Shown here in pieces: positions 1-64,000 of a stretch of 64,000 nt of DNA. This stretch comes from a virus. Its lineage: Duplodnaviria; Caudoviricetes. Location of the stretch: positions 2,072 to 66,071 of IMG/VR virus record IMGVR_UViG_3300028557_000038; one strand, written 5' to 3'. Below the pieces are notes generated by a model, which saw nothing but the letters and a program-made list of their open reading frames with translations, did no database searches and was not told where the DNA came from. How positions within the stretch are numbered: position 1 is the first letter of the stretch; each line of letters starts with the position of its first letter. Both the position numbers and the translations under genes were made by a program.

Positions 1-176
1 CGTTGGTGGTTAACATCTACACCAATATCAATCACTCCACCAGAGTGTCCAAAGGTCATGAACCCAACTCGTTCACCTTTGTGATGAGCCTCTATGGTGT
101 GCTCAGTCCAAGGTTCTTCTCCTTCATTGCTGTAGGAGTGTGTATACGGAAATTGTTTAGGATTGAGGTTGCTCAT
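1..176 (-). CDS. Partial (runs off window) GNAT-like protein with N-terminal MSNLNPKQF tag
   Basis: Not in ORF track; ATG at 176 reads MSNLNPKQFPYTHSY...VGFMTFGHSGGVIDIGVDVNHQR, resembling the start of GNAT motif A. Confidence 0.6.
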   Translation of the reverse strand, partial: MSNLNPKQFPYTHSYSNEGEEPWTEHTIEAHHKGERVGFMTFGHSGGVIDIGVDVNHQ

Positions 177-190
177 ATGCTCTTGGGCGC

Positions 191-589
191 TCATCCGTGC
201 TCCACAGGTATTAACATGTTAGGGTCGATATCGTGGGCGGCTGCAATTCTGTGGTGTCCATCCATGACGATATTGCCTGATGGCGGTATGTATGCTGGAT
301 TAACATCCTTGATGACACTTGTTAACGAAGACTTCTCGTAAGCCGAAGGCTTTACATTTGAGATGTAGACAGGCTTTGATACGCCGTGGGCTGCAATTGA
401 GTCGTAGAGTCCAGACTTACGTGACTCACCTAACTTCTGGTCCATGACTGTCTTTTCAATCTCATGGGCAGGAGTTCTTCCTGCATCCCAGATCTTTGCA
501 GACTCGACATCACCTAATCTTGTAGCACGTAACTCTTTGGCGGTCTTGTACATGTCCAACTGCTTCCATTGACGACCTAAGTTGCTCAT
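191..589 (-). CDS. ParB/Srx-like nuclease-domain protein
   Basis: LYDSIAAHGVSKPV and VMDGHHRIAAA motifs typical of ParB N-terminal domains; start MSNLGRQW at 589. Confidence 0.7.
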   Translation of the reverse strand: MSNLGRQWKQLDMYKTAKELRATRLGDVESAKIWDAGRTPAHEIEKTVMDQKLGESRKSGLYDSIAAHGVSKPVYISNVKPSAYEKSSLTSVIKDVNPAYIPPSGNIVMDGHHRIAAAHDIDPNMLIPVEHG

Positions 590-1059
590 CAGTACCACGG
601 AGTCCCTTGAACAGTGATGTCAGGGTTACTGCTCTGAGTTTTTTGCATAATCTTTGCACTGCCTTCATTCATTAACTTTCCAAAGTCAACACTTCTTGGA
701 GTCTTAGAGGTCACTAGTTGCTCTATTGCTTTTTGTGCAACACCGCTCTTTTGTAAGTGCTCCGCTGTCTTCATGTAATGAACCTTTAAGTGATCTCCGT
801 TTTGTTCATAGTCAACAAACCCAGCGGCGTTCTCTCCTGCACCTGGTACTTTTTCTACTCTAGGTTTTTTTAGACTTCTTCCACTAGGTCCACGCCAAAC
901 TTTTTGCTCTGTGTCTGCAATGTATGTGTCGTACTTATTGGGAGTGCCTGCATCAGGGTGGCGGAGGGTAAGTCTTTGAACAGGGCCTCGTGCACTATCG
1001 TACGGCAGAGGGCTTGGAGACTCTTCAAATGTGAATTGACCAGGGTTCAGGTTGCTCAT
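589..1059 (-). CDS. GNAT-like protein with MSNLNPGQF tag
   Basis: AGFVDY...LKVHYMKTAEHLQKSGVAQKAIEQL resembles acetyl-CoA binding motif A. Confidence 0.5.
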   Translation of the reverse strand: MSNLNPGQFTFEESPSPLPYDSARGPVQRLTLRHPDAGTPNKYDTYIADTEQKVWRGPSGRSLKKPRVEKVPGAGENAAGFVDYEQNGDHLKVHYMKTAEHLQKSGVAQKAIEQLVTSKTPRSVDFGKLMNEGSAKIMQKTQSSNPDITVQGTPWY

Positions 1060-1565
1060 CGGTACCCTGGATCTGCTTTAGCCTCATTAAGATTTCTGTG
1101 ATACTTAACAGGGAAGATGTGATCTTTGAACTGCTCTGCAGATAATGCCACTCTGTGGTGACCACCTAGTATCTGGCCTTGAGTTTCTGCGTTGCCAATC
1201 TGCACCGCGATGTGACCAGGCATGCCAGATTGATTGGCTCTATCTGCCAGTGTGCTCTTACGTGAGATGCCGTACTTCTGAGGTGTTCCCATTGCAAAAT
1301 TTATTTCTCCGAAGCGCTCTTCACCCGTCTGCTTGGATTCTTTTAGTTTGCGATCCCATAGTTCGCTATCGCTCTCTTTGCGCTCACCGTGGTCGTAGCG
1401 ATTGGCTCTCTCGTTAGGTGGAAGCCGAACTGTCCTCTTGTCACCTTCAAGAGGTGGGAAGTGCTCTTTGATCTCTGGGCCAGTCATGAACATAGGCTGA
1501 TAGCCAGCCTTCATCGCCTTACCTAAGTCTTTGGGAGGCGTCATCTTCTTCATGTTCTTGCTCAT
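1056..1565 (-). CDS. ParB/Srx-like domain protein
   Basis: QILGGHHRVALS motif and C-terminal IFPV, similar to 191..589. Confidence 0.55.
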   Translation of the reverse strand: MSKNMKKMTPPKDLGKAMKAGYQPMFMTGPEIKEHFPPLEGDKRTVRLPPNERANRYDHGERKESDSELWDRKLKESKQTGEERFGEINFAMGTPQKYGISRKSTLADRANQSGMPGHIAVQIGNAETQGQILGGHHRVALSAEQFKDHIFPVKYHRNLNEAKADPGYR

Positions 1566-1954
1566 CGTCCACGTCCTTTGTCTGCTTGCTTTTGTATGCC
1601 GCGATTCTTTTCAACCTTGCGCTGCTTAGCACCGATCGCTGTCTTTCTTGCGAGGCCTACTAGATCGTGGAACTGTGCATTGTTAGAATCGATAAGCCCT
1701 GCAATGTGGGCTAAGTTCTTATTGTTGGTAGAGACTCCCATGTGGCCTAATCCAGCCAAGAACATGTTGGTGCCGATCTTCTTAGGATGGTTACCTAACT
1801 CAGCGGCAATGGCTGCACGATGATCACCTGGTGTCTTTGGTAATCCTTCACCCTTGCGCTCAGGTGTGTTCACACCCGCTGCTGCTGGTGTAAGGAAGCC
1901 CTGGAACTGAGCACCAGATACTAGCGTGGTATGTGGCTTTGGTCTGCTCGTCAT
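1562..1954 (-). CDS. Hypothetical basic protein
   Basis: ATG at 1954 (MTSRPKPH), overlapping start of next gene; carries LVSGAQF near the N-terminus. Confidence 0.6.
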   Translation of the reverse strand: MTSRPKPHTTLVSGAQFQGFLTPAAAGVNTPERKGEGLPKTPGDHRAAIAAELGNHPKKIGTNMFLAGLGHMGVSTNNKNLAHIAGLIDSNNAQFHDLVGLARKTAIGAKQRKVEKNRGIQKQADKGRGR

Positions 1955-2035
1955 GTGGCTATTTTTGCACCTTTTGGCTACTGTGTCAGAACATAGAGGT
2001 GAAATCTTGTGATTTAGGGGAGGTACACTTCTTCT

Positions 2036-2695
2036 GTGGAAAAACAGACTCAAGACCTCACTAAGTTTATCAATGCTGGAATAAAGAATTTTCAAGAGGC
2101 TAATGAGAAGAAGAGGGCAGCGGCTGCTCAACGCAAGGAACTAGAGCAAAAACAACGAGAAGAACGTCAACGGGCTGCTTTAATTCGTAAATTAACAAAA
2201 TTAATCAAAAAATACATACGAGAACAAGAAAAGATACGTTTAAGTGCTCAACACGGAACAGTAATTGGCGATTACGATCGCTGTCGTAGAAACAATCGAG
2301 TGGCTTGTGCGCCTTGCAAGGCTGTGGCTGCTGAGTACGTCCGTGTCAAATGGGCTAGTGACCCCACGTACAAGGCTAAAGAGAAAGAGTACTACAAGAA
2401 GAATCCTCATAAAAGAGGGATAAGCAGCAACAAGAACCGTGTAAAGGGCGGAAAACACCGATCATATACACGAAGTCAAGTTATTGAGCGTGATGGTCTT
2501 AATTGCTACCTCTGCAATATCCCAGTTGACTTCACCGCCCCTCACAGTCAAGGGCAACCTGGCTGGGAAACATACCCACATCTTGACCATGTGGTGCCCT
2601 TAGCCCTTGGTGGGGACGATACCCTCGAAAATGTCAAGTTAGCCCACGCAAAATGCAACATTGACAAGGGCGTTCGGCTACTGCCTTCATCCTGA
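2036..2695 (+). CDS. HNH endonuclease
   Basis: RDGLNCYLC...HLDHVVPLALGGDDTLENVKLAHAKCN HNH signature; GGAGG RBS upstream. Confidence 0.85.
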   Translation: MEKQTQDLTKFINAGIKNFQEANEKKRAAAAQRKELEQKQREERQRAALIRKLTKLIKKYIREQEKIRLSAQHGTVIGDYDRCRRNNRVACAPCKAVAAEYVRVKWASDPTYKAKEKEYYKKNPHKRGISSNKNRVKGGKHRSYTRSQVIERDGLNCYLCNIPVDFTAPHSQGQPGWETYPHLDHVVPLALGGDDTLENVKLAHAKCNIDKGVRLLPSS

Positions 2696-2827
2696 CCTCT
2701 CAACCGTGGCTGACACTTGGCCGAGCCATGCGGGTGAGCGCGTTAATGATGGGGGGGTCAACTTATTTTCATCATGTTTACATCATCACCTGACTACTAA
2801 TCAGGTGTGAATGTGTAAACACATGCG

Positions 2828-3125
2828 TTGTTATCAGGTTGTACCAATGATCTGATGACAATCTTGGTGACGATGCAACGATGCAACTTCGGCTACTGCA
2901 TTCTGAATCAGATTGCCTGTGTGCATACCACCAGCCTGTCAGCAACTCCAGCCACTTGTTATCAGGTAGCAACTAACTATTGATCTGTTGTCATCTCATC
3001 TACATACTTACTACCTGTTGCTATGTGTATCAGTTAGTTATCTCTATTAACAGGTTGTACCAACAATCAGTACTAGTAACCAATCTAGTAACCGATTGAT
3101 CTATCTATCTCTCTATCTCTATCTA
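2828..3125. repeat. Non-coding region with short direct repeats
   Basis: TTGTTATCAGGT at 2828 and 2956; CAGGTTGTACCAA at 2835 and 3051 (variant at 3852); CTAT/CT low-complexity run ~3101-3125. Confidence 0.6.
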
Positions 3126-3132
3126 GTCATCA

Positions 3133-3552
3133 CTATCGTTGTTCTGTATCAGGGGTGCTATCGCCCCCCTGTGACCCCCCATACTGAAAATGAGTGCGCT
3201 CTAAATAATCAATCGCTCTCTTCATCACTTCAACATCATCTTTCAATAAACCAATTCCACGATTACAGTTATTGCACAGATACCCACGAACTCGATTCGT
3301 TTTGTGATCGTGATCTACCGCTAATTTTTTTGTGGTGTTCTCTTCATGTATTCCACAGATCGCACACTTGTAATCTTGATCTTCTTTTATCACTAATAAT
3401 TCTTGGTAACTAATTCCAAACACTCTCGGCAATCTCTTCATTCGCTTTCGTGACGATCTACAACTCATGCAAATCTTTCGGTGATAGCCATGACCTGTTT
3501 TCTCATAACGATCGAGTGGCTTTTCTACTTGGCACTCTCGGCATTCACGCAT
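3133..3552 (-). CDS. Endonuclease VII-family protein
   Basis: CAIC...LAVDHDHKTNRVRGYLCNNCNRGIGLLKDD signature. Confidence 0.85.
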   Translation of the reverse strand: MRECRECQVEKPLDRYEKTGHGYHRKICMSCRSSRKRMKRLPRVFGISYQELLVIKEDQDYKCAICGIHEENTTKKLAVDHDHKTNRVRGYLCNNCNRGIGLLKDDVEVMKRAIDYLERTHFQYGGSQGGDSTPDTEQR

Positions 3553-3879
3553 CGAACTAATGTAATTGAACTTTCAACTATTCGCTCGGACTTACTTTCA
3601 GCACTAGCGATCTTGGCAGTTACTTCGGGCTATGTGACCCCGATCACATCTCACGCTCAAACTGCCCCGATCAGCCTCACGCTCAATCCCTCTCACAAGC
3701 CTTCTATGGGCTCTCTAACGGCTTTACCCCCAATACTGGAATAAGAACCCTATTCAGGGGGCGTTCGTGTCTCTGTGGCTGATCTGAAAGGGGCGATTTA
3801 TCTCGATCAGGATTAACAGGATTCTCGCCACGCCTGAGTAACCCCTATGAACAGGGTGTACCAACTTGTCGTACAGGTA

Positions 3880-3888
3880 TGCCATACT
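3880..3888 (+). promoter_or_regulatory. Putative extended -10 promoter for the plus-strand early transcript
   Basis: TG-C-CATACT just upstream of the structured leader. Confidence 0.4.
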
Positions 3889-3899
3889 TCTCTCAGTAG

Positions 3900-4555
3900 C
3901 GCACTCGATGTGTGACTTCCGATTTCAGAATCCTCTAGGGGCAAATCGGAAAATCATTCAAAGTGAAAAAAGCGAATCGTTAAAACTGGCAACAGGCTTT
4001 AACAATAATTTAATAATAAATAAACATCGGTGTAGCAACCTGCGAAAGATTTCCCTTAGTGGAAAGTACTTGTGTGACGATCACTTTATTTATTTATTAT
4101 TCATAGTGACTAAGAAACTGCGATTTATTTATTCGGTATTGATTACTACTAGTGATCAGTTACTAAGGCAGAAGGTGTGCGGTCGGACTATACGATGCAA
4201 TAACACCGAATTAAATAATCGATTCGATCATGCTTGCTACGGCGATGCGAATGTAACTAGTAATTACATTCAAGCGGTATTTCAAGGGCGCGGATTAACG
4301 ATTACGAAAGTGATTGTGAATAGCAGTAGGGCTTAGGGAACGAAGTGTGGAGATCGTCATGTAATTAGTGACGGAATGTTTCTACTAGTGAATGCAGGTG
4401 GTAACCAATCCAACCGATTGCACATTGAAACTAATTACAACAACAACGATCAGCACTTCTGCTTATGTGTTAATAGTGATCGATCATCGTAAACAATCAG
4501 CGAATTGTCTCGGTGATCGATCGCTATGGATACATAATCGAATGTATTCAATCCA
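3900..4555 (+). ncRNA. Large structured non-coding RNA (leader of early operon), family unassigned
   Basis: Nested stems: 3917-3925/3943-3951; CTG-GCAA-CAG at 3986-3995; ACGATTAC-GAAA-GTGATTGT at 4298-4317; 4360-4368/4431-4439; 4474-4489/4511-4526; G-U pairs and GNRA loops favour plus-strand RNA. Confidence 0.75.
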
Positions 4556-4587
4556 CTAGTAACTACAAAAGGAAACGGAAAACAAAA

Positions 4588-4830
4588 ATGACAAACAAAA
4601 CAGTAATTGGAACAACAGGTGTGTGGGATTTCTACGACACCAACACACAGAAGTATCTTTATTCATTCAAAGGATTTCTAAGTAAGAAAACACGAATTAA
4701 GTTTCATAAAAACGGATTCGTTCATGTCAATCTTTCAACAAACTTCACTCCATGTGGAGTAGCACCCACAAAACGAGTATTCAACAGAGAATTGCAAAAG
4801 GCTCTAACTACAAAATTGGAAAACAACTAA
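4588..4830 (+). CDS. Hypothetical early protein
   Basis: ATG at 4588 after AAGGAAACGGA; first gene of a tightly packed operon. Confidence 0.6.
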   Translation: MTNKTVIGTTGVWDFYDTNTQKYLYSFKGFLSKKTRIKFHKNGFVHVNLSTNFTPCGVAPTKRVFNRELQKALTTKLENN

Positions 4831-4832
4831 AA

Positions 4833-5006
4833 ATGAGACAACAAACATTCATCGATGCAAAGGGCAACATCGTTGCTCGTGGTCGTATTACAGAGATCGC
4901 TATCGATCTATTACTAAATGACGGAACTCGCTTCTACTCAACAAAGTCAGACAACTACACACTCGACTTCATCAAGAAACTAGACATTGTAAAGGTTGCT
5001 AAATAA
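4833..5006 (+). CDS. Hypothetical protein
   Basis: ATG 2 nt after previous stop. Confidence 0.55.
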   Translation: MRQQTFIDAKGNIVARGRITEIAIDLLLNDGTRFYSTKSDNYTLDFIKKLDIVKVAK

Positions 5007-5123
5007 ATGACAATCATTCTTGATTGCGCGATCTGCGCTAAACCTTCAACCGATCTGTGGTTCGTAAAACTAAATGACAAACCTGCACTTATCTGCCGAC
5101 TATGTAATGGAGAAACTAAATGA
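5007..5123 (+). CDS. Small CxxC...CxxC zinc-ribbon protein
   Basis: MTIILDCAIC...LICRLCNGETK, abutting both neighbours. Confidence 0.5.
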   Translation: MTIILDCAICAKPSTDLWFVKLNDKPALICRLCNGETK

Positions 5124-5416
5124 CAACAACACGAACATCAAACACAAAGGCTGGCGATTACATCGCAAACCGAATTGCATTCACAGGTAACAACCTCTAC
5201 GGCGTTGTTCAATCTTTTGATTCTGTTGTTTATCAAACAGGCAGACTCCCACAAGATTTTGAAACTCAACTGCGACTTGATCGACCTTCCTACATCGTCT
5301 ATTCATACGGAACACCAATCGCTTGGCATTCTAATAGCGGTTGGTTTATGCCTAACTGCAAATACTCAGTTACAACATCAAAACATCAAAACTATGTACG
5401 AAGGGCGGTTGCATAA
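5120..5416 (+). CDS. Conserved phage hypothetical (YSYGTPIAW family)
   Basis: PSYIVYSYGTPIAWH...YSVTTSKHQ; paralogue at 22573..22890. Confidence 0.75.
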   Translation: MTTTRTSNTKAGDYIANRIAFTGNNLYGVVQSFDSVVYQTGRLPQDFETQLRLDRPSYIVYSYGTPIAWHSNSGWFMPNCKYSVTTSKHQNYVRRAVA

Positions 5417-5417
5417 C

Positions 5418-5699
5418 ATGGGTCGTTTACACGCAGAGGAATTAGCAAGCGGTGAGTTTGTTATTGATCTCGAACAACAATTAGCAATTCACTTTCAATC
5501 TAATTGCTATCCACCTGTACCTCACTTCATGATCGCCGTTGCTAAAGAAGCGATCGATGCGGTTAACAACGAACAATACGATCTCGAAATTGAATTACCT
5601 GCTGGTGTTCAATTTCGTAACTCAACAACTGTTACTGCTATCAACGCCGTTGACGGCTTGTTTCTTGGTGCTTGGATTAACAGAGATGAGGATTACTAA
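5418..5699 (+). CDS. Hypothetical protein
   Basis: ATG at 5418 (MGRLHAEE), operon packing. Confidence 0.65.
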   Translation: MGRLHAEELASGEFVIDLEQQLAIHFQSNCYPPVPHFMIAVAKEAIDAVNNEQYDLEIELPAGVQFRNSTTVTAINAVDGLFLGAWINRDEDY

Positions 5700-5794
5700 A
5701 TGACGATCTTTCTTATTGCGATCATCGCTGGCGTTGTCGGTGTACTGATTGAAAACCTGTTTCACGAACTCTCACAAAAGAATCGGGGTATCTA

Positions 5795-6061
5795 GTGAGT
5801 CACTTCAATCTCGATGAACTCGGATTACTTCACACTATGGTTGAGGTGTCCTTAGAAAACGGATTAGAAAACGATGCACCTGCAAAGATCATCGATGTAC
5901 TGCGATCTGTACTTTCAAAACTACAACCGCTTATTGAAGAAGAGTGCAACATCTTCAATGAGTTTCAAGAACTAACTACACAACTCGATGATCTGCACCT
6001 TGCATCAAAGATCATTGTGCAAAACCCTGATGCAGTTACAACCGACTACCAAAACAACTAA
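5795..6061 (+). CDS. Hypothetical protein
   Basis: ORF track, operon packing. Confidence 0.55.
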   Translation: MSHFNLDELGLLHTMVEVSLENGLENDAPAKIIDVLRSVLSKLQPLIEEECNIFNEFQELTTQLDDLHLASKIIVQNPDAVTTDYQNN

Positions 6062-6083
6062 TCACCTAGAGAAACGGAATACC

Positions 6084-6968
6084 ATGTCAACAATCGAAAC
6101 TAAGTCCTTGTTCATTCCTTCATTGGAAAAGACTTCACACTACATACCACGCACCTTTACTGGTGGCGTTACAGAAGATGCCATGTACGACTTCGCACTT
6201 GCTAACAACATGAACATCTTGATTGAAGGCGATGCTGGAACTGGTAAAACTACTTCGGCACTTGCTTACGCATCAAAACGCCACATGAACTTCTTCGCCG
6301 TTCCATGTAACTCAGCGATCGACTTCACACAGTTAATCGGTGGCTTGTTCCCTGATGCTGACGGCAAACTAAAGTGGATTGACGGCGCGATCACGAAGAT
6401 CGTTCGTGAGGGTGGCGTGTTGTTGATCAACGAACTCAACAACGCCCCTAAGAACCTCTCTCAGTACCTCATGTCACTACTCGATGATCGCCGTTCAATT
6501 ACATTGATGTCACATGACAACGAAGTAATCAACGCACACCCTGATCTTCTAGTCGTTGCAGATCAGAATCCAAACTATCGTGGAACTCAATTACTTAATG
6601 AGGCGTGGAAAGATCGCTTCGAGATTAAATTGCGATTCGATTACGACACCACGATTGAAAAGAAGATCATCACATCTTCATCACTCTTGGAACTTGCTAA
6701 CGGAATGCGTTCAACATCTCGTAGAGATGAACACGCATCAGATCGTGGCACTATCTTCGAGACACCTGTATCACCACGAATCCTAAAAACATTCGAGAAG
6801 TTAGCAAAGGGCTTGTCATTCGATTTCGCTTGCGATGTGTTCGTAAACAATTTCACCGATGAAGAGCGACCTGCGGTCAAGATGCTTCTCGAAGGTACTT
6901 CATACAACATCAGAGAAGAACTCGGACTCGATGTCGATGCGATCACAACTGAATACGCACAGGCTTAA
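6084..6968 (+). CDS. MoxR/CbbQ/CobS-like AAA+ ATPase
   Basis: Walker A GDAGTGKT, Walker B-like LLINE, NPNYRGTQLLNEAWKDRF; ATG at 6084. Confidence 0.9.
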   Translation: MSTIETKSLFIPSLEKTSHYIPRTFTGGVTEDAMYDFALANNMNILIEGDAGTGKTTSALAYASKRHMNFFAVPCNSAIDFTQLIGGLFPDADGKLKWIDGAITKIVREGGVLLINELNNAPKNLSQYLMSLLDDRRSITLMSHDNEVINAHPDLLVVADQNPNYRGTQLLNEAWKDRFEIKLRFDYDTTIEKKIITSSSLLELANGMRSTSRRDEHASDRGTIFETPVSPRILKTFEKLAKGLSFDFACDVFVNNFTDEERPAVKMLLEGTSYNIREELGLDVDAITTEYAQA

Positions 6969-6970
6969 CA

Positions 6971-8944
6971 ATGTGTGCTTGCGGTAAATGTCCGTCATGC
7001 AAACGACAGAATGGAGTAAGTGTGAGTTATCACGATGCCGTTAAACAATGGGAACTAGACATACTTGGTGAAACTCGTGAGTCACTTCGATCACAAGCGA
7101 TTAAGGCAGAAGAGAAGAAACAACGACTAGAGCGATTCACACAATTCTTCGGTCGTGTTAATTCTGCATTCACTTTCCGCAAGGTAACTGTCAATGTCGA
7201 GAACTCAACAATGGAAGCACCTGCTTGGTCAGGTTCATCAACTGTCACATTCAACTCTCGTGTCATTGGTGACCTTAACGATGCTAAATCAATCGCTGGT
7301 GTTAAGGGGCTTGATCTCCACGAGATCAGCCACATTCTCTATACATCTCGTGAAGGTTCTGAAATCTTCGACTTCGTTAGCGATAACAATTACTTCATGG
7401 CATACAACGCACTTGAAGATCAGAGAATCGAAACTCTCTTTACGGCAAAGTATCCTTCAACGATCGATTGGTTTACTGCCACGATCTTGATTCACTTCGT
7501 TGATAACAAAGAGTCATTCACTAACTCTTATCCGCTATTGCGTGGTCGTAGATACCTGCCTGTCGAGTTAAGAGCGCAATCTCGTAACGCTTACCCTGAA
7601 CAAGATCAGATCGATGAAATCTGTTCAATCGTTGATCAATACCGCACTCTTATCTTTCCTGCTGATACTGAAATAGGAAAAGATTTAATTGCGCGATTTA
7701 ACGATCTATTGCCAAAGGGTGACGGCTCAGGCAACGGCACAGGTAGTGGCAACACCGCCTCTCTGAGCCCTGCTGGTGCTGGTCAAGAGGGCGATGTAGT
7801 CCTTCGCATCAATGACCCATTCGGTCATGGCAAGCGACCACAAGAGGGCTTGGAATCCTCTGCCACTTCACGACCTGTTGCACCAAAGAAACAAGAGAAA
7901 GATCGTGATCGCTCACAACAACTCGACAAAGAAGATGATGCACAACTATCTGAACAACTGAAATCAAAACCTGTTATCGATGTTGACATCAACGACATTG
8001 ATTTCGATTTCGATGATCAAGATTCAGATCAGGATTCATCTTCTAGTGAGGCTGGCGATTCTGCTGGTGATCTTGTTTATACATTGATCGAAGATTTATT
8101 AGAAAACATTCTTGATTCTAATGAAACTGAAATCAATGACATCTTGCGACAGATTGGTGGCTTACCTTCTCTTGCTACTAACAACTCCAAAGAACCTGAA
8201 CTCGATCAGTTTCGTGTTCTGCAACCTGATGCAAATACTTTCCAAGCATCGCTTTCATTCGGTCGTGAACTCGAAAGATTGAAGGCATCGTTCGACCCTG
8301 CATGGGATAAGTACGAGTCACAAGGTCGCTTGTCTGCACATCGCTACTTGCGTGGTGATGAACTCGACACAGTATTCGATCAATGGAACGAAGGTCGTGA
8401 AGATGCGACCGAGATCGAATGCGTGATCATTCTCGACAACTCAGGTTCAATGAATGGACACAAAGCCTCTTCTGCTTACAAAGCCATGTACGCAATTAAG
8501 AAGGCACTCGATCGTGTTAATGCAAACACAACTGTTATCACTTTCAACGATCATGCTAATACTCTCTATCGTGCAACTGATCGTGCTAATAACACAATTC
8601 GTGATGCTGGTTGTGGTGGTGGAACTGATGCAACTGAGGCGATCACTTACGCAACAAAGTTACTTGCTGAAACTGAAAAGCCTGTACGAATCTTCTTCGC
8701 AATTACTGACGGAGAGTGGTCAGGCAATCAAGATGCTAATCACGACACGATCAAGCGCATGGCTCGTGCTGGTGTGCTAACTGCATTCGCTTACATTCCC
8801 GAAAGCGATCAGCAGGTTGAACTAACAACAGAGAAGGCTCACTATTGCGAGATCGCTTCTGTTGTTCGTAATCCATTCGATCTTGTTTACATGGCGAAAT
8901 CAATCGTGAAGTACGCGATCTCTCGCCGTCTCGTAAACAACTAA
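6971..8944 (+). CDS. VWA-domain protein with N-terminal HExxH (CobT-like partner of the AAA+ ATPase)
   Basis: LHEISH, acidic linker, MIDAS DNSGSM, GGGT and ITDG motifs. Confidence 0.85.
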   Translation: MCACGKCPSCKRQNGVSVSYHDAVKQWELDILGETRESLRSQAIKAEEKKQRLERFTQFFGRVNSAFTFRKVTVNVENSTMEAPAWSGSSTVTFNSRVIGDLNDAKSIAGVKGLDLHEISHILYTSREGSEIFDFVSDNNYFMAYNALEDQRIETLFTAKYPSTIDWFTATILIHFVDNKESFTNSYPLLRGRRYLPVELRAQSRNAYPEQDQIDEICSIVDQYRTLIFPADTEIGKDLIARFNDLLPKGDGSGNGTGSGNTASLSPAGAGQEGDVVLRINDPFGHGKRPQEGLESSATSRPVAPKKQEKDRDRSQQLDKEDDAQLSEQLKSKPVIDVDINDIDFDFDDQDSDQDSSSSEAGDSAGDLVYTLIEDLLENILDSNETEINDILRQIGGLPSLATNNSKEPELDQFRVLQPDANTFQASLSFGRELERLKASFDPAWDKYESQGRLSAHRYLRGDELDTVFDQWNEGREDATEIECVIILDNSGSMNGHKASSAYKAMYAIKKALDRVNANTTVITFNDHANTLYRATDRANNTIRDAGCGGGTDATEAITYATKLLAETEKPVRIFFAITDGEWSGNQDANHDTIKRMARAGVLTAFAYIPESDQQVELTTEKAHYCEIASVVRNPFDLVYMAKSIVKYAISRRLVNN

Positions 8945-8946
8945 CT

Positions 8947-9005
8947 GTCACTCTCTAGGTGACTCGGTGAAGTGCGTTACTCGTGGAAGGCTGGCGCACT
9001 TCACC
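8947..9005 (+). other. Intergenic hairpins (processing or attenuation site)
   Basis: GTCAC/GTGAC hairpin, then 11-bp stem GGTGAAGTGCG (8966)/CGCACTTCACC (8995); no clean U-tract. Confidence 0.55.
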
Positions 9006-9041
9006 ACTTAACTTTCAATTACAACTAAGGAGAATAAATAA

Positions 9042-9662
9042 ATGAAATCAGCAGAACTTCAAGTCGGTGTTAGGTACGGAGTTATTCCTTCATGGGATTA
9101 TTCATCAGCAGATAAGAAAGACCCGACAAAGGTGCAACGCCGTAATGTTGCTAACTCAGCGTTAGTGTCGTTAGAAAAGTACGAATACAAGGTGTATCGA
9201 TCAGACAATCCTGATGATGCACAATTCACTCCTGCACCAAAGGGAAGTCGATCTGTCGGTTACTTGGTTCGATCTTCTGATTGGGCTGGTAACGGCTCAA
9301 CTGGTGACATCTACTGGCTCGCAAGGGCTCAGGACATCGTTGCTGAGTACGCCACTCTCGAAACTCGTTGGGTTACCGAAGAGGCAGAAGAGAAGGCTCG
9401 TGAGGCTCAATGGAAGGCAGAGCGTGAAGCCAAAGAGCAACAAGAGCGACTCGAAAGAGAGAAGGCTCAGCGCACCATTGATGCGGTTAAAGAATCTCTT
9501 CGATCACTAATCGGCAATCGCGTTGACAAGATCGACTTCGACATTCGCAATCGCAGATTAGAAAACGGAAACTATGGACTTAGTGCATCGGCACAGATCG
9601 ATGTACGAGTACTGCAATCACTTATTGAAAAGGTACTAGAGGCACAGGACAGGGTGGCGTAA
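9042..9662 (+). CDS. Hypothetical protein with coiled-coil
   Basis: 206 aa, AAGGAG RBS. Confidence 0.75.
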   Translation: MKSAELQVGVRYGVIPSWDYSSADKKDPTKVQRRNVANSALVSLEKYEYKVYRSDNPDDAQFTPAPKGSRSVGYLVRSSDWAGNGSTGDIYWLARAQDIVAEYATLETRWVTEEAEEKAREAQWKAEREAKEQQERLEREKAQRTIDAVKESLRSLIGNRVDKIDFDIRNRRLENGNYGLSASAQIDVRVLQSLIEKVLEAQDRVA

Positions 9663-10366
9663 TGAGTTACTTCTTAGATCGATTCGTAGCAATTCAAGAT
9701 AAGTATTACAACAACTATCAAGGCGGTACTCACTACTCACTATGGTGGCGAACTAAACGATTCGATCGCATGGTCGAGTTAAAACAGATGCCTAACACTT
9801 ATCAAGAGATTGAATACAAAGGGCATTCAATCATTGTGCAAGGCATTCACTACGAGTGGTGTCACATCTTCGATGTAAATGGAAACTCATTCACCCACAC
9901 ACCAAAGCCAACAGAGATCGCAACTCGTGGTGAACTGCAATTCAACACGATCTTTCTTGCATGGGCTTGGCGCATTGACGGAGTAAATACAGATAAGCCG
10001 TTGAACTGGAATAGTGAGTATGCAGTTATTTGCGGTAGTCACACATCAGACAAGATCGAGAAAACAATTAAACTCGCAAAGAAGCGCATTGATCTTGAAG
10101 CAAAGATCGTTGCGGTTCAAGATCAACTGATTGCTATGTCTAATGATCGAATGACTTACGCATCAAACATGAGTGACTTCACTCCATACAATTCTGTAAT
10201 TGGTGATGAAGTGTTTATTCAGGCGTTCGGTCGATTGCGTAAAGGGTTAATCGTTGAGACAACTGGTTCACGATTCATCGTTGCCTATGTAACGCCGTCT
10301 AATCATGACGATCTGAAATACAAAACACTTCCACTTAGTCGCTTATACCAAAAGGAGATTGCGTGA
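9662..10366 (+). CDS. Hypothetical protein
   Basis: 234 aa, TAATG coupling. Confidence 0.75.
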   Translation: MSYFLDRFVAIQDKYYNNYQGGTHYSLWWRTKRFDRMVELKQMPNTYQEIEYKGHSIIVQGIHYEWCHIFDVNGNSFTHTPKPTEIATRGELQFNTIFLAWAWRIDGVNTDKPLNWNSEYAVICGSHTSDKIEKTIKLAKKRIDLEAKIVAVQDQLIAMSNDRMTYASNMSDFTPYNSVIGDEVFIQAFGRLRKGLIVETTGSRFIVAYVTPSNHDDLKYKTLPLSRLYQKEIA

Positions 10367-10839
10367 CAACTAAGAGCAGAAAGTCTGCTAAAACTTTACA
10401 AAGAGAAGCAGACTTAGCACTTGGCGTACAACAATGCGCTAAGTGTGATCATGTGTTTCCACTAAGTAACTTTCGATCTGCAAAAACTAAATCAGGAGTT
10501 ACTTCGTACTGCAAACCTTGCGAAGAGCAATACAAGTTTGAATGGCACTTGAAGCGCAGATTAGAGATCAAGAACTGGATTTATCACCACTTGAAAACTA
10601 ATCCTTGCGTTGATTGTGGCGAGAGCGATGTACTCGCACTCGACTTCGACCATGTAAAGAGCGCAAGAAAGCGTTACAACATCGCTCATGCTTTCATGAT
10701 AAGTGGCATGACGATCAAGCGATTACAAACTGAGATCGCAAAATGCGATGTCCGTTGCGGTAAGTGCCACAGAATCCGTACACACATGGCGAGTAAGTCA
10801 TGGAAATACCGAATGGCTATTGAGAAGGGAGATGCTTAA
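10363..10839 (+). CDS. HNH endonuclease
   Basis: CVDCGE...LDFDHV...EIAKCDVRCGKCHRIRT. Confidence 0.8.
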   Translation: MTTKSRKSAKTLQREADLALGVQQCAKCDHVFPLSNFRSAKTKSGVTSYCKPCEEQYKFEWHLKRRLEIKNWIYHHLKTNPCVDCGESDVLALDFDHVKSARKRYNIAHAFMISGMTIKRLQTEIAKCDVRCGKCHRIRTHMASKSWKYRMAIEKGDA

Positions 10840-11010
10840 TTGTTAACTCGTAGAGGTTGGATAGTGCTGGTAATTGTTCCTGCATTGATCTTGGTATCGC
10901 TATTTACTTATGCAACTCGTGATGTCTGCTATGTGGGCAAGGGTGGCAACTGGTTGGGCTATGGCTCATGTACAAAGATGATCGATGAAGTGATTGGAGA
11001 AAATAAATGA
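10840..11010 (+). CDS. Small membrane protein
   Basis: TTG start, MLTRRGWIVLVIVPALILVSLF; same LTRRG+TM start as the transglycosylase. Confidence 0.55.
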   Translation: MLTRRGWIVLVIVPALILVSLFTYATRDVCYVGKGGNWLGYGSCTKMIDEVIGENK

Positions 11011-11225
11011 TCGCAACAGTTAAAGAGACGATCGAGATTCTGCAAAGAAACTACGGCAACGCACTTGATGAAACGCTGGTAGTTACTTGGTGGGATTCGA
11101 AAGATTTCGAAGAAATGACAGATGATGCAATTAACATCTGTGATGATGCACTTGATGTCTGTGTTGGTCATGTCAACGACACAGTATGGCAAAACGCAAA
11201 GATGTTAAATGAAGGAGAAGAATAA
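11007..11225 (+). CDS. Acidic hypothetical protein
   Basis: ORF track, ATGA overlap. Confidence 0.6.
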   Translation: MIATVKETIEILQRNYGNALDETLVVTWWDSKDFEEMTDDAINICDDALDVCVGHVNDTVWQNAKMLNEGEE

Positions 11226-11390
11226 ATGGGATACGCACAGATCATTCGTAGGGTAGAAGCCCACGAACTAACTAATTGCGATGATTGCGGAAATGACGAA
11301 CTTACTTCATCAGGTAAGTACATAACTGATTCAAGCGGTGAACCTGCTTTGTGGTTCTGCTTTAACTGCATTCATAAAACAACAAGATAG
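11226..11390 (+). CDS. Small zinc-ribbon protein
   Basis: CDDC...WFCFNC. Confidence 0.55.
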   Translation: MGYAQIIRRVEAHELTNCDDCGNDELTSSGKYITDSSGEPALWFCFNCIHKTTR

Positions 11391-11394
11391 ATTT

Positions 11395-11515
11395 ATCGAG
11401 CAGGGGTCAACATAGGGTTCAATCGGGTTAATTCATTTCCCGACTCCTTACCTGTGAAGGGCGATCATGATCGCATTCGATAGTTACGGCGTAGTCGTAC
11501 CTGCCCCTGCTTGAT
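11395..11515 (+). ncRNA. Multibranch structured RNA element A
   Basis: Closing stem ATCGAGCAGGGG/CCCCTGCTTGAT encloses TCGGG/CCCGA, CCTT/AAGG, GCGATC/GATCGC and TACGGC/GTCGTA hairpins. Confidence 0.6.
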
Positions 11516-11522
11516 TCCACTA

Positions 11523-11649
11523 TTGATAGAGATCATCGACACCTAGCAGATCGGCGATCTGTAAAGATGTTATGAAAATCTTGCAAGATCGCTGGTGCAA
11601 CGAAAGATCAGCGCACGACATCGTCCTACTTCTCGATGATCTCTATCAA
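11523..11649 (+). ncRNA. Multibranch structured RNA element B
   Basis: Perfect 17-bp inverted repeat TTGATAGAGATCATCGA/TCGATGATCTCTATCAA enclosing several small hairpins. Confidence 0.6.
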
Positions 11650-11677
11650 CTATTTAATTACCTAGAGAGGATTACAC

Positions 11678-11851
11678 ATGGAAACTGCACGACTATTTAC
11701 AGTAGAAGAAAAGAATCTGATACTTCTTGCACGATTTGCACATGGTGAATCGTTGCAGAGCGTTGCTGATCGATTCGGTACAACTCGTAAACTAATTCGT
11801 CAATTAGAAAGCAATTACATGAAAATAATGAAAGGGGAAGTAAATGAGTGA
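11678..11851 (+). CDS. Stand-alone sigma-70 region 4-like HTH protein
   Basis: Not in ORF track; LILLARFAHGESLQSVADRFGTTRKLIRQLE parallels sigma r4.2 (LRF..TLEEVG..FGVTRERIRQIE); GAGG RBS. Confidence 0.65.
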   Translation: METARLFTVEEKNLILLARFAHGESLQSVADRFGTTRKLIRQLESNYMKIMKGEVNE

Positions 11852-12185
11852 ACTATCATCACACCAAACTGATCTGATTAAATCGATCACGATCGCTAAT
11901 GAGTTTCTAAAGATTGTTCGTGGATTTAAGGTTGATTCAGATCGCAAAGATTCTCTTCCGCAAGAGATAAAGGAGTATCTAGCCAACGAATACTTGAACT
12001 CTGTTATGGAAGATCAGGAGATTGAACCCGAAATGCTTATTTGGGGATTCCTGCACATGATCGAGATTCTCTTGAAGTATGCAGACCTAGACCCCGAAGA
12101 TTTAACGAATGTCATGGATTCATTTGTTAAGTATGTGATTGAAAATCCTGATCAGTATTCAGATCGGAGTACAGATGAAAACTGA
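11844..12185 (+). CDS. Hypothetical protein
   Basis: ORF track, operon packing. Confidence 0.65.
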   Translation: MSELSSHQTDLIKSITIANEFLKIVRGFKVDSDRKDSLPQEIKEYLANEYLNSVMEDQEIEPEMLIWGFLHMIEILLKYADLDPEDLTNVMDSFVKYVIENPDQYSDRSTDEN

Positions 12186-12450
12186 GATCAAGAATGCACC
12201 ATGTCAATCAGCAGGTGTTGACCCTGAATTATTCTTTCCTGACCCAACAGAGTACGAAAAGATTCAACAAGCAAAGTCAATCTGTGGTCAATGTCCTGAG
12301 ATCACAAAGAATAAGTGTCTGACATTCGCACTTGAAAACGGAGTGCAGTACGGAATCTTCGGTGGATTAACAGATCACGATAGAGCCCTGCTACGCCGTA
12401 GAGAGAACCGAAAGTATCGTCAGTATGTATCGGTAGTAGGTGAGTACTAA
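12175..12450 (+). CDS. whiB: WhiB-family transcription factor
   Basis: C...DPELFFP...AKSICGQCP...CL..AL...GIFGGLT. Confidence 0.9.
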   Translation: MKTEIKNAPCQSAGVDPELFFPDPTEYEKIQQAKSICGQCPEITKNKCLTFALENGVQYGIFGGLTDHDRALLRRRENRKYRQYVSVVGEY

Positions 12451-12572
12451 TGGAGTACGCAAAAAATCAAGTAGTGATAGAAGTCAATGGTGGCGTTGCA
12501 GAAGTTACTTGTTGCCCTAGTGACATTGAAGTAGTAATTATTGATTACGACAACGACATGAATGGAGATTAA
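12450..12572 (+). CDS. Small hypothetical protein
   Basis: MEYAKNQVVIEVNGGVAEV...VIIDYD, TAATG coupling. Confidence 0.5.
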   Translation: MEYAKNQVVIEVNGGVAEVTCCPSDIEVVIIDYDNDMNGD

Positions 12573-12574
12573 GA

Positions 12575-12784
12575 ATGATGAATCCAAATGACATAGTGCT
12601 ATTCACTCGTGAAGAAGCAGATCAATTAGTTAGGAGAGTTCTTACTGATGATGAGTGGTTAAAGATCAGAGAGTGGATTACTTCTGACGATAATCTGTGG
12701 GAAGTGATCGATGAATGTATTCAGAACACAATTAGTGAGGTGATTACCGATGAAGATCAACAAGAAACTGGTGAATCGAATTGA
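12575..12784 (+). CDS. Acidic hypothetical protein
   Basis: ORF track. Confidence 0.55.
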   Translation: MMNPNDIVLFTREEADQLVRRVLTDDEWLKIREWITSDDNLWEVIDECIQNTISEVITDEDQQETGESN

Positions 12785-12972
12785 AGGACTGGCTCACTAC
12801 TACCGACATCGCACAACAAACAGGGCTAAAGATCAACACGATCTACACCTATCGAAAGCGCAACACCCTTCCCGAACCCGATCACATGATCGGCAATCGA
12901 CCACTATGGAAGCAAGAAACAATCGATGAGTGGAACACTTATCGAACAACTCAAATCGAAATGGAGAAATAA
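12781..12972 (+). CDS. AlpA/excisionase-like HTH protein
   Basis: WLTTTDIAQQTGLKINTIYTYRKRNTLPEPD..IGNRPLW. Confidence 0.8.
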   Translation: MKDWLTTTDIAQQTGLKINTIYTYRKRNTLPEPDHMIGNRPLWKQETIDEWNTYRTTQIEMEK

Positions 12973-12975
12973 TCT

Positions 12976-13203
12976 ATGGTTGCAAATGTAATCAGTAGCG
13001 AAACATCATCAACAACTCATGTGATCGAGTTTCCAATGAATGGAAACACTTTCACCGCCAAAGTATTTATTGGTGAGTGGGGCGTTGATGTCGATTGGTT
13101 TATTGGTGAGGACTTTATTGCGATCGATGATCGCTGGAAGGTTCTGCCAACTGAACTCTATGATCTCGATGATTCAGATTGGGAAGAGATTCTCTATCCA
13201 TAA
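12976..13203 (+). CDS. Acidic hypothetical protein
   Basis: ORF track; last gene before trailer and terminator. Confidence 0.6.
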   Translation: MVANVISSETSSTTHVIEFPMNGNTFTAKVFIGEWGVDVDWFIGEDFIAIDDRWKVLPTELYDLDDSDWEEILYP

Positions 13204-13249
13204 CTAACTCTTAGCCCTGATCTGGGGCGATTAGGAGTTACTTCAAGCG

Positions 13250-13284
13250 CACATAAGCAGATTCCCTAAGCCCATAGTCACTAT
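13250..13284 (+). ncRNA. Trailer complementary to the leader RNA
   Basis: 13250-13261 = revcomp 4458-4469; 13262-13273 = revcomp 4329-4340; 13275-13284 = revcomp 4103-4112. Confidence 0.7.
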
Positions 13285-13286
13285 TC

Positions 13287-13321
13287 GCCCCTAGCCCCCG
13301 ATCGGGCTAGGGGCTTTTTTT
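13287..13321 (+). terminator. Intrinsic terminator of early operon
   Basis: GCCCCTAGCCC-ccgatc-GGGCTAGGGGC followed by T7. Confidence 0.9.
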
Positions 13322-13330
13322 GCATTCGAA

Positions 13331-13362
13331 GTTACTGGCGAGTAACATTACTCATCAGTAAC
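13331..13362. promoter_or_regulatory. Tandem inverted-repeat sites upstream of recombinase
   Basis: GTTACTggcgAGTAAC followed directly by ATTACTcatcAGTAAC (TTACT-N4-AGTAA twice). Confidence 0.55.
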
Positions 13363-13377
13363 ATGAAAGGGGGAATC

Positions 13378-14640
13378 ATGGCTTATGTCGTAAAGCGTGG
13401 AGATAGGTTTACAGGCTATTACAGAAAGGGCGGAAAACGCCTCTCAGCAGGTACATGGGGCTCGGAGATCGATGCCATGTATCACGCCTCAAAAGCAGAG
13501 GTATCGGGTGTCAGCGAGCCTTCTAGGGCTGTATTTACCCTATCGACCTACATCGATTCATGGTTACCGACCGCCGATCTCATGCCGATCACTCGCAAGG
13601 GCTATCGGTCAGTACTCGATCGCTATGTGATTCCGACTCTTGGAACTCGCAAAGTAACTTCGATCGATAGACGGGCGATTCAAGAGTTACTTCAAGCCCT
13701 CAGGGGTCAGGGGGTGGGGTCTGCCACCCTCAATCAGATCAAGGCATCGCTAGGGTCTGCCCTGTCTCAGTTAGTCGATACAGGAGAATTGACCGAGAAC
13801 CCCACTCATGGAATTAAGATCAAGGCGAAACATTCTGACATCTCGAATGTCGTAGAGCCCGAAGAGTTTAAGGCGATTATTCAGCACCTACCGACCGAAG
13901 GGGCTCAGTTATTCGCCCGATTCTTAGTCGCATCAGGTTGCCGATTCGGGGAAGCCACCGAGATCAGGGTCAAGGACATCAACCTAAAGACAGGGGAAGT
14001 CTATGTCCAAAGGCGAGTCAGCGATCTAGGTACAAGCCATACCAGCAGGTTTCTAGTCGTAGAAGCCACAAAGTCAGGGCAAAAGCGAAGCCTTATGTTA
14101 AGCAAAGCCCTACTACAAGAGATTCAGGGCTATGTCATAGCAAAAGCCCTATCAAAAGATGACCTGTTGTTCCCAAGAACGATCATCTTAACAACAGGTA
14201 AACTAAAGACTTCTCGTGGAGAAATGTCTAAGCGACCATTCGCCCAAGACGGAAAACTGTTCCAGCATGGAACTCTGTACGCCTATACACATGGGCGTTG
14301 CCGATGTGAGGCTTGTCGAGAGTCGGTGCGAAAGCACAGGCAAAAGACAAAGCCATACCAAAAGCAACAGAGATTCATCGACCATACGAGTCACCTACCA
14401 CGAGATGTATGGAGAACTACATGGAACAAGGCAATAGCCAAGTCAGGCATCGGTTGGAGTCCTAGAACCCATGATCTCAGACACGCTAACGCTACCCAAC
14501 TTCTAAAAAGTGGGGTAGATGTGCATGAGGTCAAGGAACGCTTAGGGCATCAGTCGATAAAGACGACAGAGCGATACCTACATCGCCTTCGTCACAACCA
14601 GTCAAAGGCATCAGAAAGTGTCAATGACTTTTTGGAGTGA
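13378..14640 (+). CDS. int: Tyrosine recombinase/integrase with Cys-rich insertion
   Basis: GCRFGE (R), TKSG (K), HDLRH, LGH, TTERY; insertion HGTLYAYTHGRCRCEACR. Confidence 0.9.
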   Translation: MAYVVKRGDRFTGYYRKGGKRLSAGTWGSEIDAMYHASKAEVSGVSEPSRAVFTLSTYIDSWLPTADLMPITRKGYRSVLDRYVIPTLGTRKVTSIDRRAIQELLQALRGQGVGSATLNQIKASLGSALSQLVDTGELTENPTHGIKIKAKHSDISNVVEPEEFKAIIQHLPTEGAQLFARFLVASGCRFGEATEIRVKDINLKTGEVYVQRRVSDLGTSHTSRFLVVEATKSGQKRSLMLSKALLQEIQGYVIAKALSKDDLLFPRTIILTTGKLKTSRGEMSKRPFAQDGKLFQHGTLYAYTHGRCRCEACRESVRKHRQKTKPYQKQQRFIDHTSHLPRDVWRTTWNKAIAKSGIGWSPRTHDLRHANATQLLKSGVDVHEVKERLGHQSIKTTERYLHRLRHNQSKASESVNDFLE

Positions 14641-15236
14641 TGATGAAACTAACAAGAAGAGGCAAGATCGTATTCGGATCGCTATTTACGGCGATCTTCG
14701 TAGCAAGTGGGATAGTGGTACTGCCACCAGCCTTCAGCCCTACGCAAGCCGAAGCACAGATCAAGCAGAAGCAATACCAAAAGCAATACCAAGAGAGAGC
14801 CCTAGCCAAGTACGAGAACGCAGATAGTCTGACCAAGACAGAGTTAGTCGATCTGCTTCACGCAGTTGGATTCAAGGGAGAAGCCTTACGCCATGCGTGG
14901 GCAATCGTCATGAAAGAATCTCGTGGCAACCCTCTCTCCCATAATGGCAACCGAGATACAGGAGACAACTCATTCGGGTTGTTCCAGATCAACATGGTTG
15001 ACTCATTAGGGCAAGATCGTAGGGAAAAGTTCAGTTTGGAGTACAACGCCCAACTGTTGAACCCTGTGGTTAATGCCAAGATTGCTTATCACATGAGCAA
15101 GCAAGGCGATAACTGGGTAGCGTGGAAAGGTGTTAACAATCCTGTAGTCAGGAAGTGGTTAGCACAGTTTCCCGAAGCCCAAGCAAAAGCAATAGCAAAA
15201 GCGAAAGCCAAAGCAATAGGACAAGCAACAGAGTAA
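14637..15236 (+). CDS. Membrane-anchored lytic transglycosylase (lysozyme-like)
   Basis: N-terminal TM; AIVMKESRGNP...DNSFGLFQIN...NAKIAYHM...W.AW. Confidence 0.8.
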   Translation: MMMKLTRRGKIVFGSLFTAIFVASGIVVLPPAFSPTQAEAQIKQKQYQKQYQERALAKYENADSLTKTELVDLLHAVGFKGEALRHAWAIVMKESRGNPLSHNGNRDTGDNSFGLFQINMVDSLGQDRREKFSLEYNAQLLNPVVNAKIAYHMSKQGDNWVAWKGVNNPVVRKWLAQFPEAQAKAIAKAKAKAIGQATE

Positions 15237-15247
15237 GCAATAGGAGA

Positions 15248-15271
15248 AGCCCCGTCAGAAATGGCGGGGCT
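15248..15271. terminator. Hairpin / probable terminator
   Basis: AGCCCCGTCA-GAAA-TGGCGGGGCT after the transglycosylase; weak U-tract. Confidence 0.55.
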
Positions 15272-15333
15272 ATCTTCGAAGTAACTCTACCTGGCGGCCA
15301 GGTTAGTTAGTTAGTTACTCAAAGGGGAGCAAG

Positions 15334-15822
15334 ATGGCAGCAGGTTATCCAGTTCCACATGAGCGTGATCATGTGATGAGCAGTACAGCAAAGCCATACC
15401 AGAAGCCACACCAGAAGCAAGGGCAGTTCCCAAAGCCATACCAGAAGCAACACCAACAAGGTTGGCAACAACCTGAGTTACCTTTTGATGACAAGCCTTG
15501 GCGTGAACACCCTCTTACTGATACTGAGATAGAAGAACTCTTTTGGCGCAAATTAGTTCAGTTGGGTTGGAGAATCCATACCTACCCTAGTGGCGGTCAA
15601 GATAGAAAGAACATCGTGTTACCTTGTCCTGATTGTAATAGGAAGATAGACATGTATCCATGGGACTGGGTCTCCAAGGCAGATGCAAGCAAGATGTCAA
15701 GTGCAGAGTATGTCAAGAAAAGAATTAAAGACCATGAGGCTGATTGCAAAGCCTCACTAGAAGCATGTTACAAGTGCCAAGGTCAAGGCATCCTGCAATC
15801 AGGAGAAGAGTGCGATTGCTAA
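15334..15822 (+). CDS. Hypothetical Cys-rich protein
   Basis: GGGGAG RBS; CPDC and CYKC...ECDC motifs; KPYQK repeats. Confidence 0.6.
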   Translation: MAAGYPVPHERDHVMSSTAKPYQKPHQKQGQFPKPYQKQHQQGWQQPELPFDDKPWREHPLTDTEIEELFWRKLVQLGWRIHTYPSGGQDRKNIVLPCPDCNRKIDMYPWDWVSKADASKMSSAEYVKKRIKDHEADCKASLEACYKCQGQGILQSGEECDC

Positions 15823-15875
15823 AGCAATAGCAAAAGCCCTACCAAAAGGCAGGGCTTCCGCTTTGTATTGCTAGA

Positions 15876-17900
15876 TTATTTAGGTTGATTATCAGTAATC
15901 AGTTTCACTTCGCAAGCATCAGTGGTGCAGTAAGCCTCACCAATAGCATCAGCAGCCATACCAGCATAGACACCAGAGAAGTCGATTGGGAACAATCTCA
16001 TAACTCCATCGTTCTCGTACTCTTCTGCTGTGATCTGTGTGTAAGGCATCTGAGGATAGACATGGTTACCACTAGGCAAGAACGAGACAGTCTTAAGTTG
16101 ACCATCATACATATGCAAAGCCGTACCAATAGCCGATGACTCTGTCTCTGGATCAAATGAGATAGTTACTGAGACTGAGTTGTCTGACCAGTAGCGTTGT
16201 GCAGTAGCAGCAAGTGCCATCTTCTCGTAGATACTTACATCTTTCTCACTTCGTTTTGCAGCAGATTTGATAGGGAAGAAGACAACCGAAGTCGTATCAG
16301 GAGACTCACTTGCTGGTTCTACTCGATAGTTTGCTAACTTAAACAAGGGAAGCATTGGGTCTGAGTTAGAGAAACGAATAGCACGATTAAAGTACTGACC
16401 ACCAACAGTCCAGTGAACTCCTGGAGATTCTCCAGCCAAGATACTTACTGTTCCTGATGGCTTGACTGTGGTCATTTTGATTGACTCACGGATACCAAGC
16501 CACTCTGAGTAGTTGGTGTCGTATGACTTGATGGTTTTGTAGCCTTCATCCATCCATTGACGCAGTACAGGAAGTCCCTTGTTGTCTGCAAAGTTTGCTA
16601 CTCCCGATACAGATGTACCGATACGGCGATTACGCTGCATGATTGCGTTGGTCTCTTCCCAGTGCGTTGGAAGGAGAGTCACAGTCTTTGCATACAGGTA
16701 TGCAAACTTTAATGTGCGCTTGAAGTCATCGAGGTCTGTGTGGCGATTCAAGTAGGTCTCTACCAGTGTGCAGCACTCGTATGACTCTAGTGACTGCTCG
16801 GCACATGGGTTGTACCCTGCAATACGCCAGTCCTTGTTGTTGATTGGATCTGCGAGGCGACCATACTGCTTAGAGATGTCCATCCAGATAACTCCTGGCT
16901 CACCATTACGGGCGATGCCTTCGATGATGTTATCTAGGTTATCTCCTACATTAACTGCCACTGAGTTGTTTGACATCCAGCCATGTGTCATACGCTCTGG
17001 ATACTTCTCGTAGTTCTTCAGGTTTAGAAACTCTTCATCTTCAATGCGACCGATGAGTAGTTCTGCAGAGCGACGGACGTTGCCAGAGACAACGCACACA
17101 CCGATCATGTTGCCGATGTCTGCGATGTCACGACGAGTTAACTTCTGACCAGCACGATCTTTGAATAGTTCACCGATGTACTGATGCAGTTTGATTAGCG
17201 GTTCTGCTCCTGCTGCGGTTCCACCAAAGGTGCGGATTGGTTCACCCGCTGGACGGATTGCTTCGTAATTAAATACTGGAGCCTTCGTATCTGGTTTGAG
17301 GTAGGCATTGATGAGGGCGGCTGTTGCTTCGACCCAACCTTCTCTGGTGTCTGGGATGGCATAAGTAGTTTCTCCTTGTGGTGCATAGATAGCAAAGTCT
17401 TTGTCAGCGCCCTTGTCATCGAAGCCAACTCCCACTCCTAGCATTGATGCCTCCATCAAGAATGCAAAAGGCTTTGCTGGGTCTGTCTTGACCATCGATC
17501 CAGTTGAAACGAAGGCGCAGTTCTGTAATGCCGCTGAGTTGCGTTGCTCATTGACTAGTGGAGTTCCCATGACCCAAAGACCTCGTCCTGGTGGTGTCCA
17601 CTTCAAGTTCCATAAGCGATCGAATGCCTCCTTGGCTGATGCTGCTGCCTTTGCATCTGACCATGGCAATCGGTTTGTCTTTGCGTGATCTTTCTGTAAT
17701 GAGTACATGCCATTGATGACTCGCTCACACACATCAACCCACGTCTCCTTCGTACCATCTGCCTTGAGGCGAGAATAGGTACGTAAAAAAGTTATCTCTC
17801 CAACCGAGTTTCCTGCTGCATCTTGATAACCAAACGGCGCCTTCTTTGGGCGGTACGGTCCAATAAAGTCCTCAGTAAGTTTGAAAGATAATGTTGTCAT
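15876..17900 (-). CDS. nrdJ: Class II (adenosylcobalamin-dependent) ribonucleotide reductase
   Basis: PPGRGLW, LQNCAF, GNVRRSA, NPCAEQ, TTVKPSGT of RTPR-type NrdJ. Confidence 0.95.
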   Translation of the reverse strand: MTTLSFKLTEDFIGPYRPKKAPFGYQDAAGNSVGEITFLRTYSRLKADGTKETWVDVCERVINGMYSLQKDHAKTNRLPWSDAKAAASAKEAFDRLWNLKWTPPGRGLWVMGTPLVNEQRNSAALQNCAFVSTGSMVKTDPAKPFAFLMEASMLGVGVGFDDKGADKDFAIYAPQGETTYAIPDTREGWVEATAALINAYLKPDTKAPVFNYEAIRPAGEPIRTFGGTAAGAEPLIKLHQYIGELFKDRAGQKLTRRDIADIGNMIGVCVVSGNVRRSAELLIGRIEDEEFLNLKNYEKYPERMTHGWMSNNSVAVNVGDNLDNIIEGIARNGEPGVIWMDISKQYGRLADPINNKDWRIAGYNPCAEQSLESYECCTLVETYLNRHTDLDDFKRTLKFAYLYAKTVTLLPTHWEETNAIMQRNRRIGTSVSGVANFADNKGLPVLRQWMDEGYKTIKSYDTNYSEWLGIRESIKMTTVKPSGTVSILAGESPGVHWTVGGQYFNRAIRFSNSDPMLPLFKLANYRVEPASESPDTTSVVFFPIKSAAKRSEKDVSIYEKMALAATAQRYWSDNSVSVTISFDPETESSAIGTALHMYDGQLKTVSFLPSGNHVYPQMPYTQITAEEYENDGVMRLFPIDFSGVYAGMAADAIGEAYCTTDACEVKLITDNQPK

Positions 17901-18071
17901 AACCCCTACCATTTCTGTAAATGTCTAAATACCCCTCAGTGGGTTGCTTAGTATTGCGCTTGAGAACCTATCATGTATATGCTAACTTTGCGAAGTATTA
18001 ATCGAAAAAGAAAATGGTCAACTACGGGTGAGATATGAATCACACCCTGTTAACTGCTGTTATCAGATAAG

Positions 18072-19577
18072 TTAGTCTTCTATTGATTCAGAGATAATTT
18101 TAGTAATGGTCTCTTCACGAATTGGATTAGGGAACTCTTTGAGAGCCTGAGCACGATCTCCAAAGATTGCAGAGAGCACTCCACCAGAAGATTGTCGGCT
18201 GGCTGTGATCTGAATGAACTCTTTATTCTGATCCATCTCGTTGACATTACCCACTAACTTGAGTAGGCGATCGATCTCTTGAGAAAGATTTGGATCTGCG
18301 TATCCGCCATTCATTTCCTCTGCAAAACGCATAAAAGCAACTCTCTGCCCCTGCATTTCGATAATTGCAGTAAGTAATGCCTTTAGTTGCTCCTTAGTTT
18401 TTACCTCTACTGGAAGATTAAATGCACAAGTATTTTGCGGCTTGAACGCTGGACAGTTAGAGGCAACGAAGCAGGTATCGCATTGGCGAAGAGAATTCTG
18501 TTGTGTTTTAATGACGGGTACATCTATCAAAACATCGTTGCCATCATCATCTGTCTCAACTATCGTCTTCATTTTGAAACCAAAAACAGGCAAGTTTGTC
18601 ATCTCTTCAGGGGCTCTTTCTACTGCTCCACTGCGCTCCACTTTCCCCCCATCTGCTCCACTGTTATCAGAAGTGGACAGTTCTAATCCCATCAACCCCG
18701 TCATAAACTCATCGCTATTATCAGATAAGTTCTTGTCTTTACCACCATCAATGATGTGGAAGTTGGGGGTCTTCTTGTCCATGGATTCCTCTAGTTTCTT
18801 GTATGACCAGACAGCAACTCTAGTTGCTTCAAGGGTACTATCTTTGACAAACTCTAAATAGTCTAGTCCAGCCTTCTCTACAATGTTCTTGTAGCGAGGT
18901 CGTGCCTGATCCTTCATCTTTTTGGGATAACGTACTAGACGTGCTCCATCCCAGATGATCGTCTCACCTCTACGCATAGGCGATAGCCATGACAATGTGC
19001 TGGCAGTGACAAATGGTATAGATCTTAGGTTGTCTGGCTTGGCACATCCGAGGGCGTGGTAGTTGACTTTGAACTGGTTGGAGTAAGTCCTTGTTACGGC
19101 GGCCAAGTTAGTTACTGACTCGATCTCGTCATGGGGAATAGCCACATTGTGAAAGTTGCGTGACATCTCTGCCAACTTACTCTGGCCATACTCTTCATGC
19201 CATATGACCCATAGTTTAGGGTCGTTACTGAAGAAGGGACGCTGCGCTTCTATCCATTCAAGGCCGAGTATTTGTGAGTCGAACTCTAAGAACCCTTCAG
19301 CACGATCTGCATTGTTGACAAGGAACTCTTGATAGTCAGCGGCCAAGTCAATGAGTTCCTCACGAGATAGCCCAGCCTTGTCAGCCTGTGATGCCCCTGA
19401 TTCAATGTAGACCTTGGTCTCTGGGTCAAAGTGCTCGCTTATAAGCCAGATTTTAGTCTTAGGTAGACCACGCTTACGAAGACCCCAAAAGTTGAGTCCC
19501 ATCGACTCAACTTTCATGCCTTCTAGCAGGGTGCGATTGGAACCAACCTCTACACCTGAAAAGATAAGTTTAGTCAT
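18072..19577 (-). CDS. Hypothetical protein; weak TGT-like N-domain and Cys-rich C-domain
   Basis: YHALGC...LRSIPFVTASTLSW resembles the HxLG...PFxSxDSxSW motif but lacks the Asp; CDTC...NC...C. Confidence 0.4.
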   Translation of the reverse strand: MTKLIFSGVEVGSNRTLLEGMKVESMGLNFWGLRKRGLPKTKIWLISEHFDPETKVYIESGASQADKAGLSREELIDLAADYQEFLVNNADRAEGFLEFDSQILGLEWIEAQRPFFSNDPKLWVIWHEEYGQSKLAEMSRNFHNVAIPHDEIESVTNLAAVTRTYSNQFKVNYHALGCAKPDNLRSIPFVTASTLSWLSPMRRGETIIWDGARLVRYPKKMKDQARPRYKNIVEKAGLDYLEFVKDSTLEATRVAVWSYKKLEESMDKKTPNFHIIDGGKDKNLSDNSDEFMTGLMGLELSTSDNSGADGGKVERSGAVERAPEEMTNLPVFGFKMKTIVETDDDGNDVLIDVPVIKTQQNSLRQCDTCFVASNCPAFKPQNTCAFNLPVEVKTKEQLKALLTAIIEMQGQRVAFMRFAEEMNGGYADPNLSQEIDRLLKLVGNVNEMDQNKEFIQITASRQSSGGVLSAIFGDRAQALKEFPNPIREETITKIISESIED

Positions 19578-20058
19578 CCCAGAACTCTAGTTCCTTGGGG
19601 TTAGCAGCATCTCTGGACTTAGCCACGTTGACTCGATTGATGGAGTTTTCAATATCAGACCATTGACGAACTTTCTTAGGTGCGTCTGGACGACGTTCTA
19701 CGGCAAGAAACCCTGGGTTCATAAACATAATTGCAGGAATACCTTGCTCTTCAAAGACCCATGCACACATAGAAGGATCAGAGTCCACATACATCTCAAT
19801 CGGTGCACGAGAACGACTTAGAATAAACTGGCGCTTCTTTAAGTCTTCGCCCTCTAAATGGTAAGAGTAATCAATCAGATCATCGTAGTTGATAATTCCG
19901 TGCGAATTAAGCCAATGCTCTGCATCTTCTTTCTTGCGAGAGGTTCTAATAGCCACTCGATTATTGATGTTTAAAGCATAGTAGAGCATGACTCCTGCTC
20001 GGATTGGATCGCCTGAGTCCGAACTTAGTACGCCGTCTAGTGATAGTAGTACGTTCAA
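19570..20058 (-). CDS. HAD-fold protein (degenerate)
   Basis: LLSLDGVL, TSR, WL and YVDSDP pattern as in PNKP-type phosphatase domains. Confidence 0.5.
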   Translation of the reverse strand: MNVLLSLDGVLSSDSGDPIRAGVMLYYALNINNRVAIRTSRKKEDAEHWLNSHGIINYDDLIDYSYHLEGEDLKKRQFILSRSRAPIEMYVDSDPSMCAWVFEEQGIPAIMFMNPGFLAVERRPDAPKKVRQWSDIENSINRVNVAKSRDAANPKELEFWDD

Positions 20059-20066
20059 TTTAGTCC

Positions 20067-20576
20067 TTAGTTGTTAGTTTTTGCCCTTAAGTTTACGTGA
20101 GTTATATTTTTTTCTTTATAGGTATCTCTTACTTCAAATGAGCCAGAAACTATGTGCTCAGACTCATCACCAAAATGGTCTACTCCCATCTTAGCCACAT
20201 CAAGGGCTCTAACATCATGGGGGTAGTGAAAAACAACGGGTTTTCCTTTTCCTTGTAAAGCAAACCCTTCAGCAACAGAGTCCTTGGACGTAGCAGAACT
20301 TAAAGGATGGTGTACATACTCCCCTTTTTTAGGGATTTTGTTTCCTTTTGGTAAGTTAACTCCAGAGACAAGCAATTTAGAGTGAGTTGGTCTTTCAGAA
20401 GAGGAATGTTGATTTACTGCGGAAATAAGGTTACTGACGGCTTGTACCTTAGAGTGTTCTTCGTTTGGAGTTGTACCTTCACTTAAAGATTGTGCAATAT
20501 TTTTCCAAGAAGTTTTATTCCCTAAACTGGTGTAACCAGTAAGAGCAGAAAATTGAGCAGCACTTAAGTTACTCAT
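20067..20576 (-). CDS. ADP-ribosyltransferase-like protein with MSNLSAAQF tag
   Basis: LSSATSKDSVAEGF (STS-like) and ESEHIV (ExE) motifs. Confidence 0.6.
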   Translation of the reverse strand: MSNLSAAQFSALTGYTSLGNKTSWKNIAQSLSEGTTPNEEHSKVQAVSNLISAVNQHSSSERPTHSKLLVSGVNLPKGNKIPKKGEYVHHPLSSATSKDSVAEGFALQGKGKPVVFHYPHDVRALDVAKMGVDHFGDESEHIVSGSFEVRDTYKEKNITHVNLRAKTNN

Positions 20577-21511
20577 TGAGGATTCCTGTACGTTGCTGCT
20601 CGTCGGATTAGTGTCTGTGTATCGGGTAGATCAATTCCGTAAGTCTCTTGTGCTTGTTTGTTCTTGTACTCACTCCAGTAGTCGTGCATCTGACGAAGCG
20701 CTGGTACTGTGCCGTACTTCTTACCAGCCTGCCAGCGATAGTTGTATACATCTGCATACCCACCACCACTAGGGCTGAAAGCATAGCGACGACTGTGATG
20801 AATGTCCTCAAATAACATAGAGCCATGCATCAATAACTGTTGCACTTTAAACTCTGCGTTACGACGTGCTGCATCATTTTGAGCACCCTTCAAGTCTGTT
20901 AATGCTTGTGAATAACGCATTACTACATCGGATGCACTCTGTAAATCACGTTGTGCAGCCTTCTCACCCACTGGATTAATAGGTGCAGATTGCTTCTCTG
21001 GAAAGACTGTCCAGTCGTTATGAGTTAAGTCGTATGCTGCATAAGGATTGATAGTACGAATATCTGTAGCGCCAGGATTGACATAGAAAGTTACTTCAAA
21101 TCCATTCCAGTCTTTTGTATCTGGCTGCAGTTGCTCACGGAAATCTTCGTTGAGCATCTTGCTGATCTCTGTATCACCGAGTCCGTTGTACTCTGGGTGA
21201 GCCTTACGGAATTGGATATAGTCAACGCCGATTAAGACATCTAAGTCTCCTGGCTCACGAGCAGCAGACCACTGGTAAGATACTGCAGAACCTGCAAGCC
21301 ATACATGTGTCCAGAGATCAGGATGACGATAGGTCTCATTAAGGAAACCAAATAACTCTTGAAGAAGCCCATTACGAACCCAGCCCTTGAGCATTGTTCC
21401 AGAGAACAACTCAGGATCTAGAGTGTTTTCTGGTTGGGAGAAGTACGATGTCGGTAGAGCCTGTATAGACACAGGTCCAACATAGCGGTCTAATCCATCA
21501 GGGCGATTCAT
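20573..21511 (-). CDS. Pol-beta-family nucleotidyltransferase
   Basis: LAGSAVSYQW...GDLDVLI (GS...DxD). Confidence 0.75.
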   Translation of the reverse strand: MNRPDGLDRYVGPVSIQALPTSYFSQPENTLDPELFSGTMLKGWVRNGLLQELFGFLNETYRHPDLWTHVWLAGSAVSYQWSAAREPGDLDVLIGVDYIQFRKAHPEYNGLGDTEISKMLNEDFREQLQPDTKDWNGFEVTFYVNPGATDIRTINPYAAYDLTHNDWTVFPEKQSAPINPVGEKAAQRDLQSASDVVMRYSQALTDLKGAQNDAARRNAEFKVQQLLMHGSMLFEDIHHSRRYAFSPSGGGYADVYNYRWQAGKKYGTVPALRQMHDYWSEYKNKQAQETYGIDLPDTQTLIRRAATYRNPQ

Positions 21512-21528
21512 ACCCTTAGTTTAGGTGG

Positions 21529-21804
21529 TTATTCTGCTTGGCGGTTTGCTAAAGCCTCAGCAATGCGTACTTTTGCCATCTCTTCTGGAGTTGGCGGCAT
21601 TAACTTAGCAAGGACAGCCTTGGAGACACGATCAGCCAGTAGTTGTGACTCAATGTCACCCACTAACTCCTTGCAGCATCCAAAGATGTCGTAGGTAGTT
21701 GCTTGTCGTGCGACTGTATCGCTGGCAGGAAACACATGTGTAGACAGTGTTCCATCCTCATTGATAACTACACTGAAGCCTGCTTGAATTTTATCTTCTT
21801 CCAT
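21529..21804 (-). CDS. Hypothetical protein
   Basis: ATG at 21804 coupled to upstream stop. Confidence 0.6.
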   Translation of the reverse strand: MEEDKIQAGFSVVINEDGTLSTHVFPASDTVARQATTYDIFGCCKELVGDIESQLLADRVSKAVLAKLMPPTPEEMAKVRIAEALANRQAE

Positions 21805-22352
21805 TATTTCATTCCTAACAGTTTTTGTTTGCGCTCTGCAACTCCGATTGCTACTGGACAAAAATCACAAAGGTAAGTCTTTTGACCTGGAGTGTCTTTG
21901 TACTTACCCATACCTTCTTTGATGCGGTCTTTTTCTGTCTTTGGGATAAGCATAAGATTGTTATCGTGCCAATCTGGACATCCGTCTTTTGGTTGATTAT
22001 GGCGCTTGTAACACGACATAGCATCTTCCATAAAAGTAGAACGGGAATCATAGAAGGTCTCATCAATTGCTGCAAGTCCTGCTGATCCACCGCATTTGAT
22101 CTGGCTGATGATCTCTCGCTTTGATTCGTTGTGTGCCCATGCACGAAGTGGCAGGACAAATAATTTGCCTTTGTGTGGCTCTCCTGAGGGAAATACATGT
22201 GCCTCACATGCAACAGCAAGGAGGTGATCTAACTCTGGCTCACCATCGTATGGTGGCAATTCATCTAAAGATTGGCAGACAAGACAGTAAAGCAACCGAA
22301 ACATCGGTTCTTGGTCTTTAGGTTTTTCACCCAGGATTGGTACGTTACTCAT
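21804..22352 (-). CDS. Cys-rich hypothetical protein
   Basis: AAGGAG RBS; CLVC and LCDFCP. Confidence 0.7.
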   Translation of the reverse strand: MSNVPILGEKPKDQEPMFRLLYCLVCQSLDELPPYDGEPELDHLLAVACEAHVFPSGEPHKGKLFVLPLRAWAHNESKREIISQIKCGGSAGLAAIDETFYDSRSTFMEDAMSCYKRHNQPKDGCPDWHDNNLMLIPKTEKDRIKEGMGKYKDTPGQKTYLCDFCPVAIGVAERKQKLLGMK

Positions 22353-22390
22353 TGTGCTCCTTGTAGTAGTCCGATTATCCTAACAGATTA

Positions 22391-22573
22391 TTAATCGAAT
22401 TGTTTAGGCTTTCTTGGCGCTTGATACTGCATCTTTTGTTCTTTATTTACTTTTTGAGACTCACCATAAGCACGATTCTTAGACTTTCCGCCTATGCGAC
22501 GATCGTTAAATAGGTTGTGTGGTTGCCTACGCTCAAACTCACCAGGATCTGGTGCGCCAAGTGCTGTCCTCAT
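22391..22573 (-). CDS. Small hypothetical protein
   Basis: Part of chain of translationally coupled ORFs. Confidence 0.5.
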   Translation of the reverse strand: MRTALGAPDPGEFERRQPHNLFNDRRIGGKSKNRAYGESQKVNKEQKMQYQAPRKPKQFD

Positions 22574-22890
22574 TATTGACGGGCTCCGTTATGTCCTTCA
22601 TCAAATACAGCACGACGAACGATGCCTTGATGACGAGAGGTGGTTGCGCTGTGCTTAGCCTTTGACATATCCCAGCCCTGATCACCATGCCAGGCGATCG
22701 GCGTTCCGTATGACATAACTGTGTAGGAAGGATTTGCTCCCTTGTAACGCTCTGCCTCACCTTGTGGCATCATTCCCGTATCTTGGCGAGAACCTTCTAG
22801 CCCTGACAATGCTGATGCCTTGAAAGGAACTTTGCTTGCAATAAAGTCTGGTGCTTTTGCTCTATTAGTTTTTGCGACTCTATCTGCCAT
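22573..22890 (-). CDS. YSYGTPIAW-family protein (paralogue of 5120..5416)
   Basis: PSYTVMSYGTPIAWH...HSATTSRHQGIVRRAV. Confidence 0.75.
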   Translation of the reverse strand: MADRVAKTNRAKAPDFIASKVPFKASALSGLEGSRQDTGMMPQGEAERYKGANPSYTVMSYGTPIAWHGDQGWDMSKAKHSATTSRHQGIVRRAVFDEGHNGARQ

Positions 22891-22892
22891 GA

Positions 22893-24118
22893 TTACTTGT
22901 CCTTAGGTGCTTTTGGGTTGTTGTCGTACTCAGGTAATGCCCATCCACCCATTTGTGGCATGTGCTTCTTTAACTCAGAGCCATGAGGACGACCTGATCG
23001 GTATCCCTTAGGACTTAACCAACGAATGTCTGCACTGTGACTAAAGTTTTCTTTAGCATCGTAGAAGTTTACTTTACGACGTGGATTGTCTCCACGATCA
23101 GGAACCATAGTTGACATGATTACTTACCTGGGTTTACTTTTCCTGGGTATTCAGATGTTGCAAATCCATAGCCATAGAAGGGGTGTAGTGACTGGCGATT
23201 CGCAATAGTTGCTGATGACTCAGTTCCTACTTCGGTATCTGGGCGAACCTTGCGGTACTTGCCATCTGTTGCGCCTTCATCTAGTGAGGCGTTCATTGAT
23301 CGTGATGAGTTAACTGTCATTATGCCATCTTACCTTTCACTCGTTGTGCATTGCGTTGTGTGACGCATGAGAGGCAGTGACCTCTATTTGTCATAAATTC
23401 TACAGGGTTCATAACTACTCCACAGGTTGGACATGGAGCAGATCCGTTGTAACGGGTTGCGTTCTCAGCGATCTGGCGAGCCTGCAACTCCATTGACATC
23501 ATGCCGTCTCCATCGCTCATTTAGGTCTCTTTCCTAACATCTCGTGAACTGCAGGTCCTGTGATGTTTACACTAGGACTAGTCCCAGAAAATTGAGAAGA
23601 AGACAGGCTGTTGTTAATGGCAGCGTTGGCTGCCATTCCTGATGCACCTTTACCGCCCTTGAGACCAAAACGAGCAGTTGTCATAGCGCCTCTTGCTGCT
23701 GCGCCTGCTGCTCCACGGAGTACTCCGCCGATTGCTACTGCTGCTACTGGAAATGGCATTATGTGCTCCCCAATCCGTTACGTTCTGCTGCTTGGTAACC
23801 AGCCACTCCACCAGAGAACCAAGAAATACGAGGTTCAGTATAGTTTCTATCTACCGTTACGATGTCATCAATTCCAGGTTGTTTTCTCTCGTATCCATAG
23901 CGTTCTGGAAAGAGTTGAATCTGTGGCAGAGGTGGTCGAACCATAGCCTGGATGTCTGCTCCAGGAATGTTCATCACCATAAGAGCCTGTGAGGTGAGGC
24001 GTTCTGCATTTGTTGACCATGGGCCATTGTATTGATAACGCTTTGCTACCTGATCAGGTTTGATCGGTGCACGCCAAGGCTTGGTGTGGTCGTATACTCC
24101 ATCAACATGTTGTGTCAT
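22893..24118 (-). CDS. Five small coupled hypothetical genes (22893-23117, 23120-23320, 23320-23520, 23517-23759, 23759-24118)
   Basis: Abutting/overlapping start-stop codons; 23320..23520 has CPTC...CLSC. Confidence 0.6.
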
Positions 24119-25467
24119 TAGAATAACTCCATTTGAGATGCTCTGTGAGAGTTACGTTTTTCTTGTTCTTTAAGTGCAGCACCGTGAGCAGCATCTGCTT
24201 CTTTTTTGGCTGGATTTGGATCGTTACCAGTCATTACACGGGTGCTTGCCCATGCTGCTTCGTTTACCATACGAGATGGAACTGAATACTGGAGGTTGTG
24301 TTTTTCTTGTAATCTTTTTGCTGTTTCATGCACCACATCTTGCAACACAGCGTGTTCTACAGTGTCTCCTGAAATTTTGGTATCACCTTTTGCAACGTTT
24401 CCTTTAACACTCATGGTTAAGTCACCAGCGGCTGCGTAAGGTGCTCCTGCAGGTTGATTGTAACTGAGACGACGATGATGAAGATCGTTTGCTGTTGGAG
24501 CAACGTTTGATAGGTGACCTTCATTTTTATCACGCAAACCATGATAATCAAGCATAAGTTGAGATCCAGAAACTTTTCCAGTTAACACATCATGTATGTT
24601 TGCAGCACGCATGTTGTACTCCTGATGTTCTGGCGTTCCAGGAAGAGGTGCTTCTGCATGAGACATTGAGTAACTAGCAAACTTTGGATTTGTGTAAGGA
24701 TCGTTTCCTTTACCAGTTTGCAGGGTAGCATGTGCAGCCGAAATGTTTTGTCGCATTCCGCCTTTACCTATTCCAGCAAGATCTACATTGTGAAGTGCAT
24801 GTGACACTCCTTCACGAACACCTGGAACAGTCATTGCAGCAACAATGTCGGGATGTACTTGAGAAAATGGAACAGTCTTTCCTATTTCTTCAGGTGAAAT
24901 ACGGTGTGAACCAGCAGTTGCTTCGTGAACTTTACTCACAAATTCAGGTGTGTAGGTAACGCTTCCCTTTTCATGAGCATTTAAAAGCGCTGTCAATGAA
25001 GACTTCTCATTTCCTGGGCGGTTTTTGTTGCTTAACTTTGCTGTTGCTTCAAATGCAGTCTGTGGGGAGATGTTTCGTCCTGCAACTAAGTCGTGGATTG
25101 GTGCAGCATTACGTGAGTAGAAGTTCACTCCGTGAACAGACTCTCCTGCACGAGGATTTTTTGCAGAGTTTTCAAAGTGCTGCATGGTGTTAGCAATAGC
25201 GTCTTCATGGTTATAAGGCCTGTTAACAGCGCCTTCATCCAATGCTCGTTGAGCACGCTTTGCTTTTCCAGCAATCTCTTTGTTTGGGTGATCTACCTTG
25301 GCAGCAAACTTTGCTAAGTTTTCACGAGTTTTGCTAGTGTGAGCGCTAACTGCTGCAAATGCACCAGTACGTTCTTCTGAAGTTAAATCGCTAAGTAATA
25401 AAGGACGTTGACCAGATAAAAACTCTGTGGAACGAGTTGATGGTTCTACAATTTCTTTTTTAGCCAT
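24118..25467 (-). CDS. Hypothetical protein, possible HhH-glycosylase-like fold, C-terminal QMELF
   Basis: Spaced motifs FY...AKLS...PKFASY...ANDLH...NEAAW; terminal QMELF resembles the beta-clamp motif QL[SD]LF. Confidence 0.4.
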   Translation of the reverse strand: MAKKEIVEPSTRSTEFLSGQRPLLLSDLTSEERTGAFAAVSAHTSKTRENLAKFAAKVDHPNKEIAGKAKRAQRALDEGAVNRPYNHEDAIANTMQHFENSAKNPRAGESVHGVNFYSRNAAPIHDLVAGRNISPQTAFEATAKLSNKNRPGNEKSSLTALLNAHEKGSVTYTPEFVSKVHEATAGSHRISPEEIGKTVPFSQVHPDIVAAMTVPGVREGVSHALHNVDLAGIGKGGMRQNISAAHATLQTGKGNDPYTNPKFASYSMSHAEAPLPGTPEHQEYNMRAANIHDVLTGKVSGSQLMLDYHGLRDKNEGHLSNVAPTANDLHHRRLSYNQPAGAPYAAAGDLTMSVKGNVAKGDTKISGDTVEHAVLQDVVHETAKRLQEKHNLQYSVPSRMVNEAAWASTRVMTGNDPNPAKKEADAAHGAALKEQEKRNSHRASQMELF

Positions 25468-25468
25468 G

Positions 25469-26002
25469 TTAGTTCCACGTTGGTCTCAAGTAGGCAAGCA
25501 TCGCCTGACGACGTGCATTGATTTCTCCTGGCTGATTAGCCTGTGTATTGGCCTTACCATCGTTAACGAGGTGAGGAGCAGGAGTAAGATGAGTTTGCGG
25601 TGCACTACGAGGGACCATGTATGACACAGCGCCATCACGATTTACAGGTACTGCTTTCATCTGACGGGCTAGACCCATGTCAGGGTTGAACTCTTCAGGC
25701 CAGTAGTACATAGATGGCTCAATGCGCTCACCTTTGTGTACACCACGTTGATAGGCTTTCTGGTTGACACGAGTCTTGATGCTATCCAGTAAACGGTCAT
25801 CACGACGTGAACGGATAGTACCAAGGTAGCCATCTGGGTATTCCGCAGATGGAACTCTACCAACACCAATACGGAGTGAATCCATGGTGTCACGGGCTAC
25901 AGGAGTACCTGCACCACCTTGATTGTTGTATCCAGCAAGACCACCGCCACCTAGAGATTGCCAGTTCTGGGAAGGAGAGAAGTTGTTATATCCGCCAGCC
26001 AT
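25469..26002 (-). CDS. Hypothetical protein
   Basis: 177 aa, operon packing. Confidence 0.7.
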   Translation of the reverse strand: MAGGYNNFSPSQNWQSLGGGGLAGYNNQGGAGTPVARDTMDSLRIGVGRVPSAEYPDGYLGTIRSRRDDRLLDSIKTRVNQKAYQRGVHKGERIEPSMYYWPEEFNPDMGLARQMKAVPVNRDGAVSYMVPRSAPQTHLTPAPHLVNDGKANTQANQPGEINARRQAMLAYLRPTWN

Positions 26003-26004
26003 AG

Positions 26005-26637
26005 TTACTTCTTCCTAGGGAATGCTTTGTCAAACGCCTCTAACGCTTCGTTCTTCTCTTTTGCTTTGGCGCCTTTACTCATCTTACGACGACGAGCACT
26101 CTCTTCATTCTGCTTATTTAAATACCCAAGAGTAAGTTCTGCTGCTGGATTTGGAGTCTTTGTTCCAAATTTGTCTTCTGTGTTTGTAGGAAGAACTTTT
26201 CCTGATCCTGCAGCATAAATTGCAAGTTGTTTCTGCTCAATGCCACGAGACAATCCTTCTGCTAGTGACTTGCGAGAAGCACGTCCACCAACACGATCAG
26301 ATACATCTAGGTATGTCTTCTTGCTTTCTGTGTCTTGCCAAATTCCTTGATGAACGTTTGCACTCTCTGCAGGAGTTGCTGCACGAGCCTGCATCCAACC
26401 AGTTGGTACAACTTTTTCAGCAACACCTTTTATGTCACTAAAATGTTCACGTACTGTGTGAGTATCTGCTAAACCGCCAACTGTCTCTTTGCTTCCGCCC
26501 ATGTGAACAGGAACTCGTGGGTCACGGGATACGTAGTACCCAGATCCTTTACCTTGTTTTCCTGTCGCAATTTCACGGGAGCCACCTAGAAGGTGCGAGA
26601 ATTGAGCATCACTTAAAACAGGACGGTTATCGCTCAT
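26005..26637 (-). CDS. Hypothetical protein with LSDAQF tag
   Basis: 210 aa; QGIWQD...TYLDVS...QLAIY. Confidence 0.7.
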   Translation of the reverse strand: MSDNRPVLSDAQFSHLLGGSREIATGKQGKGSGYYVSRDPRVPVHMGGSKETVGGLADTHTVREHFSDIKGVAEKVVPTGWMQARAATPAESANVHQGIWQDTESKKTYLDVSDRVGGRASRKSLAEGLSRGIEQKQLAIYAAGSGKVLPTNTEDKFGTKTPNPAAELTLGYLNKQNEESARRRKMSKGAKAKEKNEALEAFDKAFPRKK

Positions 26638-26879
26638 TCGTTTCTACCTGCACCCTTATCAGATCGAGGCAAGGCAGAAGATGTTCCAGTATCATCCCAG
26701 TTAAAGGTTGTTCCTCTAGTCTTAGATGAATACGCTAAAGGTCCGCCCTTACCCAAGGACTGATTACGCCACGCAGTTGCCTGTGCCGCACTTCCAGTTG
26801 TTGCTGCACTTAATGACAGCGGAGGTGTGATGTCTGGTTGTACTGGCTGGAACTGACTCGCTGATAGTGAGTCACTCAT
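26634..26879 (-). CDS. Hypothetical protein with MSDSLSASQF tag
   Basis: ORF track. Confidence 0.6.
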   Translation of the reverse strand: MSDSLSASQFQPVQPDITPPLSLSAATTGSAAQATAWRNQSLGKGGPLAYSSKTRGTTFNWDDTGTSSALPRSDKGAGRNE

Positions 26880-26880
26880 T

Positions 26881-27297
26881 TTAGTAGGTGCTATCTACGC
26901 CACTGTTAAAGTTAGGTGCTTGTCTTCCCATAACTGAAGGAACGATTCGAGCATTTGCCATTGTCGCTCCTGCTTCGCTGTTAATGGGTGCAGGCATCTT
27001 TGCAGTAATACGGTGCTGTGCACCCTTACGCTCAACGTTCTGACGATTTGCTTTGTTCATGATTGTTGGATCGCCAGCCTGTGTGTTCTTCTTAGGCATT
27101 AACTTTCCAGCAAGCGGTGTCGCACTTGGTGCAGTGAACGCACCTGCTGCGCTACCCATGTATGCTCGTGCGCCTGTTGCCACGATCTGCTCTGGTGTTG
27201 GGTTAGAATTCATTCGCTTACCTACCGATTCATGATGGTTTGAAGGTGCGCCCATGCGACGACGCATTGCGTGACCCATATCTGTCCAATTTGCCAT
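26881..27297 (-). CDS. Hypothetical low-complexity protein
   Basis: AAGGAG RBS. Confidence 0.65.
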   Translation of the reverse strand: MANWTDMGHAMRRRMGAPSNHHESVGKRMNSNPTPEQIVATGARAYMGSAAGAFTAPSATPLAGKLMPKKNTQAGDPTIMNKANRQNVERKGAQHRITAKMPAPINSEAGATMANARIVPSVMGRQAPNFNSGVDSTY

Positions 27298-27334
27298 AGT
27301 GACTCCTTAGTCTTGTTCTAAGGATAAGGCTGTT

Positions 27335-27628
27335 TTAGTTGGCTGTAATGGCAAAAACAATTGCTGAGATCTCACCATCACGAGATTCAATAGTGGTAAA
27401 TCCTGGGATACAGGATAGATCCATGCCACGAGGGGCTACATAGCCTCTGGCGATTGCGATTGCTTTAACTGCCTGATTTACCGCTCCTGCGCCTACGGCA
27501 CGGAGTTTTACTTCCTTCTTGTCGTAAATTGCGTGAGCAATTGCTGAGGCAACGCTCTGAGGGTTTGAAGAAGCGCTGACACGTAGGAACGGTTCGTCAG
27601 CAGAAATAGGTGAAATTGATTCTGTCAC
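27335..27628 (-). CDS. spoVS: SpoVS-family (Alba-like) protein
   Basis: LRVSASSNPQSVASAIA...AVGAGAVNQAVKAIAIARGYVAPRGMDLSCIPGF closely follows Bacillus SpoVS; GTG at 27628. Confidence 0.9.
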   Translation of the reverse strand: MTESISPISADEPFLRVSASSNPQSVASAIAHAIYDKKEVKLRAVGAGAVNQAVKAIAIARGYVAPRGMDLSCIPGFTTIESRDGEISAIVFAITAN

Positions 27629-27682
27629 AGTTATTAGTCCTTTGGTTCGAGTTAGTGTGCCGCTCCTAACCAAAGGGTAAGG

Positions 27683-28285
27683 CTAAAGTCGTGGTTGGTC
27701 TCGGTATTTAGGGTCCTCAATTTGTTTGGCTACTGCCTTCTCGATTTCATCATTCGCAGTTTTTCCAGCAAGCCTTCCTAGAGCGTAGGCATCTGCGGCA
27801 TTGTCATCATTGAACTCGATGCCCCACCTCTTGTAGATCTGCATCAACATCTCTTGTTTTTTGGCGTTTCCTTTACCTGCTGCATACTTTTTAAGTGTCA
27901 TTGGTGGAATCTTTAATGGGTAGCGACAATTCTCATCCTCTCCAAAGTAATCGTAAATTGCCATCTTAACCACTGCTGCTAGTTCACCTAACACAAGAGC
28001 AGAATGACTGGCAAGGACTGACCCTTCCATAGCAATGTCTACAATCCCATGGCCCTCTGAAACATAGTCAAAGGTATCTATCAACCACTGACGAATGTCT
28101 GCTAGTCGTTCAATACCAAAGTAAGGTGACTTGTATACCCATGTGATGTGCTTTTCTGGTTCTGCAATACTTACTGCAGACAAAGCAAACCCCGTTAACG
28201 ATTGGTCAATACCAATCGCAACGAGGACTTGCTCTTCTGTTAAACCGCCATCAAATAATTTTGTTGGCACGGAGGTTTCTTTCAT
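27683..28285 (-). CDS. RuvC-like Holliday junction resolvase
   Basis: IGIDQSLTGF, IAMEG, LKKYAAGKGNAKK, DDNAADAYAL. Confidence 0.85.
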   Translation of the reverse strand: MKETSVPTKLFDGGLTEEQVLVAIGIDQSLTGFALSAVSIAEPEKHITWVYKSPYFGIERLADIRQWLIDTFDYVSEGHGIVDIAMEGSVLASHSALVLGELAAVVKMAIYDYFGEDENCRYPLKIPPMTLKKYAAGKGNAKKQEMLMQIYKRWGIEFNDDNAADAYALGRLAGKTANDEIEKAVAKQIEDPKYRDQPRL

Positions 28286-28547
28286 CTATGACCATCTCAA
28301 TGGTCCCAAGATAACCCGCCCCGTCAGTCAAGTTATCTCTCTTATGCATGTATGACTCTCGTGCAATTTTTACCCATGCCATGGCTAATCCCACTTGTTC
28401 TTCAGTAATATCAATATCGAAAATAACTTCCCAACCCTTTTTAATTCGGTTGAAGTTATCAAGAGGATGATCGTACGTATAGTTACGATCACCAGTGATT
28501 AGACTCTGCGCTTCTTCAAGCACAGTAGGCTTATGGGAGTCGGACAT
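28251..28547 (-). CDS. DUF6378-like protein
   Basis: LEEAQSLITGDR..Y.HP.DNF.RI...W...VKIAR...DNLTDGAGY. Confidence 0.75.
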   Translation of the reverse strand: MSDSHKPTVLEEAQSLITGDRNYTYDHPLDNFNRIKKGWEVIFDIDITEEQVGLAMAWVKIARESYMHKRDNLTDGAGYLGTIEMVIDERNLRANKII

Positions 28548-29424
28548 ATTTTCCTGTCTGGAATTCGTTCTTAGTATCAACGGTTGTTGCCATCAATCCG
28601 TTAAATGTTTCATCAAAGGTTGCTTTTCTATTCAGTAACCACCAACCAGCCATTGCTGCGGTTGCTCCTGATGTTCCTGCTGTGAATCTTAATGTTCCAT
28701 TAAGTTGCATAGCATTCCAACGACCATTCAAGAAGAAGTCAGTCTGTCCTTGTGCTCCGTTGCTATAACGTGCAATGTAGGGAGATGCATCTTTATCGTA
28801 TTCAATTGCGCCTCTTCCTGGATTATCTGTAGCACCTATTGAGACAGTGTCTGTCAAACATGCGGGTGCATGTGTAGCAGTACGGTTACCGTTGTTACCA
28901 ACAGCAGCAACTACTGGAACGTTGGCTGCTTTAAGGGCTGCAATATTTTCTGCTAATCCTGCTGGAACTTTGCAGTTTGCAAAAATGGCTCCTTGAGAGA
29001 TACTGACAACTGCAATGTTGTGCGTAACTCTATTAGCAACAACCCAATTAAGAGCGTTGTTGACATCTGATAGAGAGTAGAAACCTTGGTTACCCGCAGG
29101 AGTCATTCCAACAATACGGATAGGAATAACTTTTGCTGATGGATTAACACGAAGAACTAAAGAGACCATCTGTGTTCCATGGCTGAAGTTCCTGTCTTTT
29201 GTTGCTGGAAGGTTTGCAGCACCTGATCCTTCCATCATCTGCTTTCCATTTGGACACTTGTACGAAGACAAGATACAAACCTCGTAAGAGATGCTGTCCT
29301 TAAATAGAGAGGTGTTAGTGCCAGTGTCAATAACAACAACTGCTGGTGGTACCTCTGCGTGTACTGGTACCGCTGTGGTACCGAGTACCGCAATTGATAT
29401 AAGTAATGTAAGTAATTTTTTCAT
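28531..29424 (-). CDS. Secreted subtilisin-like S8 peptidase
   Basis: Signal peptide; triad VIDTG, HGTQM, GTSGAT; oxyanion AVGN. Confidence 0.85.
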   Translation of the reverse strand: MKKLLTLLISIAVLGTTAVPVHAEVPPAVVVIDTGTNTSLFKDSISYEVCILSSYKCPNGKQMMEGSGAANLPATKDRNFSHGTQMVSLVLRVNPSAKVIPIRIVGMTPAGNQGFYSLSDVNNALNWVVANRVTHNIAVVSISQGAIFANCKVPAGLAENIAALKAANVPVVAAVGNNGNRTATHAPACLTDTVSIGATDNPGRGAIEYDKDASPYIARYSNGAQGQTDFFLNGRWNAMQLNGTLRFTAGTSGATAAMAGWWLLNRKATFDETFNGLMATTVDTKNEFQTGKYVRLP

Positions 29425-29912
29425 GTGTTGAACTTATCCTTTCGTCCCGTTCGTACGTCATTAGTTCGACGAGTGATTTCTCTGGATACCAACGCCACAT
29501 CACGTTCAAAGTTGTTGTACACAACCTCTAACATCTTGCGGTACGCATAGGCACTCATATAACGCTCCTCCACGTCCATAAAGTCTGGATCAGCCATCAC
29601 CTGAGCCTTCATCATGGTCACCCGTTCACCCTTAACCTTACTGGTGTCTTTCATAATCAGCAACTTTGCTTCCAGCATGTCCCTACGCTTTTCAAGCACC
29701 TTCTCGTCTACCTGTGATGCGGCTAACTGTCCCGCTACGAAGTTAGACCAGGCTGTTAAGCGTGTGAATAGGGCACTGAGTTCGTCACTCTCTAGCAGGG
29801 AGATATCCTTAGGCATAGGCGGCTGCTTGTCTTGCTCAGGCCACAGGTTGATATTCTGCGCCTTCATCTTCTCTACAGCCTGCTTTGATCCATCACCTAG
29901 GTTTAACATCAT
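29421..29912 (-). CDS. Helical protein, possibly UvsY-like recombination mediator
   Basis: Coiled-coil in recombination cluster near RecA. Confidence 0.35.
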   Translation of the reverse strand: MMLNLGDGSKQAVEKMKAQNINLWPEQDKQPPMPKDISLLESDELSALFTRLTAWSNFVAGQLAASQVDEKVLEKRRDMLEAKLLIMKDTSKVKGERVTMMKAQVMADPDFMDVEERYMSAYAYRKMLEVVYNNFERDVALVSREITRRTNDVRTGRKDKFNT

Positions 29913-30754
29913 TCCTCAATCTGATTGCACTGCTTGCAACCGTCTTCGCTCACATTACAGTCAGGCATTACTCCAGCCTCGACTGCCTTAATGATTTTCT
30001 CTGCCTTAAAGAAGATCCGATCAACAACTTCGTAGTCAGCCTTGATAGTGAACTCTTTGTACGCCTGGTTAGACTTCAACTCATACAGAAAGACGATCTC
30101 CTTAGGAGCAACATCTCCAAACATACGACGAGCCAACTCCAGGTACATCTGTCCCTGCAATAGGTGGCCTCTGAATGGACGACGAATATTCTTCCACGCT
30201 TTATTAAGATCACCATCTGCATCATACAAAATATCTGGTGCTTCAAATCTCAGCGTTCCTTCACCGATTGATTTGATCTCGATCAAGAAGTCATCACCTA
30301 GATTCTTTACCCAGCCATCGGTGTGTCCAGCAATACGTAACTCAGGATCTAGCATCTTTACTTCGTCATACTTTAAAGTCTTGCAGTCACAGTGCTGACA
30401 CTTCTCAGGAGATAGTCCAGAGGTAATGCCGTTGCAGTTTACGCACTTGAAGTCTCCCCACAGATTACCCATCTCATAGATGCGGTTCTGCCACTTCTCA
30501 TGGATGAAGTGACCCTCATCAAAGATGTTCTGCAGTGTTAGACCAGGGTTCTTTTCCATATTCTTGCCACCAGTAAGTAGGTAGTAAGAGTACCGATGAC
30601 AGAAGTCTGCCTTGATCATCTCTGAAGGGTGAAGAACAGTAGTGCTTCGATCTCCTGGAGCCTTCTTCATAAGGTGTCGTTCAATATGACCAGTAAGACG
30701 ACTGTCTGTCTTCTTAGTGTCTAAGTACTTTTGAAAGTCTGTCTTGGAAGGCAT
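29909..30754 (-). CDS. Cas4-like PD-(D/E)XK exonuclease
   Basis: GHTDG...LIEIKS...Q.QMY plus N- and C-terminal Cys. Confidence 0.8.
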   Translation of the reverse strand: MPSKTDFQKYLDTKKTDSRLTGHIERHLMKKAPGDRSTTVLHPSEMIKADFCHRYSYYLLTGGKNMEKNPGLTLQNIFDEGHFIHEKWQNRIYEMGNLWGDFKCVNCNGITSGLSPEKCQHCDCKTLKYDEVKMLDPELRIAGHTDGWVKNLGDDFLIEIKSIGEGTLRFEAPDILYDADGDLNKAWKNIRRPFRGHLLQGQMYLELARRMFGDVAPKEIVFLYELKSNQAYKEFTIKADYEVVDRIFFKAEKIIKAVEAGVMPDCNVSEDGCKQCNQIEE

Positions 30755-31095
30755 TAGTATTCCTTGTCTATACTGAAAATAAACTCTTCTAGTGTGTGGG
30801 TTGTCTTCTTAGTCTTCTTAAGTTTTTGCCACTTTCTCATTAAGGCGTTTCGTTCTCGGTGGCTGAGTCCTCCCCAAATTCCATGAGGCTCGTCTCGTCT
30901 AACTGCATCCCATAGACACTCTGCTCGTACTGGACAAGGGTTCTTTCCTGTTTCACCAAAACAGAATGCTTTTGCTGTGTTAGCGATCTCTTTGTACTGC
31001 TCCTTGTCACGAGGAGGGTAGAAGATATCTGTGTCTTGGCCTGAACATCGTGCTTTGTATCGCCATGCGTACTCTGGTTCATCAAAGTCTTCCAT
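30754..31095 (-). CDS. whiB: WhiB-family transcription factor
   Basis: WRYKARC...IFYP...AKAFC...CPVRAECL..A...HGIWGGLS. Confidence 0.9.
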   Translation of the reverse strand: MEDFDEPEYAWRYKARCSGQDTDIFYPPRDKEQYKEIANTAKAFCFGETGKNPCPVRAECLWDAVRRDEPHGIWGGLSHRERNALMRKWQKLKKTKKTTHTLEEFIFSIDKEY

Positions 31096-31408
31096 GGTTG
31101 TCTAGGTTCTCTCTCATCTCTAAGAAGTCGTCTTCAAGAAGAATCACGTAGTTCACTCCATCAAGGTGAAGACCAAACACTGGCATTCGTCCATCAAGGA
31201 TTGCTTCTGTAGTTATCTTCTTTAGTTCGTCTGATTTAATGGTTTTGGTTTTCTTGCCTGTCCACTTGTGCTCAATAAGTAAGTCACTTGAGCGTACATC
31301 ACCTTTGCGAGACCAGAATGCTCCAGAGGCAGCGTTAGTAGACCCACCAACTTTCTTAGCGAGTCTCTTCTCATGCTTCTGAGATTGCTTCTGACCTTCA
31401 GTCTTCAA
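31082..31408 (-). CDS. Hjc-like PD-(D/E)XK resolvase
   Basis: HEKRLAK...SGA...KGDV...LIEHK. Confidence 0.7.
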   Translation of the reverse strand: MKTEGQKQSQKHEKRLAKKVGGSTNAASGAFWSRKGDVRSSDLLIEHKWTGKKTKTIKSDELKKITTEAILDGRMPVFGLHLDGVNYVILLEDDFLEMRENLDNHGRL

Positions 31409-31640
31409 GTTCTATTTTGCCTTCCTCGTAACCTTCGATCAAACGAGGTACTAAGAAGAACAATGCCTCTCTCCAGAAACAGGTGCCACAACCACAGAAT
31501 GGTTCCCCTGATAATGTCTCAGGGATTTCATCCTCTGTGCCATCCCACACTGCTTCAAACAACATGTCGGTGTAATCCTCGACGCCCTTCTCCAGTACCT
31601 GTGCCCAGCCTTCGTCGTTTACAACAAACTTCTTAGTCAT
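31398..31640 (-). CDS. Hypothetical protein
   Basis: FCGCGTC motif; GGAGG RBS. Confidence 0.6.
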   Translation of the reverse strand: MTKKFVVNDEGWAQVLEKGVEDYTDMLFEAVWDGTEDEIPETLSGEPFCGCGTCFWREALFFLVPRLIEGYEEGKIELED

Positions 31641-32679
31641 CGCTTTCCTCCGCCATTGGTAGGTCTGATGTTTCAAATACTAACTTTTGAATCTGTTCTT
31701 TTAAGTCAACTTCTTCACGAATACTTGCAATGACTGGATCAATACCTTGCCACTTGCGCTCACCAAAGTAGTACCATCCGCCCTTACGTTGGATGATCTC
31801 CTTTACAACTGCAAGTGATGCAACTTCTTTTGCAAAGTCGTACTCACCTGCAGCACAGTCGCCACCTTCTGCAAAGTAAAAATCAAAGTATGCAACACGT
31901 TGTGGTGGTGCAGTTTTGTTTTTCAGTGTACGAACTTTGATGCGTTGTCCAACACGGTTCTTATTACCGCTAGGACCAATCTCAATCCACTCATCACGAC
32001 GGATCTCACAACGAGTAAAGAATGCATAGTTCTTTCCCTCACCACCAGGAGTGGTACGAGGATCTCCATGCATCACACCGATCTTCATGCGGTACTGATT
32101 GATGATGAGACCGAGCACTGGACGTTCATCTTCAACCAGACTGCGCTTGATTGCAGAACCAACTACACGAAAGAACTTGTTGGTTAGGAGTGCTCCCCTT
32201 CCAACAGTCATTTCATTCATGTCCTTCTCCATTTCGGGGGCAGGTGAAAGGGCAGGAAGGGAGTCAATAACAATGGCATCTACTGACTTTGATTCTGCGA
32301 ACTCTATAACGGCTTGATAAGCCTCTTCCATAATGTTTGTTTCAATCACGATTACACGGCTAGTGTCAACGCCGCACATCTCTGCATACTCTGGAACCCA
32401 CTGCTCTGCAGCAACCCAGACTGTTGTGTGATCTGCTTTTAACGCTTGGTTTGCTGCGATCGTTTTAAGCGCAACCGCTGTCTTGCCATGTGATGGTTCG
32501 CCAATGAGTTCATTCCATTGATTGCCAGGGAAGCCACCACCCAACACATAGTCAAGAGTGGTAGAACCACTAGTAATACGAGGAATAAGATCAGACCGAA
32601 TGTCAGATGCAATAACCACCACATTGTTGCCAAACTTCTTGTTAAGGGTTGCAACAATCTTGCGTGCTTCATCATTCAT
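31633..32679 (-). CDS. recA: RecA/UvsX recombinase
   Basis: GEPSHGKT, IVIDS, INQYRMKIGVMHGDPRTTPGG, KNKTAPP. Confidence 0.95.
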   Translation of the reverse strand: MNDEARKIVATLNKKFGNNVVVIASDIRSDLIPRITSGSTTLDYVLGGGFPGNQWNELIGEPSHGKTAVALKTIAANQALKADHTTVWVAAEQWVPEYAEMCGVDTSRVIVIETNIMEEAYQAVIEFAESKSVDAIVIDSLPALSPAPEMEKDMNEMTVGRGALLTNKFFRVVGSAIKRSLVEDERPVLGLIINQYRMKIGVMHGDPRTTPGGEGKNYAFFTRCEIRRDEWIEIGPSGNKNRVGQRIKVRTLKNKTAPPQRVAYFDFYFAEGGDCAAGEYDFAKEVASLAVVKEIIQRKGGWYYFGERKWQGIDPVIASIREEVDLKEQIQKLVFETSDLPMAEESDD

Positions 32680-33069
32680 TTAGTCTACTCTCCCGATAAT
32701 CCCTTGAGGGTTCCAATTGCTTTGAACATCATTTCCGATTGCACCTTTTGCAGCACCTTCAACCTTTGCGCCAGTTAATGACCCGTAACGACTTCCTGAT
32801 TGACTGATTGGATAACCACAGTCATAGCAACGAGGCGTTGCGTTTTGTACAGCCAGATAGTTAGTGCCACCACACTCTGGACACGAAGCAGTCTGTGATG
32901 CACTCTGTGCTCGTGAAACAGGTTGCTGCGGTTGTTGAAACTGAGTCATAGGTTGTTGCGAGGGTGGCATTGGGTTATTCATTTGCCGAGGCGGTGCTAC
33001 AGGGACCTGTTGTTGTGGTGCCTGTGGTTGTGCACCTAGTTGCTTTGCCCACCAGTCTGCATTACTCAC
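32680..33069 (-). CDS. Q/P-rich zinc-ribbon protein
   Basis: CPECG...CYDCG. Confidence 0.65.
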   Translation of the reverse strand: MSNADWWAKQLGAQPQAPQQQVPVAPPRQMNNPMPPSQQPMTQFQQPQQPVSRAQSASQTASCPECGGTNYLAVQNATPRCYDCGYPISQSGSRYGSLTGAKVEGAAKGAIGNDVQSNWNPQGIIGRVD

Positions 33070-35069
33070 TTTGCTTCTCCCCACTTGTTAACGATCTTCA
33101 CATCTGCAATAAGAGGAACTATAATCTCTGGTAGGTGAATACCTTCCATCGACACACGGATTGCTTCGGCAACCTCATCTGCTAGATCTTCACGGGCAAC
33201 AGTAACTAGTTCATCGTGGATAGTCAAAACAACATTCGCATTTGGTTCATCCGTAAAACAAGAATGTGCCCTGACAATCGCTAATTTCATTAAATCTGCA
33301 GCAGAACCTTGAATAACTGTATTAAATGCCTGACGATCTGCTCGTGACTTAAGGCCTCGTTCATTGCTTTTTAACTCTGGGATGTAGCGACGTCGACCAA
33401 AGATAGTCTCCACGTATGGTATAGGAGCCTTGCCAGTTGCCTGTCGAATTACTTTAGCCTTGTACTTAGAGATGTCATGGAACTGTGATTCAAATTTAAC
33501 CAACAAATCTTTAGCATCTGTAACAGAACAGCCAATGCTTTGTGCAATCTTCTCTGGACCAACTCCATAAGCAATCGATAGAACCAATACCTTTCCAGCC
33601 TTACGATCTACTTTCATGGTGTCACCAATAGTGGTATAGATATCTCCACCAGTTCTGTAGTTCTCTACCATGATTGGATCACCTGAGAAGGATGCAATAA
33701 TGCGTGGTTCAATCTGTGAGTAGTCAGCCACAATTAACTTGTGTCCAGGTGGTGCAATGAAGAGATTACGGATTAGTTTTCCATACTCACCACTACTAGG
33801 AATGTTTTGTAGATTAGGGTCACTACTGGAGAAACGCCCTGTCTCTGCTCCATGGGCTTTAAAGTTTGTGTGTACCTTGCCGTTAATCATGAGGCTCTTC
33901 TTATCAACAATTTTCTCTTTACCCATAGTAGTACGAGTAATCTCTCCACCTAGGTAAGGCATTACATACGTTGTCATTAATTTATTTAGGTCTTGATACT
34001 CTAAAATTGCATCGACTAGTTCATCTTTCTTGCGGTAGAACTCCAATGCATCCGAGGATACTGAGTAATGATGAATAGTTAACTTCTCTGGAGTGTTTGC
34101 AGCAACTTCCTGTCCCTTCGCAGTCAATGCAATTCGGATACGAAGGTTAGGCTTAATACCTCGACCGCCCTCTTCCTTAGACGAGAACAACAACTCCTGC
34201 TTCTCTTTTACAGAGTTCATAGAGAAAGGCTTTCCAGTTAACTTCCAGGCTTTTGCTCGTGCAAGATCGATGTCCTTCTCAAGACGTGCCTTTAATAAAA
34301 CCAGTTCATCTACATCGATGTTGGCTCCTGCTAACTCCATGTCACAGAGAGCAGCAACAACATCCATCTCTAAAGCCCATACACGCTTAAGACTTCCCTC
34401 AAACCGTGGCTCTAATGCCTTGTACAACTTCCATGTCACCTCTGAGTCAAAGCCAGAGTAGTAGGCAACATCGCTGAAGGAGTGAACCTCAACCATTGCC
34501 CCAATGCCTTTTTCAACCTTAACCTTTAGAGTACGTTCTGCACAAGCAGCAAGGCCTAGCATGTTCTTATTACGGTTATCGATAATAAAGGATGCCATCA
34601 TGGTGTCAAAGAACGGCTTCTTAGGGACTTCTCCACGGTAATACTTAGCGATTGACTTCAAGTCAAACTTTACGTTGTGACCAATCTTTAACTTGTCACT
34701 AAAAAACAAAGGCTTTAATGCTTTGAATACATCCCCAGGGAGTAACTGTGCTGGTGGCGCATCAAACACTGGAACCCACTTCGCTTCGTTCTTTGAGTAG
34801 TCTGCATCCTTCAACTCTTTACCTGCAGCAAGTTTACGTTGACCACTGAGTAGTAGTTCTTTGTCCCAACGAAGGAACTCACCATTCGGGTGTCCCATGG
34901 GAATAACATCAGTGCGACCTTCTGTCGCTAGTGAGATCCACATGACGTCGTTAACTACAGGTTGAATTCTGTTTTCACCAACTGTTTCGCAATCAAATGC
35001 AAACGCATCTACCTTGGAGTAAAACTCAACAAGATCTTTTAACTGTTCTTTTGTTGTAATGATATTCAT
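33066..35069 (-). CDS. polA: Family A DNA polymerase with 3'-5' exonuclease
   Basis: FDCET, HNVKFD, TGRFSSSDPNLQNIP, ADYSQIEPR, IQGSAAD, IHDEL. Confidence 0.95.
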   Translation of the reverse strand: MNIITTKEQLKDLVEFYSKVDAFAFDCETVGENRIQPVVNDVMWISLATEGRTDVIPMGHPNGEFLRWDKELLLSGQRKLAAGKELKDADYSKNEAKWVPVFDAPPAQLLPGDVFKALKPLFFSDKLKIGHNVKFDLKSIAKYYRGEVPKKPFFDTMMASFIIDNRNKNMLGLAACAERTLKVKVEKGIGAMVEVHSFSDVAYYSGFDSEVTWKLYKALEPRFEGSLKRVWALEMDVVAALCDMELAGANIDVDELVLLKARLEKDIDLARAKAWKLTGKPFSMNSVKEKQELLFSSKEEGGRGIKPNLRIRIALTAKGQEVAANTPEKLTIHHYSVSSDALEFYRKKDELVDAILEYQDLNKLMTTYVMPYLGGEITRTTMGKEKIVDKKSLMINGKVHTNFKAHGAETGRFSSSDPNLQNIPSSGEYGKLIRNLFIAPPGHKLIVADYSQIEPRIIASFSGDPIMVENYRTGGDIYTTIGDTMKVDRKAGKVLVLSIAYGVGPEKIAQSIGCSVTDAKDLLVKFESQFHDISKYKAKVIRQATGKAPIPYVETIFGRRRYIPELKSNERGLKSRADRQAFNTVIQGSAADLMKLAIVRAHSCFTDEPNANVVLTIHDELVTVAREDLADEVAEAIRVSMEGIHLPEIIVPLIADVKIVNKWGEAK

Positions 35070-35141
35070 GATCCCTCAATCTGTAAGGAGAAGGAGCCTG
35101 GAAACGGAAAGTAAACAGGCCCCTTCTCTGTGGAAGTACAG

Positions 35142-35789
35142 TTACGCTACAGAGCGAGCAACCTCAAGCATTTCGGAGCGAGGGGTCTCCCTAATTACTT
35201 CTGCTGTGAACGGTACAGCGGCTGCTACAGTCTCTGCAACAGCGTCACTGCTTAACTTCCATTCCTCTGCTAGATCGCGGCCACGCACAAAATTGAGGGT
35301 ATACTGTGTCGTTGGTCCCATACCTAACCGAGAAATTTCCCAGAACTCTTTATCAAGAGGTCCCTTGCGCTCATCATCATGCGCCTTCTTAATCTGGCGA
35401 GCAAGTGATGGTGGTGCTGTAAGAATCTGAACGCCCTGTGTCTCACCACTGAGAACAAGAACATTGAATGCGAACTTTCCACGAGGCTTGTCGCCTAGTA
35501 CGTCGCATAGTGGGCAGTTGTCGCCCAAGCAAACAAAGGACTTCTTACCCTTAGGGCGTTCGATCCAGTGTTGTTCGTATGAAGCAAATGGACGATCTTC
35601 GAGGAACTTTACAAGTTGTGGTTCTTCGGAGAATCGGAAGTCAGTTGGAAAATCTCCATCTGTCTTTGTGACGAGAGCATCGATTGCATCCCATCCCTGT
35701 TGTACGGTTGTTCCTACTTTAGGAACTGCAGTTTCGCTATCCTCGTCAAGGTATGCATCTGCATCTACTTGTGGCTTTGTAATTGGCAT
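35142..35789 (-). CDS. Single-stranded DNA-binding protein (gp32-like)
   Basis: VKFL...YEQHWI...CLGDNCPLC...GPTTQY; next to polymerase. Confidence 0.65.
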   Translation of the reverse strand: MPITKPQVDADAYLDEDSETAVPKVGTTVQQGWDAIDALVTKTDGDFPTDFRFSEEPQLVKFLEDRPFASYEQHWIERPKGKKSFVCLGDNCPLCDVLGDKPRGKFAFNVLVLSGETQGVQILTAPPSLARQIKKAHDDERKGPLDKEFWEISRLGMGPTTQYTLNFVRGRDLAEEWKLSSDAVAETVAAAVPFTAEVIRETPRSEMLEVARSVA

Positions 35790-35812
35790 TTGTTTCTTTC
35801 TGGTAATGAGGC

Positions 35813-36289
35813 CTAACGGCTCTCTGTGGATGTAATTTCCTTCCAGCGCTTTACTAAAGCCTCTGTCAGGTCTTCGTGTTGGCTCCACTCTACACGAGCA
35901 GAACCGAGTAATCCTCTACGGTTGAATTCCTCAATCGAGGATTCTATCAGTGCACGAGTGTAAACTCGGTTACCGCCAGTCTTCTCACCTTTGAGTGTCT
36001 TAGACCGTAGACGATATGGAGCACGAGGGATGTATCCCTTGCGTTCCCATAAGCGGATAGTAACAATCGTCTTCTCCAATGCAAGCGCTAACGCACCGAT
36101 TGTGAATACTTCTGTCTCTACTCCACCCAATGTTTTAATGACTGGGTTTGAATCCCAACCATTACTCTCACCGCTTTTACGGCGAGAAACTTTTGGATCT
36201 AACTCACGACGCTTTTTCTTTGAACCAGGGATGTATTCGAGGTCAGCAAATGCTGCATCGATCTCGTCTTGTCCACGTAAGCCAGCCAT
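35813..36289 (-). CDS. MerR-like HTH DNA-binding protein
   Basis: FTIGALALAL....TIRLWERKGYIP...NRVYT. Confidence 0.75.
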   Translation of the reverse strand: MAGLRGQDEIDAAFADLEYIPGSKKKRRELDPKVSRRKSGESNGWDSNPVIKTLGGVETEVFTIGALALALEKTIVTIRLWERKGYIPRAPYRLRSKTLKGEKTGGNRVYTRALIESSIEEFNRRGLLGSARVEWSQHEDLTEALVKRWKEITSTESR

Positions 36290-36292
36290 GTG

Positions 36293-36727
36293 TTATCTCT
36301 TATTCATAACCAATGCCCACACAATCTTCTGTGGGTACATTAAGTCAATCTCTGATTCTGTAAGTTCGTCGTTGTAAAGAGCAGCCATTAGTGCATCTTC
36401 ATCTACAACACGAATTGTTTTGTACAGTTGATCTTCCATACCTTTTTCAGTAATGATTTCATCTGCAACAAGTTCATCAATCTTGCGTGATACACGGCGC
36501 TGCTTTACAACTGCACCAAACCCATTTACCTCTTCAGGTAGTTCAACAATGATGTTTCCCTTGTCATCTGTCTCACCCATCTCATCAAGAGTGGTGAATA
36601 GACGTTCACGAACTTCCTTCTGTTGCTTCTCAAGGAATTCGATCTGTTGTTTTAAGAAAGAATATTCTCTCGCATCTTTAATAAGCGGATCTTCTTCTCT
36701 TCCTTCTGTTGCTTTTACTCTTGCCAT
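36293..36727 (-). CDS. Hypothetical protein
   Basis: ORF track, GGGGG RBS. Confidence 0.65.
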   Translation of the reverse strand: MARVKATEGREEDPLIKDAREYSFLKQQIEFLEKQQKEVRERLFTTLDEMGETDDKGNIIVELPEEVNGFGAVVKQRRVSRKIDELVADEIITEKGMEDQLYKTIRVVDEDALMAALYNDELTESEIDLMYPQKIVWALVMNKR

Positions 36728-36735
36728 GTTTCCCC

Positions 36736-38292
36736 CTATGGTCTTGCTTTCTGTAAGAACCCTATCAGACTTCCAACTGTCAGATCGACTCCGCCCTTGG
36801 CGTTAATACCCTGGCCATCGATAACCGCATCGGCTACTGCGTTCTTCTGCTGGAGCATATCATGTTGGCGCTCCTCTATCGAATCGGCAATCAACATGTC
36901 TTGAATAGTGATACTAGGCCAGCGACTTGAGGCTCTCTTGATTCGTCCGTTGCGTTGGACAGCCAGCCCAGCACTCCAAGGTAGGTCGTAGTTCACCAGT
37001 AAGTTAGCGTTAGGTAGATCAACCCCGTATCCACCAGCATCTGAGGAGATGAATACTCTACACTCTGGGTCTGTAAGAAACTTGGTCTTGCTTGCTTCTT
37101 TCTCCTTGGCGTTCATGTAGCCCGTGTACAGAGTCCCACCAACTTCTTTCTGTATGGTTTCTAGCATTCCAACCCATGAAGTAAAGATGACTACCTTTGC
37201 ATCTGGATCAGTATCTAAGTGATCTTTTACATACACCTTGAGTGCATCTAACTTCGGGGTCTTTGTTACCCCATCAAGTAAGTCTCTTGTCTTAAGGCTG
37301 TTGACGTAAGCACTGCCTTCACCTAGATGCTCATCAAACTTATCTGCACTCTTGTGTAATAGGTTGGGATCATCACACAGCATACGCAGTGCAGTGATCT
37401 TTGACATGATCGATCCACGCAACTGATCTGCAGGACTTCCTGGCTTGCTGTCGTGTCCGTAGTGAGCCATCAGTGAGAAGTTAGCACCTAGTAACTGCTG
37501 TGCTTCAAAGAGTTCGTTGCTTAGTTCATCAGCGATGAAGTTGTAGAGGTAAGACGTCTTCTTATCAAAGGCAATAAACATAGGGTCACGATGAATAGTG
37601 TCTGGAAGATATGGAGCAACGTCTGCATCTGTCTGAACCTTTCTTACTGAGGAACTCTGCATCTTCTGATGAAAGAGCGGTAGGTTTCGGTAGCGTTGTA
37701 CGCCACCAAAGTGATTGCGAACAATGAAGGTCTGATCAAATAGATCAAATCGACCCAGAAGAGTTGGGTCTACAAACTGCATAATGCTGTATACCTCTTC
37801 GGGTCTGCCGTTCTCAATAGGTGTTCCAGTCAATGCGAAACGAATAGGTATACCGTTAGATAACTTCTTGACAGCCTTTGATCTCTTCGACTTAAACCCT
37901 TTGATAGCGGTGGCTTCGTCACAGACGATTGCTCCCCACTCATACTCTGTCAGTAGATCCCAGTCGCCTACTACTGTCTCGTAGTTACAGATGACATAGT
38001 CTGTACGCTCCTGCCAGCGCTTAGCACGGACTGTCTTAGAGCCATCTACCACAGTGGTGGTGGAGTTAGAGAACTTCTTGATCTCCTTCTCCCACTGGTA
38101 TTTCAAACTAGATAGGGCAATTACTAATACTGGCTTTGTAATTACACCGTTGTCTTTTAACTCCTCTATGGAGGCGATAGTCATGCAGGTCTTACCTAAG
38201 CCCATCTCATAAGCAACAAGCATCTTCTTGCGCTCCACCATACGGTCTACAGCCTCTACCTGGTAGGGCTTCAGGGTTCCCTTAAATGTCAT
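36736..38292 (-). CDS. SNF2-family helicase
   Basis: EMGLGKT, CDEAT, LTGTPIEN, GGYGVDL, QRNGRIKR. Confidence 0.9.
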   Translation of the reverse strand: MTFKGTLKPYQVEAVDRMVERKKMLVAYEMGLGKTCMTIASIEELKDNGVITKPVLVIALSSLKYQWEKEIKKFSNSTTTVVDGSKTVRAKRWQERTDYVICNYETVVGDWDLLTEYEWGAIVCDEATAIKGFKSKRSKAVKKLSNGIPIRFALTGTPIENGRPEEVYSIMQFVDPTLLGRFDLFDQTFIVRNHFGGVQRYRNLPLFHQKMQSSSVRKVQTDADVAPYLPDTIHRDPMFIAFDKKTSYLYNFIADELSNELFEAQQLLGANFSLMAHYGHDSKPGSPADQLRGSIMSKITALRMLCDDPNLLHKSADKFDEHLGEGSAYVNSLKTRDLLDGVTKTPKLDALKVYVKDHLDTDPDAKVVIFTSWVGMLETIQKEVGGTLYTGYMNAKEKEASKTKFLTDPECRVFISSDAGGYGVDLPNANLLVNYDLPWSAGLAVQRNGRIKRASSRWPSITIQDMLIADSIEERQHDMLQQKNAVADAVIDGQGINAKGGVDLTVGSLIGFLQKARP

Positions 38293-38458
38293 TGTCTATC
38301 GGGGTTGGTGCTGTGGCTAGTGTTCCGCAGAGTGCACATTCCATGTCTAGCATGTACAGGGAAATTTCCCCATCCTCAAACATTGCTTGTACATTCCATA
38401 GCATTGATCCGCATACGCAGATATGTAAGGGGCGATCCTTATCACGCAAATCCATCAT
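38282..38458 (-). CDS. Small zinc-binding protein
   Basis: Not in track; MMDLRDKDRPLHICVCGS...ECALCG. Confidence 0.6.
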   Translation of the reverse strand: MMDLRDKDRPLHICVCGSMLWNVQAMFEDGEISLYMLDMECALCGTLATAPTPIDNDI

Positions 38459-39390
38459 AGGTACGCCGCCTTGCCGTAGATCATGTCCCGTGCCTTACTT
38501 ACTCCGTAGTGAATCTGATCCTCAATCATATCTCCTACATCTTTCACATCTACACCTGTGTAGTTGAAGTAAGAAAGTTCAATACCGTACTTGCGAGCAT
38601 GACCACGCATCTCTTCTGATGCCTTCTGTCCTGCGCCATCATTATCGAATGCTGCAATCACCTTTGTTGCACGGCGCATGATCTTAACTTGCTCAACGCT
38701 AGGCATCGCACCGTAGGTTGAGATCGAGTTGTAACCAAGCCCAACTAATCTGACCGCATCAAGTGGAGACTCCACAACAATCAGTGGTGCATCTTCTTTC
38801 AGTATCTGCACATTGAAAACAGTCTTGGACTTCTTAACGCCCTGAGGTTGATTGCGAAAGAAACGACCACGAGCACCCTTCTCTTGCCAACCCCACAATG
38901 AAAAGTCATTGGGGTCTCTGATAGGGAGTATCCATGCAGTGTTCTTCTCGTCCCACAGTACGCCACAGGCTTCTACCGCTTCTACTGTTAGGAACCTCTT
39001 CTTTAATTCGATTGCTGGCGGTGTGGTGTACACAGCCAAACGAGCCTCTGACATTCCAATCGGATGTGCTTCGGCTTGAATGTACTCTGGCAGTTCCTTG
39101 ATGCGTCTCATCAGTGCATCAATCGGCATGTCTTCTTTATCGTTTACATACTCACGAGCCTCGTGGTAGTCGATGCCTTTGATGTCTGCAACTAAGGTGT
39201 AGATGTTCCCCTTGTAACCACAGGAGAAACAGATGTGTGCACCAGTCTCGGAGTTAATCCACCAAGAAGGATTGTGATCTTCTTTACCTGTGCGCTTCTT
39301 GTGCATTGGACACAACCCATTAACCTCAATGCCACGCTGTGCATACAGTGGGAGGTCTAATGAAAGGAGAACACGCTCTACATCAATCAC
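38455..39390 (-). CDS. DNA primase (zinc finger + TOPRIM)
   Basis: CPMH...CFSCG; VVESPLD; AFDND; GTG at 39390. Confidence 0.9.
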   Translation of the reverse strand: MIDVERVLLSLDLPLYAQRGIEVNGLCPMHKKRTGKEDHNPSWWINSETGAHICFSCGYKGNIYTLVADIKGIDYHEAREYVNDKEDMPIDALMRRIKELPEYIQAEAHPIGMSEARLAVYTTPPAIELKKRFLTVEAVEACGVLWDEKNTAWILPIRDPNDFSLWGWQEKGARGRFFRNQPQGVKKSKTVFNVQILKEDAPLIVVESPLDAVRLVGLGYNSISTYGAMPSVEQVKIMRRATKVIAAFDNDGAGQKASEEMRGHARKYGIELSYFNYTGVDVKDVGDMIEDQIHYGVSKARDMIYGKAAYL

Positions 39391-40637
39391 ATTCGGTTCC
39401 AGTTCGAACAGTAAACACACTTCAACATCTCATCTTCATCGTGGAAACAGCCAGTCTCCCAGCGCCATGTAAGCGCTGTCTCGCTAGGTCCACAGTTACG
39501 AGATGCAACGATCTTGAGTAAACGGATCTCTTCATCTTCTTCTACTGGCTCAAGACCAAGGATCACATCTGAGTCCTGAAAGAATGAAGATGAATAACCG
39601 ATTGAGTCAGCAGTAACTTTTCCAGCACGCATCTTCCACAGCAGAGTCTGTGTAGTAATAATCACTGGCTTCTGGATTCGTTGCGCTAACCGCTTAAGTC
39701 CACGAGTGATGTTAGTAATTGCTTGTGGTGTATTCATCTCGCCACTTACTTCATCAAGCATCAAATACACACCATCAACAAACACAATGTCTGGCTTGGT
39801 CTGTTCGATCTTTGCAGCAAGTGATGAGACTGTAATTCCGTTGACTGCATCTACAAGGTGGAAGGAGTGCTCCTTCTCCATCTCGTTGAGTGTGTCAATG
39901 TAGCGAGCCTCTTCTGCTGGTAATAACTTTCCACGACGCAAACGACCATGCGAGATGTGAGCACGCATCGCATCATGACGTTGTTGTTGTTCGTGGTTGT
40001 TCATCTCAAAAGATTGGAACATAGGAATCTTTCCACCCTTGTGCACATTGATCGCCACCTGTAATGCGATCTGTGACTTACCAGTCTTTGGTGGAGCGAT
40101 GATCGTAATCAACTGACCAGACTGTAGTCCTGCAGTTGCTTCATCAATCTTTGCAAACCCTGTAGGTATTCCTAAGAAGGTTGAGTTCTGCAGTGATTGG
40201 TATTCCTTATAACGTTCTTCGGTGTTCTTAGTAAGATCGATCTCGTGAGTTCCGAGGACACCCTGCTCGTTGACTTTGGTGATCGTTGCTTCCATAGCAA
40301 GCAGAGCAGCATCGTGATCGTTGTCTTGTAGTTGCTCGATCGCATTCTCAAGACCTTGACGAGTAAGGAGGCGACGACGGAAGTCAACGATAGTGTCAAG
40401 AAGATACTCGATGTTGTCTTGAACATCTAAGACTTTATAATTTGGGTAGTGATCTTTAACAGTTACAGCAGTAGGTACTTCGCTGTACTCGCCGTAATGT
40501 TTACGGACAAAATCCCAGACTCTCTTGTTGTCATCATCTAAGAACCATGCATTGGTAACACCACGTTGTAGTGCTGGAACAATGTCTCGATCTCGAATGA
40601 CCTTGCTGACTAAGCGATGCTCATTGTCAGATGCCAT
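39387..40637 (-). CDS. dnaB: DnaB-like replicative helicase
   Basis: GIPTGF, APPKTGKS, SFEM, VFVDGVYL, FFQDSD. Confidence 0.9.
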   Translation of the reverse strand: MASDNEHRLVSKVIRDRDIVPALQRGVTNAWFLDDDNKRVWDFVRKHYGEYSEVPTAVTVKDHYPNYKVLDVQDNIEYLLDTIVDFRRRLLTRQGLENAIEQLQDNDHDAALLAMEATITKVNEQGVLGTHEIDLTKNTEERYKEYQSLQNSTFLGIPTGFAKIDEATAGLQSGQLITIIAPPKTGKSQIALQVAINVHKGGKIPMFQSFEMNNHEQQQRHDAMRAHISHGRLRRGKLLPAEEARYIDTLNEMEKEHSFHLVDAVNGITVSSLAAKIEQTKPDIVFVDGVYLMLDEVSGEMNTPQAITNITRGLKRLAQRIQKPVIITTQTLLWKMRAGKVTADSIGYSSSFFQDSDVILGLEPVEEDEEIRLLKIVASRNCGPSETALTWRWETGCFHDEDEMLKCVYCSNWNRM

Positions 40638-40650
40638 TTAGTGTCCCCTC

Positions 40651-41067
40651 TTACATATTGTCTATTTGTACTCCTGCTGATCCGTATCGTGCAACTCTTC
40701 CAGGGATGTCGATGACGCCCCGTAGATTAGCACGGTATGGGATGCCAGCGACTAACTCATCTGGACTCTCATAGAGTTGCCAGTAGTTAAATGGATTGAC
40801 CACACGCTTTTCTAACTTGTCGAATGCTTTCTCAAGTAACTCTTCTGTCCAGCCATGATCTTCGTAGCCAGCCAACTCAAGTGAGACGCCGTACTTGTTT
40901 GCGAGGTTCCACAATTTGTTTGCATTCTGTAGATCGATGTTGCCAATCTTGTACTCGATCTTCTTTGACAAAAGTTTTCTAGTCTCTTCTTCAATCAATG
41001 CAATCACTACATCAGTAAGGCACACTACCTGGAGAGATGAGACATTTGAAATGTCCCCGCCTTTCAT
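40651..41067 (-). CDS. Hypothetical protein
   Basis: ORF track, operon packing. Confidence 0.65.
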   Translation of the reverse strand: MKGGDISNVSSLQVVCLTDVVIALIEEETRKLLSKKIEYKIGNIDLQNANKLWNLANKYGVSLELAGYEDHGWTEELLEKAFDKLEKRVVNPFNYWQLYESPDELVAGIPYRANLRGVIDIPGRVARYGSAGVQIDNM

Positions 41068-41372
41068 ATGACTTCTACTTTAGCGTACTTGACCACGAAT
41101 TCACGAAACTTCTTCGGGTCATCGCTTGCCTCTACCGCTAGGTCCTCAGAGATATCTGTAGGAACGAGTATTGAGTAGTGACCTCTGTTGTAGCGCATCT
41201 TGTTCTGAACAAATAATGCGTGCTTGCATGTGGCTGTCTTACGCCACACAGGGCAGTTGCATCGTGTCTTCTTTGTTTCAGTATCGACTTCAACTTCAAA
41301 AATACCAGCAGCCTGAGCAGAGATAAAAACTTGAACGGTTCTCCAAGGAGACTCCATGCTCTTACCTCTCAT
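41064..41372 (-). CDS. SWIM zinc-finger protein
   Basis: CNCP...CKH. Confidence 0.7.
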   Translation of the reverse strand: MRGKSMESPWRTVQVFISAQAAGIFEVEVDTETKKTRCNCPVWRKTATCKHALFVQNKMRYNRGHYSILVPTDISEDLAVEASDDPKKFREFVVKYAKVEVI

Positions 41373-42091
41373 TGTGCTGCTCGCAGGTCAGAACCAATGA
41401 TAGGGACTCTAATAAATGCTTCGTGTGCGAAACTTGCCATCGCTTCTTTGTACTCAGATTCCCAATCTTCTAGTCTAACATTTGTAGTCACGATTGTGGG
41501 TAGAGCCTTGTCGTATCTTAACCTGAGAATTTCATCGAATGAACTGTCGTCATACTTAGATCCGTACTCTTTACCAAGATCATCAATGACAAGTATGCGA
41601 ACATTAAGCCAGTCAAACTTCGAGCGTCCGTGAAAGCCATCAAGTTCATAAACCATATTGCGCTTATCATCGTGATCCGCATCGAAGGTTGACTTTTTTC
41701 TAGACAAAAATTCTGGGTAGGTCATGTAGTAGATCGGTCTAGCGCTTAGCCCGTAATCAGATGCTGTCAGACCCAGGATCTTTGCAGCCTCAACATCATC
41801 TTCTGGAAGTCTTCGGATGAACTCCATAGCAGCAACTACTGCGTGAGTCGTCTTACCAATTCCTGGACCTCCATCAAACAATAGCCCGACACCGTTAATG
41901 CCGATGTTGCCAATCTGCTTGATCACCTGACCGCCAATTGCATCATCAATCCACGTCGATACCTCGCTAGGAAACTCTCCAGCCCTGTCGATTATGTCTT
42001 GCTGTTCAAGACCTAGAAAGCGACGTGGGATATTTGAGGTACGCAGTAGCCAGTGCTTCTTTAAAGCAGACAGTTGATTGATGTCGTACAT
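41369..42091 (-). CDS. DnaC/IstB-like helicase loader ATPase
   Basis: GGPGIGKT, LVIDDLGKE, PTIVTTN. Confidence 0.85.
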   Translation of the reverse strand: MYDINQLSALKKHWLLRTSNIPRRFLGLEQQDIIDRAGEFPSEVSTWIDDAIGGQVIKQIGNIGINGVGLLFDGGPGIGKTTHAVVAAMEFIRRLPEDDVEAAKILGLTASDYGLSARPIYYMTYPEFLSRKKSTFDADHDDKRNMVYELDGFHGRSKFDWLNVRILVIDDLGKEYGSKYDDSSFDEILRLRYDKALPTIVTTNVRLEDWESEYKEAMASFAHEAFIRVPIIGSDLRAAQ

Positions 42092-42099
42092 GGTTCCCG

Positions 42100-42426
42100 T
42101 TACTTAGTAAATGTGAAAGTGTTATCAACCTTAAAGGTTAGTGATCCAGCAAATGCTGTTGGCTTTCCCTTTGCATCAAGTGCTCCAGTTGCAACCATTT
42201 TGACTGACTTGCGAGGTGTGTGCTTGAGGACTTGCTCCTTGACCCAGCGCTTTGCGGCAGATGCGTTCTTCCATGCGGTGTACTCGCTGATGCCTTCTGC
42301 AGGTTGGATAGAGTTAACAGACTCTCCAGCAGGTCGCTGTGCGCTAACGATTGCAAGCCATCCGCCAGCCTTCTCGGTGTTCAAAGTAATTGTTGCTACA
42401 AATGTTGCTTCGACTTTCTTAGCCAT
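42100..42426 (-). CDS. Hypothetical protein
   Basis: ORF track, GAGGAG RBS. Confidence 0.65.
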   Translation of the reverse strand: MAKKVEATFVATITLNTEKAGGWLAIVSAQRPAGESVNSIQPAEGISEYTAWKNASAAKRWVKEQVLKHTPRKSVKMVATGALDAKGKPTAFAGSLTFKVDNTFTFTK

Positions 42427-42559
42427 TGTTCTTCTCCTCTAGTAGTTGTCTTACTTGCTTTTGTAAAAAGACGTTCTCTCTCCAAAACAAACACATCACA
42501 GTTACTGAACCAGCAAGTGCAATAATGACTGCAATCATCGTTCCTGTATCTAGAATCAT
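42419..42559 (-). CDS. Small membrane protein
   Basis: MILDTGTMIAVIIALAGSVTVMCLFW... Confidence 0.5.
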   Translation of the reverse strand: MILDTGTMIAVIIALAGSVTVMCLFWRENVFLQKQVRQLLEEKNNG

Positions 42560-43533
42560 TTATCTGCTCCTAATCTTTTTTCGTATCGCTCTAGTTGTGC
42601 ACGACCAGATAATGAATTCTGGAAGACCTTGCCATCGCTGGCTGTAAGGGTGGAGACCTTAACAGATGTATCGACCTTAGCATTGACTTTGTTTAGCCCC
42701 AAATTTTCACGGGCTTGGTTCATCTTCTTGCCAAAGGATGCAAGGTACAACTTGTAAAGATGGGGTGCCTCATCCCCGATGTTTTGGAAGTTGCGCTCAT
42801 CTGCCATAAACAACTTGAGCAGTTCCAACTCGACTAGGGCTGTGGTCTGGTATTGCTTTCTGAATTTGCTGAGGGCTCCTGATAACTGTCTGACGTTAAC
42901 GGTGCCTGGGAGGAGCGGGTAGCGTTTACCAACTCGATATGAGAATTCAGCAGCGACGTCCATGGGAGTCCATTCATGCTCAGGTCGCTTGCCTCTGGTC
43001 TTTGGGTCGGACTTGCGGATCTTCGGTTGAACAACGTCCCGCTCCTCAACAAGGCCGAAGCCTGCAAGATTGTCTGAATCATCTTCCCATTTTCTCATAG
43101 GTACTCGTATCTCTTTCATTGAAACACCTTCGGTGTTTCTAATATCTTTTAATTGATTACTATCTTTGCTATTAGGTACTAATGACTTATTAGTAATATG
43201 GCTACGTGACTTATAGTCATGTGAGGTGTGGACATTTGCGTCCCCTAGGTTAGGGAACTCTAGCGTCCCGCTTGGGCTTGTAATGTCCAGTAAGTCTATC
43301 CCACGGTATCCGTTGGCTCTCTTGGTCCGAGTTCGCTTGATGAAGCCAGCCTCTTCCAAGGCTGCAAGGCCTCTACGGACGGTCTTCTCATGGACGTTGC
43401 CAGTCTCTATACCAAGTTGGGCTGCTGAGGCCTGCAGACGGCCTCCAGAGCCCGCTAAGTGGCATATGGTAGACAGCAGTCGGAACTGATAATCGGTCAG
43501 GTCAGCGGTATAGGCCTCATGTGGGATTCTCAC
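42556..43533 (-). CDS. Replication initiator-like HTH protein
   Basis: N-terminal wHTH (KTVRRGLAALEEAGFI) upstream of loader and helicase. Confidence 0.65.
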   Translation of the reverse strand: MRIPHEAYTADLTDYQFRLLSTICHLAGSGGRLQASAAQLGIETGNVHEKTVRRGLAALEEAGFIKRTRTKRANGYRGIDLLDITSPSGTLEFPNLGDANVHTSHDYKSRSHITNKSLVPNSKDSNQLKDIRNTEGVSMKEIRVPMRKWEDDSDNLAGFGLVEERDVVQPKIRKSDPKTRGKRPEHEWTPMDVAAEFSYRVGKRYPLLPGTVNVRQLSGALSKFRKQYQTTALVELELLKLFMADERNFQNIGDEAPHLYKLYLASFGKKMNQARENLGLNKVNAKVDTSVKVSTLTASDGKVFQNSLSGRAQLERYEKRLGADK

Positions 43534-44117
43534 AGGGTGTCGTCATCCTTGAAGGGGTTGATGTCCTTGGTGCCTAACTCCTGCTCCAGCCGCTCTGTGA
43601 TGGTGTCCATCAGGGTATCCAAGACCGAAGAGGCTATGTAGGCAGAGAAGATCTCGATGAAGGAGGCGAGGCTCTCCTGCATGGCATCATGCAACTCCTC
43701 CGTAGTGTCCTCTGTGTAATCCATCTCGATGGGATTGAGTGTGCCCTTGATGTTCCACATCTCAAGGCCAAAATCCTCTAGAGAGTGTAGAGTCATGTGT
43801 GCCTCATCAGAGTCATCCCATGCCATGGCAAGGATGTCATCTGGAGTAATCAAGTTTAGTAACTCTTTGATTGGATTACTGCAGATAGTTATCTGATCTG
43901 CTTCTTCCTCTAGTCCATCCATAGTAGTCTCTACATCTAGGTAGATTTTAAAGTCTATACCCTGCTCTTTAACGGCATTGATTGCAGTTTCTGTAAATAC
44001 TCCTCTAGTGATTACTGGAATAAGAACTTCACTCACATATTCTTTGCCGAGTAATTCTACAAGCGGGTAGTACACATCAGCGCTTGGGTCAAAAGTTAAT
44101 AAGATCATCCGCTTCAT
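43530..44117 (-). CDS. Acidic hypothetical protein
   Basis: ORF track. Confidence 0.65.
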   Translation of the reverse strand: MKRMILLTFDPSADVYYPLVELLGKEYVSEVLIPVITRGVFTETAINAVKEQGIDFKIYLDVETTMDGLEEEADQITICSNPIKELLNLITPDDILAMAWDDSDEAHMTLHSLEDFGLEMWNIKGTLNPIEMDYTEDTTEELHDAMQESLASFIEIFSAYIASSVLDTLMDTITERLEQELGTKDINPFKDDDTL

Positions 44118-44126
44118 GTTGTTCCC

Positions 44127-44396
44127 CTATAGTCGTGGTAGTCGTTGTTGTACAACCCTTGGTTTATTTAAGTACTTGCTAAGTAGAAGTGCAACTGTAG
44201 CAATAGCGGGGACTGCAATTATGAATTGCATGTCTAAAGAGTTTTGGGAAATTAAAGCGCCAAAACTTAATGGAAGTGTTAAGAATTTATTGAGGAGAGG
44301 AACGCCAAACATACCTGTCGTAATAAGTTCTATGAACTCTATGACGTAGGTAACTGCAACTCCAGCAATGAGGATCGTGATAAGTAGGTCAACCAT
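44127..44396 (-). CDS. Membrane protein (holin-like topology)
   Basis: Three hydrophobic segments, basic C-terminus. Confidence 0.4.
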   Translation of the reverse strand: MVDLLITILIAGVAVTYVIEFIELITTGMFGVPLLNKFLTLPLSFGALISQNSLDMQFIIAVPAIATVALLLSKYLNKPRVVQQRLPRL

Positions 44397-44406
44397 GACC
44401 TGGAGC

Positions 44407-46587
44407 CTACACCGTCAGGTTGGTAAACTCCACCCCAGCAAATGAACGGAGACGCCAGAAAGAGTTAGGAGGAACCCAACCATCAAGCGTCTGTGCCAAA
44501 CGAGGTATCTTAAAAGGCTTGTTAGGGTATAGGTGTGTAGGAGATTCGTTAGGAGTGCCTTCCCATACAGCGCCAAATTGTGAGGCAAGGCTGCCGTCGT
44601 AGTAGTCAGAGGCAAATGGAGACGCCTCTAGTTGAACTGCATCAACCCATGCCTCTTCTCCTGAGTCTGCGTCAAACTCGATGGTCGCCGTTGCCGTCAG
44701 ATCAACAGTGACATCATCTGCATCTACATATGTTGTGACTGTAAATCTTTGCCAATCAGTGCTGAGTGTAAACTCACTACTTACCTCTGCTGCTAATCCA
44801 ACTCCATCATCTTCTGGTGTCAGAGTGATCGTGCCAGTACTTGTTGTCGAGCCCTTAGCGTAGAAGGAAAATGTGTAGTACTTGTCTAGTACTGGTAGAG
44901 ATCCAGTAGTTGTTTCTATAGTTGCTCCAGAAGAGATGTCAAGATTAAGTGACTCTGTTCCTCCACTGATGTCGTCTGGAGCAACAGAGACTACTGAACT
45001 ATCGTCTGCTGTGATGATCCATTGATTTGTGTTTTCTTCAAATGACGGGTTCTTAATGTAATTAATCTTTGAAGAGTCAAGAAAGATATCGATTGCTCTT
45101 GCTTCGTCGTAGTCGACTGTGTCTCCTGATTGAACACACACTTGATCTACGTAGTAGGTACCAGCAGCAGAGTATGAGATCCCAAGAGAGGCATACTTTG
45201 CTTCTAGAGTCTTTACTGAACCAGTGCCTGTTGCAGTTCCTGTGTAAGCGTTTGCAACTGTGAAGGTATCTGATGTAACCGCTGTGATAGTGACGTTACT
45301 TAAGTTAACGGCAGTTGTAGAAAATCCAGTGATTGTTACTACTGAACCAACAAGGTAGGTATGAGGATCGTCTGTGGTGTAGACAATAGAGCCTGATGAC
45401 CCCACTGCTCCTGTCAACACTGCTGTTTGAGCCGCTGGTGCATCCGTGATAACGCTTGCACTCTTCCAGGTGTTGTTTGCAGCAACTGCTGTTCCTGCTT
45501 TGCTAAATAACAAGGTTGTATTCTTATCGTAGTAGTAGATTTGTGGAGTTATGTTTCCTGCACTTGTAGGAGACTTCAACTTCAAAGACATAATGTACTC
45601 GGTACCAGCCGTTACTGGAACGCCTTTAGTGATGGGCAGTAAGTTTCCAAGACTCATCAAACCTGCACCACTCGCAATGATCTTGCAGGTGTCTGTCCCG
45701 TCGATGACGTTGTCGCCAGTGTCTGCAACTTGTTCTGTGCTTGATGAGAGAGTGGCGTTAGTTGCTGTCCAATTCCCTACTGAACCGTAGAACGTGCTGT
45801 CTTGTACAGATAGTAATAGGTTCTCAGAAAGAGTAAGTGTGGGTGCATACCCTGTTAGAGATTCTGCGTAAGTCTGGATACCGTCGGATAGACCTTTGTG
45901 AGTGTACATAAAAATTGCTTCACGAATAAGGCGCTTCTGATTTGTTACTGGAAGATTTGGTTCTAGATCTAAACCGAAGTTCAAAGTCTCAATAGGCAAT
46001 AAAGCAAATGCACCAGACTCAAATGAGTGGTTAGGTCGTAGCAAGTCAATCTGAGTCAACAGTTGTTCGTAGGTAAATGACATACCTTCCATAAAGGCAT
46101 ACAGTGCTGAGTTCTCATCTGTTACACCTAATGGGCTTTGGATCTGGCTTGTGAATACTTTTGGAATAATATCCATAATTCTTTTTTGAGCATTATGATC
46201 TGAAGGGACAGTGTCTGTAATCTGTCCAGCCACTACCCAGTAACCAGCATCAATAAACAAAAACATACGATAGTAAACCTGTTGACCAGGAGTAATAGGT
46301 GGGATAGCAATTTCAGCATCATCAGAGTCAACGAAGGTTGATCGAGTCACAGTTCCTTCAGTTGCAGCCTCTTCCCAAACTACAATTCCATCTTCTGCTG
46401 TTTCTGGAAATCCTGTTTGATTTCTTACGAGACGGATCTTTGTAAAGTTTCCTGTTGGGGTTTGCCACTCAACACGTGTCTTGGTGAAGTCTAAGACCAC
46501 CAAGTCCATCGGTTCAACAGAGAAAGCAAGTCGTGGTTGTAGTCCATACTTTGCACTTGCATAACTAAAATTACCGTAACGTGCCAC
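44407..46587 (-). CDS. Baseplate wedge/tail protein with carbohydrate-binding-like domains
   Basis: RLIREAIFMYTHKG (P2 gpI-like), NPSFE...WQRF...DAVQLE CBM-like repeats. Confidence 0.7.
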   Translation of the reverse strand: MARYGNFSYASAKYGLQPRLAFSVEPMDLVVLDFTKTRVEWQTPTGNFTKIRLVRNQTGFPETAEDGIVVWEEAATEGTVTRSTFVDSDDAEIAIPPITPGQQVYYRMFLFIDAGYWVVAGQITDTVPSDHNAQKRIMDIIPKVFTSQIQSPLGVTDENSALYAFMEGMSFTYEQLLTQIDLLRPNHSFESGAFALLPIETLNFGLDLEPNLPVTNQKRLIREAIFMYTHKGLSDGIQTYAESLTGYAPTLTLSENLLLSVQDSTFYGSVGNWTATNATLSSSTEQVADTGDNVIDGTDTCKIIASGAGLMSLGNLLPITKGVPVTAGTEYIMSLKLKSPTSAGNITPQIYYYDKNTTLLFSKAGTAVAANNTWKSASVITDAPAAQTAVLTGAVGSSGSIVYTTDDPHTYLVGSVVTITGFSTTAVNLSNVTITAVTSDTFTVANAYTGTATGTGSVKTLEAKYASLGISYSAAGTYYVDQVCVQSGDTVDYDEARAIDIFLDSSKINYIKNPSFEENTNQWIITADDSSVVSVAPDDISGGTESLNLDISSGATIETTTGSLPVLDKYYTFSFYAKGSTTSTGTITLTPEDDGVGLAAEVSSEFTLSTDWQRFTVTTYVDADDVTVDLTATATIEFDADSGEEAWVDAVQLEASPFASDYYDGSLASQFGAVWEGTPNESPTHLYPNKPFKIPRLAQTLDGWVPPNSFWRLRSFAGVEFTNLTV

Positions 46588-46601
46588 GAGTTAGTTACTC
46601 C

Positions 46602-47051
46602 TTAGCAGCCAGCGAGCAGGAAGGCGCTTAGTGGGTCTGCGCCAGTGACTACTGTAGTCCAAGAGGCTGTAGATCCATCAGTTACTAAGTACTTACCGTT
46701 GTTACCTGATTGAGATGGTAGAGCGTCAATTGTTGACCACTCGGTCTCGTAGTCATCACTAGAGGTTTTAGTTAGTACTTGACCATCAGTTCCTCCTGTA
46801 GGGACAGCGGTGTACATGTCGTACAAGCCGTACTCGATGTTGGCTAGTCGGTCCTTTAATGTATTCCAGTTGGTTGTTATTACGTCGAATGACCCAACCC
46901 ATCCAGAACCTGTCTTAATCAGGGTACCTAAATTTGTTTGAATTGAGTTAATTTCTTCTTGCAGAGTGTTGACATGCTCAGCAAGGACTGTGTCGATGAA
47001 GTCTGTCTTGGTGCTAAATGACTTGATCGAGGCTGGGTATGTGGCTGTCAC
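46602..47051 (-). CDS. Tail-associated protein
   Basis: AEHVNTLQEEI and GTDGQVL motifs common in fibre/baseplate proteins. Confidence 0.55.
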   Translation of the reverse strand: MTATYPASIKSFSTKTDFIDTVLAEHVNTLQEEINSIQTNLGTLIKTGSGWVGSFDVITTNWNTLKDRLANIEYGLYDMYTAVPTGGTDGQVLTKTSSDDYETEWSTIDALPSQSGNNGKYLVTDGSTASWTTVVTGADPLSAFLLAGC

Positions 47052-47112
47052 GGTCTTCCTTTCAATTCAATGTATCTATTTTCGTTGGTTTGCCGCCTAT
47101 TTACTGCCTGAA

Positions 47113-47583
47113 CTACGGGTGGGTATGAGCCTTGCCCTCTAGTGTTGCAACTTTTCCTTCAAGAGTAGTTACTTTAGTTTCAAGAGTCTTTACCTTGTTA
47201 GCAATAGCCATCAAGGTTGCTGTTAAATCTACTTCAGATGTTCCGTCAGATTGGTTAACTACAACTATGTGTGAAGTTAACCCTGTTAATGAGACCGAGT
47301 TTTCTAAAGGCTTTATAAAGATCTGTTTATTAAGTCCTTGATTTTTTCCAAAAGACCCCAACCAGACAGGGTATTCAGGATCTCCTCCTAGGTAGGTTAC
47401 CCATACCCCCTGTCCAACTACAGGAACCTCTGTATGGATACTCGATGGTTCTATAGGCCAAATCCAATCAGTCATCTCAGACCCTGTAGTTTGAACTCGT
47501 ACCTTGATTCGTCGCAAATTGTCAGGGTCATTGCGATCCGCAACAACTCCTCTATAAATTCCGTAAAGTCTTTTGATATCCAT
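47113..47583 (-). CDS. Baseplate spike (gp5/gpV OB-fold)
   Basis: YRGVV...DPDNLRRIKV...PVVGQGVWV...GGDPEYPVWLG; C-terminal HTH metal motif. Confidence 0.85.
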   Translation of the reverse strand: MDIKRLYGIYRGVVADRNDPDNLRRIKVRVQTTGSEMTDWIWPIEPSSIHTEVPVVGQGVWVTYLGGDPEYPVWLGSFGKNQGLNKQIFIKPLENSVSLTGLTSHIVVVNQSDGTSEVDLTATLMAIANKVKTLETKVTTLEGKVATLEGKAHTHP

Positions 47584-49145
47584 TACGCCTCAGTAATGTT
47601 TAAGTTCTCTTCCAGTAAACGGAAGATCTCATCTGCTCCACCGACTAGAGAGTTGTTAAGTGCTGCCGATCCTCCTGTGAGGAACAACTGTGTAACTTTG
47701 GCAGTCTTTACTCCAGGAACTTGTTGCAGAACAAACTCAAGATCTTGTGGATAGATTGTGTCTTGGAAGTTCATTCCTACATATCCAAAGTCAGTGAGGA
47801 GTCTGTTCTTAATAGCAGTCTCGACCTCTGTCGAGGTGTATTGATTTAATCTTGTGTATGTAAAACTGACTGTGATGTCTACATATACAGGTGGGGATAC
47901 AGTCACTGTTGTTCCCAACAAGATCTTGTCAGCCAAGTATTCCTCAACATCTGTCGAAACGTTATCCCATTCAACTGTTGTGTCTCCAGCATCATCTAAT
48001 CCTGGTGCAAGGTCTGAGTCTACTGCTGTTCTAGTTGGAGCGATGTATACGGTGACGGATGTCCATACAGCCGCTTCCGCATTTGCCTTTCCAACACCAG
48101 TGACTGCTAAAGATAGATCAGCGTAATCTTGCAGTGTTACTGCTCGATTGTTTGCACGAAGAGCAAGGGCTGCTGCAGTACGGATTTGGTCAGTCTCTTC
48201 TGGATCTGATCCTCCTAATGCTGGATCAGGATTTGAAACAGAAACAATACTTTGAAGTGCTGAGGTTTGAATCTCAGATAGCCCTGGAACGTAGTCAATG
48301 AAGGTTAAAGTGTCTGAGGAGACGTTACCAAAAGATCCTCCACCGACTGTGTAGATTGCTCGAATCTCTGAGTACAGTGTCGGTATAACTCCTGACACTC
48401 CATCGCCAAATAAGACTGTAACGATGTCGTCTTCATCTGTAGAGACGGTGAACACCTGATCTGTTGGGCCAAAGTCAAGGAGGTGCTGTACCTGTGTCCA
48501 CTTAGTGTAGATGTCTCCATCTTGCACATAGATCTGTACGGAGTCGTCAACAGCAGGTGTCTCACCTAACTCAAAACGCATGGCTGGAAGACCTGTTGAT
48601 GTTCCAATAAGTTCACCGTTAGTAGTTGCATTGTCTGATACAAGGATAACTGATCGTCCCTCTCCAGCAGTTACTATTTCTGTTCCAGGAGTTGCTCCTA
48701 CTGCTGCTGGAACAACTGCATCTGCACCAGTTGTGAAGTAAACAGTTTGAACCGTATCGCCAATAACTACTTCTCCAGTAACGACCGTTCCTTCAGGGAT
48801 GGTTACAGAAGAGGCAGATGTGTTACTAAACTCTAGTGTTACGTAGGCTTGACGGTAACCTGCAGGTGTGTATCCATAAGTCTGTGCAATATTTAGAACG
48901 CTGTTACGTTGGGTCGCTGTTGTTAGGAACGCCTCATTAGCATTTCGATCGATGTAGTAGGAGAGTATGTCGCCCATGTAAGCAAACGCCTCCACGAGTG
49001 CGACACCAAAGTCTGCTGGGTCAGCCGCTGTCCAGTCAGGTACACGATCTTGAATACGTGCGATTAGTTCTGATCGAATTGCAAAGTAGTCTTTGCTTGT
49101 GTAGTCGATCGATACGGGGATAGTGGATGGTGGGGTTATGGTCAC
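47583..49145 (-). CDS. Baseplate wedge protein (gpJ/gp6-like)
   Basis: DYTSKDY, DFGVALVE, GGSDPE, RAVTLQDY. Confidence 0.9.
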   Translation of the reverse strand: MTITPPSTIPVSIDYTSKDYFAIRSELIARIQDRVPDWTAADPADFGVALVEAFAYMGDILSYYIDRNANEAFLTTATQRNSVLNIAQTYGYTPAGYRQAYVTLEFSNTSASSVTIPEGTVVTGEVVIGDTVQTVYFTTGADAVVPAAVGATPGTEIVTAGEGRSVILVSDNATTNGELIGTSTGLPAMRFELGETPAVDDSVQIYVQDGDIYTKWTQVQHLLDFGPTDQVFTVSTDEDDIVTVLFGDGVSGVIPTLYSEIRAIYTVGGGSFGNVSSDTLTFIDYVPGLSEIQTSALQSIVSVSNPDPALGGSDPEETDQIRTAAALALRANNRAVTLQDYADLSLAVTGVGKANAEAAVWTSVTVYIAPTRTAVDSDLAPGLDDAGDTTVEWDNVSTDVEEYLADKILLGTTVTVSPPVYVDITVSFTYTRLNQYTSTEVETAIKNRLLTDFGYVGMNFQDTIYPQDLEFVLQQVPGVKTAKVTQLFLTGGSAALNNSLVGGADEIFRLLEENLNITEA

Positions 49146-49543
49146 AGGTTCTCCTCAATTGCTATAGCGTTTCCTTCAATTCGAATTAATCCTATTGAGG
49201 TGCTAGTTACCTCATCATTTGGCAAAGCGTAGGTAACATCCACCTGCATAATGCCTGTGTACTCATCAAAGACACTGCTGACAGACTGCAGAGTCAACTT
49301 CTGTAACTGGTCGTTAAAGGCTTGGTTGACTTCAAACTCAATCTGAGTCTGAGCATCCTCTTGGTTTTCAAAGACTGATAGAGGGATGTCTGTTCCAAAC
49401 TTTGGACGCATTACTCGTTCTCTCAGTGCCGTGCCTATAACAGAACGAACTTTGTCAGCCCAAATCTTTGTCTGGTCTGTTGTGGTACCTACACGTCCAT
49501 AAGGATCTATAGAGAAAGGCAAGGAGATTGCAACTTCAGCCAT
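49142..49543 (-). CDS. gp25-like baseplate protein
   Basis: LPF...ERVMRPKFGT. Confidence 0.85.
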   Translation of the reverse strand: MAEVAISLPFSIDPYGRVGTTTDQTKIWADKVRSVIGTALRERVMRPKFGTDIPLSVFENQEDAQTQIEFEVNQAFNDQLQKLTLQSVSSVFDEYTGIMQVDVTYALPNDEVTSTSIGLIRIEGNAIAIEENL

Positions 49544-50796
49544 TATCTACCTACCCATCGTCTTGGAGTGATTTTGTAGCCGCTTTGAGTTTCTTTGACC
49601 ATAGTGGCTGGTGCACTTATTCTAGTAGATGTTGGTCGACTAGATACCCCTGTCGTAAGTTCATGAGCAATATTTCTGATAGGAATTGTAGAAGCAGTCA
49701 GGGGACGGAAGGCACTGGCTTTATTACGTCCAGTTCCATCAGTCATGCAGGTAAACTCAACGGAGTAACGACCGTCCCAAGTTATGAAATGATCTACCTT
49801 CTTTATAACCCAGTAACCATCAGTGGTGCTTCCAGTCCCATTTATCTCAACAGTTCGGTAGGGAGCAATGTTGGGATTACCTTGGCCAGTTCCTTCTGCC
49901 AGGATTGAGAATCCTGAGAGATTTGCATTGGCTTCAGCAATCATCTTGGCAACTGCAGGACTAGCCGATACCGAAGAAGAGAGAACCTCTTTGAATAGGG
50001 GCTCTTTAGTTGAGGACCTTAGTTTCTTTCCCACCTGATTAGGGGAAGAGGTAGTCGTATAGGATTTTGCTGTAAGAGGATCAATTCCATGAATGACTTT
50101 ATCTTTTCGACTGTATGTTCCACCAGAACTTAGGTCACCTACTTTAGGTTGGAAGGTGTCTAACGTATGAGAGACAGGGCCGCTGTACTCACGAGTCTCT
50201 GCCTCCTCGAAAGAAAGTACGGGAACTACAGTCATAAATTGATTTATCATATTGTCAATCGGGTGAAAGTAAAGATCAGTCCCTGAGACTTGTGCTACAT
50301 ACCCAATCTTTCTAGCAAGTTCTTGAATCTTTTCCCAATACGAATGAGAGGTCATTGTTATCTGACTTAGACGTAATGGGTGCGGAGTAATGTTTGGCTT
50401 TAACTTAAACTTCTTAGCAATCTCTTCAACCACTTCCGTAACAGTCTTGTTAGTCCAGATCTTTGCTTCTCCCTGCTTTAACCCAAGAGAAGCGCCTATC
50501 CCTCTAACAACTACTCGACGGTTCATTCCTTGTGCTGTTCGAGGAGACGAGTCGTAGACATAGCCGAAGAACTCACCTGATACGGAGTCGTTTCTCCACT
50601 TTACATGAAGTGGAACTCCTGTCTTCAAAACTTTTGTGTAGAAAGAGTCAGAGTATGGATACGTTATTTCGATGATGTCTTGTTTACCAGCCTCTTGATA
50701 CAGCCTAAAGTTTTGAGGAACTGTATCAAACCCAGGAAAATCTGGGTAAGAAACGGTGAACCCAGAACCTTGACGACTCTGGTACGTACTACTCAT
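49543..50796 (-). CDS. Baseplate hub (gpD/gp27-like)
   Basis: FFGYV...WTNKT...IA...LA..IGY...LYF...DGYWVIKKVDH. Confidence 0.8.
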   Translation of the reverse strand: MSSTYQSRQGSGFTVSYPDFPGFDTVPQNFRLYQEAGKQDIIEITYPYSDSFYTKVLKTGVPLHVKWRNDSVSGEFFGYVYDSSPRTAQGMNRRVVVRGIGASLGLKQGEAKIWTNKTVTEVVEEIAKKFKLKPNITPHPLRLSQITMTSHSYWEKIQELARKIGYVAQVSGTDLYFHPIDNMINQFMTVVPVLSFEEAETREYSGPVSHTLDTFQPKVGDLSSGGTYSRKDKVIHGIDPLTAKSYTTTSSPNQVGKKLRSSTKEPLFKEVLSSSVSASPAVAKMIAEANANLSGFSILAEGTGQGNPNIAPYRTVEINGTGSTTDGYWVIKKVDHFITWDGRYSVEFTCMTDGTGRNKASAFRPLTASTIPIRNIAHELTTGVSSRPTSTRISAPATMVKETQSGYKITPRRWVGR

Positions 50797-51064
50797 TTGG
50801 AATCCTTAGTTGAGTACCAGGAGCAATAGAGAATGGGTCAAGAATCTCAGGGTTAATATCAAGGATTCTCCACCACAGGTTTGATGCACCAAGGTATCGC
50901 AAGGCTAAGTTGTCGAGTCGATCAGTCTCAATCCAGTTGTACAGAAAGAAGGATGCCGTGTAACTAGGAAACTCACGGTTAACTGTCAATTCGTAGGTGC
51001 TAGATCTAGCGTCAAAAGCCTTGTAGACTTTGCCATCCGCATATCTGCTATCAAGAAAAATCAT
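50789..51064 (-). CDS. LysM/tail X-like baseplate protein
   Basis: DRLDNLALRYLG..LWWRILDINP...PGTQLRIP. Confidence 0.85.
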   Translation of the reverse strand: MIFLDSRYADGKVYKAFDARSSTYELTVNREFPSYTASFFLYNWIETDRLDNLALRYLGASNLWWRILDINPEILDPFSIAPGTQLRIPNE

Positions 51065-51074
51065 TTAATTAACC

Positions 51075-52364
51075 TCACTCCTTCACCTTATCTTGAATGC
51101 TGTAATCAATAAATCGATGACAAGTAAAGTTAACTGTTGAAAGAATAGGGATCATTCTGTTATTGAACATAGTGTGATTTATACCAAGATCTGAGATACG
51201 AACTCTGTAGCGTAAGTTTGCTCCTAAGTGTAATTCTAGAATTGACATACGCATGTAACCGCGATCGGCAGTTGTTCCGTTTAATTCAGATTTAAAGGTA
51301 GCGTGAGGACCATTGATAGTCTTAAATAGGTATTCAAGATCGTACATCGTTCCTTTATTATAAATCTCTCGTTGATCTTCGATAGAGACGTTTTCTCCAT
51401 AAGGAGAGTTGCCAATAACGTTTGCAGAATAAATTCTGCTTCGTTGAGCAGGGTCTAGTTCAGAGGGTGGGTTAGTAATCTTTTTTTGTTGTGCACTTAC
51501 ATACCCAAGTTTGTCTAGGTAATTCATGTCTTCAATTCTGTTTAAGATAATTGAAAACTGAATTTGAGAAGAAAATAATCCTGCAGAAATTGGGATGGCT
51601 TCGTCTTTACCACTTGCTTGGTACTCAGGATTAACTGCTCCTTGAATGCCCCAACCCATAGTTACAGAGGTAGGGTTGTAAAGAAACTTAAAGCCATACA
51701 ATTGATCATCAACTTGTTTAGAGTTGCTTCTATTAAGTCCATCTAATTGTTCTACAACAAACTTCTTGTCCATTTGGAAGGTTCCACGTCCAGGAGTAAC
51801 TCCAGTCCACGCTTGTCTAGCATCTGTGTAGTTTCCTTGGTTGATAGAGACGTTATCTAGAGAGGATGCTTGTGGTCCGAGAGGGTTGTGTAAAGCATTC
51901 TTTAACAGAGGAGCGTTGTATTGATAAGGTCCTTTAGGGTTTACCTTACCTCCATCTACAACTGTTACAGGGCCACTAGGTTTAGTGTTAGAGGTTGTTC
52001 TAGAAGTTGTAGAAGGTGTTGGTTTTTTTAACACTTTTAACTTGTTAACTCTACTTGTTAAATTCGTGTAACGCGTCCACGAATCATCTCGTCTATTCTT
52101 TAATATATTTAAATTATTTCTAGCATTTGCAAGTTGTGAAGGAAGCAGGAACCCAGTAGCAATTTCTTTTTCAAGTTTTGTAATAGCATTAACGTAAGAT
52201 TTGTACTCTTTGTAGACAACGTCAGCCTTTGCTTGATAAGAAGCGATTTCTCGTTTCTTTTCATCAGTAAAGTACGCATTTGCTCGCGCATTTGCAGCAG
52301 CAGACTTATTTCTAGAAGATGAGATGGTACTTTCAATTTTTGAGTAATCTGCCTGGTTAGTCAC
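51075..52364 (-). CDS. Tail tube initiator-like protein
   Basis: FKFLYNPTSV...F...P..STV motif; position between TMP and LysM. Confidence 0.5.
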   Translation of the reverse strand: MTNQADYSKIESTISSSRNKSAAANARANAYFTDEKKREIASYQAKADVVYKEYKSYVNAITKLEKEIATGFLLPSQLANARNNLNILKNRRDDSWTRYTNLTSRVNKLKVLKKPTPSTTSRTTSNTKPSGPVTVVDGGKVNPKGPYQYNAPLLKNALHNPLGPQASSLDNVSINQGNYTDARQAWTGVTPGRGTFQMDKKFVVEQLDGLNRSNSKQVDDQLYGFKFLYNPTSVTMGWGIQGAVNPEYQASGKDEAIPISAGLFSSQIQFSIILNRIEDMNYLDKLGYVSAQQKKITNPPSELDPAQRSRIYSANVIGNSPYGENVSIEDQREIYNKGTMYDLEYLFKTINGPHATFKSELNGTTADRGYMRMSILELHLGANLRYRVRISDLGINHTMFNNRMIPILSTVNFTCHRFIDYSIQDKVKE

Positions 52365-54697
52365 TAGGAGTTTCCAATCATTGAGTTTTCATTGTTATGG
52401 TTTAAGAACTTCTGCACCTGCTTAGCAAACCTCATGGCTGTTAGATCACTTGCTTCATCAAACTTCACAGTTATGTTTACTGTCTTGTCCCCTGAAACAA
52501 CAGTTCCTTGAGGTATAGATGCTCCGTAACCTGAAGTTGCTCCTCCACGAATCTTAGTTCCCCAACTACTCTCGTTGATAAGGTTAAAGACTGTTTGAGG
52601 ATCAGCGTTGTTCTTCAAAGCACCAACAATGGCATCGTAACCACGTTCGGCAGACTTGTTTCCAAGGATGGTTCTGACAGTAGCGTCAAGACCCTCTTCC
52701 ATAGACTTGTAGCGTCTTACGTTATGGGAGTTCATGATCTCAGACCCGCCCATGTCCAAGGTTGTATTGAGAGGGTTGTAATGAGCAGAGTTCTTCCAGT
52801 GACCGCCTTCAAAGCGCATCCATGTATTAACAGACTTAAGATTTGTGTCTGTTATCGGTGCTCCAATTCTACTGAGGAACTGTGTCGCCCATTCTTGCTG
52901 ATCACCAGTTCCAAGAATTGCTTTTGTACCTGCAACGTTAGAGGCAGCAGAGGTAGGAGTGACACTAGAACCTGCAGCGCCAACTGGAGATGCTGCTCCA
53001 AAGTAAGTTAATACATCTGGATTAACTGGGTTGTTCTTTCCTTGTCGTACTTCGTAGTGGAGGTGAGGACCAGTCGTATTACCTGTGTTTCCTGACTTTC
53101 CAATTTTTTGTCCCTTTGTTACAAAGTCACCGAGGTTCACACTTCGCTCACTTAAGTGTCCATACACTGTCTGGTACCCATTAGGATGATCGATAACGAT
53201 AGCGGTTCCGTAATCTGGTCCTGGGTTAATACTGGAAACATAACCATCAAGACTTGCTGATACAGGTGATCCGATCTTCATTGGGAAATCTTGACCTGTG
53301 TGTACGTTGTTTGTTGATGCCCAAATTCCTGAGTTATCTTTAGCACCAAACCCGTTTCCTGCGGCTCCGCCTCGTGGTCCGATACCAGTATTAAATCCAG
53401 CACCAAATCCAGAGGTTGCTCCACCGCCTGGTACACCCTTAGGAAGTAATGAGATTAAATCTTTTATTCCACTTAACAGCATAGTGATGCCTGTAGATAA
53501 AGCCGCTCCTACGTTAGTTCCGCCAACTCCGCCAATCAATCCCTTTAGGTATCCCATTTGCTCAACGGATTTCCCTAGTACTCGGTTAAATGCTTCTACA
53601 GTATCTGCAGCATTTTCAAAACCGCGAATCATTGCGGTTTCTGCTTTCATCATTAACTCTGTTTCAGAACCGCTTAAACGACCTGCAGCAGTGAGGGCTG
53701 TGTTTGCATTCCCTCCTCCTTGATTACTTCCACGAACTGCGAGGTCTGGATTTCGTCCTGCTGTAATATCAATCATTGCTTGATACAAGATCTCTTGTTG
53801 CCCTGCATCAAATCCCATAGTAGACATGTTGGCACCAAGGAAACCACGTTGACGTGATTCTTGTAATGCTTCAACACTGCTGAATCCACGACCACCAGTC
53901 ATAGCACTCATTAACTGCTTTGCAATTTGCCCTGGTGTTTTTTCTTTTCCAGAAACCGCATCATAGGTACTGATACCGTACTGGTATAGGTTTGCTCCCA
54001 TAGGACCTGACTGAAGTCCTGCAATTGAACTAGCCGCTGCTGCGTTATCCATTCCAAGATATTTAAACGCTCCACCAACTTGAGATACAGTCTGTAGGTA
54101 GTTAGCACTTCCTGGGGTATAGCCACGACTAGCCAGTAACGCTGCAACTGCAGCATCTGAACCACGACTAGAGAAGCCACCACCCATAGCGCTGAATGTT
54201 GCACGCTCTAACTGACCACGGTTAATTCCTGGAGATGCTAATCCTGCTTGGTAGAATCCAACTGAACGCTGCATTGTAAGAGCGAGATCAGGCATTCCTG
54301 CGTAGGCAGCAGCAACTGGTGCTAAACCTATCTTAGCCGCTCCTATAGCGCCTTGAACAAACTTGCTACGACCACCGCTACCAGGATCTAGGGGGAATCC
54401 ACCGCCACCCTGTTGAGAGAACTGTCCAAGACTGTTGTTGACTTGATTAGTCCCTGGACCTGAGTAAGTCTGCTGTGGGAAACGTGCATTGTCAGCGCCC
54501 GTACCTGGCCGTGTAGTTGATGTGCCTAGGTGAGCACTACCGCCGTTATTCTTTAGAGCGCCAGTAGCGCCCTCCATAGCCGAAGTTGAAACGCTAGATA
54601 CTTTTTCAAGTGACTCGTAGAGAGCATTAACTTTCTTTGTCAGTTCGTCAACACCAGTGGTCAAAGACTTAATGTTGGCAACCATCTTGTTGGCCAT
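52364..54697 (-). CDS. Tape measure protein with M23 peptidase and lysozyme-like domains
   Basis: HTGQDF...YGHL...TTGPHLHYEV (M23); WMRFEGG...YNPLNT. Confidence 0.8.
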   Translation of the reverse strand: MANKMVANIKSLTTGVDELTKKVNALYESLEKVSSVSTSAMEGATGALKNNGGSAHLGTSTTRPGTGADNARFPQQTYSGPGTNQVNNSLGQFSQQGGGGFPLDPGSGGRSKFVQGAIGAAKIGLAPVAAAYAGMPDLALTMQRSVGFYQAGLASPGINRGQLERATFSAMGGGFSSRGSDAAVAALLASRGYTPGSANYLQTVSQVGGAFKYLGMDNAAAASSIAGLQSGPMGANLYQYGISTYDAVSGKEKTPGQIAKQLMSAMTGGRGFSSVEALQESRQRGFLGANMSTMGFDAGQQEILYQAMIDITAGRNPDLAVRGSNQGGGNANTALTAAGRLSGSETELMMKAETAMIRGFENAADTVEAFNRVLGKSVEQMGYLKGLIGGVGGTNVGAALSTGITMLLSGIKDLISLLPKGVPGGGATSGFGAGFNTGIGPRGGAAGNGFGAKDNSGIWASTNNVHTGQDFPMKIGSPVSASLDGYVSSINPGPDYGTAIVIDHPNGYQTVYGHLSERSVNLGDFVTKGQKIGKSGNTGNTTGPHLHYEVRQGKNNPVNPDVLTYFGAASPVGAAGSSVTPTSAASNVAGTKAILGTGDQQEWATQFLSRIGAPITDTNLKSVNTWMRFEGGHWKNSAHYNPLNTTLDMGGSEIMNSHNVRRYKSMEEGLDATVRTILGNKSAERGYDAIVGALKNNADPQTVFNLINESSWGTKIRGGATSGYGASIPQGTVVSGDKTVNITVKFDEASDLTAMRFAKQVQKFLNHNNENSMIGNS

Positions 54698-54698
54698 G

Positions 54699-54850
54699 CT
54701 AGTCCTTTCCCTTTACGTATTTGGCTATCTGTAGCCAGTTCTTTCGTTCTCGTGGTGACAACTGCTTTATCTCTGTCAACGTCCATCCCTTAAAGGATTG
54801 AGTTAACGCTGCCCATTCAGCCACTACGTGACTGTATGGAAGAGTATTAG
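54699..54850 (-). CDS. Tail assembly chaperone extension (candidate frameshift product)
   Basis: GWTLTEIKQLSPRERKNWL between chaperone and TMP; no ATG after the chaperone stop. Confidence 0.55.
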
Positions 54851-55650
54851 AATCGAAATAAGGTCCCGAAATTAACGGGAACTGGTACCTCGCTTCCAGT
54901 CTCAGGGTCAGTGACAACGATGCTGTCAAACTGCGGTCCTGGTAGTCGCTTGTTGATCTCTTCAACAATCTTTCTACGATCAGCAAGTCCTAGGTTTCGT
55001 ACCTGTTGCTTGCTAACAACTGGAGAGTTATCGATCTTTAACACAGTATTCTCTAGCATGATGGTGGTCAACTCAGCGGAGGATTTATCAGAGTTGATAA
55101 TCATCTCTTTCTGAGAGACACCTGTCGGTAGTGTCACTGTGTACTCGTGGTTCTTTCCCGATACTGAGAAAATACGATCATTAACTGGGTCAGTTAAAAT
55201 CTTCACTTGAATATCTTTATCAAGATCAACTTCAATCTGCTTTAGTTCTGATCCAAAGTAGACGGGTACTTCTGTGGTGCGACCAAAGGTAGCCTTGAAG
55301 ATTGCCAGGATAAGCATGTCTCGATCCCCTGCAAGGAGTTGATCTAACATCTTCTCATCTGCCTTCTCATTTCCAATCCGAACTGTTCCTCGTTGAAGGA
55401 TAGTTAAGATTGCTCTACCGACGTTTGCTGCACGAGCAATTGCTTCTTCGTCATTACCATTGAGTTCTCTTACCTCTGCCTCCGTAATGACTTCCCCAGC
55501 GGCGTTTATGTAGCCGCCAGGGAGAGTCACCACGTTGTCCAAAGGAGGGAGGACCTTTACATCTATAGCCTCTGGCTTTTCAGCGATGGCTTGGTTAATG
55601 AGGTTGTTTGCCAATGCGGGATTAGCCGCTGCACTAATTGTTTTCGTCAT
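54847..55650 (-). CDS. Tail assembly chaperone
   Basis: VRELNGNDEE...GDRDML; between tube and TMP. Confidence 0.7.
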   Translation of the reverse strand: MTKTISAAANPALANNLINQAIAEKPEAIDVKVLPPLDNVVTLPGGYINAAGEVITEAEVRELNGNDEEAIARAANVGRAILTILQRGTVRIGNEKADEKMLDQLLAGDRDMLILAIFKATFGRTTEVPVYFGSELKQIEVDLDKDIQVKILTDPVNDRIFSVSGKNHEYTVTLPTGVSQKEMIINSDKSSAELTTIMLENTVLKIDNSPVVSKQQVRNLGLADRRKIVEEINKRLPGPQFDSIVVTDPETGSEVPVPVNFGTLFRF

Positions 55651-55662
55651 GTTAGTCCTTTG

Positions 55663-56265
55663 TTAGTCGAGGAAGTCTGCTGCTTGTGTAGTTAAGTTAG
55701 GTGCCCAGTTAACATCAAATCCTTCGTGTACGAGTGTCATCTGCTCTACGAATAGGGCGTTGTCACCTGCGTTGAGGTCTGAGTATGCAACTGATGTAGG
55801 CCATGCGTTGTAAACTTCAAAACGCATCGCTACGTGGTCTGTTGCAGAAGAGTTATCCTCTTCACCTGCAGAAGGAATTGGGTGTGATAGGACCTGAACT
55901 TCTAGGTTGCAACGGAAGTTCTGTGCGATAGATCGTGTTGATCCACCAGCAGCAACAGTTGCAAACATGTTACGCATCCATTCCCAGTTCTGGTTAGTAC
56001 CAAGAATCACACCACGTTGTAGTGTGATAGGTGTGAAGGTTGTCTGACCAGGAATCTGGTGGACAGTGGTGTTGTAACCACCTTCACGGTATGGGATAGA
56101 GTCTGTGGTGACCGATAGGCCAGACACAGAAGTGAACCCTAGAGTGACACCCTTGAGTGCATCTAGTGTTGGATTAGTTCCTTGGGGCTTAAACTGCACC
56201 AAGAATCTAAAGTTACGAATCGGATCGGTGATTAATGTCGACCGATTATTAATGATTGTAGGCAT
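55663..56265 (-). CDS. Tail tube protein (T4 gp19-like)
   Basis: DPIRNFRF...GF.SVSGL...YREGG...ITLQRG...NAWP...L.HEG. Confidence 0.9.
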   Translation of the reverse strand: MPTIINNRSTLITDPIRNFRFLVQFKPQGTNPTLDALKGVTLGFTSVSGLSVTTDSIPYREGGYNTTVHQIPGQTTFTPITLQRGVILGTNQNWEWMRNMFATVAAGGSTRSIAQNFRCNLEVQVLSHPIPSAGEEDNSSATDHVAMRFEVYNAWPTSVAYSDLNAGDNALFVEQMTLVHEGFDVNWAPNLTTQAADFLD

Positions 56266-56283
56266 TTATATTTCTCCTTCGGA

Positions 56284-57786
56284 TTAGTTCAGCGTCTTTT
56301 GGCTGAGGTCGATGACGATGAACTCTGCTGGATATTGAAGAGCCACACCAACTTGGATGTGAACTTCTCCATTTGCAATCTGCTGTGCGCTGTTGTTCTC
56401 TCCATCACACTTGATGAAGAATGCTTGAGCGTTAGTTGCTCCACGGAGACCGCCTTGGTTCTTGTACTCGTTCAAGAATGAGCCAAGAGTTGTACGAATC
56501 TGTGCCCATAGACGTTCGTCATTGTTCTCGAACAATGCGAACTCTGTAAGGTTCTGTAGATTCTTACGGATGTAGTTAAGTGAGCGGCGCATGTTGACGT
56601 ACTTGTTAGCAGTGCCGTCTTGCTTGAGTGTACGAGCACCCATGACAGAAAGACCAGCGCCAGGAATCTGACGGATTGGGTTTACTGGAGATGTGCTTGC
56701 GTTGAGTGAATCAAGTTCAGTTGAGGTAAATGTCTTTTCTACAGAAACAATTCCTTGAACAGAAGCACCGATACCTGCTGGAGCCTTGAAGACACCACGG
56801 CTTGCATCTGTTGATAGGTAGAGTCCTGCTACCGCACCTGATGGTCCGATCTTGCGTAGTGCACCAGCACCACGTCCAAGAGGATCAGAGATAAATACGT
56901 GTGGGTAGTAGACAGCGATTGCTGCTGAGTCTGTAAGAGATCCAGCAAACGAGATTGCATTTGCGACAGTCTGGCTAGAAGCAGTCTCAGCAACTACGAA
57001 TGAGTTGTTTGATTCTGACCAACTTGATGCTGCGTCATACACTTCTGCTTCATCTGCTGACAGGCTGTGGATTCCTGGAAGGAATACGACGAGTGGACGA
57101 GCAAGAGGAGAGAAGTCTTCAAATACTGCAGATCCTGTTCCCTTGTAGTCTGTGTAGTCAGCGGCTACTGGAGTAGTTCCGTTTGATCCACCTGTCAAAG
57201 GATAGGTAGTTGATACTGGAACACCTGCAGCGCTGCTTGAGATTGTGATGTTTGGTGATACTAGGTTGACTACTGTCTCGGCAAAATCGCTAGACGCTGA
57301 GTCATCGAATACAACATTCTCATAGCGCTCAAGAAGGATGTCATCGTTAATATCGTTTGCTACACCAGACTCCTTGTAGACAGTCAATGTGTAGGTTGAA
57401 GCAACTGATCCAGCGGTTACAACAACACGAAGGTTGTTACCATCTGCTCCAGCGTTCTTTGATGTTACAGTAGCAACAACAAGACTTCCTGATGTAAGAA
57501 GGTTTACTGTTGCTGAATCTGCATCATCTGCAAGTAGACGCTTAACAAATAGTTCACGTCCACCGTTGGCAAAGAATGACCCAACACCGAAGGTGGCTGG
57601 GTAAGAAGCGTTGTATCCACCAAAGTACTTAGTGAACTCGTACCAAGATGTAACAAGAGTTACAGTCTCTGGGCCTTGTGCGAAAGGTGCAACAACTGCA
57701 CCAGCAGAGTCTGCACTTACTCCCGCAGGGAGTGTTGCTGGTAGTAGGCGTTCACTAATGTAAACACCTGGGCGGCTATATGCCAT
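56284..57786 (-). CDS. Tail sheath protein
   Basis: RPGVYISE, RGVFKAPAG, GARTL, YVNMRR, FENND, PAEFI. Confidence 0.95.
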   Translation of the reverse strand: MAYSRPGVYISERLLPATLPAGVSADSAGAVVAPFAQGPETVTLVTSWYEFTKYFGGYNASYPATFGVGSFFANGGRELFVKRLLADDADSATVNLLTSGSLVVATVTSKNAGADGNNLRVVVTAGSVASTYTLTVYKESGVANDINDDILLERYENVVFDDSASSDFAETVVNLVSPNITISSSAAGVPVSTTYPLTGGSNGTTPVAADYTDYKGTGSAVFEDFSPLARPLVVFLPGIHSLSADEAEVYDAASSWSESNNSFVVAETASSQTVANAISFAGSLTDSAAIAVYYPHVFISDPLGRGAGALRKIGPSGAVAGLYLSTDASRGVFKAPAGIGASVQGIVSVEKTFTSTELDSLNASTSPVNPIRQIPGAGLSVMGARTLKQDGTANKYVNMRRSLNYIRKNLQNLTEFALFENNDERLWAQIRTTLGSFLNEYKNQGGLRGATNAQAFFIKCDGENNSAQQIANGEVHIQVGVALQYPAEFIVIDLSQKTLN

Positions 57787-57817
57787 TTTTTCTCCTAACT
57801 AGTTGGGTAAGGGTTCC

Positions 57818-58495
57818 TTATGGTGTCGTTATTGTGATCGGTTCTACAGCAGTAAACTGACCACGACCAATTACTTGGCTGCCAGTTGTGCCTGTAACGT
57901 TGAGTTCTTGTACCTTGTAGAGTTTATTGAATGTGGATGGAGCGATCTCGCTAGAGACACGCACCGTGATTGCGTTTACGAATAAACGTTTTCCTTGCTC
58001 TGTAATATCTCGCTTAGAGATATCAAGAACATCCAGACGACGTGTAGTTCCGAACTGAGTATTTTCACCCACATTCAAAACTGCAAATCGTAATGGAATC
58101 TTTGTGTACAGCAACTGCGCCAAGATCTGACGATCATGACGTGGCTGACGTGCATAGGTTGTGATCTGGTAATCAATATTTACTGGAACAGGAAAGTCCA
58201 TGTCCTTACCATGCAGGTCTGTATCCCAGTTAACACCTGTTGCCATAGTGTCTGGGTCTGCGTAATAGTTAGGATTGACTTTGCCGCGATGTGCACGATC
58301 AAACGCCTCTGCGATATCGATCATGTCAATAGTGATGTAAGGGTATGACTGGTTACGGATTTCCTGGTCAGGTTGTCCAAACCATACGCCTACCTTGCGT
58401 TGTGGGCCATCTTCAGTAACTGACTTCTGATCAGTAACAAACATGTCTTTAAGTAGGTTACGAAGTGCTTCATCTTCATCTAACAAGAAACTCAT
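57818..58495 (-). CDS. Tail terminator/completion protein
   Basis: YPYITI...PVNIDYQI; directly upstream of sheath. Confidence 0.6.
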   Translation of the reverse strand: MSFLLDEDEALRNLLKDMFVTDQKSVTEDGPQRKVGVWFGQPDQEIRNQSYPYITIDMIDIAEAFDRAHRGKVNPNYYADPDTMATGVNWDTDLHGKDMDFPVPVNIDYQITTYARQPRHDRQILAQLLYTKIPLRFAVLNVGENTQFGTTRRLDVLDISKRDITEQGKRLFVNAITVRVSSEIAPSTFNKLYKVQELNVTGTTGSQVIGRGQFTAVEPITITTP

Positions 58496-58809
58496 AGGTG
58501 ATCCTCCAGATGCTGGAAGAGGCGATTGACTAGGAAGTTCTCTGACTCAGCGGTGCGATTTGCTGTATGGCGAATGGCTCCACTTGGTTGTCTGCTAGGA
58601 GTTCCGTACTCGTAATCGAGTGCCTCGGCATGATGCTTCTCACTGACATTAGCAGCAAAGCCGTTCTTGCTGTAGGAGACACTGGTGCTGCTCACGACGT
58701 GCGATGGCCATCCATTTGCTTTGGCTTCTGATCGCAGGTGTGCTCCTACAAGTCGAGAGGTCTCGTGGCTTGCTTTGTGAATGGAGTTAAGGACGTGGTC
58801 TTTCTTCAC
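58492..58809 (-). CDS. Neck protein (HK97 gp10-like)
   Basis: DYEYGT...P..AIR. Confidence 0.5.
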   Translation of the reverse strand: MKKDHVLNSIHKASHETSRLVGAHLRSEAKANGWPSHVVSSTSVSYSKNGFAANVSEKHHAEALDYEYGTPSRQPSGAIRHTANRTAESENFLVNRLFQHLEDHL

Positions 58810-58994
58810 TTCTTTTTCCTGGCCTTCGCAACGGTTTTGCCAGCAACTTTTCCACCGACGTAGCCTGCGATAAGACCAGTAATAATTGGTTGTTTGTCTT
58901 TTGGACGATAGCCGAATGCACCACGCATAAACTCTTCGACTTCATCTTTGCCGTTCAATTCAGCGGCACGCTCATACCAAGGCTTCCAAGCCAT
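58806..58994 (-). CDS. Small hypothetical protein
   Basis: AAGGGG RBS. Confidence 0.55.
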   Translation of the reverse strand: MAWKPWYERAAELNGKDEVEEFMRGAFGYRPKDKQPIITGLIAGYVGGKVAGKTVAKARKKK

Positions 58995-59069
58995 AATAAA
59001 CCCCTTTATCGCAAGTAGTGGGAACTACACAGGCACCGCAGCGGTGGTCTGATATTGCAATGATAAATG

Positions 59070-59092
59070 AAAAAGCCACCCGTAGGTGGCTT
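59070..59092 (-). terminator. Intrinsic terminator
   Basis: Minus strand AAGCCACC-TACG-GGTGGCTTTTT with C(UACG)G loop. Confidence 0.85.
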
Positions 59093-59097
59093 AGTCA

Positions 59098-59799
59098 TTA
59101 CTTCTTTTTAATCTTTTTAACGATCGCCACGTCCATCTTGCGGTCGTCTTCCTGAGACTTAGGCTTGCGGTGCTTCTTGTCCATCTTCTCAAACATAGCC
59201 TTCTGCTTTTTGTCTAGACCCTTAGTGGTCTTGGCATCCTGCCTCTTGTCTGAGTCTTTGGTGTATTTCACTACATGCCTTTTTTCTTGTTCATAGTCAT
59301 CTTTGGCGCTTTACCTTTTTTAAGGGCTTTGAAGTCAGCGCCAGTGATCTTGTCTGTTGGCTTTGCAGCCCCAGCGATCTTCATCTGCTTAGGAGTAAGA
59401 GTCTTCTTCATCACTTCTTGTCCTTCTTCTTCTTAGTCGGTTTACTTGTGGCTTTTGCAAACTTCTTATTAGCAGCGGCAAGAGTCTTCATGCCGTGTTT
59501 ATCCTTAGGCTTCATGCAGCCACAGGTTGCACACATTACTTCTTCTTTGCCTTACATGCTTTACAGGTACCGCAAGTACACTTCTTTGCTTTTGACTTTG
59601 GGCCTTTACCAAATCCTGGCTCACCCTTTTTCTTACCACATCCACATGCTGCACACATTTACTTGCTCACTTTCTTCTTAGGTTTGGATTTTGGAACGCC
59701 CTTTGCAGGAACGCAATTAGGAACTTTCTTGCCATTCTTCATCTTCATACCTACCTGGGTGTAACCATCCCAGCAAGGATCTGTCTTCTTGGTTGCCAT
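59098..59799 (-). CDS. Five tiny Lys-rich ORFs (59098-59271, 59271-59411, 59411-59536, 59536-59658, 59659-59799)
   Basis: Not in track; coupled start/stop codons, e.g. MCATCGCMKPKDKH, MCAACGCGKKKG, MATKKTDPCWDGY. Confidence 0.7.
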
Positions 59800-60062
59800 T
59801 AGCAATCCCACTTTCGTAGTGCCAAGGCTTTACGGGTTGGCTTGCCGTTCTTTTCCATAGGACCTTCCATGCCTCCCATACGTGCACAGAAGGACTTACG
59901 TCGTGCTGCAGACTTTGGTGACTTTTTTGCTTGCTTAGCAGATACTGGAGGTTTTAAATCTGAACCAGGGTTAGCCTTCTCGTAAGACTTACGTCCCTTT
60001 TCGTTAAGGCCGCCTTTGGCGTTCTTACCTTCTTTGCGTTGCCATGCTTCTGACTTAGCCAT
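59799..60062 (-). CDS. DUF6321-like basic protein
   Basis: GGLNEKGR...RRKSFCARM...ALRKWDC. Confidence 0.75.
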   Translation of the reverse strand: MAKSEAWQRKEGKNAKGGLNEKGRKSYEKANPGSDLKPPVSAKQAKKSPKSAARRKSFCARMGGMEGPMEKNGKPTRKALALRKWDC

Positions 60063-60285
60063 TCTTCTTGTGCCAATCTTTAGTCGCCTTAACTCCTTGG
60101 GCAATTGTCTTTGCCCCTGCCTTCTTTGTCAGGTTAATCTTGTCGTAGGCTCCACCTCGTTTTGCGTGGTCGACGATTACATCACCCTGCTTGTTCTTTT
60201 TGATTGTGTGAACTTCACGGGCTGGCTTACCAGGAACTTTAATACCAATCTTTACTGGCTTCTCAACTGGCTTCTTCTCAGCCAT
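60055..60285 (-). CDS. Basic hypothetical protein
   Basis: ORF track. Confidence 0.6.
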   Translation of the reverse strand: MAEKKPVEKPVKIGIKVPGKPAREVHTIKKNKQGDVIVDHAKRGGAYDKINLTKKAGAKTIAQGVKATKDWHKKNG

Positions 60286-60452
60286 TACTTCTTCTTCTTC
60301 TTTGAAAGACCTGCTTCTGAAAGAGAAATTGCAAGGGCCTGCTTCTTTGATTTAACTATTGGGCCCTTTTTAGATCCGCTATGAAGTTTACCTTCTGAGT
60401 ACTCCCGCATCACTTTCTCAACCTTGCCCTTGTTAACTTTCTTCGCTGCCAT
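60285..60452 (-). CDS. DUF6496-like basic protein
   Basis: KVEKVMREY..GKLHSGS...KQALAI.LSEA. Confidence 0.7.
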   Translation of the reverse strand: MAAKKVNKGKVEKVMREYSEGKLHSGSKKGPIVKSKKQALAISLSEAGLSKKKKK

Positions 60453-60577
60453 TACGAATCCTCCCAATCATCGAGGTCTTCCTCGTCTAGGGCGTGCTTG
60501 TCGTAGTCGAGGTCATCTAATTCTACCTCTTCGTCCTCAAAGAGCGAAGGGTCTAACTCTGTCTCGAAATCTTCCAT
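60452..60577 (-). CDS. Tiny highly acidic protein
   Basis: MEDFETELDPSLFEDEEVELDDLDYDKHALDEEDLDDWEDS; AAGGA RBS. Confidence 0.6.
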   Translation of the reverse strand: MEDFETELDPSLFEDEEVELDDLDYDKHALDEEDLDDWEDS

Positions 60578-60594
60578 CACAATCCTTCCTGAAA

Positions 60595-61707
60595 TTAAGA
60601 CTCAGGATAATAAGGAATTACGTACTGCACACTGTTAATGAGGACCTTTAGATATCCAGCAGGTGTTGCTGGTAGAGCACTTGCTGCTCCTGCACTTCCG
60701 ACAGTCGTCTGTGTGTCACCTGTTGCAAAAGCGGTTGATCCACTTGTTCCTTGTGAGCCAAGTGTTCCCTGGATACCGACAGTGCCTTGTACTCCTTGTA
60801 CTCCCTGTGTTCCTTCAGTGCCTTGTGTACCTGTACCAGTTGCACCCTGTAAACCAGATGCGCCTTGTGTACCTTCAGTACCTTGGCTACCAACTGTTCC
60901 TTGAGTTCCTTGCAATCCTTGTGCGCCAAGAGTTCCTTGAGCACCTTGCGTGCCAACTGATCCTTGTGTGCCGTCAGCGCCCTGCGCTCCAACTGTGCCT
61001 TGCGTTCCTTGAATAGCAGCGCCTTGTGCTCCCTGCGTTCCAAGAGAGCCCTGTACACCCTGTGCACCAGTTGATCCCTGTGTGCCTTGTATAGATGCGC
61101 CTTGAGTTCCTTGCGTACCCTGCGCCTGTGCAAAACCTGCACCAGCAGTTCCTTGAACACCCTGTACTCCACGGAATCCCTGTACACCCTGTGTACCTTG
61201 CGCTCCTAGATCTCCGTCAACACCTTTTGCGCCTTGCGCTCCTGTTGCACCTTGCACACCGAGGTGTCCTTGTGCACCTTGTGCACCTGCAGTTCCACGA
61301 GATCCCTGTACACCTTGAATACCTTGATCGCCATCATTTGCAGCAGTACCTTGTACACCTTGTACACCTTGTGCACCACTTGCACCAGATGATCCCTGCA
61401 CACCTTGTGAGCCACGAGTTCCTTGTGTTCCTTGTGTTCCGTTATCGCCATCAATACCTTGTGCACCAGCACTACCTTGTACACCCTGCGTTCCGTTAGT
61501 TCCGTTAGAGCCACCAGTACCTTGTGCACCAGTTGCACCACGAGATCCTTGAACACCAGTACGGCCTTGTACACCTTGCGTACCTTGTGTACCTTCAAGA
61601 CCATTGTCAGTCTCGATAGACTGCACACGAGTATTAAGGTCTTGAAGAGAGGCGTTGAGAGTTGTATCCCAATTTGCTTGGCCCCTAGTAGGTAGAGTGA
61701 ATGTCAT
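60595..61707 (-). CDS. Collagen-like fibre protein
   Basis: Long G-X-Q triplet repeat (GTQGVQG). Confidence 0.85.
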   Translation of the reverse strand: MTFTLPTRGQANWDTTLNASLQDLNTRVQSIETDNGLEGTQGTQGVQGRTGVQGSRGATGAQGTGGSNGTNGTQGVQGSAGAQGIDGDNGTQGTQGTRGSQGVQGSSGASGAQGVQGVQGTAANDGDQGIQGVQGSRGTAGAQGAQGHLGVQGATGAQGAKGVDGDLGAQGTQGVQGFRGVQGVQGTAGAGFAQAQGTQGTQGASIQGTQGSTGAQGVQGSLGTQGAQGAAIQGTQGTVGAQGADGTQGSVGTQGAQGTLGAQGLQGTQGTVGSQGTEGTQGASGLQGATGTGTQGTEGTQGVQGVQGTVGIQGTLGSQGTSGSTAFATGDTQTTVGSAGAASALPATPAGYLKVLINSVQYVIPYYPES

Positions 61708-61722
61708 GAGAGATTACCTTTC

Positions 61723-62328
61723 TTACAAGCCATACTCGCCAGTGCCGTAACCATCAAGACCATATGCATTATTGGTATTGATAGTTGCAGCGCTCTGGTA
61801 AGGAAGTGATTGGAATTGCGGATCATTAACAAGTTCTTCAGCATTGACCTGGTTGCAGTCAATAGTGACCACTGAGTAGCGCTCTTTGTAGAGACCACGA
61901 GGAAGGACACGGGTAGGAACGAATACGAGGTCGTGGAATACGACACGGTCTTTAATATGCTGTGCTGGATCTGTAATCATTGCTGGAAGAAGTCTGTTGA
62001 TATCTGCCACAGCAACTACTAGGCGCAATGTATCTGTGGTGTAGTAACCACGTTCATTCATGATGTTAGTACCACGTAATTGTTGCGCCATAATAACGGG
62101 CAGTTTGAACGGCTCATTCCAGCGGCGACCCTTGCCATCTTCCTGGTTGGAGACGTCATAGACTGGGTCGACAAAGGTGTCATAGTCAGCAGCAAGGGCA
62201 GCATCATCCCAGAGCCACCAGTTGACCTCTGTACCTACAGGGTCACGGAGTTCGTCAACGATGCCTTCATCCATTGACATAGTCTCATAGTCGATCTTAA
62301 ATCGACCCTGTACCTTGTTACCACGCAT
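61723..62328 (-). CDS. Head-closure/adaptor-like protein
   Basis: ERGYYTTDTL...KDRVVF; structural cluster context. Confidence 0.45.
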   Translation of the reverse strand: MRGNKVQGRFKIDYETMSMDEGIVDELRDPVGTEVNWWLWDDAALAADYDTFVDPVYDVSNQEDGKGRRWNEPFKLPVIMAQQLRGTNIMNERGYYTTDTLRLVVAVADINRLLPAMITDPAQHIKDRVVFHDLVFVPTRVLPRGLYKERYSVVTIDCNQVNAEELVNDPQFQSLPYQSAATINTNNAYGLDGYGTGEYGL

Positions 62329-62422
62329 GGTTAGGATTATCCCCTATCGGTACTAAGAAAAAAGTATTAAGGGGCGACCTCTACTTCTACCCAAGAGACC
62401 GTCTCTTCATCTTGTTTATACT

Positions 62423-62743
62423 TTAAAAAATTAAAGCGTCGACTTCTTCTTCCGTGAGTGGAGTGCCTGACATGAGTTTAGCCTTAGCACTTGCTTTTAA
62501 TGCCATCAATGGAGTGATTTTAGATTCCCCTGGTAAACCTTTTCCACTAGGGGCATTGACCAAAACTGCTGGATCATGTGCAGCAATTGAAGCCTCGGCC
62601 CAAGCAGCAGCCTCTGCCTCAGAGTCAAATGGGTCGCCGTTTGGGTAATCTGGTTGGAACTGGTACGGAACATCCTCATCGCCGTTAAAGATTCGAATAG
62701 CGAACCCGTTCTCGGCAGTATCTATCTCGTAACGTTTTGTCAT
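62423..62743 (-). CDS. Fibre-associated small protein
   Basis: Follows fibre gene; QPDYPNGDPF..A..WA, SAKAKL. Confidence 0.5.
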   Translation of the reverse strand: MTKRYEIDTAENGFAIRIFNGDEDVPYQFQPDYPNGDPFDSEAEAAAWAEASIAAHDPAVLVNAPSGKGLPGESKITPLMALKASAKAKLMSGTPLTEEEVDALIF

Positions 62744-62755
62744 TTCATGCCTTTC

Positions 62756-64000
62756 TTATGCGTAAGTAATTGCTTCAACGGTGTTGTCTCCGCCTGTAGT
62801 CATAAACATTCCATTGCCATACGCAGTGTAATTTACTGAACCATAGTTTGTTGCGCCTGCACGTGTGCGTTCTGTCCACGTGATTGCATCTGTAGAGTTC
62901 AATGAGTTCTTGAAGTTGGTTCCAGAAAGAATCAAGAACATGGAGCCCGCAACCCCAGGGACTCGACCCATTGCGCTAGGCGCAGTCCTTGTTACCCAAG
63001 TAATTCCGTCTGTGGTTGTCTGGTAAGTGGCACTGCCCTGATGGGGAACAAAGAACACGGAGCCGTTCCATCCGATTCCTGGTCCGACATTGCTTGCTAC
63101 GTTCATAGTCCTTGCAGTCCAAGTAATTCCGTCTGGAGAAGTCTGTGCTTCGTTGGATGTATTTGACACAGAAAGAAAAATACCGTTACCCCATGCCATG
63201 CCACCCCAGCCAGCGGCTGAGGTACCAGTTCTTGCAGTCCAGTTAGTTCCGTCTGTCGAAGTCTCGATGAGAGTCGTGCCATACCCTGTTGCAGCAAAGA
63301 TTGACCCGTTCCAGACCATTCCAAAACAGTTCTTGGAGCCATAGGTCCTTGCAGTCCAAGTACTTCCGTTAGATGATGTAGCGTAATCGGAACCCCCACC
63401 TGGCATGACAATAATGGTGCCATTCCCAGTAGGATTTCTCCAGGAAGTAGCACTGGGTAAAGTCCTTGCAGTCCAAGTATTTCCATCTGTTGAAGTCTGT
63501 GCTACGTCCTCGCCGTAGTTTCCAGGAGGTGAACCTGGGACAAAGAATTGTGGAGCGATGAATACCCCATTGGCAAACCACATTGAGTAGTTTTTGCCCG
63601 AAACCATAGAAGTCTTTGAAGTCCAATTACCAAATACAGGAGCAGCAAGGGGAGTTACAGAGTTAGAAACAGAAGAAGCCGCAGATGTTCCATTGGCATT
63701 AGTTGCTGTCATAGTAAAGATATAAGCCTGACCTTGAGCAAATGTTCCAGTAACAGTAAGAGGAGTCGAAGAGCCCGAAGTAGATAGAGAAATTGAAGGA
63801 CTACTTGTTACTGTGTAAGAACTAATTGCAGAGCCACCAGTAGCACCCTCTGTAAATGGCACAGAGACAGTAGTGTTATTTGTTCTTGTAACTGTACCAA
63901 TAGTAGGAGCCTGTGGAACAGTTGTGGCTGTAATGCTATTAGATGCCGCTGTTGCTGCAGATGTTCCTGTTGTGTTACCGCCTGTTACAGTAAATGTGTA
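62756..64000 (-). CDS. Fibre/receptor-binding protein with FN3 and BNR-like repeats (5' end outside window)
   Basis: VPQAPTIG...ATGGSAISSYTV (FN3); repeated SxDGxTWTART. Confidence 0.75.
   Translation of the reverse strand, partial: YTFTVTGGNTTGTSAATAASNSITATTVPQAPTIGTVTRTNNTTVSVPFTEGATGGSAISSYTVTSSPSISLSTSGSSTPLTVTGTFAQGQAYIFTMTATNANGTSAASSVSNSVTPLAAPVFGNWTSKTSMVSGKNYSMWFANGVFIAPQFFVPGSPPGNYGEDVAQTSTDGNTWTARTLPSATSWRNPTGNGTIIVMPGGGSDYATSSNGSTWTARTYGSKNCFGMVWNGSIFAATGYGTTLIETSTDGTNWTARTGTSAAGWGGMAWGNGIFLSVSNTSNEAQTSPDGITWTARTMNVASNVGPGIGWNGSVFFVPHQGSATYQTTTDGITWVTRTAPSAMGRVPGVAGSMFLILSGTNFKNSLNSTDAITWTERTRAGATNYGSVNYTAYGNGMFMTTGGDNTVEAITYA

What the first reader, a model, noticed from the sequence alone, without database searches (positions are those of the whole stretch)
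2723..15288. 12.5-kb block purged of GCNGC, CCNGG, GGNCC, GGCC and ACGT sites, constraining protein sequence
Scanning by eye I found none of these motifs between the GGCC at 2719 and the palindrome at 15289, although they are common elsewhere. The proteins agree: the 657-aa VWA, AAA+, recombinase, transglycosylase and 9042/9662 proteins contain no Ala-Ala (needs GCNGC), and I saw no Pro-Gly or Gly-Pro in them. The flanking genes read RAAAAQ (2036..2695) and MAAG (15334). These are classic type II restriction targets (Fnu4HI, ScrFI/EcoRII, Sau96I, HaeIII classes). Inference: this is the first-entering DNA or a long terminal repeat, expressed before the rest is protected, analogous to T5 first-step-transfer DNA. 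An element acquired from another host is the alternative.
Basis: partly seen in the sequence, partly recalled or inferred. Interest (0 to 1): 0.85.

Follow-up and report, generated by a model that had tools for sequence, protein, structure and literature searches.

The report
Restriction-site-free terminal early block, lake phage
A 12.6-kb block of early genes in an uncultured lake phage, and the matching block in all its known relatives, has been kept free of some two dozen short DNA words of the kind that restriction enzymes cut, even at the cost of forbidding certain amino-acid pairs, which is the footprint expected of the DNA that faces the host's cutting enzymes before the rest of the genome is protected.

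Summary
Window 2724-15289 holds no GCNGC, CCNGG, GGNCC, GGCC or ACGT. It also holds no ATAT, CASTG, ACSGT or CGWCG, and none of seven non-palindromic 5-mers. It lacks 53 of the 64 palindromic hexamers. Its ORFs have no Ala-Ala, Pro-Gly or Gly-Pro. AGCT and CCGG are missing from the whole 66-kb contig.

All 18 relatives found (52-87% VWA identity) carry one such 10-14 kb block at the same place. They share a core word list and add lineage-specific extras. Block and flank proteins diverge congruently, so the block is inherited, not foreign.

The genome is colinear with the cultured Streptomyces phages BRock and Alone3. Those have 221- and 197-bp terminal repeats and a ~10-12 kb opposite-strand block at one physical end. 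This places our block at a genome end, read inward. Contig depth shows no doubling, so it is not a T5-type long terminal repeat.

Best reading (about 0.6): this is early-exposed, probably first-entering DNA, as with T5 first-step-transfer DNA and T7-type leading regions. Entry order was not tested.

This scan has noted similar purged early blocks on other DNA (49 notes in at least 45 genomes).

The parts
2724..15289 (.). Stretch purged of restriction-type words. All large genes in it are on the + strand.
   Evidence: The last occurrence of a block-absent five-letter word on the left is at 2719; the first on the right is at 15290.
2673..2810 (+). Conserved non-coding border element: TTCGGCTACTGCC, CTCAACCGTGG, the (A)CCTGGCYG position (CTTGGCCG in this window), TTAATG(A/G)TGGGGGG, and the inverted repeat CACCTGA-N7-TCAGGTG at 2787-2807. 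It is the candidate site of the physical genome end and of a recombinase core site.
   Evidence: Alignment of 12 relatives. The inverted repeat occurs once per genome in 4 of 4 genomes. Synteny with the ends of Alone3 and BRock.
2810..3900 (+). Long, mostly non-coding leader. It holds a second TTCGGCTACTGC (2888) and three copies of TTATCAGGTTGTACCAA-like words (2831, 3047, 3848). These may be early promoters or operators; function was not tested.
   Evidence: 3 matches; 0.23 expected.
3133..3552 (-). Endonuclease VII family gene inside the leader. It is also site-free.
   Evidence: PF02945, E 3.4e-24.
5988..6968 (+). MoxR/CobS-like AAA+ ATPase.
   Evidence: PF07728, E 1.7e-19; phrog_249.
6971..8944 (+). 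657-aa VWA-domain (CobT-like) protein.
   Evidence: PF13519, E 2.2e-10. 18 relatives were found with it.
10363..10839 (+). HNH endonuclease.
   Evidence: phrog_2255, E 1.5e-28.
12139..12450 (+). WhiB-family transcription factor. It points to an actinobacterial host.
   Evidence: PF02467, E 9.5e-17, 61.8 bits against a cut-off of 23.6.
12781..12972 (+). HTH_17 / excisionase-like small protein.
   Evidence: PF12728, E 7.4e-6, 26.6 bits, just under the cut-off of 27.
13287..13314 (+). Strong terminator-like hairpin that ends the first transcription unit.
   Evidence: 11-pair stem, 9 of them G-C, followed by a T run.
13363..14640 (+). Tyrosine recombinase (phage integrase family). It was found in all 5 whole records searched.
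   Evidence: PF00589, E 7.7e-25. 61-96% identity in G001-G005.
14637..15236 (+). Lysozyme-like (SLT_3) protein, the last gene of the block.
   Evidence: PF18896, E 1.6e-16.
15250..15303 (+). Right border: a hairpin at 15250-15272, then the palindrome ACCTGGCGGCCAGGT, which is built from four of the purged words.
   Evidence: The same hairpin and palindrome are present in L004 and L010; the hairpin alone is present in L015.
18072..19577 (-). Outside the block: a 501-aa protein with a tRNA-guanine-transglycosylase (DpdA-like) fold. It is a candidate DNA base-exchange enzyme and bears on the rival reading.
   Evidence: phrog_887. AF2 pLDDT 83.9. Foldseek best match 7a4k, E 2.4e-6. No Pfam hit in 0 of 90 family members.
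2036..2695 (+). Outside the block: an HNH endonuclease gene inserted at the border. By nucleotide match it is present only here and in L009. It carries the purged words.

Best explanation
The block is the terminal, inward-transcribed early module of a ~95-kb myovirus of freshwater Actinobacteria.

Inferred mechanism. The genome is linear with fixed ends and a short terminal repeat. One end lies in the conserved non-coding element at window ~2724-2810. The DNA from that end to the hairpin at 15250-15272 is exposed to the host's restriction enzymes and must be expressed before some general protection of the remaining ~85% of the genome is in place. Most simply, it enters the cell first and the rest follows later, as in T5 (two-step transfer) or T7 (transcription-coupled entry). 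Every site in this block is therefore lethal, while sites elsewhere are tolerated. Selection has removed some two dozen words from the block, including in-frame Ala-Ala, Pro-Gly and Gly-Pro. Only words that the phage cannot neutralise at all (AGCT and CCGG; GATC or CGCG in some lineages) are removed genome-wide.

Shown here: the purge, its sharp borders, its conservation, its turnover between lineages, its vertical inheritance, and the absence of a doubled copy.

Inferred by synteny: the terminal position.

Not shown: entry order, the pause, and the protecting function.
For: (1) The purge is extreme and sharply bounded. It holds in non-coding DNA and in the minus-strand endonuclease VII gene, so it acts on DNA, not on codons.

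(2) It is under continuing selection. Relatives differ by about 15% in nucleotides across the block yet keep zero counts. Random substitution of 15% of the block creates a mean of 216 sites of 15 words (minimum 184 in 200 runs).

(3) 18 of 18 relatives have one block of 10.1-14.1 kb free of GCNGC, CCWGG, GGNCC and CASTG; their next-longest gap is at most 1.8 kb. Each of three complete genomes has exactly one such block.

(4) There are two tiers. AGCT is absent genome-wide in 19 of 19 sequences, CCGG in 17 of 19, GATC in 7 of 19 and CGCG in 4 of 19. GGATG and the core palindromes are purged in the block only, in nearly all sequences. ACGT (13 of 19) and ATAT (10 of 19) are purged in the block only, in some lineages. 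This is the pattern expected from changing host restriction repertoires.

(6) Terminal position. The terminase of G001 is 53% identical to those of Streptomyces phages BRock and Alone3, and G001 is colinear with Alone3 over 39 ORFs. Alone3 has a 197-bp direct terminal repeat and BRock a 221-bp one (prefix equals suffix). Each has a ~10-12 kb opposite-strand block at one physical end, read inward. Synteny maps those ends onto the left border of our block.

(7) The left border is a non-coding element conserved across the whole family.

(8) Precedent. T5-like phages are restricted only through sites in the first-step-transfer region (PMC10644984, passages). Murciaviruses are restricted only through a motif in the early-injected region (PMC12455610, abstract and Discussion).

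(9) The block holds early-type content: a WhiB regulator, nucleases, many small ORFs, and one strand throughout with terminators at its end.
Against: - No read-level evidence of termini or entry order exists. All 24 runs found are kept only as contigs.
- Contigs bridge both borders. This is expected for a short repeat or for concatemers, but it gives no support.
- The three complete relatives close as circles with 123-127-bp overlaps. That is assembler overlap and says nothing about ends. A circularly permuted genome, which would undo the model, is excluded only by analogy with BRock and Alone3.
- The cultured relatives share the architecture but show no palindrome purge: BRock has 190 palindromic hexamers against 141 expected, and Alone3 lacks only 2 five-letter classes. 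The link from terminal block to purge therefore rests on this family alone.
- T5's own first-step region shows at most a mild signal: 37 of 64 hexamer palindromes are absent against 18-29 in control windows, the total count is as expected, and 2 five-letter classes are absent against 0-5 elsewhere. Only the first 50 kb of T5 was examined.
- No known anti-restriction gene was recognised in the block (not every small ORF was scanned).
- The rest of the genome is read towards the block, so transcription alone cannot pull it in.
- The core word list is conserved over deep divergence, which is odd if host restriction systems turn over quickly.
Confidence: 0.6

Rival explanations
1. Unmodified island. 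The phage replaces guanines in its DNA through the TGT/DpdA-like enzyme, and this blocks most restriction enzymes. The block is not modified, or is modified too sparsely, for some functional reason, and so has to rely on having no sites.
For: A 501-aa protein 2.8 kb from the right border has a tRNA-guanine-transglycosylase fold. It belongs to a large, mostly viral family: 783 homologues, with viral taxa in the Atlas clusters. All purged words except ATAT contain G. The block has a distinct word composition, with GATC, TCGA and GAWTC enriched.
Against: ATAT has no G or C, yet it is purged in the block only in 10 of 19 sequences. No preQ0-synthesis gene was recognised among 9 neighbouring ORFs. 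No known mechanism spares 12 kb from a post-replicative base exchange. AGCT and CCGG contain G yet are avoided genome-wide. The function of the TGT-like protein is unknown: no Pfam hit in 0 of 90 members and no PDB sequence match.
Confidence: 0.12
2. Self-avoidance. The words are targets of the phage's own early nucleases, which destroy host DNA while only the block is in the cell. This is Davison's proposal for T5 gene A1. The selective agent would then be phage-encoded, not host restriction.
For: The core word list is conserved across relatives down to 52% protein identity, which fits a conserved phage-borne cause. The genome is rich in HNH and endonuclease VII genes, two of them inside the block. 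The idea is in print for T5 (bioRxiv 10.1101/866236, passages).
Against: About two dozen distinct words, including lineage-specific ones, would need many specificities. HNH and endonuclease VII homing-type enzymes do not usually cut 4-5-bp words (recalled, not tested). This reading still needs delayed entry or protection of the rest, so it is a variant of the main reading rather than an alternative geometry.
Confidence: 0.1
3. The block is a long terminal repeat, duplicated at both ends as in T5 and BF23 and collapsed in the assembly.
For: The size (12.6 kb of about 95 kb) and the content resemble the T5 terminal repeat. Circular assemblies would hide such a repeat.
Against: Depth is not doubled. 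In X1, the contig spanning 641-16122 is at 12.3 and its neighbours at 11.6-12.6. In X7, block contigs are at 6.6-9.3 and flanks at 7.0-7.9 (4 of 24 runs laid; per-contig means only; X1 may be the source sample). The relatives BRock and Alone3 have repeats of only 221 and 197 bp.
Confidence: 0.04
4. The block is a mobile or horizontally acquired integrative element, with its own recombinase, shaped in another host or by transfer on its own.
For: It carries a tyrosine recombinase with an excisionase-like gene. Its borders are sharp and its word usage is distinct.
Against: It is present at the same place in 18 of 18 relatives. Block proteins and the flanking ribonucleotide reductase fall into the same three divergence tiers. 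The block shares each lineage's genome-wide avoidances. No flanking direct repeats were found. No contig joins across the block in 4 runs (contigs can miss rare forms). No copy was found in 185,579 species genomes using two peptide patterns of the VWA protein.
Confidence: 0.04

Closest known systems
First-step-transfer (pre-early) DNA of phage T5 / BF23 (Tequintavirus)
   Same: About a tenth of the genome lies at one end and holds early genes. Restriction acts only on sites in that stretch, and sites elsewhere are tolerated through an unknown early function (PMC10644984). There is a long, repeat-rich non-coding region at a border. An HNH gene lies inside it.
   Different: - There is no duplication as a long terminal repeat.
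- No A1, A2 or dmp homologue was recognised.
- The phage is a myovirus of Actinobacteria.
- The whole block is read in one direction, from the end inward.
- The purge is far stronger than in T5 itself: 26 against 2 absent five-letter classes; hexamer palindromes at 41% of expectation here and 100% in T5.
- Two-step entry is untested.
Early-injected leading region of T7-like phages (Autographiviridae; Murciavirus case)
   Same: Genome ends are fixed, with a short repeat. The early operon is read inward from the entering end and stops at a terminator. Sensitivity to restriction is decided by motifs in that region only (PMC12455610).
   Different: In T7 all genes point in the direction of entry. 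Here the remaining 85% points the other way. No Ocr-like gene was recognised. The published case concerns one type I motif. Here about two dozen type II and type IIS-like words are involved.
Terminal opposite-strand gene block of Streptomyces phages BRock (Borockvirus) and Alone3
   Same: The backbone is homologous and colinear: terminase 53%, capsid 62% and portal 58% identity. A ~10-12 kb block on the other strand sits at one physical end next to a ~200-bp terminal repeat.
   Different: Apart from one HNH-family match (G001 35094-35504 with Alone3 257-655), no homologous genes were detected between the blocks by tblastn. There is no palindrome purge in BRock or Alone3. Their blocks are GC-richer than the rest (57% against 51.5-53%).
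Classical genome-wide restriction-site avoidance in phages
   Same: AGCT and CCGG (GATC or CGCG in some lineages) are missing from the whole genome.
   Different: Most of the avoidance here is regional. PMC12455610 (Discussion) says that the published surveys of site avoidance did not consider where the sites lie.
Leading region of conjugative plasmids
   Same: It is the first DNA to enter, it carries anti-defence genes, and it is under selection from defence systems.
   Different: A survey of 1,751 plasmids found that the leading region is not consistently depleted of short palindromes (PMC13478746, abstract only). Here the depletion is near-total.

Membership tests
T5-type first-step-transfer region | Lies at the genome end that enters first. 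| tested here: inconclusive
   The terminal position is inferred from colinearity with BRock and Alone3, whose records carry 221- and 197-bp terminal repeats. No read-level termini are available. Entry order cannot be tested here.
T5-type first-step-transfer region | Is part of a ~10-kb direct terminal repeat (two copies per genome). | tested here: not met
   Contig depth in the block equals the flanks in X1 and X7.
T5-type first-step-transfer region | Encodes A1, A2 and dmp homologues. | tested here: not met
   No such family appeared among the block ORFs scanned: 10 ORFs with both Pfam and PHROGs, and 11 more with Pfam only. Some small ORFs were not scanned.
T5-type first-step-transfer region | Restriction sites are tolerated outside the region but not inside it. 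| tested here: met
   This is a sequence footprint only: about two dozen words are at 0 inside and at normal density outside. No infection assay was done.
T5-type first-step-transfer region | Injection pauses at a stop signal and restarts through early proteins. | not testable with these tools
   Only candidate features are seen: the hairpin and palindrome at 15250-15303, and a 12-bp repeat field at 14034-15455.
T7-type transcription-coupled leading region | An early operon is read inward from the entering end and closed by a terminator. | tested here: inconclusive
   The orientation and the terminators fit. The promoter scan gave no clear host-type promoters: 14 were found against 30.5 expected.
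T7-type transcription-coupled leading region | The remaining genes have the same orientation, so that RNA polymerases can pull in the rest. | tested here: not met
   All large genes right of 15876 are on the minus strand.
Integrative mobile element | Variable presence, flanking repeats, and an empty site or an excised form. | tested here: not met
   Present in 18 of 18 relatives at one locus. No flanking repeat. No joint across the block in 4 runs. Congruent divergence.
7-deazaguanine (DpdA) DNA-modification system | A transglycosylase of the TGT fold. | tested here: met
   Foldseek best matches are TGT structures: E 2.4e-6, TM 0.46-0.51 on the target, 12-14% identity. Four Cys residues are invariant.
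7-deazaguanine (DpdA) DNA-modification system | Genes for preQ0 synthesis (FolE, QueD, QueE, QueC) and modified DNA. | tested here: inconclusive
   None of 9 neighbouring ORFs matched any Pfam family. The rest of the genome was not searched for these genes. The DNA chemistry cannot be tested here.

The most novel reading that the evidence does not exclude
BRock-like phages of Actinobacteria deliver their genome in two stages without any terminal duplication. A single-copy terminal block enters and is read inward up to a hairpin. It makes a general protector that shields the later-entering 85% of the genome from at least twenty restriction specificities. It also makes a tyrosine recombinase that closes the genome into a circle through the invariant CACCTGA-N7-TCAGGTG site near the end, in the manner of Cre/lox. 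The list of words purged from the block would then be a direct readout of the restriction repertoire of an uncultured lake actinobacterium. That list includes words for which I recall no known enzyme: ATAT, ACSGT, CCGTG, GGAGC and CGAGG.
Probability: 0.25. Interest if true: 0.8.

Novelty: new variant of a known kind. Interest (0 to 1): 0.62.

Why it matters
How T5-like phages protect later-entering DNA from restriction has been open since 1979. PMC10644984 says that it 'remains to be determined'. A 2025 paper (PMC12455610) proposed that restriction selects most strongly on the first-injected segment, and noted that surveys of site avoidance had ignored position.

This family shows the predicted footprint at full strength:
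- about two dozen words are removed from one 12-kb module;
- the removal is strict enough to forbid amino-acid pairs;
- it has been maintained across relatives down to about 52% protein identity;
- a second tier of words is removed genome-wide.

If the reading holds, three things follow:
- the exposed segment of uncultured phages could be found from sequence alone;
- the two tiers separate the enzymes that the phage can neutralise from those it cannot;
- the search for the protecting function narrows to about 20 conserved genes.

The cultured relatives BRock and Alone3 share the architecture and offer a laboratory system in Streptomyces.

Tried and rejected
- Megablast of the block and of 20 kb of the rest against 50,697 phage records gave no match.
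- Rfam at gathering thresholds gave 0 families in the window. ARAGORN found 0 tRNAs. The structured-RNA ideas of other notes for 3900-4555 and 11395-11650 were not pursued.
- The sigma-70 promoter scan gave fewer sites than shuffles (14 against 30.5) and is not informative for an actinobacterial host.
- Search for repeats flanking the block (att-like): none was convincing.
- Contig ends as a clue to termini. 5 of 18 relatives' contigs begin inside the block and one more begins 59 nt before the border element. Of the five, three start in the leader, 0.2 to 1.7 kb from the border, one at window ~3950, and one could not be placed. The loci were chosen to lie near the block, so I draw no conclusion.
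- The 123-127-bp 'direct terminal repeats' of G001-G003 are rejected as physical ends. They have the length of an assembler word overlap.
- Scan of species genomes for a prophage copy using the VWA alignment: 235 pattern matches, none confirmed. Only two peptide patterns were used, so absence is not shown.
- Laying of reads: only contigs were available. No place showed many molecule ends and no joint skipped the block. A part without cover or without a joint proves nothing.
- Sequence searches of the Protein Data Bank with the 206-aa, 234-aa and 501-aa proteins gave nothing below E 0.3. The Atlas gave only unnamed viral clusters for the 501-aa protein.
- The idea from another genome's note, that the purged words are one-letter neighbours of AGCT, does not hold here. 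AGCC and AGCG stand at the density of the rest; AGCA is only mildly low at 104 against 174 expected.
- General palindrome or hairpin avoidance is rejected. GATC, TCGA, CATG, TGCA, GTAC, TTAA, AATT, CTAG and GCGC are present or enriched in the block.
- A difference in codon usage as the sole cause is rejected.
- Supplementary files of the papers were closed. The site tables of PMC10644984 and PMC12455610 may hold counts that bear on how strong regional avoidance is in those phages.
- The restriction enzyme names that I associate with the words are recalled, not taken from any call, and are kept out of the evidence: Fnu4HI/TseI, EcoRII/BstNI, Sau96I/AvaII, HaeIII, MaeII, TspRI, Hpy99I, FokI, BsmFI, HgaI, AluI and HpaII.

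Full report
**1. The observation**

The window is bases 2072-66071 of a 66,071-bp IMG/VR virus contig, estimated to be 66% complete.

Between 2723 and 15288 there is no GCNGC, CCNGG, GGNCC, GGCC or ACGT. The window as a whole holds 191, 93, 53, 52 and 143 of them. For every one of these words the gap around the block is the longest in the window by a wide margin.

- The block also has no ATAT, CASTG, ACSGT or CGWCG.
- It has none of the non-palindromic words GGATG, GGAGC, CGAGG, CCGTG, GGAGG, GGGAC and GACGC, where 8-22.5 of each are expected from the density in the rest.
- It lacks 53 of the 64 palindromic hexamers, against 18 lacking in the rest. The total is 73 against 177 expected.
- AGCT and CCGG are absent from the entire contig, and CGCG is rare.

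Other palindromes are present or enriched in the block: GATC, TCGA, CATG, TGCA, GTAC, TTAA, AATT, CTAG and GCGC. This is therefore a word-specific purge, not a general avoidance of palindromes.

Measured with the 26 five-letter classes that are absent only in the block, the purged stretch runs from 2724 to 15289.

**2. It is not chance or codon usage**

- In sliding 12.5-kb windows, the block lacks 20 five-letter classes. No non-overlapping window lacks more than 5.
- I resampled synonymous codons in 12 block ORFs, using either the block's own codon usage or that of the rest. This gives means of 7-36 sites per word, and no word reached zero in 200 runs.
- The purge covers the ~1.1-kb non-coding leader and a minus-strand endonuclease VII gene.
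- It reaches the protein level. In 17 mechanically called block ORFs (3,322 aa), Ala-Ala, Pro-Gly and Gly-Pro are all 0, against 16.5, 5.6 and 5.6 expected. The rest of the genome has 151 Ala-Ala against 125 expected.

**3. Relatives**

The 657-aa VWA protein finds 18 IMG/VR loci at 52-87% identity.
- All 18 have one stretch of 10.1-14.1 kb free of GCNGC, CCWGG, GGNCC and CASTG. In 7 of them the stretch is cut by a contig end. Their next-longest gap is at most 1.8 kb.
- Three relatives are complete genomes of 94.7-97.4 kb. Each has exactly one such block.
- The flanks are syntenic.
- Block proteins and the flanking ribonucleotide reductase fall into the same three divergence tiers. The AAA+ protein is at 93-95, 74-80 and 60-64% identity; the reductase is at 95-97, 88-91 and 85%.

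The block is therefore an old, vertically inherited part of this phage family.

Close relatives differ by about 15% in nucleotides across the block yet keep zero counts. The same amount of random change would create about 216 sites of 15 words. Selection is therefore continuing.

**4. Two tiers of avoided words**

Over 19 sequences (4 whole contigs and 15 loci):
- Absent everywhere: AGCT in 19 of 19, CCGG in 17 of 19, GATC in 7 of 19, CGCG in 4 of 19.
- Purged in the block only, in all or nearly all: GCWGC, GCSGC, CCWGG, GGWCC, GGSCC, CASTG and GGATG.
- Purged in the block only, in some lineages: ACGT (13 of 19), ATAT (10 of 19), GGCC (17 of 19), CGWCG (13 of 19). GTAC and TGCA are purged in one clade.

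For the short loci, the 'rest' is only 2-11 kb of flank, so 'absent everywhere' is weaker there.

In every lineage the block shares the genome-wide avoidances and adds many more. This is what one expects if one protection covers the rest of the genome against most enzymes but does not cover the block.

**5. What the block is**

All its larger genes are on the + strand; everything to its right is on the minus strand. Its genes are:
- a MoxR/CobS-like AAA+ ATPase and a VWA protein;
- two nucleases (HNH and endonuclease VII);
- a WhiB regulator (PF02467, E 9.5e-17);
- an excisionase-like helix-turn-helix protein, just under the Pfam cut-off;
- a tyrosine recombinase;
- a lysozyme-like protein;
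- many small ORFs.

There is a strong terminator-like hairpin at 13287-13314 and another hairpin at 15250-15272, right at the border.

WhiB, together with the lake and freshwater origin of all 24 runs that hold the sequence, points to freshwater Actinobacteria as hosts.

**6. Where it lies in the genome**

The complete relatives assemble as circles with 123-127-bp overlaps. This is uninformative about ends.

The terminase of G001 is 53% identical to those of the cultured Streptomyces myoviruses BRock, Alone3, LuckySocke and GiJojo. G001 is colinear with Alone3 from the terminase through head, tail and replication genes to the TGT-like gene (39 ORFs with matches).

In both cultured records the first bases equal the last bases: 197 bp in Alone3 and 221 bp in BRock. 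This indicates fixed ends with a short terminal repeat. In both, all genes lie on one strand except a ~10-12 kb block at one physical end, read from the end inward. These are Alone3 genes 204-221 at 105.7-115.2 kb of 115.9 kb, and BRock gp1-gp27 at 0.9-12.1 kb.

Colinearity places those ends exactly at the left border of our block. There the whole family shares a conserved non-coding element, including an invariant inverted repeat, CACCTGA-N7-TCAGGTG, that occurs once per genome. The purge begins about 20-45 nt before the conserved TTAATGGTGGGGGG word. In most relatives the last site before the block is the conserved CCTGG in ACCTGGCYG.

The terminal position is thus inferred by synteny. It has not been observed.

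**7. It is not a long terminal repeat**

In run X1, a single 15,482-nt contig covers 641-16122 at mean word depth 12.3, and its neighbours are at 12.6, 11.6, 11.8 and 12.4. In X7, contigs inside the block are at 7.16, 7.15, 6.7, 9.3 and 6.62, and flank contigs at 7.04, 7.3 and 7.9.

A collapsed two-copy repeat would give about 1.8x for the X1 contig.

Caveats: depth is one figure per contig, X1 may be the source sample, and only 4 of 24 runs were laid. No contig joins across the block.

**8. Mechanism**

The best-supported reading is that this terminal module is exposed to host restriction and must be expressed before the rest of the genome is protected. Most simply, it enters first.

Published experiments establish the principle:
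- T5, BF23 and other Tequintavirus phages resist type I, II and III systems unless the site lies in the first-step-transfer region. How the later DNA is protected is unknown (PMC10644984, passages read).
- In Murciavirus (T7-like), a type I motif restricts only when it lies in the early-injected region. The authors propose selection 'on a sub-genomic scale' and note that surveys of avoidance ignored position (PMC12455610, abstract and Discussion read).
- Davison's preprint discusses the T5 stop signal and a nuclease variant of the idea (10.1101/866236, passages).

Our block differs from T5's in several ways:
- It is single-copy.
- It has no recognised A1, A2 or dmp.
- It is read in one direction, from the end inward.
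- Its purge is far stronger. In T5's first 9.6 kb, palindromic hexamers stand at expectation (136 against 136.8), 37 of 64 types are absent against 18-29 in control windows, and 2 five-letter classes are absent against 0-5 elsewhere. Only the first 50 kb of T5 was examined.

It differs from T7 in that the rest of the genome points towards the block, so transcription cannot pull the remainder in.

**9. Rivals**

(a) Unmodified island in a base-modified genome. The 501-aa protein at 18072-19577 belongs to a family of 783 homologues with no Pfam model. It folds with confidence (pLDDT 83.9) into a tRNA-guanine-transglycosylase-like structure (Foldseek E 2.4e-6). It may be a DpdA-type DNA base-exchange enzyme. 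However, ATAT has no G or C and is purged in the block only in 10 of 19 sequences. No preQ0 genes were seen among nine neighbouring ORFs. Nothing known would spare 12 kb from such a modification.

(b) Self-avoidance of the phage's own early nucleases. This is possible. It would explain the conserved core list, but it needs many specificities and still needs delayed exposure of the rest.

(c) Long terminal repeat. Disfavoured by depth.

(d) Mobile or foreign element. Contradicted by conservation, congruent divergence, shared genome-wide avoidances, and the lack of flanking repeats or joints.

**10. Limits**

- The cultured relatives share the architecture but not the purge. Their terminal blocks are only GC-richer. 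The link between a terminal block and a purge therefore rests on this family.
- No termini, entry order, transcription timing or DNA chemistry could be measured.
- No anti-restriction gene was recognised.

**11. Novelty**

My four paper searches found the principle and the experiments above. They found no description of a multi-word regional purge of this strength, of its effect on dipeptides, or of this phage family.

A survey of plasmid leading regions found no consistent palindrome depletion (PMC13478746, abstract only).

Within this scan the phenomenon has been noted repeatedly on other DNA: 49 notes in at least 45 genomes, including lake phages and a freshwater actinophage. These are unchecked notes and do not count as evidence here.

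I class the finding as a new variant of a known kind. The logic is the same as for T5 and T7 leading DNA. The architecture is different: a single-copy terminal block of BRock-type phages. The sequence footprint is much stronger and has two tiers.

Noticed in passing
window 2787-2807 (G001 28389, G002 50730, G003 24263): The inverted repeat CACCTGA-N7-TCAGGTG is invariant in its arms across relatives down to 52% protein identity. It occurs once per assembled genome, about 45 nt inside the block's left border. Its 7-7-7 layout is that of a tyrosine-recombinase core site (recalled). The block encodes such a recombinase.
   Followed up: partly
window 18072-19577 (-): This 501-aa protein has no Pfam family (0 of 90 relatives hit) but has 783 homologues. 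It folds like tRNA-guanine transglycosylase and has four invariant Cys residues. It is a possible DNA guanine-exchange (DpdA-like) enzyme of a family without a model. Alone3 gene 192, annotated 'hypothetical protein', is a homologue at 33% identity.
   Followed up: partly
whole contig and 18 relatives: AGCT is absent from all 19 sequences examined, including three complete ~95-kb genomes. CCGG is absent from 17 of 19. GATC is absent genome-wide in 7 of 19, but is enriched two- to three-fold in the block wherever it is allowed.
   Followed up: partly
window 2723-15288: GATC (156 against 64 expected from the rest), TCGA (107 against 35), ATCG and GAWTC are strongly enriched in the block. This may be a by-product of the shrunken vocabulary, or a signal in its own right.
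   Followed up: no
window 15289-15303; L004, L010: The first sites after the block form one palindrome, ACCTGGCGGCCAGGT, built from four purged words (CCTGG, GCGGC, GGCC, CCAGG). It sits directly after a hairpin. It is conserved, with a one-base change in the centre, in a relative at 65% VWA identity.
   Followed up: partly
window 14034-15455: A field of 12-bp-periodic AAGCAATAGCAA-like repeats crosses the recombinase gene, the lysozyme-like gene and the next ORF, in different reading frames.
   Followed up: no
window 2036-2695 (+): An HNH endonuclease gene sits exactly at the putative genome-end junction. By nucleotide match it is present only in this contig and in L009. It carries the words that the adjacent block lacks.
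   Followed up: partly
window 16059-16177: Contigs of two runs (X1, X7) skip 117 bases inside the ribonucleotide reductase gene. This is an in-frame length variant of 39 codons in part of the population.
   Followed up: no
L037/L038 (Alone3) 105.4-115.9 kb; L039 (BRock) 1-12.1 kb: The terminal opposite-strand blocks of the cultured relatives are GC-richer than the rest (56.5-57% against 51.5-53%). In Alone3 the block is about tenfold depleted in AGAAG, AGCAG, CCTTC and CTTCA. No palindrome purge is seen.
   Followed up: partly
window 1-2131 and G001 20-28 kb (-): The arm on the other side of the putative end is a run of small ORFs with several paralogue families (for example three copies of one ~140-aa protein in G001). 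It is not purged.
   Followed up: no

What the first reader, a model, noticed from the sequence alone, without database searches (positions are those of the whole stretch)
3900..13321. Split RNA clasp: structured leader pairs with a trailer 8.8 kb away, looping out the whole early operon
Seen directly: the 35 nt just before the operon terminator are built from three perfect reverse complements of separate leader segments. CACATAAGCAGA (13250-13261) matches 4458-4469, TTCCCTAAGCCC (13262-13273) matches 4329-4340, and TAGTCACTAT (13275-13284) matches 4103-4112. The order is strictly nested, and the leader segments lie largely between its local hairpin domains; for example GAAGTG/CACTTC (4342/4454) would complete a three-way junction. 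In addition, leader AAAAAAGCGAAT (3966-3977) can pair with ATTCGC (13283-13288) or with the terminator U-tract (13313-13320). Inference: one large RNA fold is completed only when the ~9.4-kb transcript is finished, with about 20 genes inserted in one loop. Possible roles: end protection or circularisation, rRNA-like leader-trailer processing, a permuted/split ribozyme, or control of readthrough into the recombinase. I know of no described phage system with this layout.
Basis: partly seen in the sequence, partly recalled or inferred. Interest (0 to 1): 0.93.

Follow-up and report, generated by a model that had tools for sequence, protein, structure and literature searches.

The report
Leader-trailer RNA helix closing phage operon
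The untranslated head and the last 35 bases of a 9-kb early gene block of an uncultured lake phage can pair as RNA, and related phages have kept this pairing through matching mutations on both sides, so it is a real, selected long-range RNA contact of a kind so far known mainly from ribosomal RNA operons.

Summary
Window 13250-13261, 13262-13273 and 13275-13284 are perfect reverse complements of 4458-4469, 4329-4340 and 4103-4112, in nested order, ending 2 nt before the only strong terminator of the block (13287-13314).

It is not chance. I examined 22 related phage loci that hold both ends. 20 keep a leader/trailer duplex of about 27-38 bp at the same place. These fall into eight lineages (integrase identity 96% down to 61%) with different sequences, so the changes are compensatory. 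Two loci of one lineage have lost it.

In five lineages the own trailer beats all 150 shuffled trailers (z 4.5-10). In two lineages the score is weak.

The leader domains inserted between the pairing segments also covary. G-U pairs favour the + strand. All 28 loci tested show the operon in one orientation, which argues against DNA inversion by the adjacent integrase.

Best reading: an rRNA-style leader-trailer helix that closes the early-operon mRNA, probably as a processing or stability stalk. The function is not shown. Action in cis versus in trans is unresolved.

An earlier follow-up of this scan (e1-6072196) reported the same RNA family on another genome. I found no published phage example in my searches.

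The parts
3898..4587 (+). About 690-nt untranslated, highly structured leader of the early operon. The 5' end is inferred, not mapped.
   Evidence: No plausible gene lies between the minus-strand endonuclease VII gene (3133-3552) and the first + gene with a ribosome-binding site at 4588. -10-like hexamers sit 6-9 nt before the conserved AGCGCAC / AGGCACAC block in relatives (my reading; inference). No Rfam family matches.
3921..3949 (+). Hairpin 'HL0': covarying stem and a conserved 17-nt loop (YAGAAWCCYCTAGGGGC).
   Evidence: The loop is conserved in lineages A, C, F, G, H and H2. The stem changes by compensatory substitutions. G.U appears in L012, L005 and L015 where the window has G-C, which favours + strand RNA.
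4103..4112 (+). Leader strand of long-range helix a.
   Evidence: Perfect complement of 13275-13284. The same column shows U-A, A-U and G-C in the window, the L022 record and L029.
4117..4326 (+). Leader domain D1, inserted between helices a and b. Closed by CUGC.../...GCAG.
   Evidence: Two-strand folds. The flanks AAGAAACTGCGAT and GAATAGCAGTA recur in lineages A, B, C, D and E.
4329..4340 (+). Leader strand of helix b.
   Evidence: Perfect complement of 13262-13273. The sequence is conserved in A, B and C. It is different but complementary in L027 and the L071 record, and G.U-rich in L029.
4342..4459 (+). Leader domain D2, inserted between helices b and c. Closed flush by GAAGTG/CACTTC.
   Evidence: In an RNAalifold consensus of 7 sequences, 9 of 16 predicted pairs show compensatory change. 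The closing stem is AGTTAC/GTAACT in the L022 record.
4458..4470 (+). Leader strand of helix c.
   Evidence: Perfect complement of 13250-13261 plus a terminal U.G. Several positions differ, with matching trailer changes, in the L022 record.
4588..13203 (+). Early operon enclosed by the helix. It includes an AAA ATPase, a VWA protein, an HNH endonuclease, WhiB and an HTH_17 (excisionase-type) protein, among others.
   Evidence: Genes are collinear and on the + strand in 28 of 28 relatives. The simple terminator scan lists two other + strand candidates inside this span (7976-8002, 8051-8068), both with only 3 G-C pairs and lying within the VWA gene; none compares with 13287-13314.
13205..13240 (+). 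Trailer hairpin H1, directly after the last stop codon. Stem type AACTAACT.../...AGTTACTT.
   Evidence: fold. Equivalent hairpins occur in the other lineages (my reading).
13250..13284 (+). Trailer strand of the clasp (c', b', a').
   Evidence: 33 of 35 positions are invariant in 17 lineage-A sequences (16 distinct), while the flanks vary.
13287..13321 (+). Intrinsic terminator of the early operon (stem-loop 13287-13314 plus T-run).
13318..13362 (+). Probable integrase promoter with two 16-bp palindromic operator-like sites (TTACT-N-AGTAA at 13332 and 13348).
   Evidence: A TTGAC-like hexamer after the T-run and the palindromes are conserved across lineages (my reading). The function is inferred.
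13363..14640 (+). Tyrosine integrase.
   Evidence: Pfam PF00589 E 7.7e-25, PHROG 1 E 3.2e-50.

Best explanation
The leader and the 35-nt trailer are the two strands of a leader-trailer RNA helix that closes the early-operon transcript on itself.

Proposed mechanism:
1. As RNA polymerase reaches the end of the about 9.3-kb block, the trailer emerges and pairs with three single-stranded linkers of the already folded leader.
2. The pairing stacks into a roughly 34-bp rod, with domains D1 and D2 protruding. The rod abuts the terminator hairpin.
3. In other lineages the same rod is a plain 27-38-bp duplex.

I think the most likely job is that of the leader-trailer helices of rRNA precursors. It would be a double-stranded stalk that marks the ends of the transcript body for a host double-strand RNase such as RNase III, or that shields both ends. 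Either way it sets the lifetime of the early message and separates it from the integrase message downstream.

Shown: the complementarity, its conservation by compensatory change, RNA-type covariation of the leader, and constant operon orientation.

Inferred: that both strands lie on one transcript, that they pair in vivo, and the processing or stability role.
For: Complementarity and fold:
- The complementarity is exact.
- All three helices appear in the minimum-energy two-strand fold, with a 33 kcal/mol gain. Gains in relatives are 18-40 kcal/mol.

Conservation with different sequences, in 20 of 22 loci that hold both ends:
- A: window, L005, L009, L012, L015, L118, with 10-12 + 12-13 + 12-13 bp (L009's held DNA stops short of helix a, so only b and c were seen).
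- B: L022 record, 11 + 13 + 11-12 bp.
- C: L025 record, 11 + 11 + 7-8 bp.
- D: L027, 14 + 13 bp.
- E: L029, 13 + 9 + 12 bp.
- F: six loci, 7 + 17 bp.
- H: L071 record, 21 + 17 bp.
- H2: L106, L117, G007, 9 + 18-20 bp.

Statistics:
- Own trailer against 150 shuffled trailers gave 0 of 150 as good in the window (z 6.8), L022 (5.7), L027 (6.6), L029 (4.5) and L071 (10.0).
- Foreign leader/trailer combinations score at noise level.
- In lineage A the trailer strand is invariant at 33 of 35 positions in 17 sequences, while the flanks vary.

RNA on the + strand:
- At least six G.U positions fall in helices or at their ends, against two A.C positions.
- The HL0 stem shows G-C changing to G.U.
- D2 has 9 of 16 pairs with compensatory change.

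One transcription unit is plausible: the only strong terminator between 4500 and 13400 is the one after the trailer.

Lineage H2 keeps the helix without a strong terminator. That fits a stalk inside a longer transcript, as in rRNA precursors.

Precedent: pre-16S rRNA has a long leader-trailer helix interrupted by leader helices and cut by RNase III (PMC10250234, passages read).
Against: - There are no expression data. Contigs of four RNA libraries cover the region but cannot show transcript ends, and they show no leader-trailer joint.
- Two lineages score weakly with my spliced-alignment measure: L025 record z 1.9, L036 z 1.4.
- Lineage F carries an internal A.C mismatch in all six loci.
- Lineage G (L055, L074) has the leader but no convincing trailer strand. 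The helix is therefore dispensable in at least one lineage.
- No rRNA-type boxA is conserved in the leaders. A boxA-like GGCTTTAACAA occurs only in lineages A and B (the consensus is recalled from memory).
- Neither this phage nor a complete relative encodes RNase III. Cleavage would depend on an unknown host.
- Covariation cannot tell pairing in cis from pairing in trans.
Confidence: 0.55

Rival explanations
1. The trailer acts in trans. The module H1 hairpin, 35-nt single-stranded seed and terminator hairpin (about 13205-13321) would be released from the 3' end of the early message as a small RNA. It would then pair with the leaders of newly made early transcripts. That gives a delayed negative or positive feedback, timed by how long it takes to transcribe the operon.
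For: The trailer is built like a 3'-UTR-derived small RNA: a 5' hairpin, an unpaired seed and an intrinsic terminator. Such RNAs cut from the end of a long operon mRNA are known, for example SdhX (PMC6393394, abstract in the listing). Covariation fits trans pairing as well as cis pairing.
Against: No promoter-like site was found in 12800-13500. There is no room for one between the stop codon at 13203 and H1. Lineage H2 keeps a 27-pair helix but has no strong terminator to make a defined small-RNA 3' end. The seed has no other long match in the window.
Confidence: 0.2
2. The clasp controls the terminator in front of the integrase gene. The three helices would hold the leader next to the nascent terminator. 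Leader elements (the HL0 loop CTAGGGGC and the A-run) would then capture the 5' arm and the U-run of the terminator, giving antitermination. Alternatively the clasp helps the hairpin form. Either way, readthrough into int would depend on where the transcript started.
For: Helix a' ends 1-9 nt before the terminator stem in all terminator-bearing lineages. The HL0 loop is complementary to 8-12 nt of the 5' arm of the terminator in lineages A, C, F and G. In the minimum-energy two-strand fold of the L025 record the terminator is replaced by pairing with the leader 5' region.
Against: The HL0 loop does not change when the terminator stem does: G.U in F, an A.C mismatch in the L071 record. In 5 of the 6 two-strand folds of terminator-bearing loci the terminator hairpin stays intact; the seventh fold, G007, has no such terminator. 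Lineage H2 keeps both HL0 and the clasp but has no such terminator. The integrase has its own promoter-like region with operator-like palindromes.
Confidence: 0.1
3. The complementarity is a DNA feature: inverted repeats that serve the adjacent tyrosine integrase to invert the 9-kb segment, or the terminal repeats of a mobile cassette.
For: A recombinase gene sits 78 bp downstream of the trailer. Inverted repeats that co-change in both copies are also expected for recombination sites. In lineages F and H2 the leader copy is contiguous.
Against: In lineages A-E and H the leader copy is split by conserved structured domains of 110-380 nt. No recombination site looks like that. The repeats have no internal dyad. 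Mismatches are mostly G.U-type on one strand. The operon is collinear and in the same orientation in 28 of 28 loci. No strand-switch joints appeared in four contig sets.
Confidence: 0.03

Closest known systems
Leader-trailer helices of bacterial rRNA operons (pre-16S and pre-23S processing stalks; PMC10250234, passages read)
   Same: Complementary sequences flank a long transcript body on the same strand. The helix is tens of base pairs long. In the classical pre-16S model it is interrupted by local leader helices. The flanks evolve fast but stay complementary. The helix sits inside or at the end of a longer primary transcript.
   Different: Here the enclosed body is about 8.6 kb of protein-coding genes that will be translated, not a stable RNA. 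No conserved boxA/boxB/boxC set was found. RNase III cutting is untested. The element belongs to a phage.
5'UTR-3'UTR pairing within one bacterial mRNA: icaR of Staphylococcus aureus (PMC3868564, listing and abstract) and hbs of Bacillus subtilis (PMC5737220, listing and abstract)
   Same: The untranslated ends of one message pair with each other and thereby affect RNase access and message life.
   Different: Those are short, single-gene messages. In icaR the 3' UTR covers the ribosome-binding site. Here the innermost helix ends about 105 nt before the first ribosome-binding site, the message is polycistronic and about 9.4 kb, and the pairing uses three linkers of a multi-domain leader.
sib retroregulation of int in phage lambda (recalled, not checked in a paper here)
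   Same: An RNA duplex beside the int/xis/att region of a temperate-type phage would decide the fate of a message from its 3' side through RNase III.
   Different: sib is a local hairpin completed by readthrough. Here one strand lies 9 kb upstream. The position of attP is unknown.
Genome cyclisation sequences of flaviviruses (recalled, not checked in a paper here)
   Same: Several short complementary segments, separated by local stem-loops at the 5' end, pair with the 3' end across about 10 kb of coding RNA.
   Different: That is an RNA virus genome, where cyclisation serves the replicase. Here it is a DNA phage message.
Large phage-associated structured RNAs in Rfam (such as GOLLD and ROOL)
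   Same: A large, multi-domain non-coding RNA in a phage genome.
   Different: No Rfam model matches at gathering threshold. The best sub-threshold hits have E 0.67 or worse.

Membership tests
rRNA-operon-type leader-trailer helix (processing stalk) | Complementary strands lie upstream and downstream of the transcript body, on the same strand and in nested order. | tested here: met
rRNA-operon-type leader-trailer helix (processing stalk) | The helix is kept by compensatory change among relatives. | tested here: met
   Eight lineages have different sequences. z is 4.5-10 in five of them and weak in two.
rRNA-operon-type leader-trailer helix (processing stalk) | boxB-boxA-boxC antitermination signals in the leader. 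| tested here: not met
   Only a boxA-like GGCTTTAACAA at 3995-4005, in lineages A and B. It is absent from C, F, G, H and H2. The consensus is recalled from memory.
rRNA-operon-type leader-trailer helix (processing stalk) | The enclosed body is a stable RNA. | tested here: not met
   The enclosed body is protein-coding genes. There is no tRNA or rRNA.
rRNA-operon-type leader-trailer helix (processing stalk) | Cleavage of the helix by RNase III. | not testable with these tools
   Helix length (27-38 bp) is compatible. There is no phage RNase III gene in G000 or G007.
5'UTR-3'UTR interaction of icaR type | The 3' UTR pairs with the ribosome-binding site of the same mRNA. | tested here: not met
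   Helix c ends at 4470. The ribosome-binding site and start codon are at about 4575-4590.
Invertible DNA segment with flanking inverted repeats and an adjacent recombinase | Contiguous inverted core sites, and both orientations present in populations. | tested here: not met
   The leader copy is split by 110-380-nt domains in six lineages. 0 of 28 loci are inverted. There are no strand-switch joints.
3'-UTR-derived small RNA | A stable short RNA ending at the operon terminator that carries a seed for a target. | tested here: inconclusive
   The architecture fits. Lineage H2 lacks the terminator. No read-level RNA data were available.
Any Rfam family | Score at or above the family's gathering threshold. 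| tested here: not met
   0 hits in the whole window. Only chance-level hits with the E-value threshold in 3400-4700.

The most novel reading that the evidence does not exclude
The clasp is an operon-completion and genome-state sensor that works like an inverted lambda sib. Only when polymerase has finished the whole early block on circular phage DNA does the trailer meet the leader. It then forms a double-stranded stalk that a host RNase cuts. Decay starts from the 3' end through the excisionase-like gene. This times the shut-off of early genes and biases Int over Xis. If attP lies between the last gene and the trailer, the prophage would lack the clasp, and Xis would be spared on induction.
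Probability: 0.12. Interest if true: 0.88.

Novelty: new variant of a known kind. Interest (0 to 1): 0.75.

Why it matters
Long-range helices that bracket a whole transcript are textbook for rRNA. 5'-3' UTR pairing is known for a few short bacterial messages. Here a helix of about 35 bp, kept by compensatory change, brackets some 20 translated genes over 9 kb in a widespread group of lake phages.

That would extend the principle to polycistronic phage messages. It would give a concrete, mutable element for asking how phages time and bound early gene expression at the RNA level. It also defines a new large structured leader RNA family (HL0, D1, D2) that is absent from Rfam.

The element is compact enough to be tested in a plasmid-borne mini-operon.

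Tried and rejected
- Known RNA family: Rfam at gathering threshold on the whole window and at E-value threshold on 3400-4700 gave nothing credible. There are no tRNA or tmRNA genes.
- Phage database: blastn of the leader and of the trailer/int region against 50,697 phage records gave no match.
- Prophage or attB search: the integrase alone and a 10-sequence integrase alignment against 185,579 species genomes gave no relative. The one hit was a 44%-identical C-terminal fragment in an Oscillospiraceae MAG. The host, attP and attB therefore remain unknown, and both scans of that collection are spent.
- RNA libraries: 24 runs hold parts of the stretch, all as contigs. Laying the contigs of four RNA-labelled runs showed relatives of the phage but no leader-trailer, circular or strand-switch joint. 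Contigs cannot show transcript ends, and DNA carry-over cannot be excluded, so this says nothing for or against pairing.
- HL0 loop as a fourth long-range helix or antiterminator: the complementarity exists but shows no covariation and is absent in H2. I kept it only as a minor rival.
- A-run (3966-3973) pairing with the terminator T-run: it appears in 2 of 7 two-strand folds, with no convincing covariation.
- Strand by wobble pairs: this favours the + strand but rests on few events. One internal A.C in lineage F points the other way.
- Other operon-scale stalks in this window: none.
- More lineages: a trailer pattern of the L053-type lineage found only short contigs plus one chance hit, L092. 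That lineage's leader could not be paired with its trailer.
- HL0 pattern scan: 59 contigs matched. It added L106, L117, L118 and G007. The hits in G006, G008 and G009 lie inside coding sequence and are unrelated.
- Phage-encoded RNase III: none in G000 or in the complete relative G007.
- Literature: three full-text searches found the rRNA leader-trailer helix, icaR, hbs and 3'-end small RNAs, but no phage mRNA operon bracketed in this way. Supplementary figures of PMC10250234, which hold the pre-16S models, were not seen.

Full report
WHAT IS THERE

The window is part of a 66-kb IMG/VR viral contig, about 66% complete. The stretch is held by many lake-water metagenome runs. It carries WhiB, an AAA ATPase with a VWA partner, HNH endonucleases and a tyrosine integrase. 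It is probably a phage of freshwater Actinobacteriota; that is an inference from WhiB and the habitat.

A minus-strand endonuclease VII gene ends at 3552. The first plus-strand gene with a ribosome-binding site starts at 4588. About 8.6 kb of tightly packed plus-strand genes follow, up to 13203. After them come a hairpin (H1, 13205-13240), the 35-nt trailer (13250-13284) and a strong terminator (13287-13314 plus a T-run). Next is a promoter-like region with two 16-bp palindromes, then the integrase at 13363-14640. The terminator at 13287-13314 is the only strong one between 4500 and 13400; the scan's two other + strand candidates have 3 G-C pairs each and lie inside the VWA gene.

THE OBSERVATION

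All three reverse complements are exactly as stated and are nested. Folding the leader (3895-4600) and trailer (13204-13325) as two strands gives a minimum-energy structure that contains all three helices. D1 (4117-4326) and D2 (4342-4459) are closed flush against them. The energy is -263.0 kcal/mol against -230.3 for the separate folds.

Chance inside one window should not be overstated. Single 10-12-mers are frequent. Looser triples of 10-mers totalling 30-32 nt arose in 13 of 100 shuffles. None of the 100 reached 34 nt. It is the only such triple in the window.

RELATIVES

A scan of IMG/VR with the integrase returned 90 relatives, of which 80 were kept. I extended four records upstream. A scan with the conserved leader hairpin motif added four loci, one from a complete 100-kb genome. 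22 loci hold both the leader and the end of the operon.

20 of the 22 show a leader/trailer duplex at the same position, in eight lineages:

| Lineage | Loci | Integrase identity | Duplex |
|---|---|---|---|
| A | window, L005, L009, L012, L015, L118 | 90-96% | 10-12 + 12-13 + 12-13 bp |
| B | L022 record | 73% | 11 + 13 + 11-12 bp |
| C | L025 record | 72% | 11 + 11 + 7-8 bp |
| D | L027 | 69% | 14 + 13 bp |
| E | L029 | 68% | 13 + about 9 + 12 bp |
| F | L032, L033, L036, L038, L042, L051 | 61% | 7 + 17 bp, one internal A.C |
| H | L071 record | 61% | 21 + 17 bp |
| H2 | L106, L117, G007 | 62-64% | 9 + 18-20 bp |

In L009 the held DNA stops short of helix a, so only helices b and c were seen there. 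The sequences differ between lineages. For example, one column of helix a is U-A in the window, A-U in the L022 record and G-C in L029, and helix c differs at several positions with matching trailer changes.

The enclosed proteins have diverged to 48-94% (AAA) and 51-86% (VWA) identity. The complementarity has therefore been maintained across deep divergence.

Two loci of lineage G (L055, L074) have the leader but no convincing partner. A more distant integrase lineage (L077, L078) has neither trailer nor terminator upstream of int.

STATISTICS

I used a spliced-alignment score that allows long gaps on the leader side. The own trailer beat all 150 shuffled trailers in the window (z 6.8), L022 (5.7), L027 (6.6), L029 (4.5) and L071 (10.0). 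The score was not significant in the L025 record (z 1.9, 7 of 150), L036 (z 1.4, 11 of 150) and L055 (z 2.0, 4 of 150). Foreign leader/trailer combinations fall in the noise.

The measure is permissive, so short or mismatched helices score poorly. The 17-nt match with one mismatch in lineage F, and the two adjacent 11-mers in lineage C, are at the expected position but are weaker evidence.

Within lineage A, 33 of the 35 trailer positions are invariant in 17 sequences (16 distinct), whereas the H1 loop and the spacers vary. In L118 a trailer change lengthens helix a to 12 bp.

RNA RATHER THAN DNA, AND WHICH STRAND

- In six lineages the leader strand is split by conserved domains of 110-380 nt, while the trailer strand is continuous.
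- The closing stems of these domains sit flush with the long-range helices and covary: GAAGTG/CACTTC in the window against AGTTAC/GTAACT in the L022 record.
- The D2 core has 9 of 16 consensus pairs with compensatory change.
- Non-Watson-Crick positions in or at the ends of the long-range helices are mostly G.U on the + strand: L025 a and c, L029 b, L071 a, L032 against L036, L106/L117/G007, and the window's c end. Two are A.C.
- The conserved hairpin HL0 shows G-C changing to G.U on the + strand.
- The operon is collinear and in the same orientation in 28 of 28 loci with at least 5 kb upstream. No strand-switch joint appeared in four contig sets. Inversion by the neighbouring integrase is therefore not supported.

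WHAT IT PROBABLY DOES

The architecture is that of the leader-trailer helices of rRNA precursors. Those are complementary flanks that form helices of 27-44 bp. In the classical pre-16S model the helix is interrupted by local leader helices. It is cut by RNase III and matters beyond cleavage (PMC10250234, passages read).

Lineage H2 is informative. It keeps a plain helix of 27 pairs, but my scan finds no strong terminator between the operon and int. The helix therefore does not need an adjacent terminator, and there it would lie inside a longer transcript, as an rRNA stalk does.

I favour a cis-acting stalk that bounds the early message and sets its processing or stability. In the other lineages the terminator hairpin would stack on it. 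This role is inferred, not shown.

Rivals:
- A trans-acting 3'-end small RNA (H1, seed, terminator) that feeds back on new leaders. Covariation cannot exclude it, but H2 lacks a terminator and there is no promoter.
- Leader-dependent control of the terminator before int. The HL0 loop is complementary to the terminator's 5' arm, but it does not covary with it and persists where the terminator is absent.

LIMITS

No read-level RNA data were available. The host, attP and attB are unknown. The transcription start is inferred from -10-like hexamers. Neither this phage nor the complete relative encodes RNase III.

COMPARISON AND NOVELTY

Three literature searches returned the rRNA helix, icaR (PMC3868564) and hbs (PMC5737220) 5'/3'-UTR pairing, and 3'-end small RNAs. 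They returned no phage protein-coding operon bracketed in this way.

Notes of this scan report the same RNA family on another genome (e1-6072196) and similar brackets around other phage operons (e1-5966355, e1-5345313, e1-5933347). These are AI notes, not independent evidence. I reached the same reading from my own calls before seeing them.

I class it as a new variant of a known kind: the leader-trailer helix principle applied to a translated, polycistronic phage message, with a new multi-domain leader RNA.

Noticed in passing
window 3921-3949; same element in L012, L015, L032, L055, L071 record, G007: A hairpin (HL0) about 25-45 nt after the inferred transcription start. It has a covarying stem and a 17-nt loop (YAGAAWCCYCTAGGGGC) conserved across lineages whose leaders are otherwise diverged. 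The loop core CCYCTAGGGG is nearly palindromic and matches the 3' arm of the terminator. Its function is unknown (protein site, kissing loop?).
   Followed up: partly
window 4375-4440 (D2 core); L012, L015, L022, L027, L029, L086: A conserved D2 core (…TGCAG-N-GTAAYCAATC…GCAC…) with covarying stems. The same motif occurs downstream of the contiguous clasp in lineage F. It is a candidate ligand- or protein-binding module of a leader RNA family absent from Rfam.
   Followed up: partly
window 13318-13362 and homologous positions in about 70 loci: A TTGAC-like hexamer sits immediately after the terminator T-run. Two or three 16-bp palindromes (TTACT-N-AGTAA type) overlap a -10-like TAACAT before the integrase start. 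This is probably an operator-controlled int promoter.
   Followed up: no
window 13363-14640; alignment A1: The integrase carries an invariant His/Cys cluster (H302, H310, C313, C315, C318 in window numbering) inside the catalytic half, conserved in all 10 aligned lineages. It looks like a zinc-binding insertion.
   Followed up: no
window 4583-4828: The first gene of the operon is missing in relatives. Contigs of two RNA-library runs join 4582 directly to 4829. The protein was found in only 1 of 5 related records.
   Followed up: partly
window about 13100-13210; lineage-A loci: The last gene before the trailer exists in at least two unrelated versions within lineage A. The switch point lies at the stop codon / TAACTAACT start of hairpin H1, so this is a mosaic boundary.
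   Followed up: no
L106, L117, L162 (G007): This lineage has no strong terminator between the early operon and int. The trailer strand of the clasp can alternatively form a small local hairpin.
   Followed up: partly
window 11391-11677: A 290-nt gap inside the operon holds structured elements, including a 24-nt, 88% complementary inverted repeat at 11523-11546/11626-11649. It is followed by a small protein with a sigma-70 region 4-like helix-turn-helix (11678-11851).
   Followed up: no
whole integrase family: No relative of this integrase was found in one genome each of 185,579 bacterial and archaeal species, although it is common in viral contigs (90 hits). Integration into a host genome is therefore undocumented.
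   Followed up: partly
window 12781-12972: A 63-aa protein matches the excisionase-type HTH_17 domain just below the curated cut-off (26.6 against 27 bits, E 7.4e-6). It lies two genes before the integrase, on the other side of the trailer and terminator.
   Followed up: partly

Follow-up and report, generated by a model that had tools for sequence, protein, structure and literature searches.

Sequence comparison confirms that the early operon of the phage studied here is headed by an untranslated, multi-domain folded RNA of ~693 nt, which forms its 5′ leader on the plus strand. The leader RNA is a new and apparently undescribed family among the large structured non-coding RNAs of bacteria and phages, and the trait that distinguishes the family is its promoter-proximal place as an early leader.

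The window, meaning the whole 64,000-nt stretch of DNA that was analysed, comes from a 66-kb IMG/VR virus record with an estimated completeness of 66%; complete relatives of this genome measure 95–100 kb. It encodes structural proteins (tail sheath, tail tube and baseplate), proteins of replication and nucleotide metabolism (DnaB, primase, family-A DNA polymerase, a lambda-O-like initiator and a class II ribonucleotide reductase), and also a DpdA-like transglycosylase, an integrase and a WhiB-like regulator. Judged by its AAA ATPase, the closest cultured phages infect Gordonia and Brevibacterium, at 38–43% identity. On this evidence the phage is probably a freshwater myovirus with actinobacterial hosts that has not been cultured.

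Place of the leader in the early operon

No conserved reading frame is found at 3553–4587, between an endonuclease VII gene on the left and a run of small rightward genes on the right. The leader region sits at a switch in the direction of transcription. An earlier note, made from the sequence of this DNA alone, had proposed that the early operon begins with an ornate non-coding RNA. That call is borne out by covariation, by an excess of G-U pairs on the plus strand, by the non-coding nature of the stretch and by its promoter-to-first-gene place in 37 members of the family. The proposed extent of 3900–4555 is widened to ~3895–4587, with a promoter at 3860–3888, and the reading is refined to that of a 5′ leader abutting the ribosome-binding site rather than a separate gene. 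The elements of the locus are as follows.

3133–3552, minus strand: endonuclease VII gene, left neighbour of the non-coding stretch
3860–3888, plus strand: leader promoter, with a weak −35 (ACCAAC, 3860–3865), a 17-nt spacer and an extended −10
3880–3881 and 3883–3888, plus strand: TG and CATACT of the extended −10 (TG-C-CATACT)
3895–4587, plus strand: whole leader RNA (~693 nt), running from the predicted start up to but not including the ATG at 4588
4570–4579 and 4588–4590, plus strand: ribosome-binding site AGGAAACGGA and ATG start codon of the first early gene
from the ATG at 4588, plus strand: first of the run of small rightward genes, right neighbour of the non-coding stretch

The 5′ end at ~3895 is a predicted transcription start, set from the position of the promoter. 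A TGn-YWYAMT element precedes the core motif by 413–583 nt in 27 of the 37 members; among the other ten, one is truncated at its 5′ end and nine lack the exact TGn-YWYAMT. In a 16-sequence alignment the promoter positions T41, G42, A47 and T49 are invariant. GC-rich compact relatives carry TTGACC-17-AATAGT, without the TGn, at the homologous place. Members thus have either a good −35 or an extended −10, as expected of a real promoter, and we read the element as one. At the other end, a purine-rich site and an ATG follow the core motif at 134–250 nt (35 of 37 members by regular expression, the other two by eye), and a small early gene with its ribosome-binding site and ATG stands directly downstream of the leader in all 37. 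The sequences therefore support a fixed place for the leader, between promoter and first early gene, in every member looked at. In relatives the leader is homologous along its entire length, and its size from predicted start to ATG ranges from 565 to 768 nt among members and is ~365 nt in compact forms; that of the window is 697 nt as extracted, or ~693 nt counted from the predicted start.

The product of the first gene varies. Most close, mid and compact members encode a 57-aa protein there (a 57-aa product is encoded at 4833–5006 of the window), others encode a different protein of ~50 aa, and the window and L004 have an insert encoding 80 aa. This last gene is an indel that none of the other close sequences carries, seven having been compared in all; a locus search with its product gave 32 pattern matches, none of which was confirmed. 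The distance from the terminal hairpin of the leader to the start codon also varies, from ~15 to ~100 nt among members, which argues against a simple switch that masks the ribosome-binding site. No U-tract terminator lies between leader and first gene, and the terminal hairpin is not an intrinsic terminator. With only one strong plus-strand terminator predicted in the early block (13287–13314), antitermination has no obvious use there, and this role is not favoured.

The stretch is non-coding and folds as plus-strand RNA

The sole long ORF of the region (3866–4336, TTG start, 156 codons) is open in the window, as a hidden protein-coding gene would require. It is interrupted by in-frame stops in nine of ten close relatives, its substitutions fall evenly across codon positions (for example 12/12/11 and 39/38/35), and it matches nothing in Pfam or PHROG. 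From the stops and the lack of codon-position bias we conclude that the stretch at 3553–4587 is non-coding. That the region should be a hidden gene after all, or a chance run of hairpins, is barely credible; against chance hairpins stand the long-range covarying helices, which tie the parts of the leader together.

Among seven close relatives, 81–92% identical here, 35 of 235 predicted pairs are compensatory, and in the 3′ half 35 of 55 predicted pairs are compensatory among 21 sequences. For the region of covariance model R1, in a 36-sequence alignment that was fitted to the model and hence favours structure, standard pairs make up 95.4% of cells, compared with 77.8 ± 0.7% with partners shuffled and 26–45% with partners slid by 1–3 columns. 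Here 31 of the 40 pairs show compensatory changes, and not one of 500 shuffles attains the observed figure for any of the five measures. A similar picture is obtained for the region in 21 sequences, and the MAFFT-based counts, which were not fitted, agree. RNAalifold recovered almost nothing from the raw nhmmer alignment, where the variable stems fall in insert columns, and MAFFT with RNAalifold on the 5′ domain across groups recovered the P1 hairpin alone.

The plus strand has a folding energy of −180 kcal/mol, compared with −155.3 ± 6.2 for 20 dinucleotide shuffles (z = −3.98), so that it passes the shuffle comparison that the earlier note had suggested. The minus strand beats its own shuffles as well (z = −5.43), and the energy is therefore a sign of inverted repeats but not of strand. 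The strand is addressed by the mismatches tolerated within the supported helices, where G-U cells outnumber A-C cells by 122 to 20 (A2) and by 79 to 15 (A4); if the region is read as minus-strand RNA, pairing drops from ~95% to ~86%. The G-U count is biased somewhat towards the plus strand, since the structure was predicted there, but the ratio of 43 to 0 in the longest helix is hard to explain in this way. As G-U and A-C would count alike as mismatches in a DNA duplex or cruciform, the excess of G-U over A-C favours a plus-strand RNA over a DNA-level element.

Such an element (a replication origin, a packaging or injection-pause site, a cruciform or single-strand hairpins) could account for the folding of both strands better than shuffles, for the A/T-rich inverted repeats and for the location at the direction switch. 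GATC sites are also about twice as dense as the window mean (14 in 1035 bp against 6.5 per kb), but similar counts occur in other 500-bp bins. With the G-U asymmetry, with a conserved promoter that points into the leader, and with the lambda-O-like initiator, DnaB, DnaC-like loader and primase encoded ~35–40 kb away, we consider a DNA-level element very improbable and, for the same reasons, a replication origin at the leader unlikely.

The general hallmarks of a structured non-coding RNA are thus found together here, namely compensatory changes beyond controls, strand-specific G-U pairs and no conserved frame. Between the covarying stems lie near-invariant blocks, among them the GAAA loop, UAAYCAAU, AUAGNGACUA, GUGAAUAG and GUGACG. 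Invariant unpaired blocks between covarying stems are the pattern of RNAs with a tertiary fold, and the alignments hint that the leader may be one of these.

Architecture of the 5′ and central domains

The 5′ part of the leader is predicted to consist of a conserved 5′ domain, an expansion arm and a central domain closed by long-range helices.

3917–3951, plus strand: P1 hairpin, 3917–3925/3943–3951 with inner pairs 3931–3933/3938–3940, carrying the module UCAGAAUCC-YYUA-GGGGCA
3954–3958/3962–3966, plus strand: small hairpin opening the part 3954–4003, followed by the A-rich junction AGUGAAAAAAGC
3979–3988/3993–4003, plus strand: GNRA hairpin of the consensus fold, with GCAA loop at 3989–3992
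4011–4099, plus strand: A/U-rich expansion arm, 4011–4024/4085–4099, 4026–4029/4078–4081 and 4035–4038/4070–4073, plus a UUUCC..GGAAA hairpin
4074–4080, plus strand: conserved junction GUGACGA within the A/U-rich arm
4103–4126, plus strand: conserved block A (AUAGNGACUA...), with the 5′ strands 4110–4114 and 4117–4121 of the helices closing the central domain
4127–4295, plus strand: variable insert of the central domain, with hairpins such as 4140–4145/4153–4158, 4174–4179/4196–4201 and 4249–4254/4266–4271
4298–4305/4310–4317, plus strand: GAAA hairpin with loop at 4306–4309, in the part 4296–4345
within 4296–4345, plus strand: conserved block B (GUGAAUAGCAGUAGGGCUUAGGGAA), with the 3′ strands of the closing helices

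P1 shows compensatory changes in five of nine pairs among 11 close sequences and in all six predicted pairs among 16 sequences of three groups. Its UCAGAAUCC-YYUA-GGGGCA module is kept in the compact forms and is present in two copies in L210 and L230. The part that follows, 3954–4003, is invariant in the close group and hence without covariation there. The GCAA loop noted at 3989 is present at the tip of its helix and becomes GUAA in relatives, so that the GNRA form is retained. In the A/U-rich arm, where the long helix proposed at ~4011–4029/~4078–4099 is seen as two consecutive stems, three pairs are compensatory. The long A/U helix is missing from the mid, far and compact groups, which retain GUGACG and a CCCUAGGG-type hairpin.

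The central domain is defined by its closing helices. Block A is near-invariant in 22 aligned rows, and its strands find their partners at 4332–4336 and 4323–4327. The closing helix 4117–4121/4323–4327 occurs in eight sequence variants among 16 sequences, all of them perfectly complementary: ACUGC/GCAGU, CCUGC/GCAGG, CUUGC/GCAAG, CAUGC/GCAUG, CACAC/GUGUG, AACGC/GCGUU, CACGC/GCGUG and ACUAC/GUAGU. The earlier note had proposed a stem at ~4121–4137/~4204–4221. The inverted repeat is there (4121–4140/4202–4221, 80% complementary), but the consensus pairing differs, since RNAalifold pairs 4117–4126 with 4318–4327 over a long range instead; in the seven-relative fold, columns 710–718/843–852 are paired, which by eye map to roughly 4127–4135/4205–4214 of the window. 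The proposed stem is thus borne out only in part. The variable insert contains local compensatory pairs, is swapped for unrelated sequence in L016 and L005 and is missing from compact forms; in one RNA-library contig 240 other letters stand in place of 4125–4297. The GAAA loop, correctly located at 4306 by the earlier note, is invariant in 21 of 21 aligned sequences, and its stem covaries through U-G, C-G and U-A pairs.

The 3′ core and the terminal hairpin

Downstream of the central domain the predicted fold continues into a stacked 3′ core with a three-way junction and ends in a long hairpin.

4342–4459, plus strand: 3′ core of stacked helices, 4342–4348/4453–4459, 4352–4357/4446–4451 and 4360–4369/4430–4439
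4375–4378/4423–4426, plus strand: helix P of the three-way junction, inside the 3′ core
4379–4381/4390–4392 and 4397–4401/4410–4415, plus strand: junction hairpins, the second with the invariant loop UAAYCAAU at 4402–4409
4463–4537, plus strand: long terminal hairpin, with closing helix UUAUGU/ACAUAA at 4463–4468/4532–4537
4471–4489/4511–4529, plus strand: main stem of the terminal hairpin (~19 bp), with an inner stem at 4493–4497/4504–4508
4528–4535/4542–4549, plus strand: small hairpin GGAUACAU/AUGUAUUC, alignment columns 1207–1214/1221–1228, part 4528–4549

Covariance model R1 matches the 3′ core in each of the 37 sources, which comprise 36 distinct sequences. Of this model, the GC-rich compact forms retain the junction alone (positions 65–136), at 58–64 bits. 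Two further stems of the earlier note belong here: that at 4360–4368/4431–4439 is present with one more pair (10 bp in all), and the 16-bp helix at 4474–4489/4511–4526 turns out to be part of a 26-bp helix, 4463–4489/4511–4537. This terminal helix has no unpaired cell among 286 in the close sequences. Across 21 sequences it is 97% paired, with 43 G-U cells and no A-C cell.

The small hairpin at 4528–4549 is found in close and some mid-group members, and is missing where ACAUAA abuts the ribosome-binding site. From the predicted pairs, we infer that it competes with the closing helix for the 3′ strand 4532–4537. Such alternative pairing would allow a switch in the close group and is not a general feature. 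The 3′ end could accordingly be read as a riboswitch- or T-box-like aptamer, in which the three-way junction senses and the terminal and alternative hairpins form a platform gating translation of the first gene. The junction is of aptamer size (~70–95 nt) and has invariant junction and loop nucleotides among covarying stems, as in riboswitch and T-box leaders upstream of a ribosome-binding site; the pairings 4463–4468/4532–4537 and 4528–4535/4542–4549 are mutually exclusive in the close group, and in several groups ACAUAA ends 2–5 nt ahead of the ribosome-binding site. Unlike those leaders, however, the RNA is far larger, has a variable spacing to the ribosome-binding site, is without a terminator hairpin and matches no riboswitch or T-box model in Rfam. 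The T-box-like UGG is not conserved, the alternative hairpin is lacking in many members, and a gating aptamer would leave the conserved 5′ and central domains unexplained. We regard this reading as rather improbable.

Relatives and the conserved core

When the downstream AAA ATPase was used for a locus search, 28 viral contigs were recovered. In 23 of these the non-coding region was matched by an nhmmer profile built from the close set, in most cases along almost its full length; of the five without a match, three are short of upstream DNA. After two rounds of motif scanning through viral, metagenome and genome collections, followed by R1, the total came to 37 sources and 36 distinct sequences. 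R1 found exactly one copy per genome in each of the six virus records that were searched whole.

Four members, two near-identical pairs (L214/L212 and L210/L230), are compact, GC-rich and ~365 nt long. They keep the start motif, P1 with UCAGAAUCC..GGGGCA, GUGACG, AUAGAGA, the three-way junction, the long terminal hairpin with its closing helix and the ribosome-binding site, and they are without the A/U-rich arm (4011–4099) and the central insert including the GAAA hairpin (~4127–4345). On this comparison of sequences, the A/U helices and 4127–4295 are lineage-specific expansions, added to a core that consists of 5′ domain, junction and terminal hairpin. The stems listed in the earlier note are therefore not all general features, as other members lack the A/U-rich helix and the 4127–4295 region.

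In bacterial genomes, none of 125 fetched loci was confirmed as a homologue. A first DNA pattern hit at least 120 genome loci, about the number estimated for chance, and the nhmmer profile confirmed none of 120. A stricter pattern hit five genome loci, none confirmed by R1, and seven of 26 metagenome loci were likewise unconfirmed. R1 did not find the element in the cultured Brevibacterium phage Cantare or the Gordonia phages ScarletRaider and GMA6, in the L029 record or, with stricter filters, among 151 sampled genomes (the class of an Actinomyces genome). In blastn, 3553–4588 matched none of 50,697 GenBank phage records.

Known RNA families and local motifs

The whole window was scanned with cmscan against Rfam 15 (4227 families) without a match at gathering score. 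At E up to 10, the region 3400–4800 gave six noise matches of 16–19 bits against gathering scores of 40–155, and five relatives gave none at E up to 0.1. GOLLD, ROOL, OLE and HEARO have no covariance-model match at gathering score and are absent from the six noise matches, in keeping with the earlier note, which could match the RNA to neither GOLLD nor ROOL by eye. Its failure to see a group II intron, RNase P or tmRNA signature is likewise upheld. Neither group I nor group II introns match, and the leader stands between promoter and start codon rather than within a gene, with no reverse transcriptase or maturase beside it in the Pfam and PHROG annotation. RNase P RNA, tmRNA and 6S RNA have no Rfam match, and ARAGORN found no tRNA or tmRNA gene in the window. 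No aptamer model of the known riboswitch classes matches at E up to 10, nor in relatives. For the T-box, also unmatched in Rfam, the T-box-like GGUGGUAACC reads GACGGUAAUC or GACAGUAACC in relatives, the UGG of the window becoming CGG and CAG.

Several local interactions were rejected. Docking of the GAAA loop with an 11-nt receptor fails on the partner, with UAUGG in most groups and no CCUAAG found; UUUUCU as an anti-Shine-Dalgarno sequence is missing in the close group; and GAUUG, a pseudoknot partner for the UAAYCAAU loop, is not conserved. No meaningful complementarity to six conserved motifs, as trans target sites, was found within the 64-kb window. A literature search that had supplements and subscription journals outside its scope gave no description of the leader RNA.

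Possible functions of the leader

The reading we consider best, and to which we give an even chance, is that of a leader that acts in cis, folds co-transcriptionally and is cut at its long terminal hairpin. The RNA would fold during synthesis and act on its own transcript, and its compact fold would shield the untranslated stretch of ~700 nt from nucleases and Rho. The conserved junctions and loops may bind a factor, which could be RNA polymerase, the ribosome, a protein or a small molecule, and so set the output of the early operon. A double-strand-specific RNase of the RNase III type would then cleave the terminal hairpin, separating the folded body from the mRNA and leaving the latter with a defined, stem-protected 5′ end. 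RNase III processing calls for a double-stranded stem of ~20 bp or more in the leader; the covarying 26-bp stem, which is conserved purely as a helix, looks like a possible substrate.

There is precedent in two early leaders with RNase III sites, that of coliphage T7, where site R0.3 precedes gene 0.3, and that of lambda N. As in these, a long untranslated stretch runs from promoter to first gene, with a nearly perfect hairpin just before the gene. For the T7 and lambda N leaders no conserved multi-domain fold with invariant junctions is known; here, by contrast, ~365–770 nt are under structural selection, and cleavage is a prediction. Cis-acting antitermination RNAs of ~70–120 nt, the put RNAs of phage HK022 and the EAR element of Bacillus, are also structured RNAs just downstream of an early or operon promoter and act on their own transcription complex. 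The leader differs from them in its 365–770 nt, in the lack of any sequence or model similarity and in the single strong terminator predicted for the early block.

The invariant unpaired sequence and the ~365-nt core exceed what a leader for processing or stability needs, and a stable functional RNA fits them equally well or better. It is quite possible, and we hold this tentatively, that the folded body is a stable RNA acting in trans, as a ribonucleoprotein scaffold, a ribozyme or a self-assembling RNA of the ROOL/GOLLD kind. Such an RNA would merely borrow the early promoter and, released from the 5′ end of the transcript, would be the phage's first product for host takeover. It would account for a large core conserved at ~365 nt even in compact forms, for the many invariant unpaired nucleotides among covarying helices and for the invariant GAAA tetraloop; the distance to the start codon shifts from member to member, and the RNA persists where the first gene changes between groups. 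The dsRNA-like terminal hairpin could be the site of release, and RNA-library contigs X10 (3934–4140) and X8 (3909–4433) cover the element alone, as evidence of presence only. On the other side, neither a terminator nor anything else defines a 3′ end, a ribosome-binding site follows the leader directly in every member, and the conserved loops are without complementary target sites in the window.

GOLLD and ROOL are large, ornate RNAs of unknown function, often phage-borne, that are free-standing genes often near tRNA genes; GOLLD was first seen in lake metagenomes. The leader resembles them in being phage-carried and multi-domain, with several hundred nucleotides and many covarying helices. 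Unlike them it is promoter-proximal and ends at a ribosome-binding site, in a window without tRNA genes, and the Rfam models do not match it. A fuller claim is possible but somewhat doubtful: that the leader represents a new class of large RNA (~365–770 nt) with a defined tertiary fold, made before any other product when phages of a widespread lake actinophage lineage infect, and acting in trans after release at the hairpin. Were it true, a trans-acting ribonucleoprotein, ribozyme or self-assembling particle directed at the host would rank with OLE, ROOL and GOLLD and be tied to a moment of the life cycle.

Covariation-backed RNAs of several hundred nucleotides are rare in bacteria and phages, and the known classes are proven or suspected machines rather than simple switches. 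The leader has useful traits in this respect: an interpretable, fixed place as the first bases off an early promoter, a size series from ~365 to ~770 nt that marks the essential core, and abundance in lake metagenomes and metatranscriptomes. It makes a good target for chemical probing and cryo-EM and offers a concrete way into the start of infection by uncultured phages whose hosts are the dominant freshwater actinobacteria.

Presence in RNA libraries

An index search with 3600–4800 found part of the region in 24 runs from 20 studies, 17 of the runs recorded as RNA, all with small shares. Four metatranscriptome runs of four studies were compared; all are stored as contigs, and such libraries may contain DNA. 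Contig depth, and stretches that these contigs leave uncovered, are given no weight. Contig X7 covers 3645–4125 and 4297–4485 and continues upstream. Its reach past 3645 counts against the predicted start at 3895, and this extension may be DNA carry-over or read-through. Contig X10 covers 3934–4140, and the 597-nt contig X8 covers 3909–4125 and 4297–4433, with 240 other letters replacing the variable insert. These matches show that the leader sequence or close relatives of it are present in RNA libraries, a statement of presence alone, which does not imply transcription, ends or strand. Contig X4 spans 4457–4537 and also 4318–4486, the latter with no difference over 169 nt.

DNA flanking the leader RNA

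The region 5' of the leader RNA promoter carries several repeated or palindromic elements and is preceded by two nuclease genes.

2036-2695 (+): free-standing HNH gene
3133-3552 (-): free-standing endonuclease VII gene
3566-3577: palindrome TTGAACTTTCAA, within the block TAATTGAACTTTCAACTA
3650-3660 and 3676-3686: direct repeat CTCACGCTCAA, two copies 26 bp apart
3727-3752: motif CCCCCAWUACUGGAAUAAGRAAC

The block TAATTGAACTTTCAACTA is near-invariant in every close and mid-group relative aligned at that place, and is present in two copies in the related contigs L008 and L061. Together with the CTCACGCTCAA repeats, this palindrome block resembles regulatory DNA, possibly operators or a leftward promoter. 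Both nuclease genes adjoin the highly conserved RNA region, and the same spot in relatives is occupied by ORFs of varying size (124-139 aa). They are possibly mobile nuclease genes aimed at the conserved element.

The C-rich motif is found again in the relatives L013 and L215, there positioned 3' of the terminal hairpin and ahead of the first gene's start codon; L217 and L015 carry a comparable C-rich stretch just 5' of the first ATG. The motif may represent a relocated ribosome-binding region or a common binding site.

Variation within and downstream of the leader RNA

In the near-identical compact relatives L210 and L230, the module stem-UCAGAAUCC-YYUA-GGGGCA-stem occurs twice within a single RNA and stands where other members have the CCCUAGGG-type hairpin. 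This hairpin module looks like a reiterated building block.

The 80-aa first gene of the early block (4588-4830) is an insertion carried by the window and by L004. It is missing in five relatives (L002, L003, L005, L006 and L016), where the leader directly abuts the 57-aa gene that in the window lies downstream of it (4833-5006). The ribosome-binding region 5' of the 80-aa gene has a duplicate copy at 4805-4832.

Other features of the window

12139-12450: WhiB-like regulator, within the early block
13287-13314 (+): sole strong plus-strand terminator predicted in the early block, immediately 5' of the integrase
13363-14640: tyrosine integrase
18072-19577: DpdA-like queuine tRNA-ribosyltransferase homologue

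Because the phage encodes the DpdA-like homologue, 7-deazaguanine modification of its DNA is suggested. Word counts across the window (1-64000) revealed no AGCT or CCGG anywhere in the 64 kb (~244 and ~167 expected, respectively), strong depletion of CGCG (n=15), GGCC (n=52), TATA (n=65) and ATAT (n=79), and over-representation of GATC (419 vs 244 expected). This pattern of absence, depletion and excess has the appearance of restriction-site avoidance spanning the entire window.
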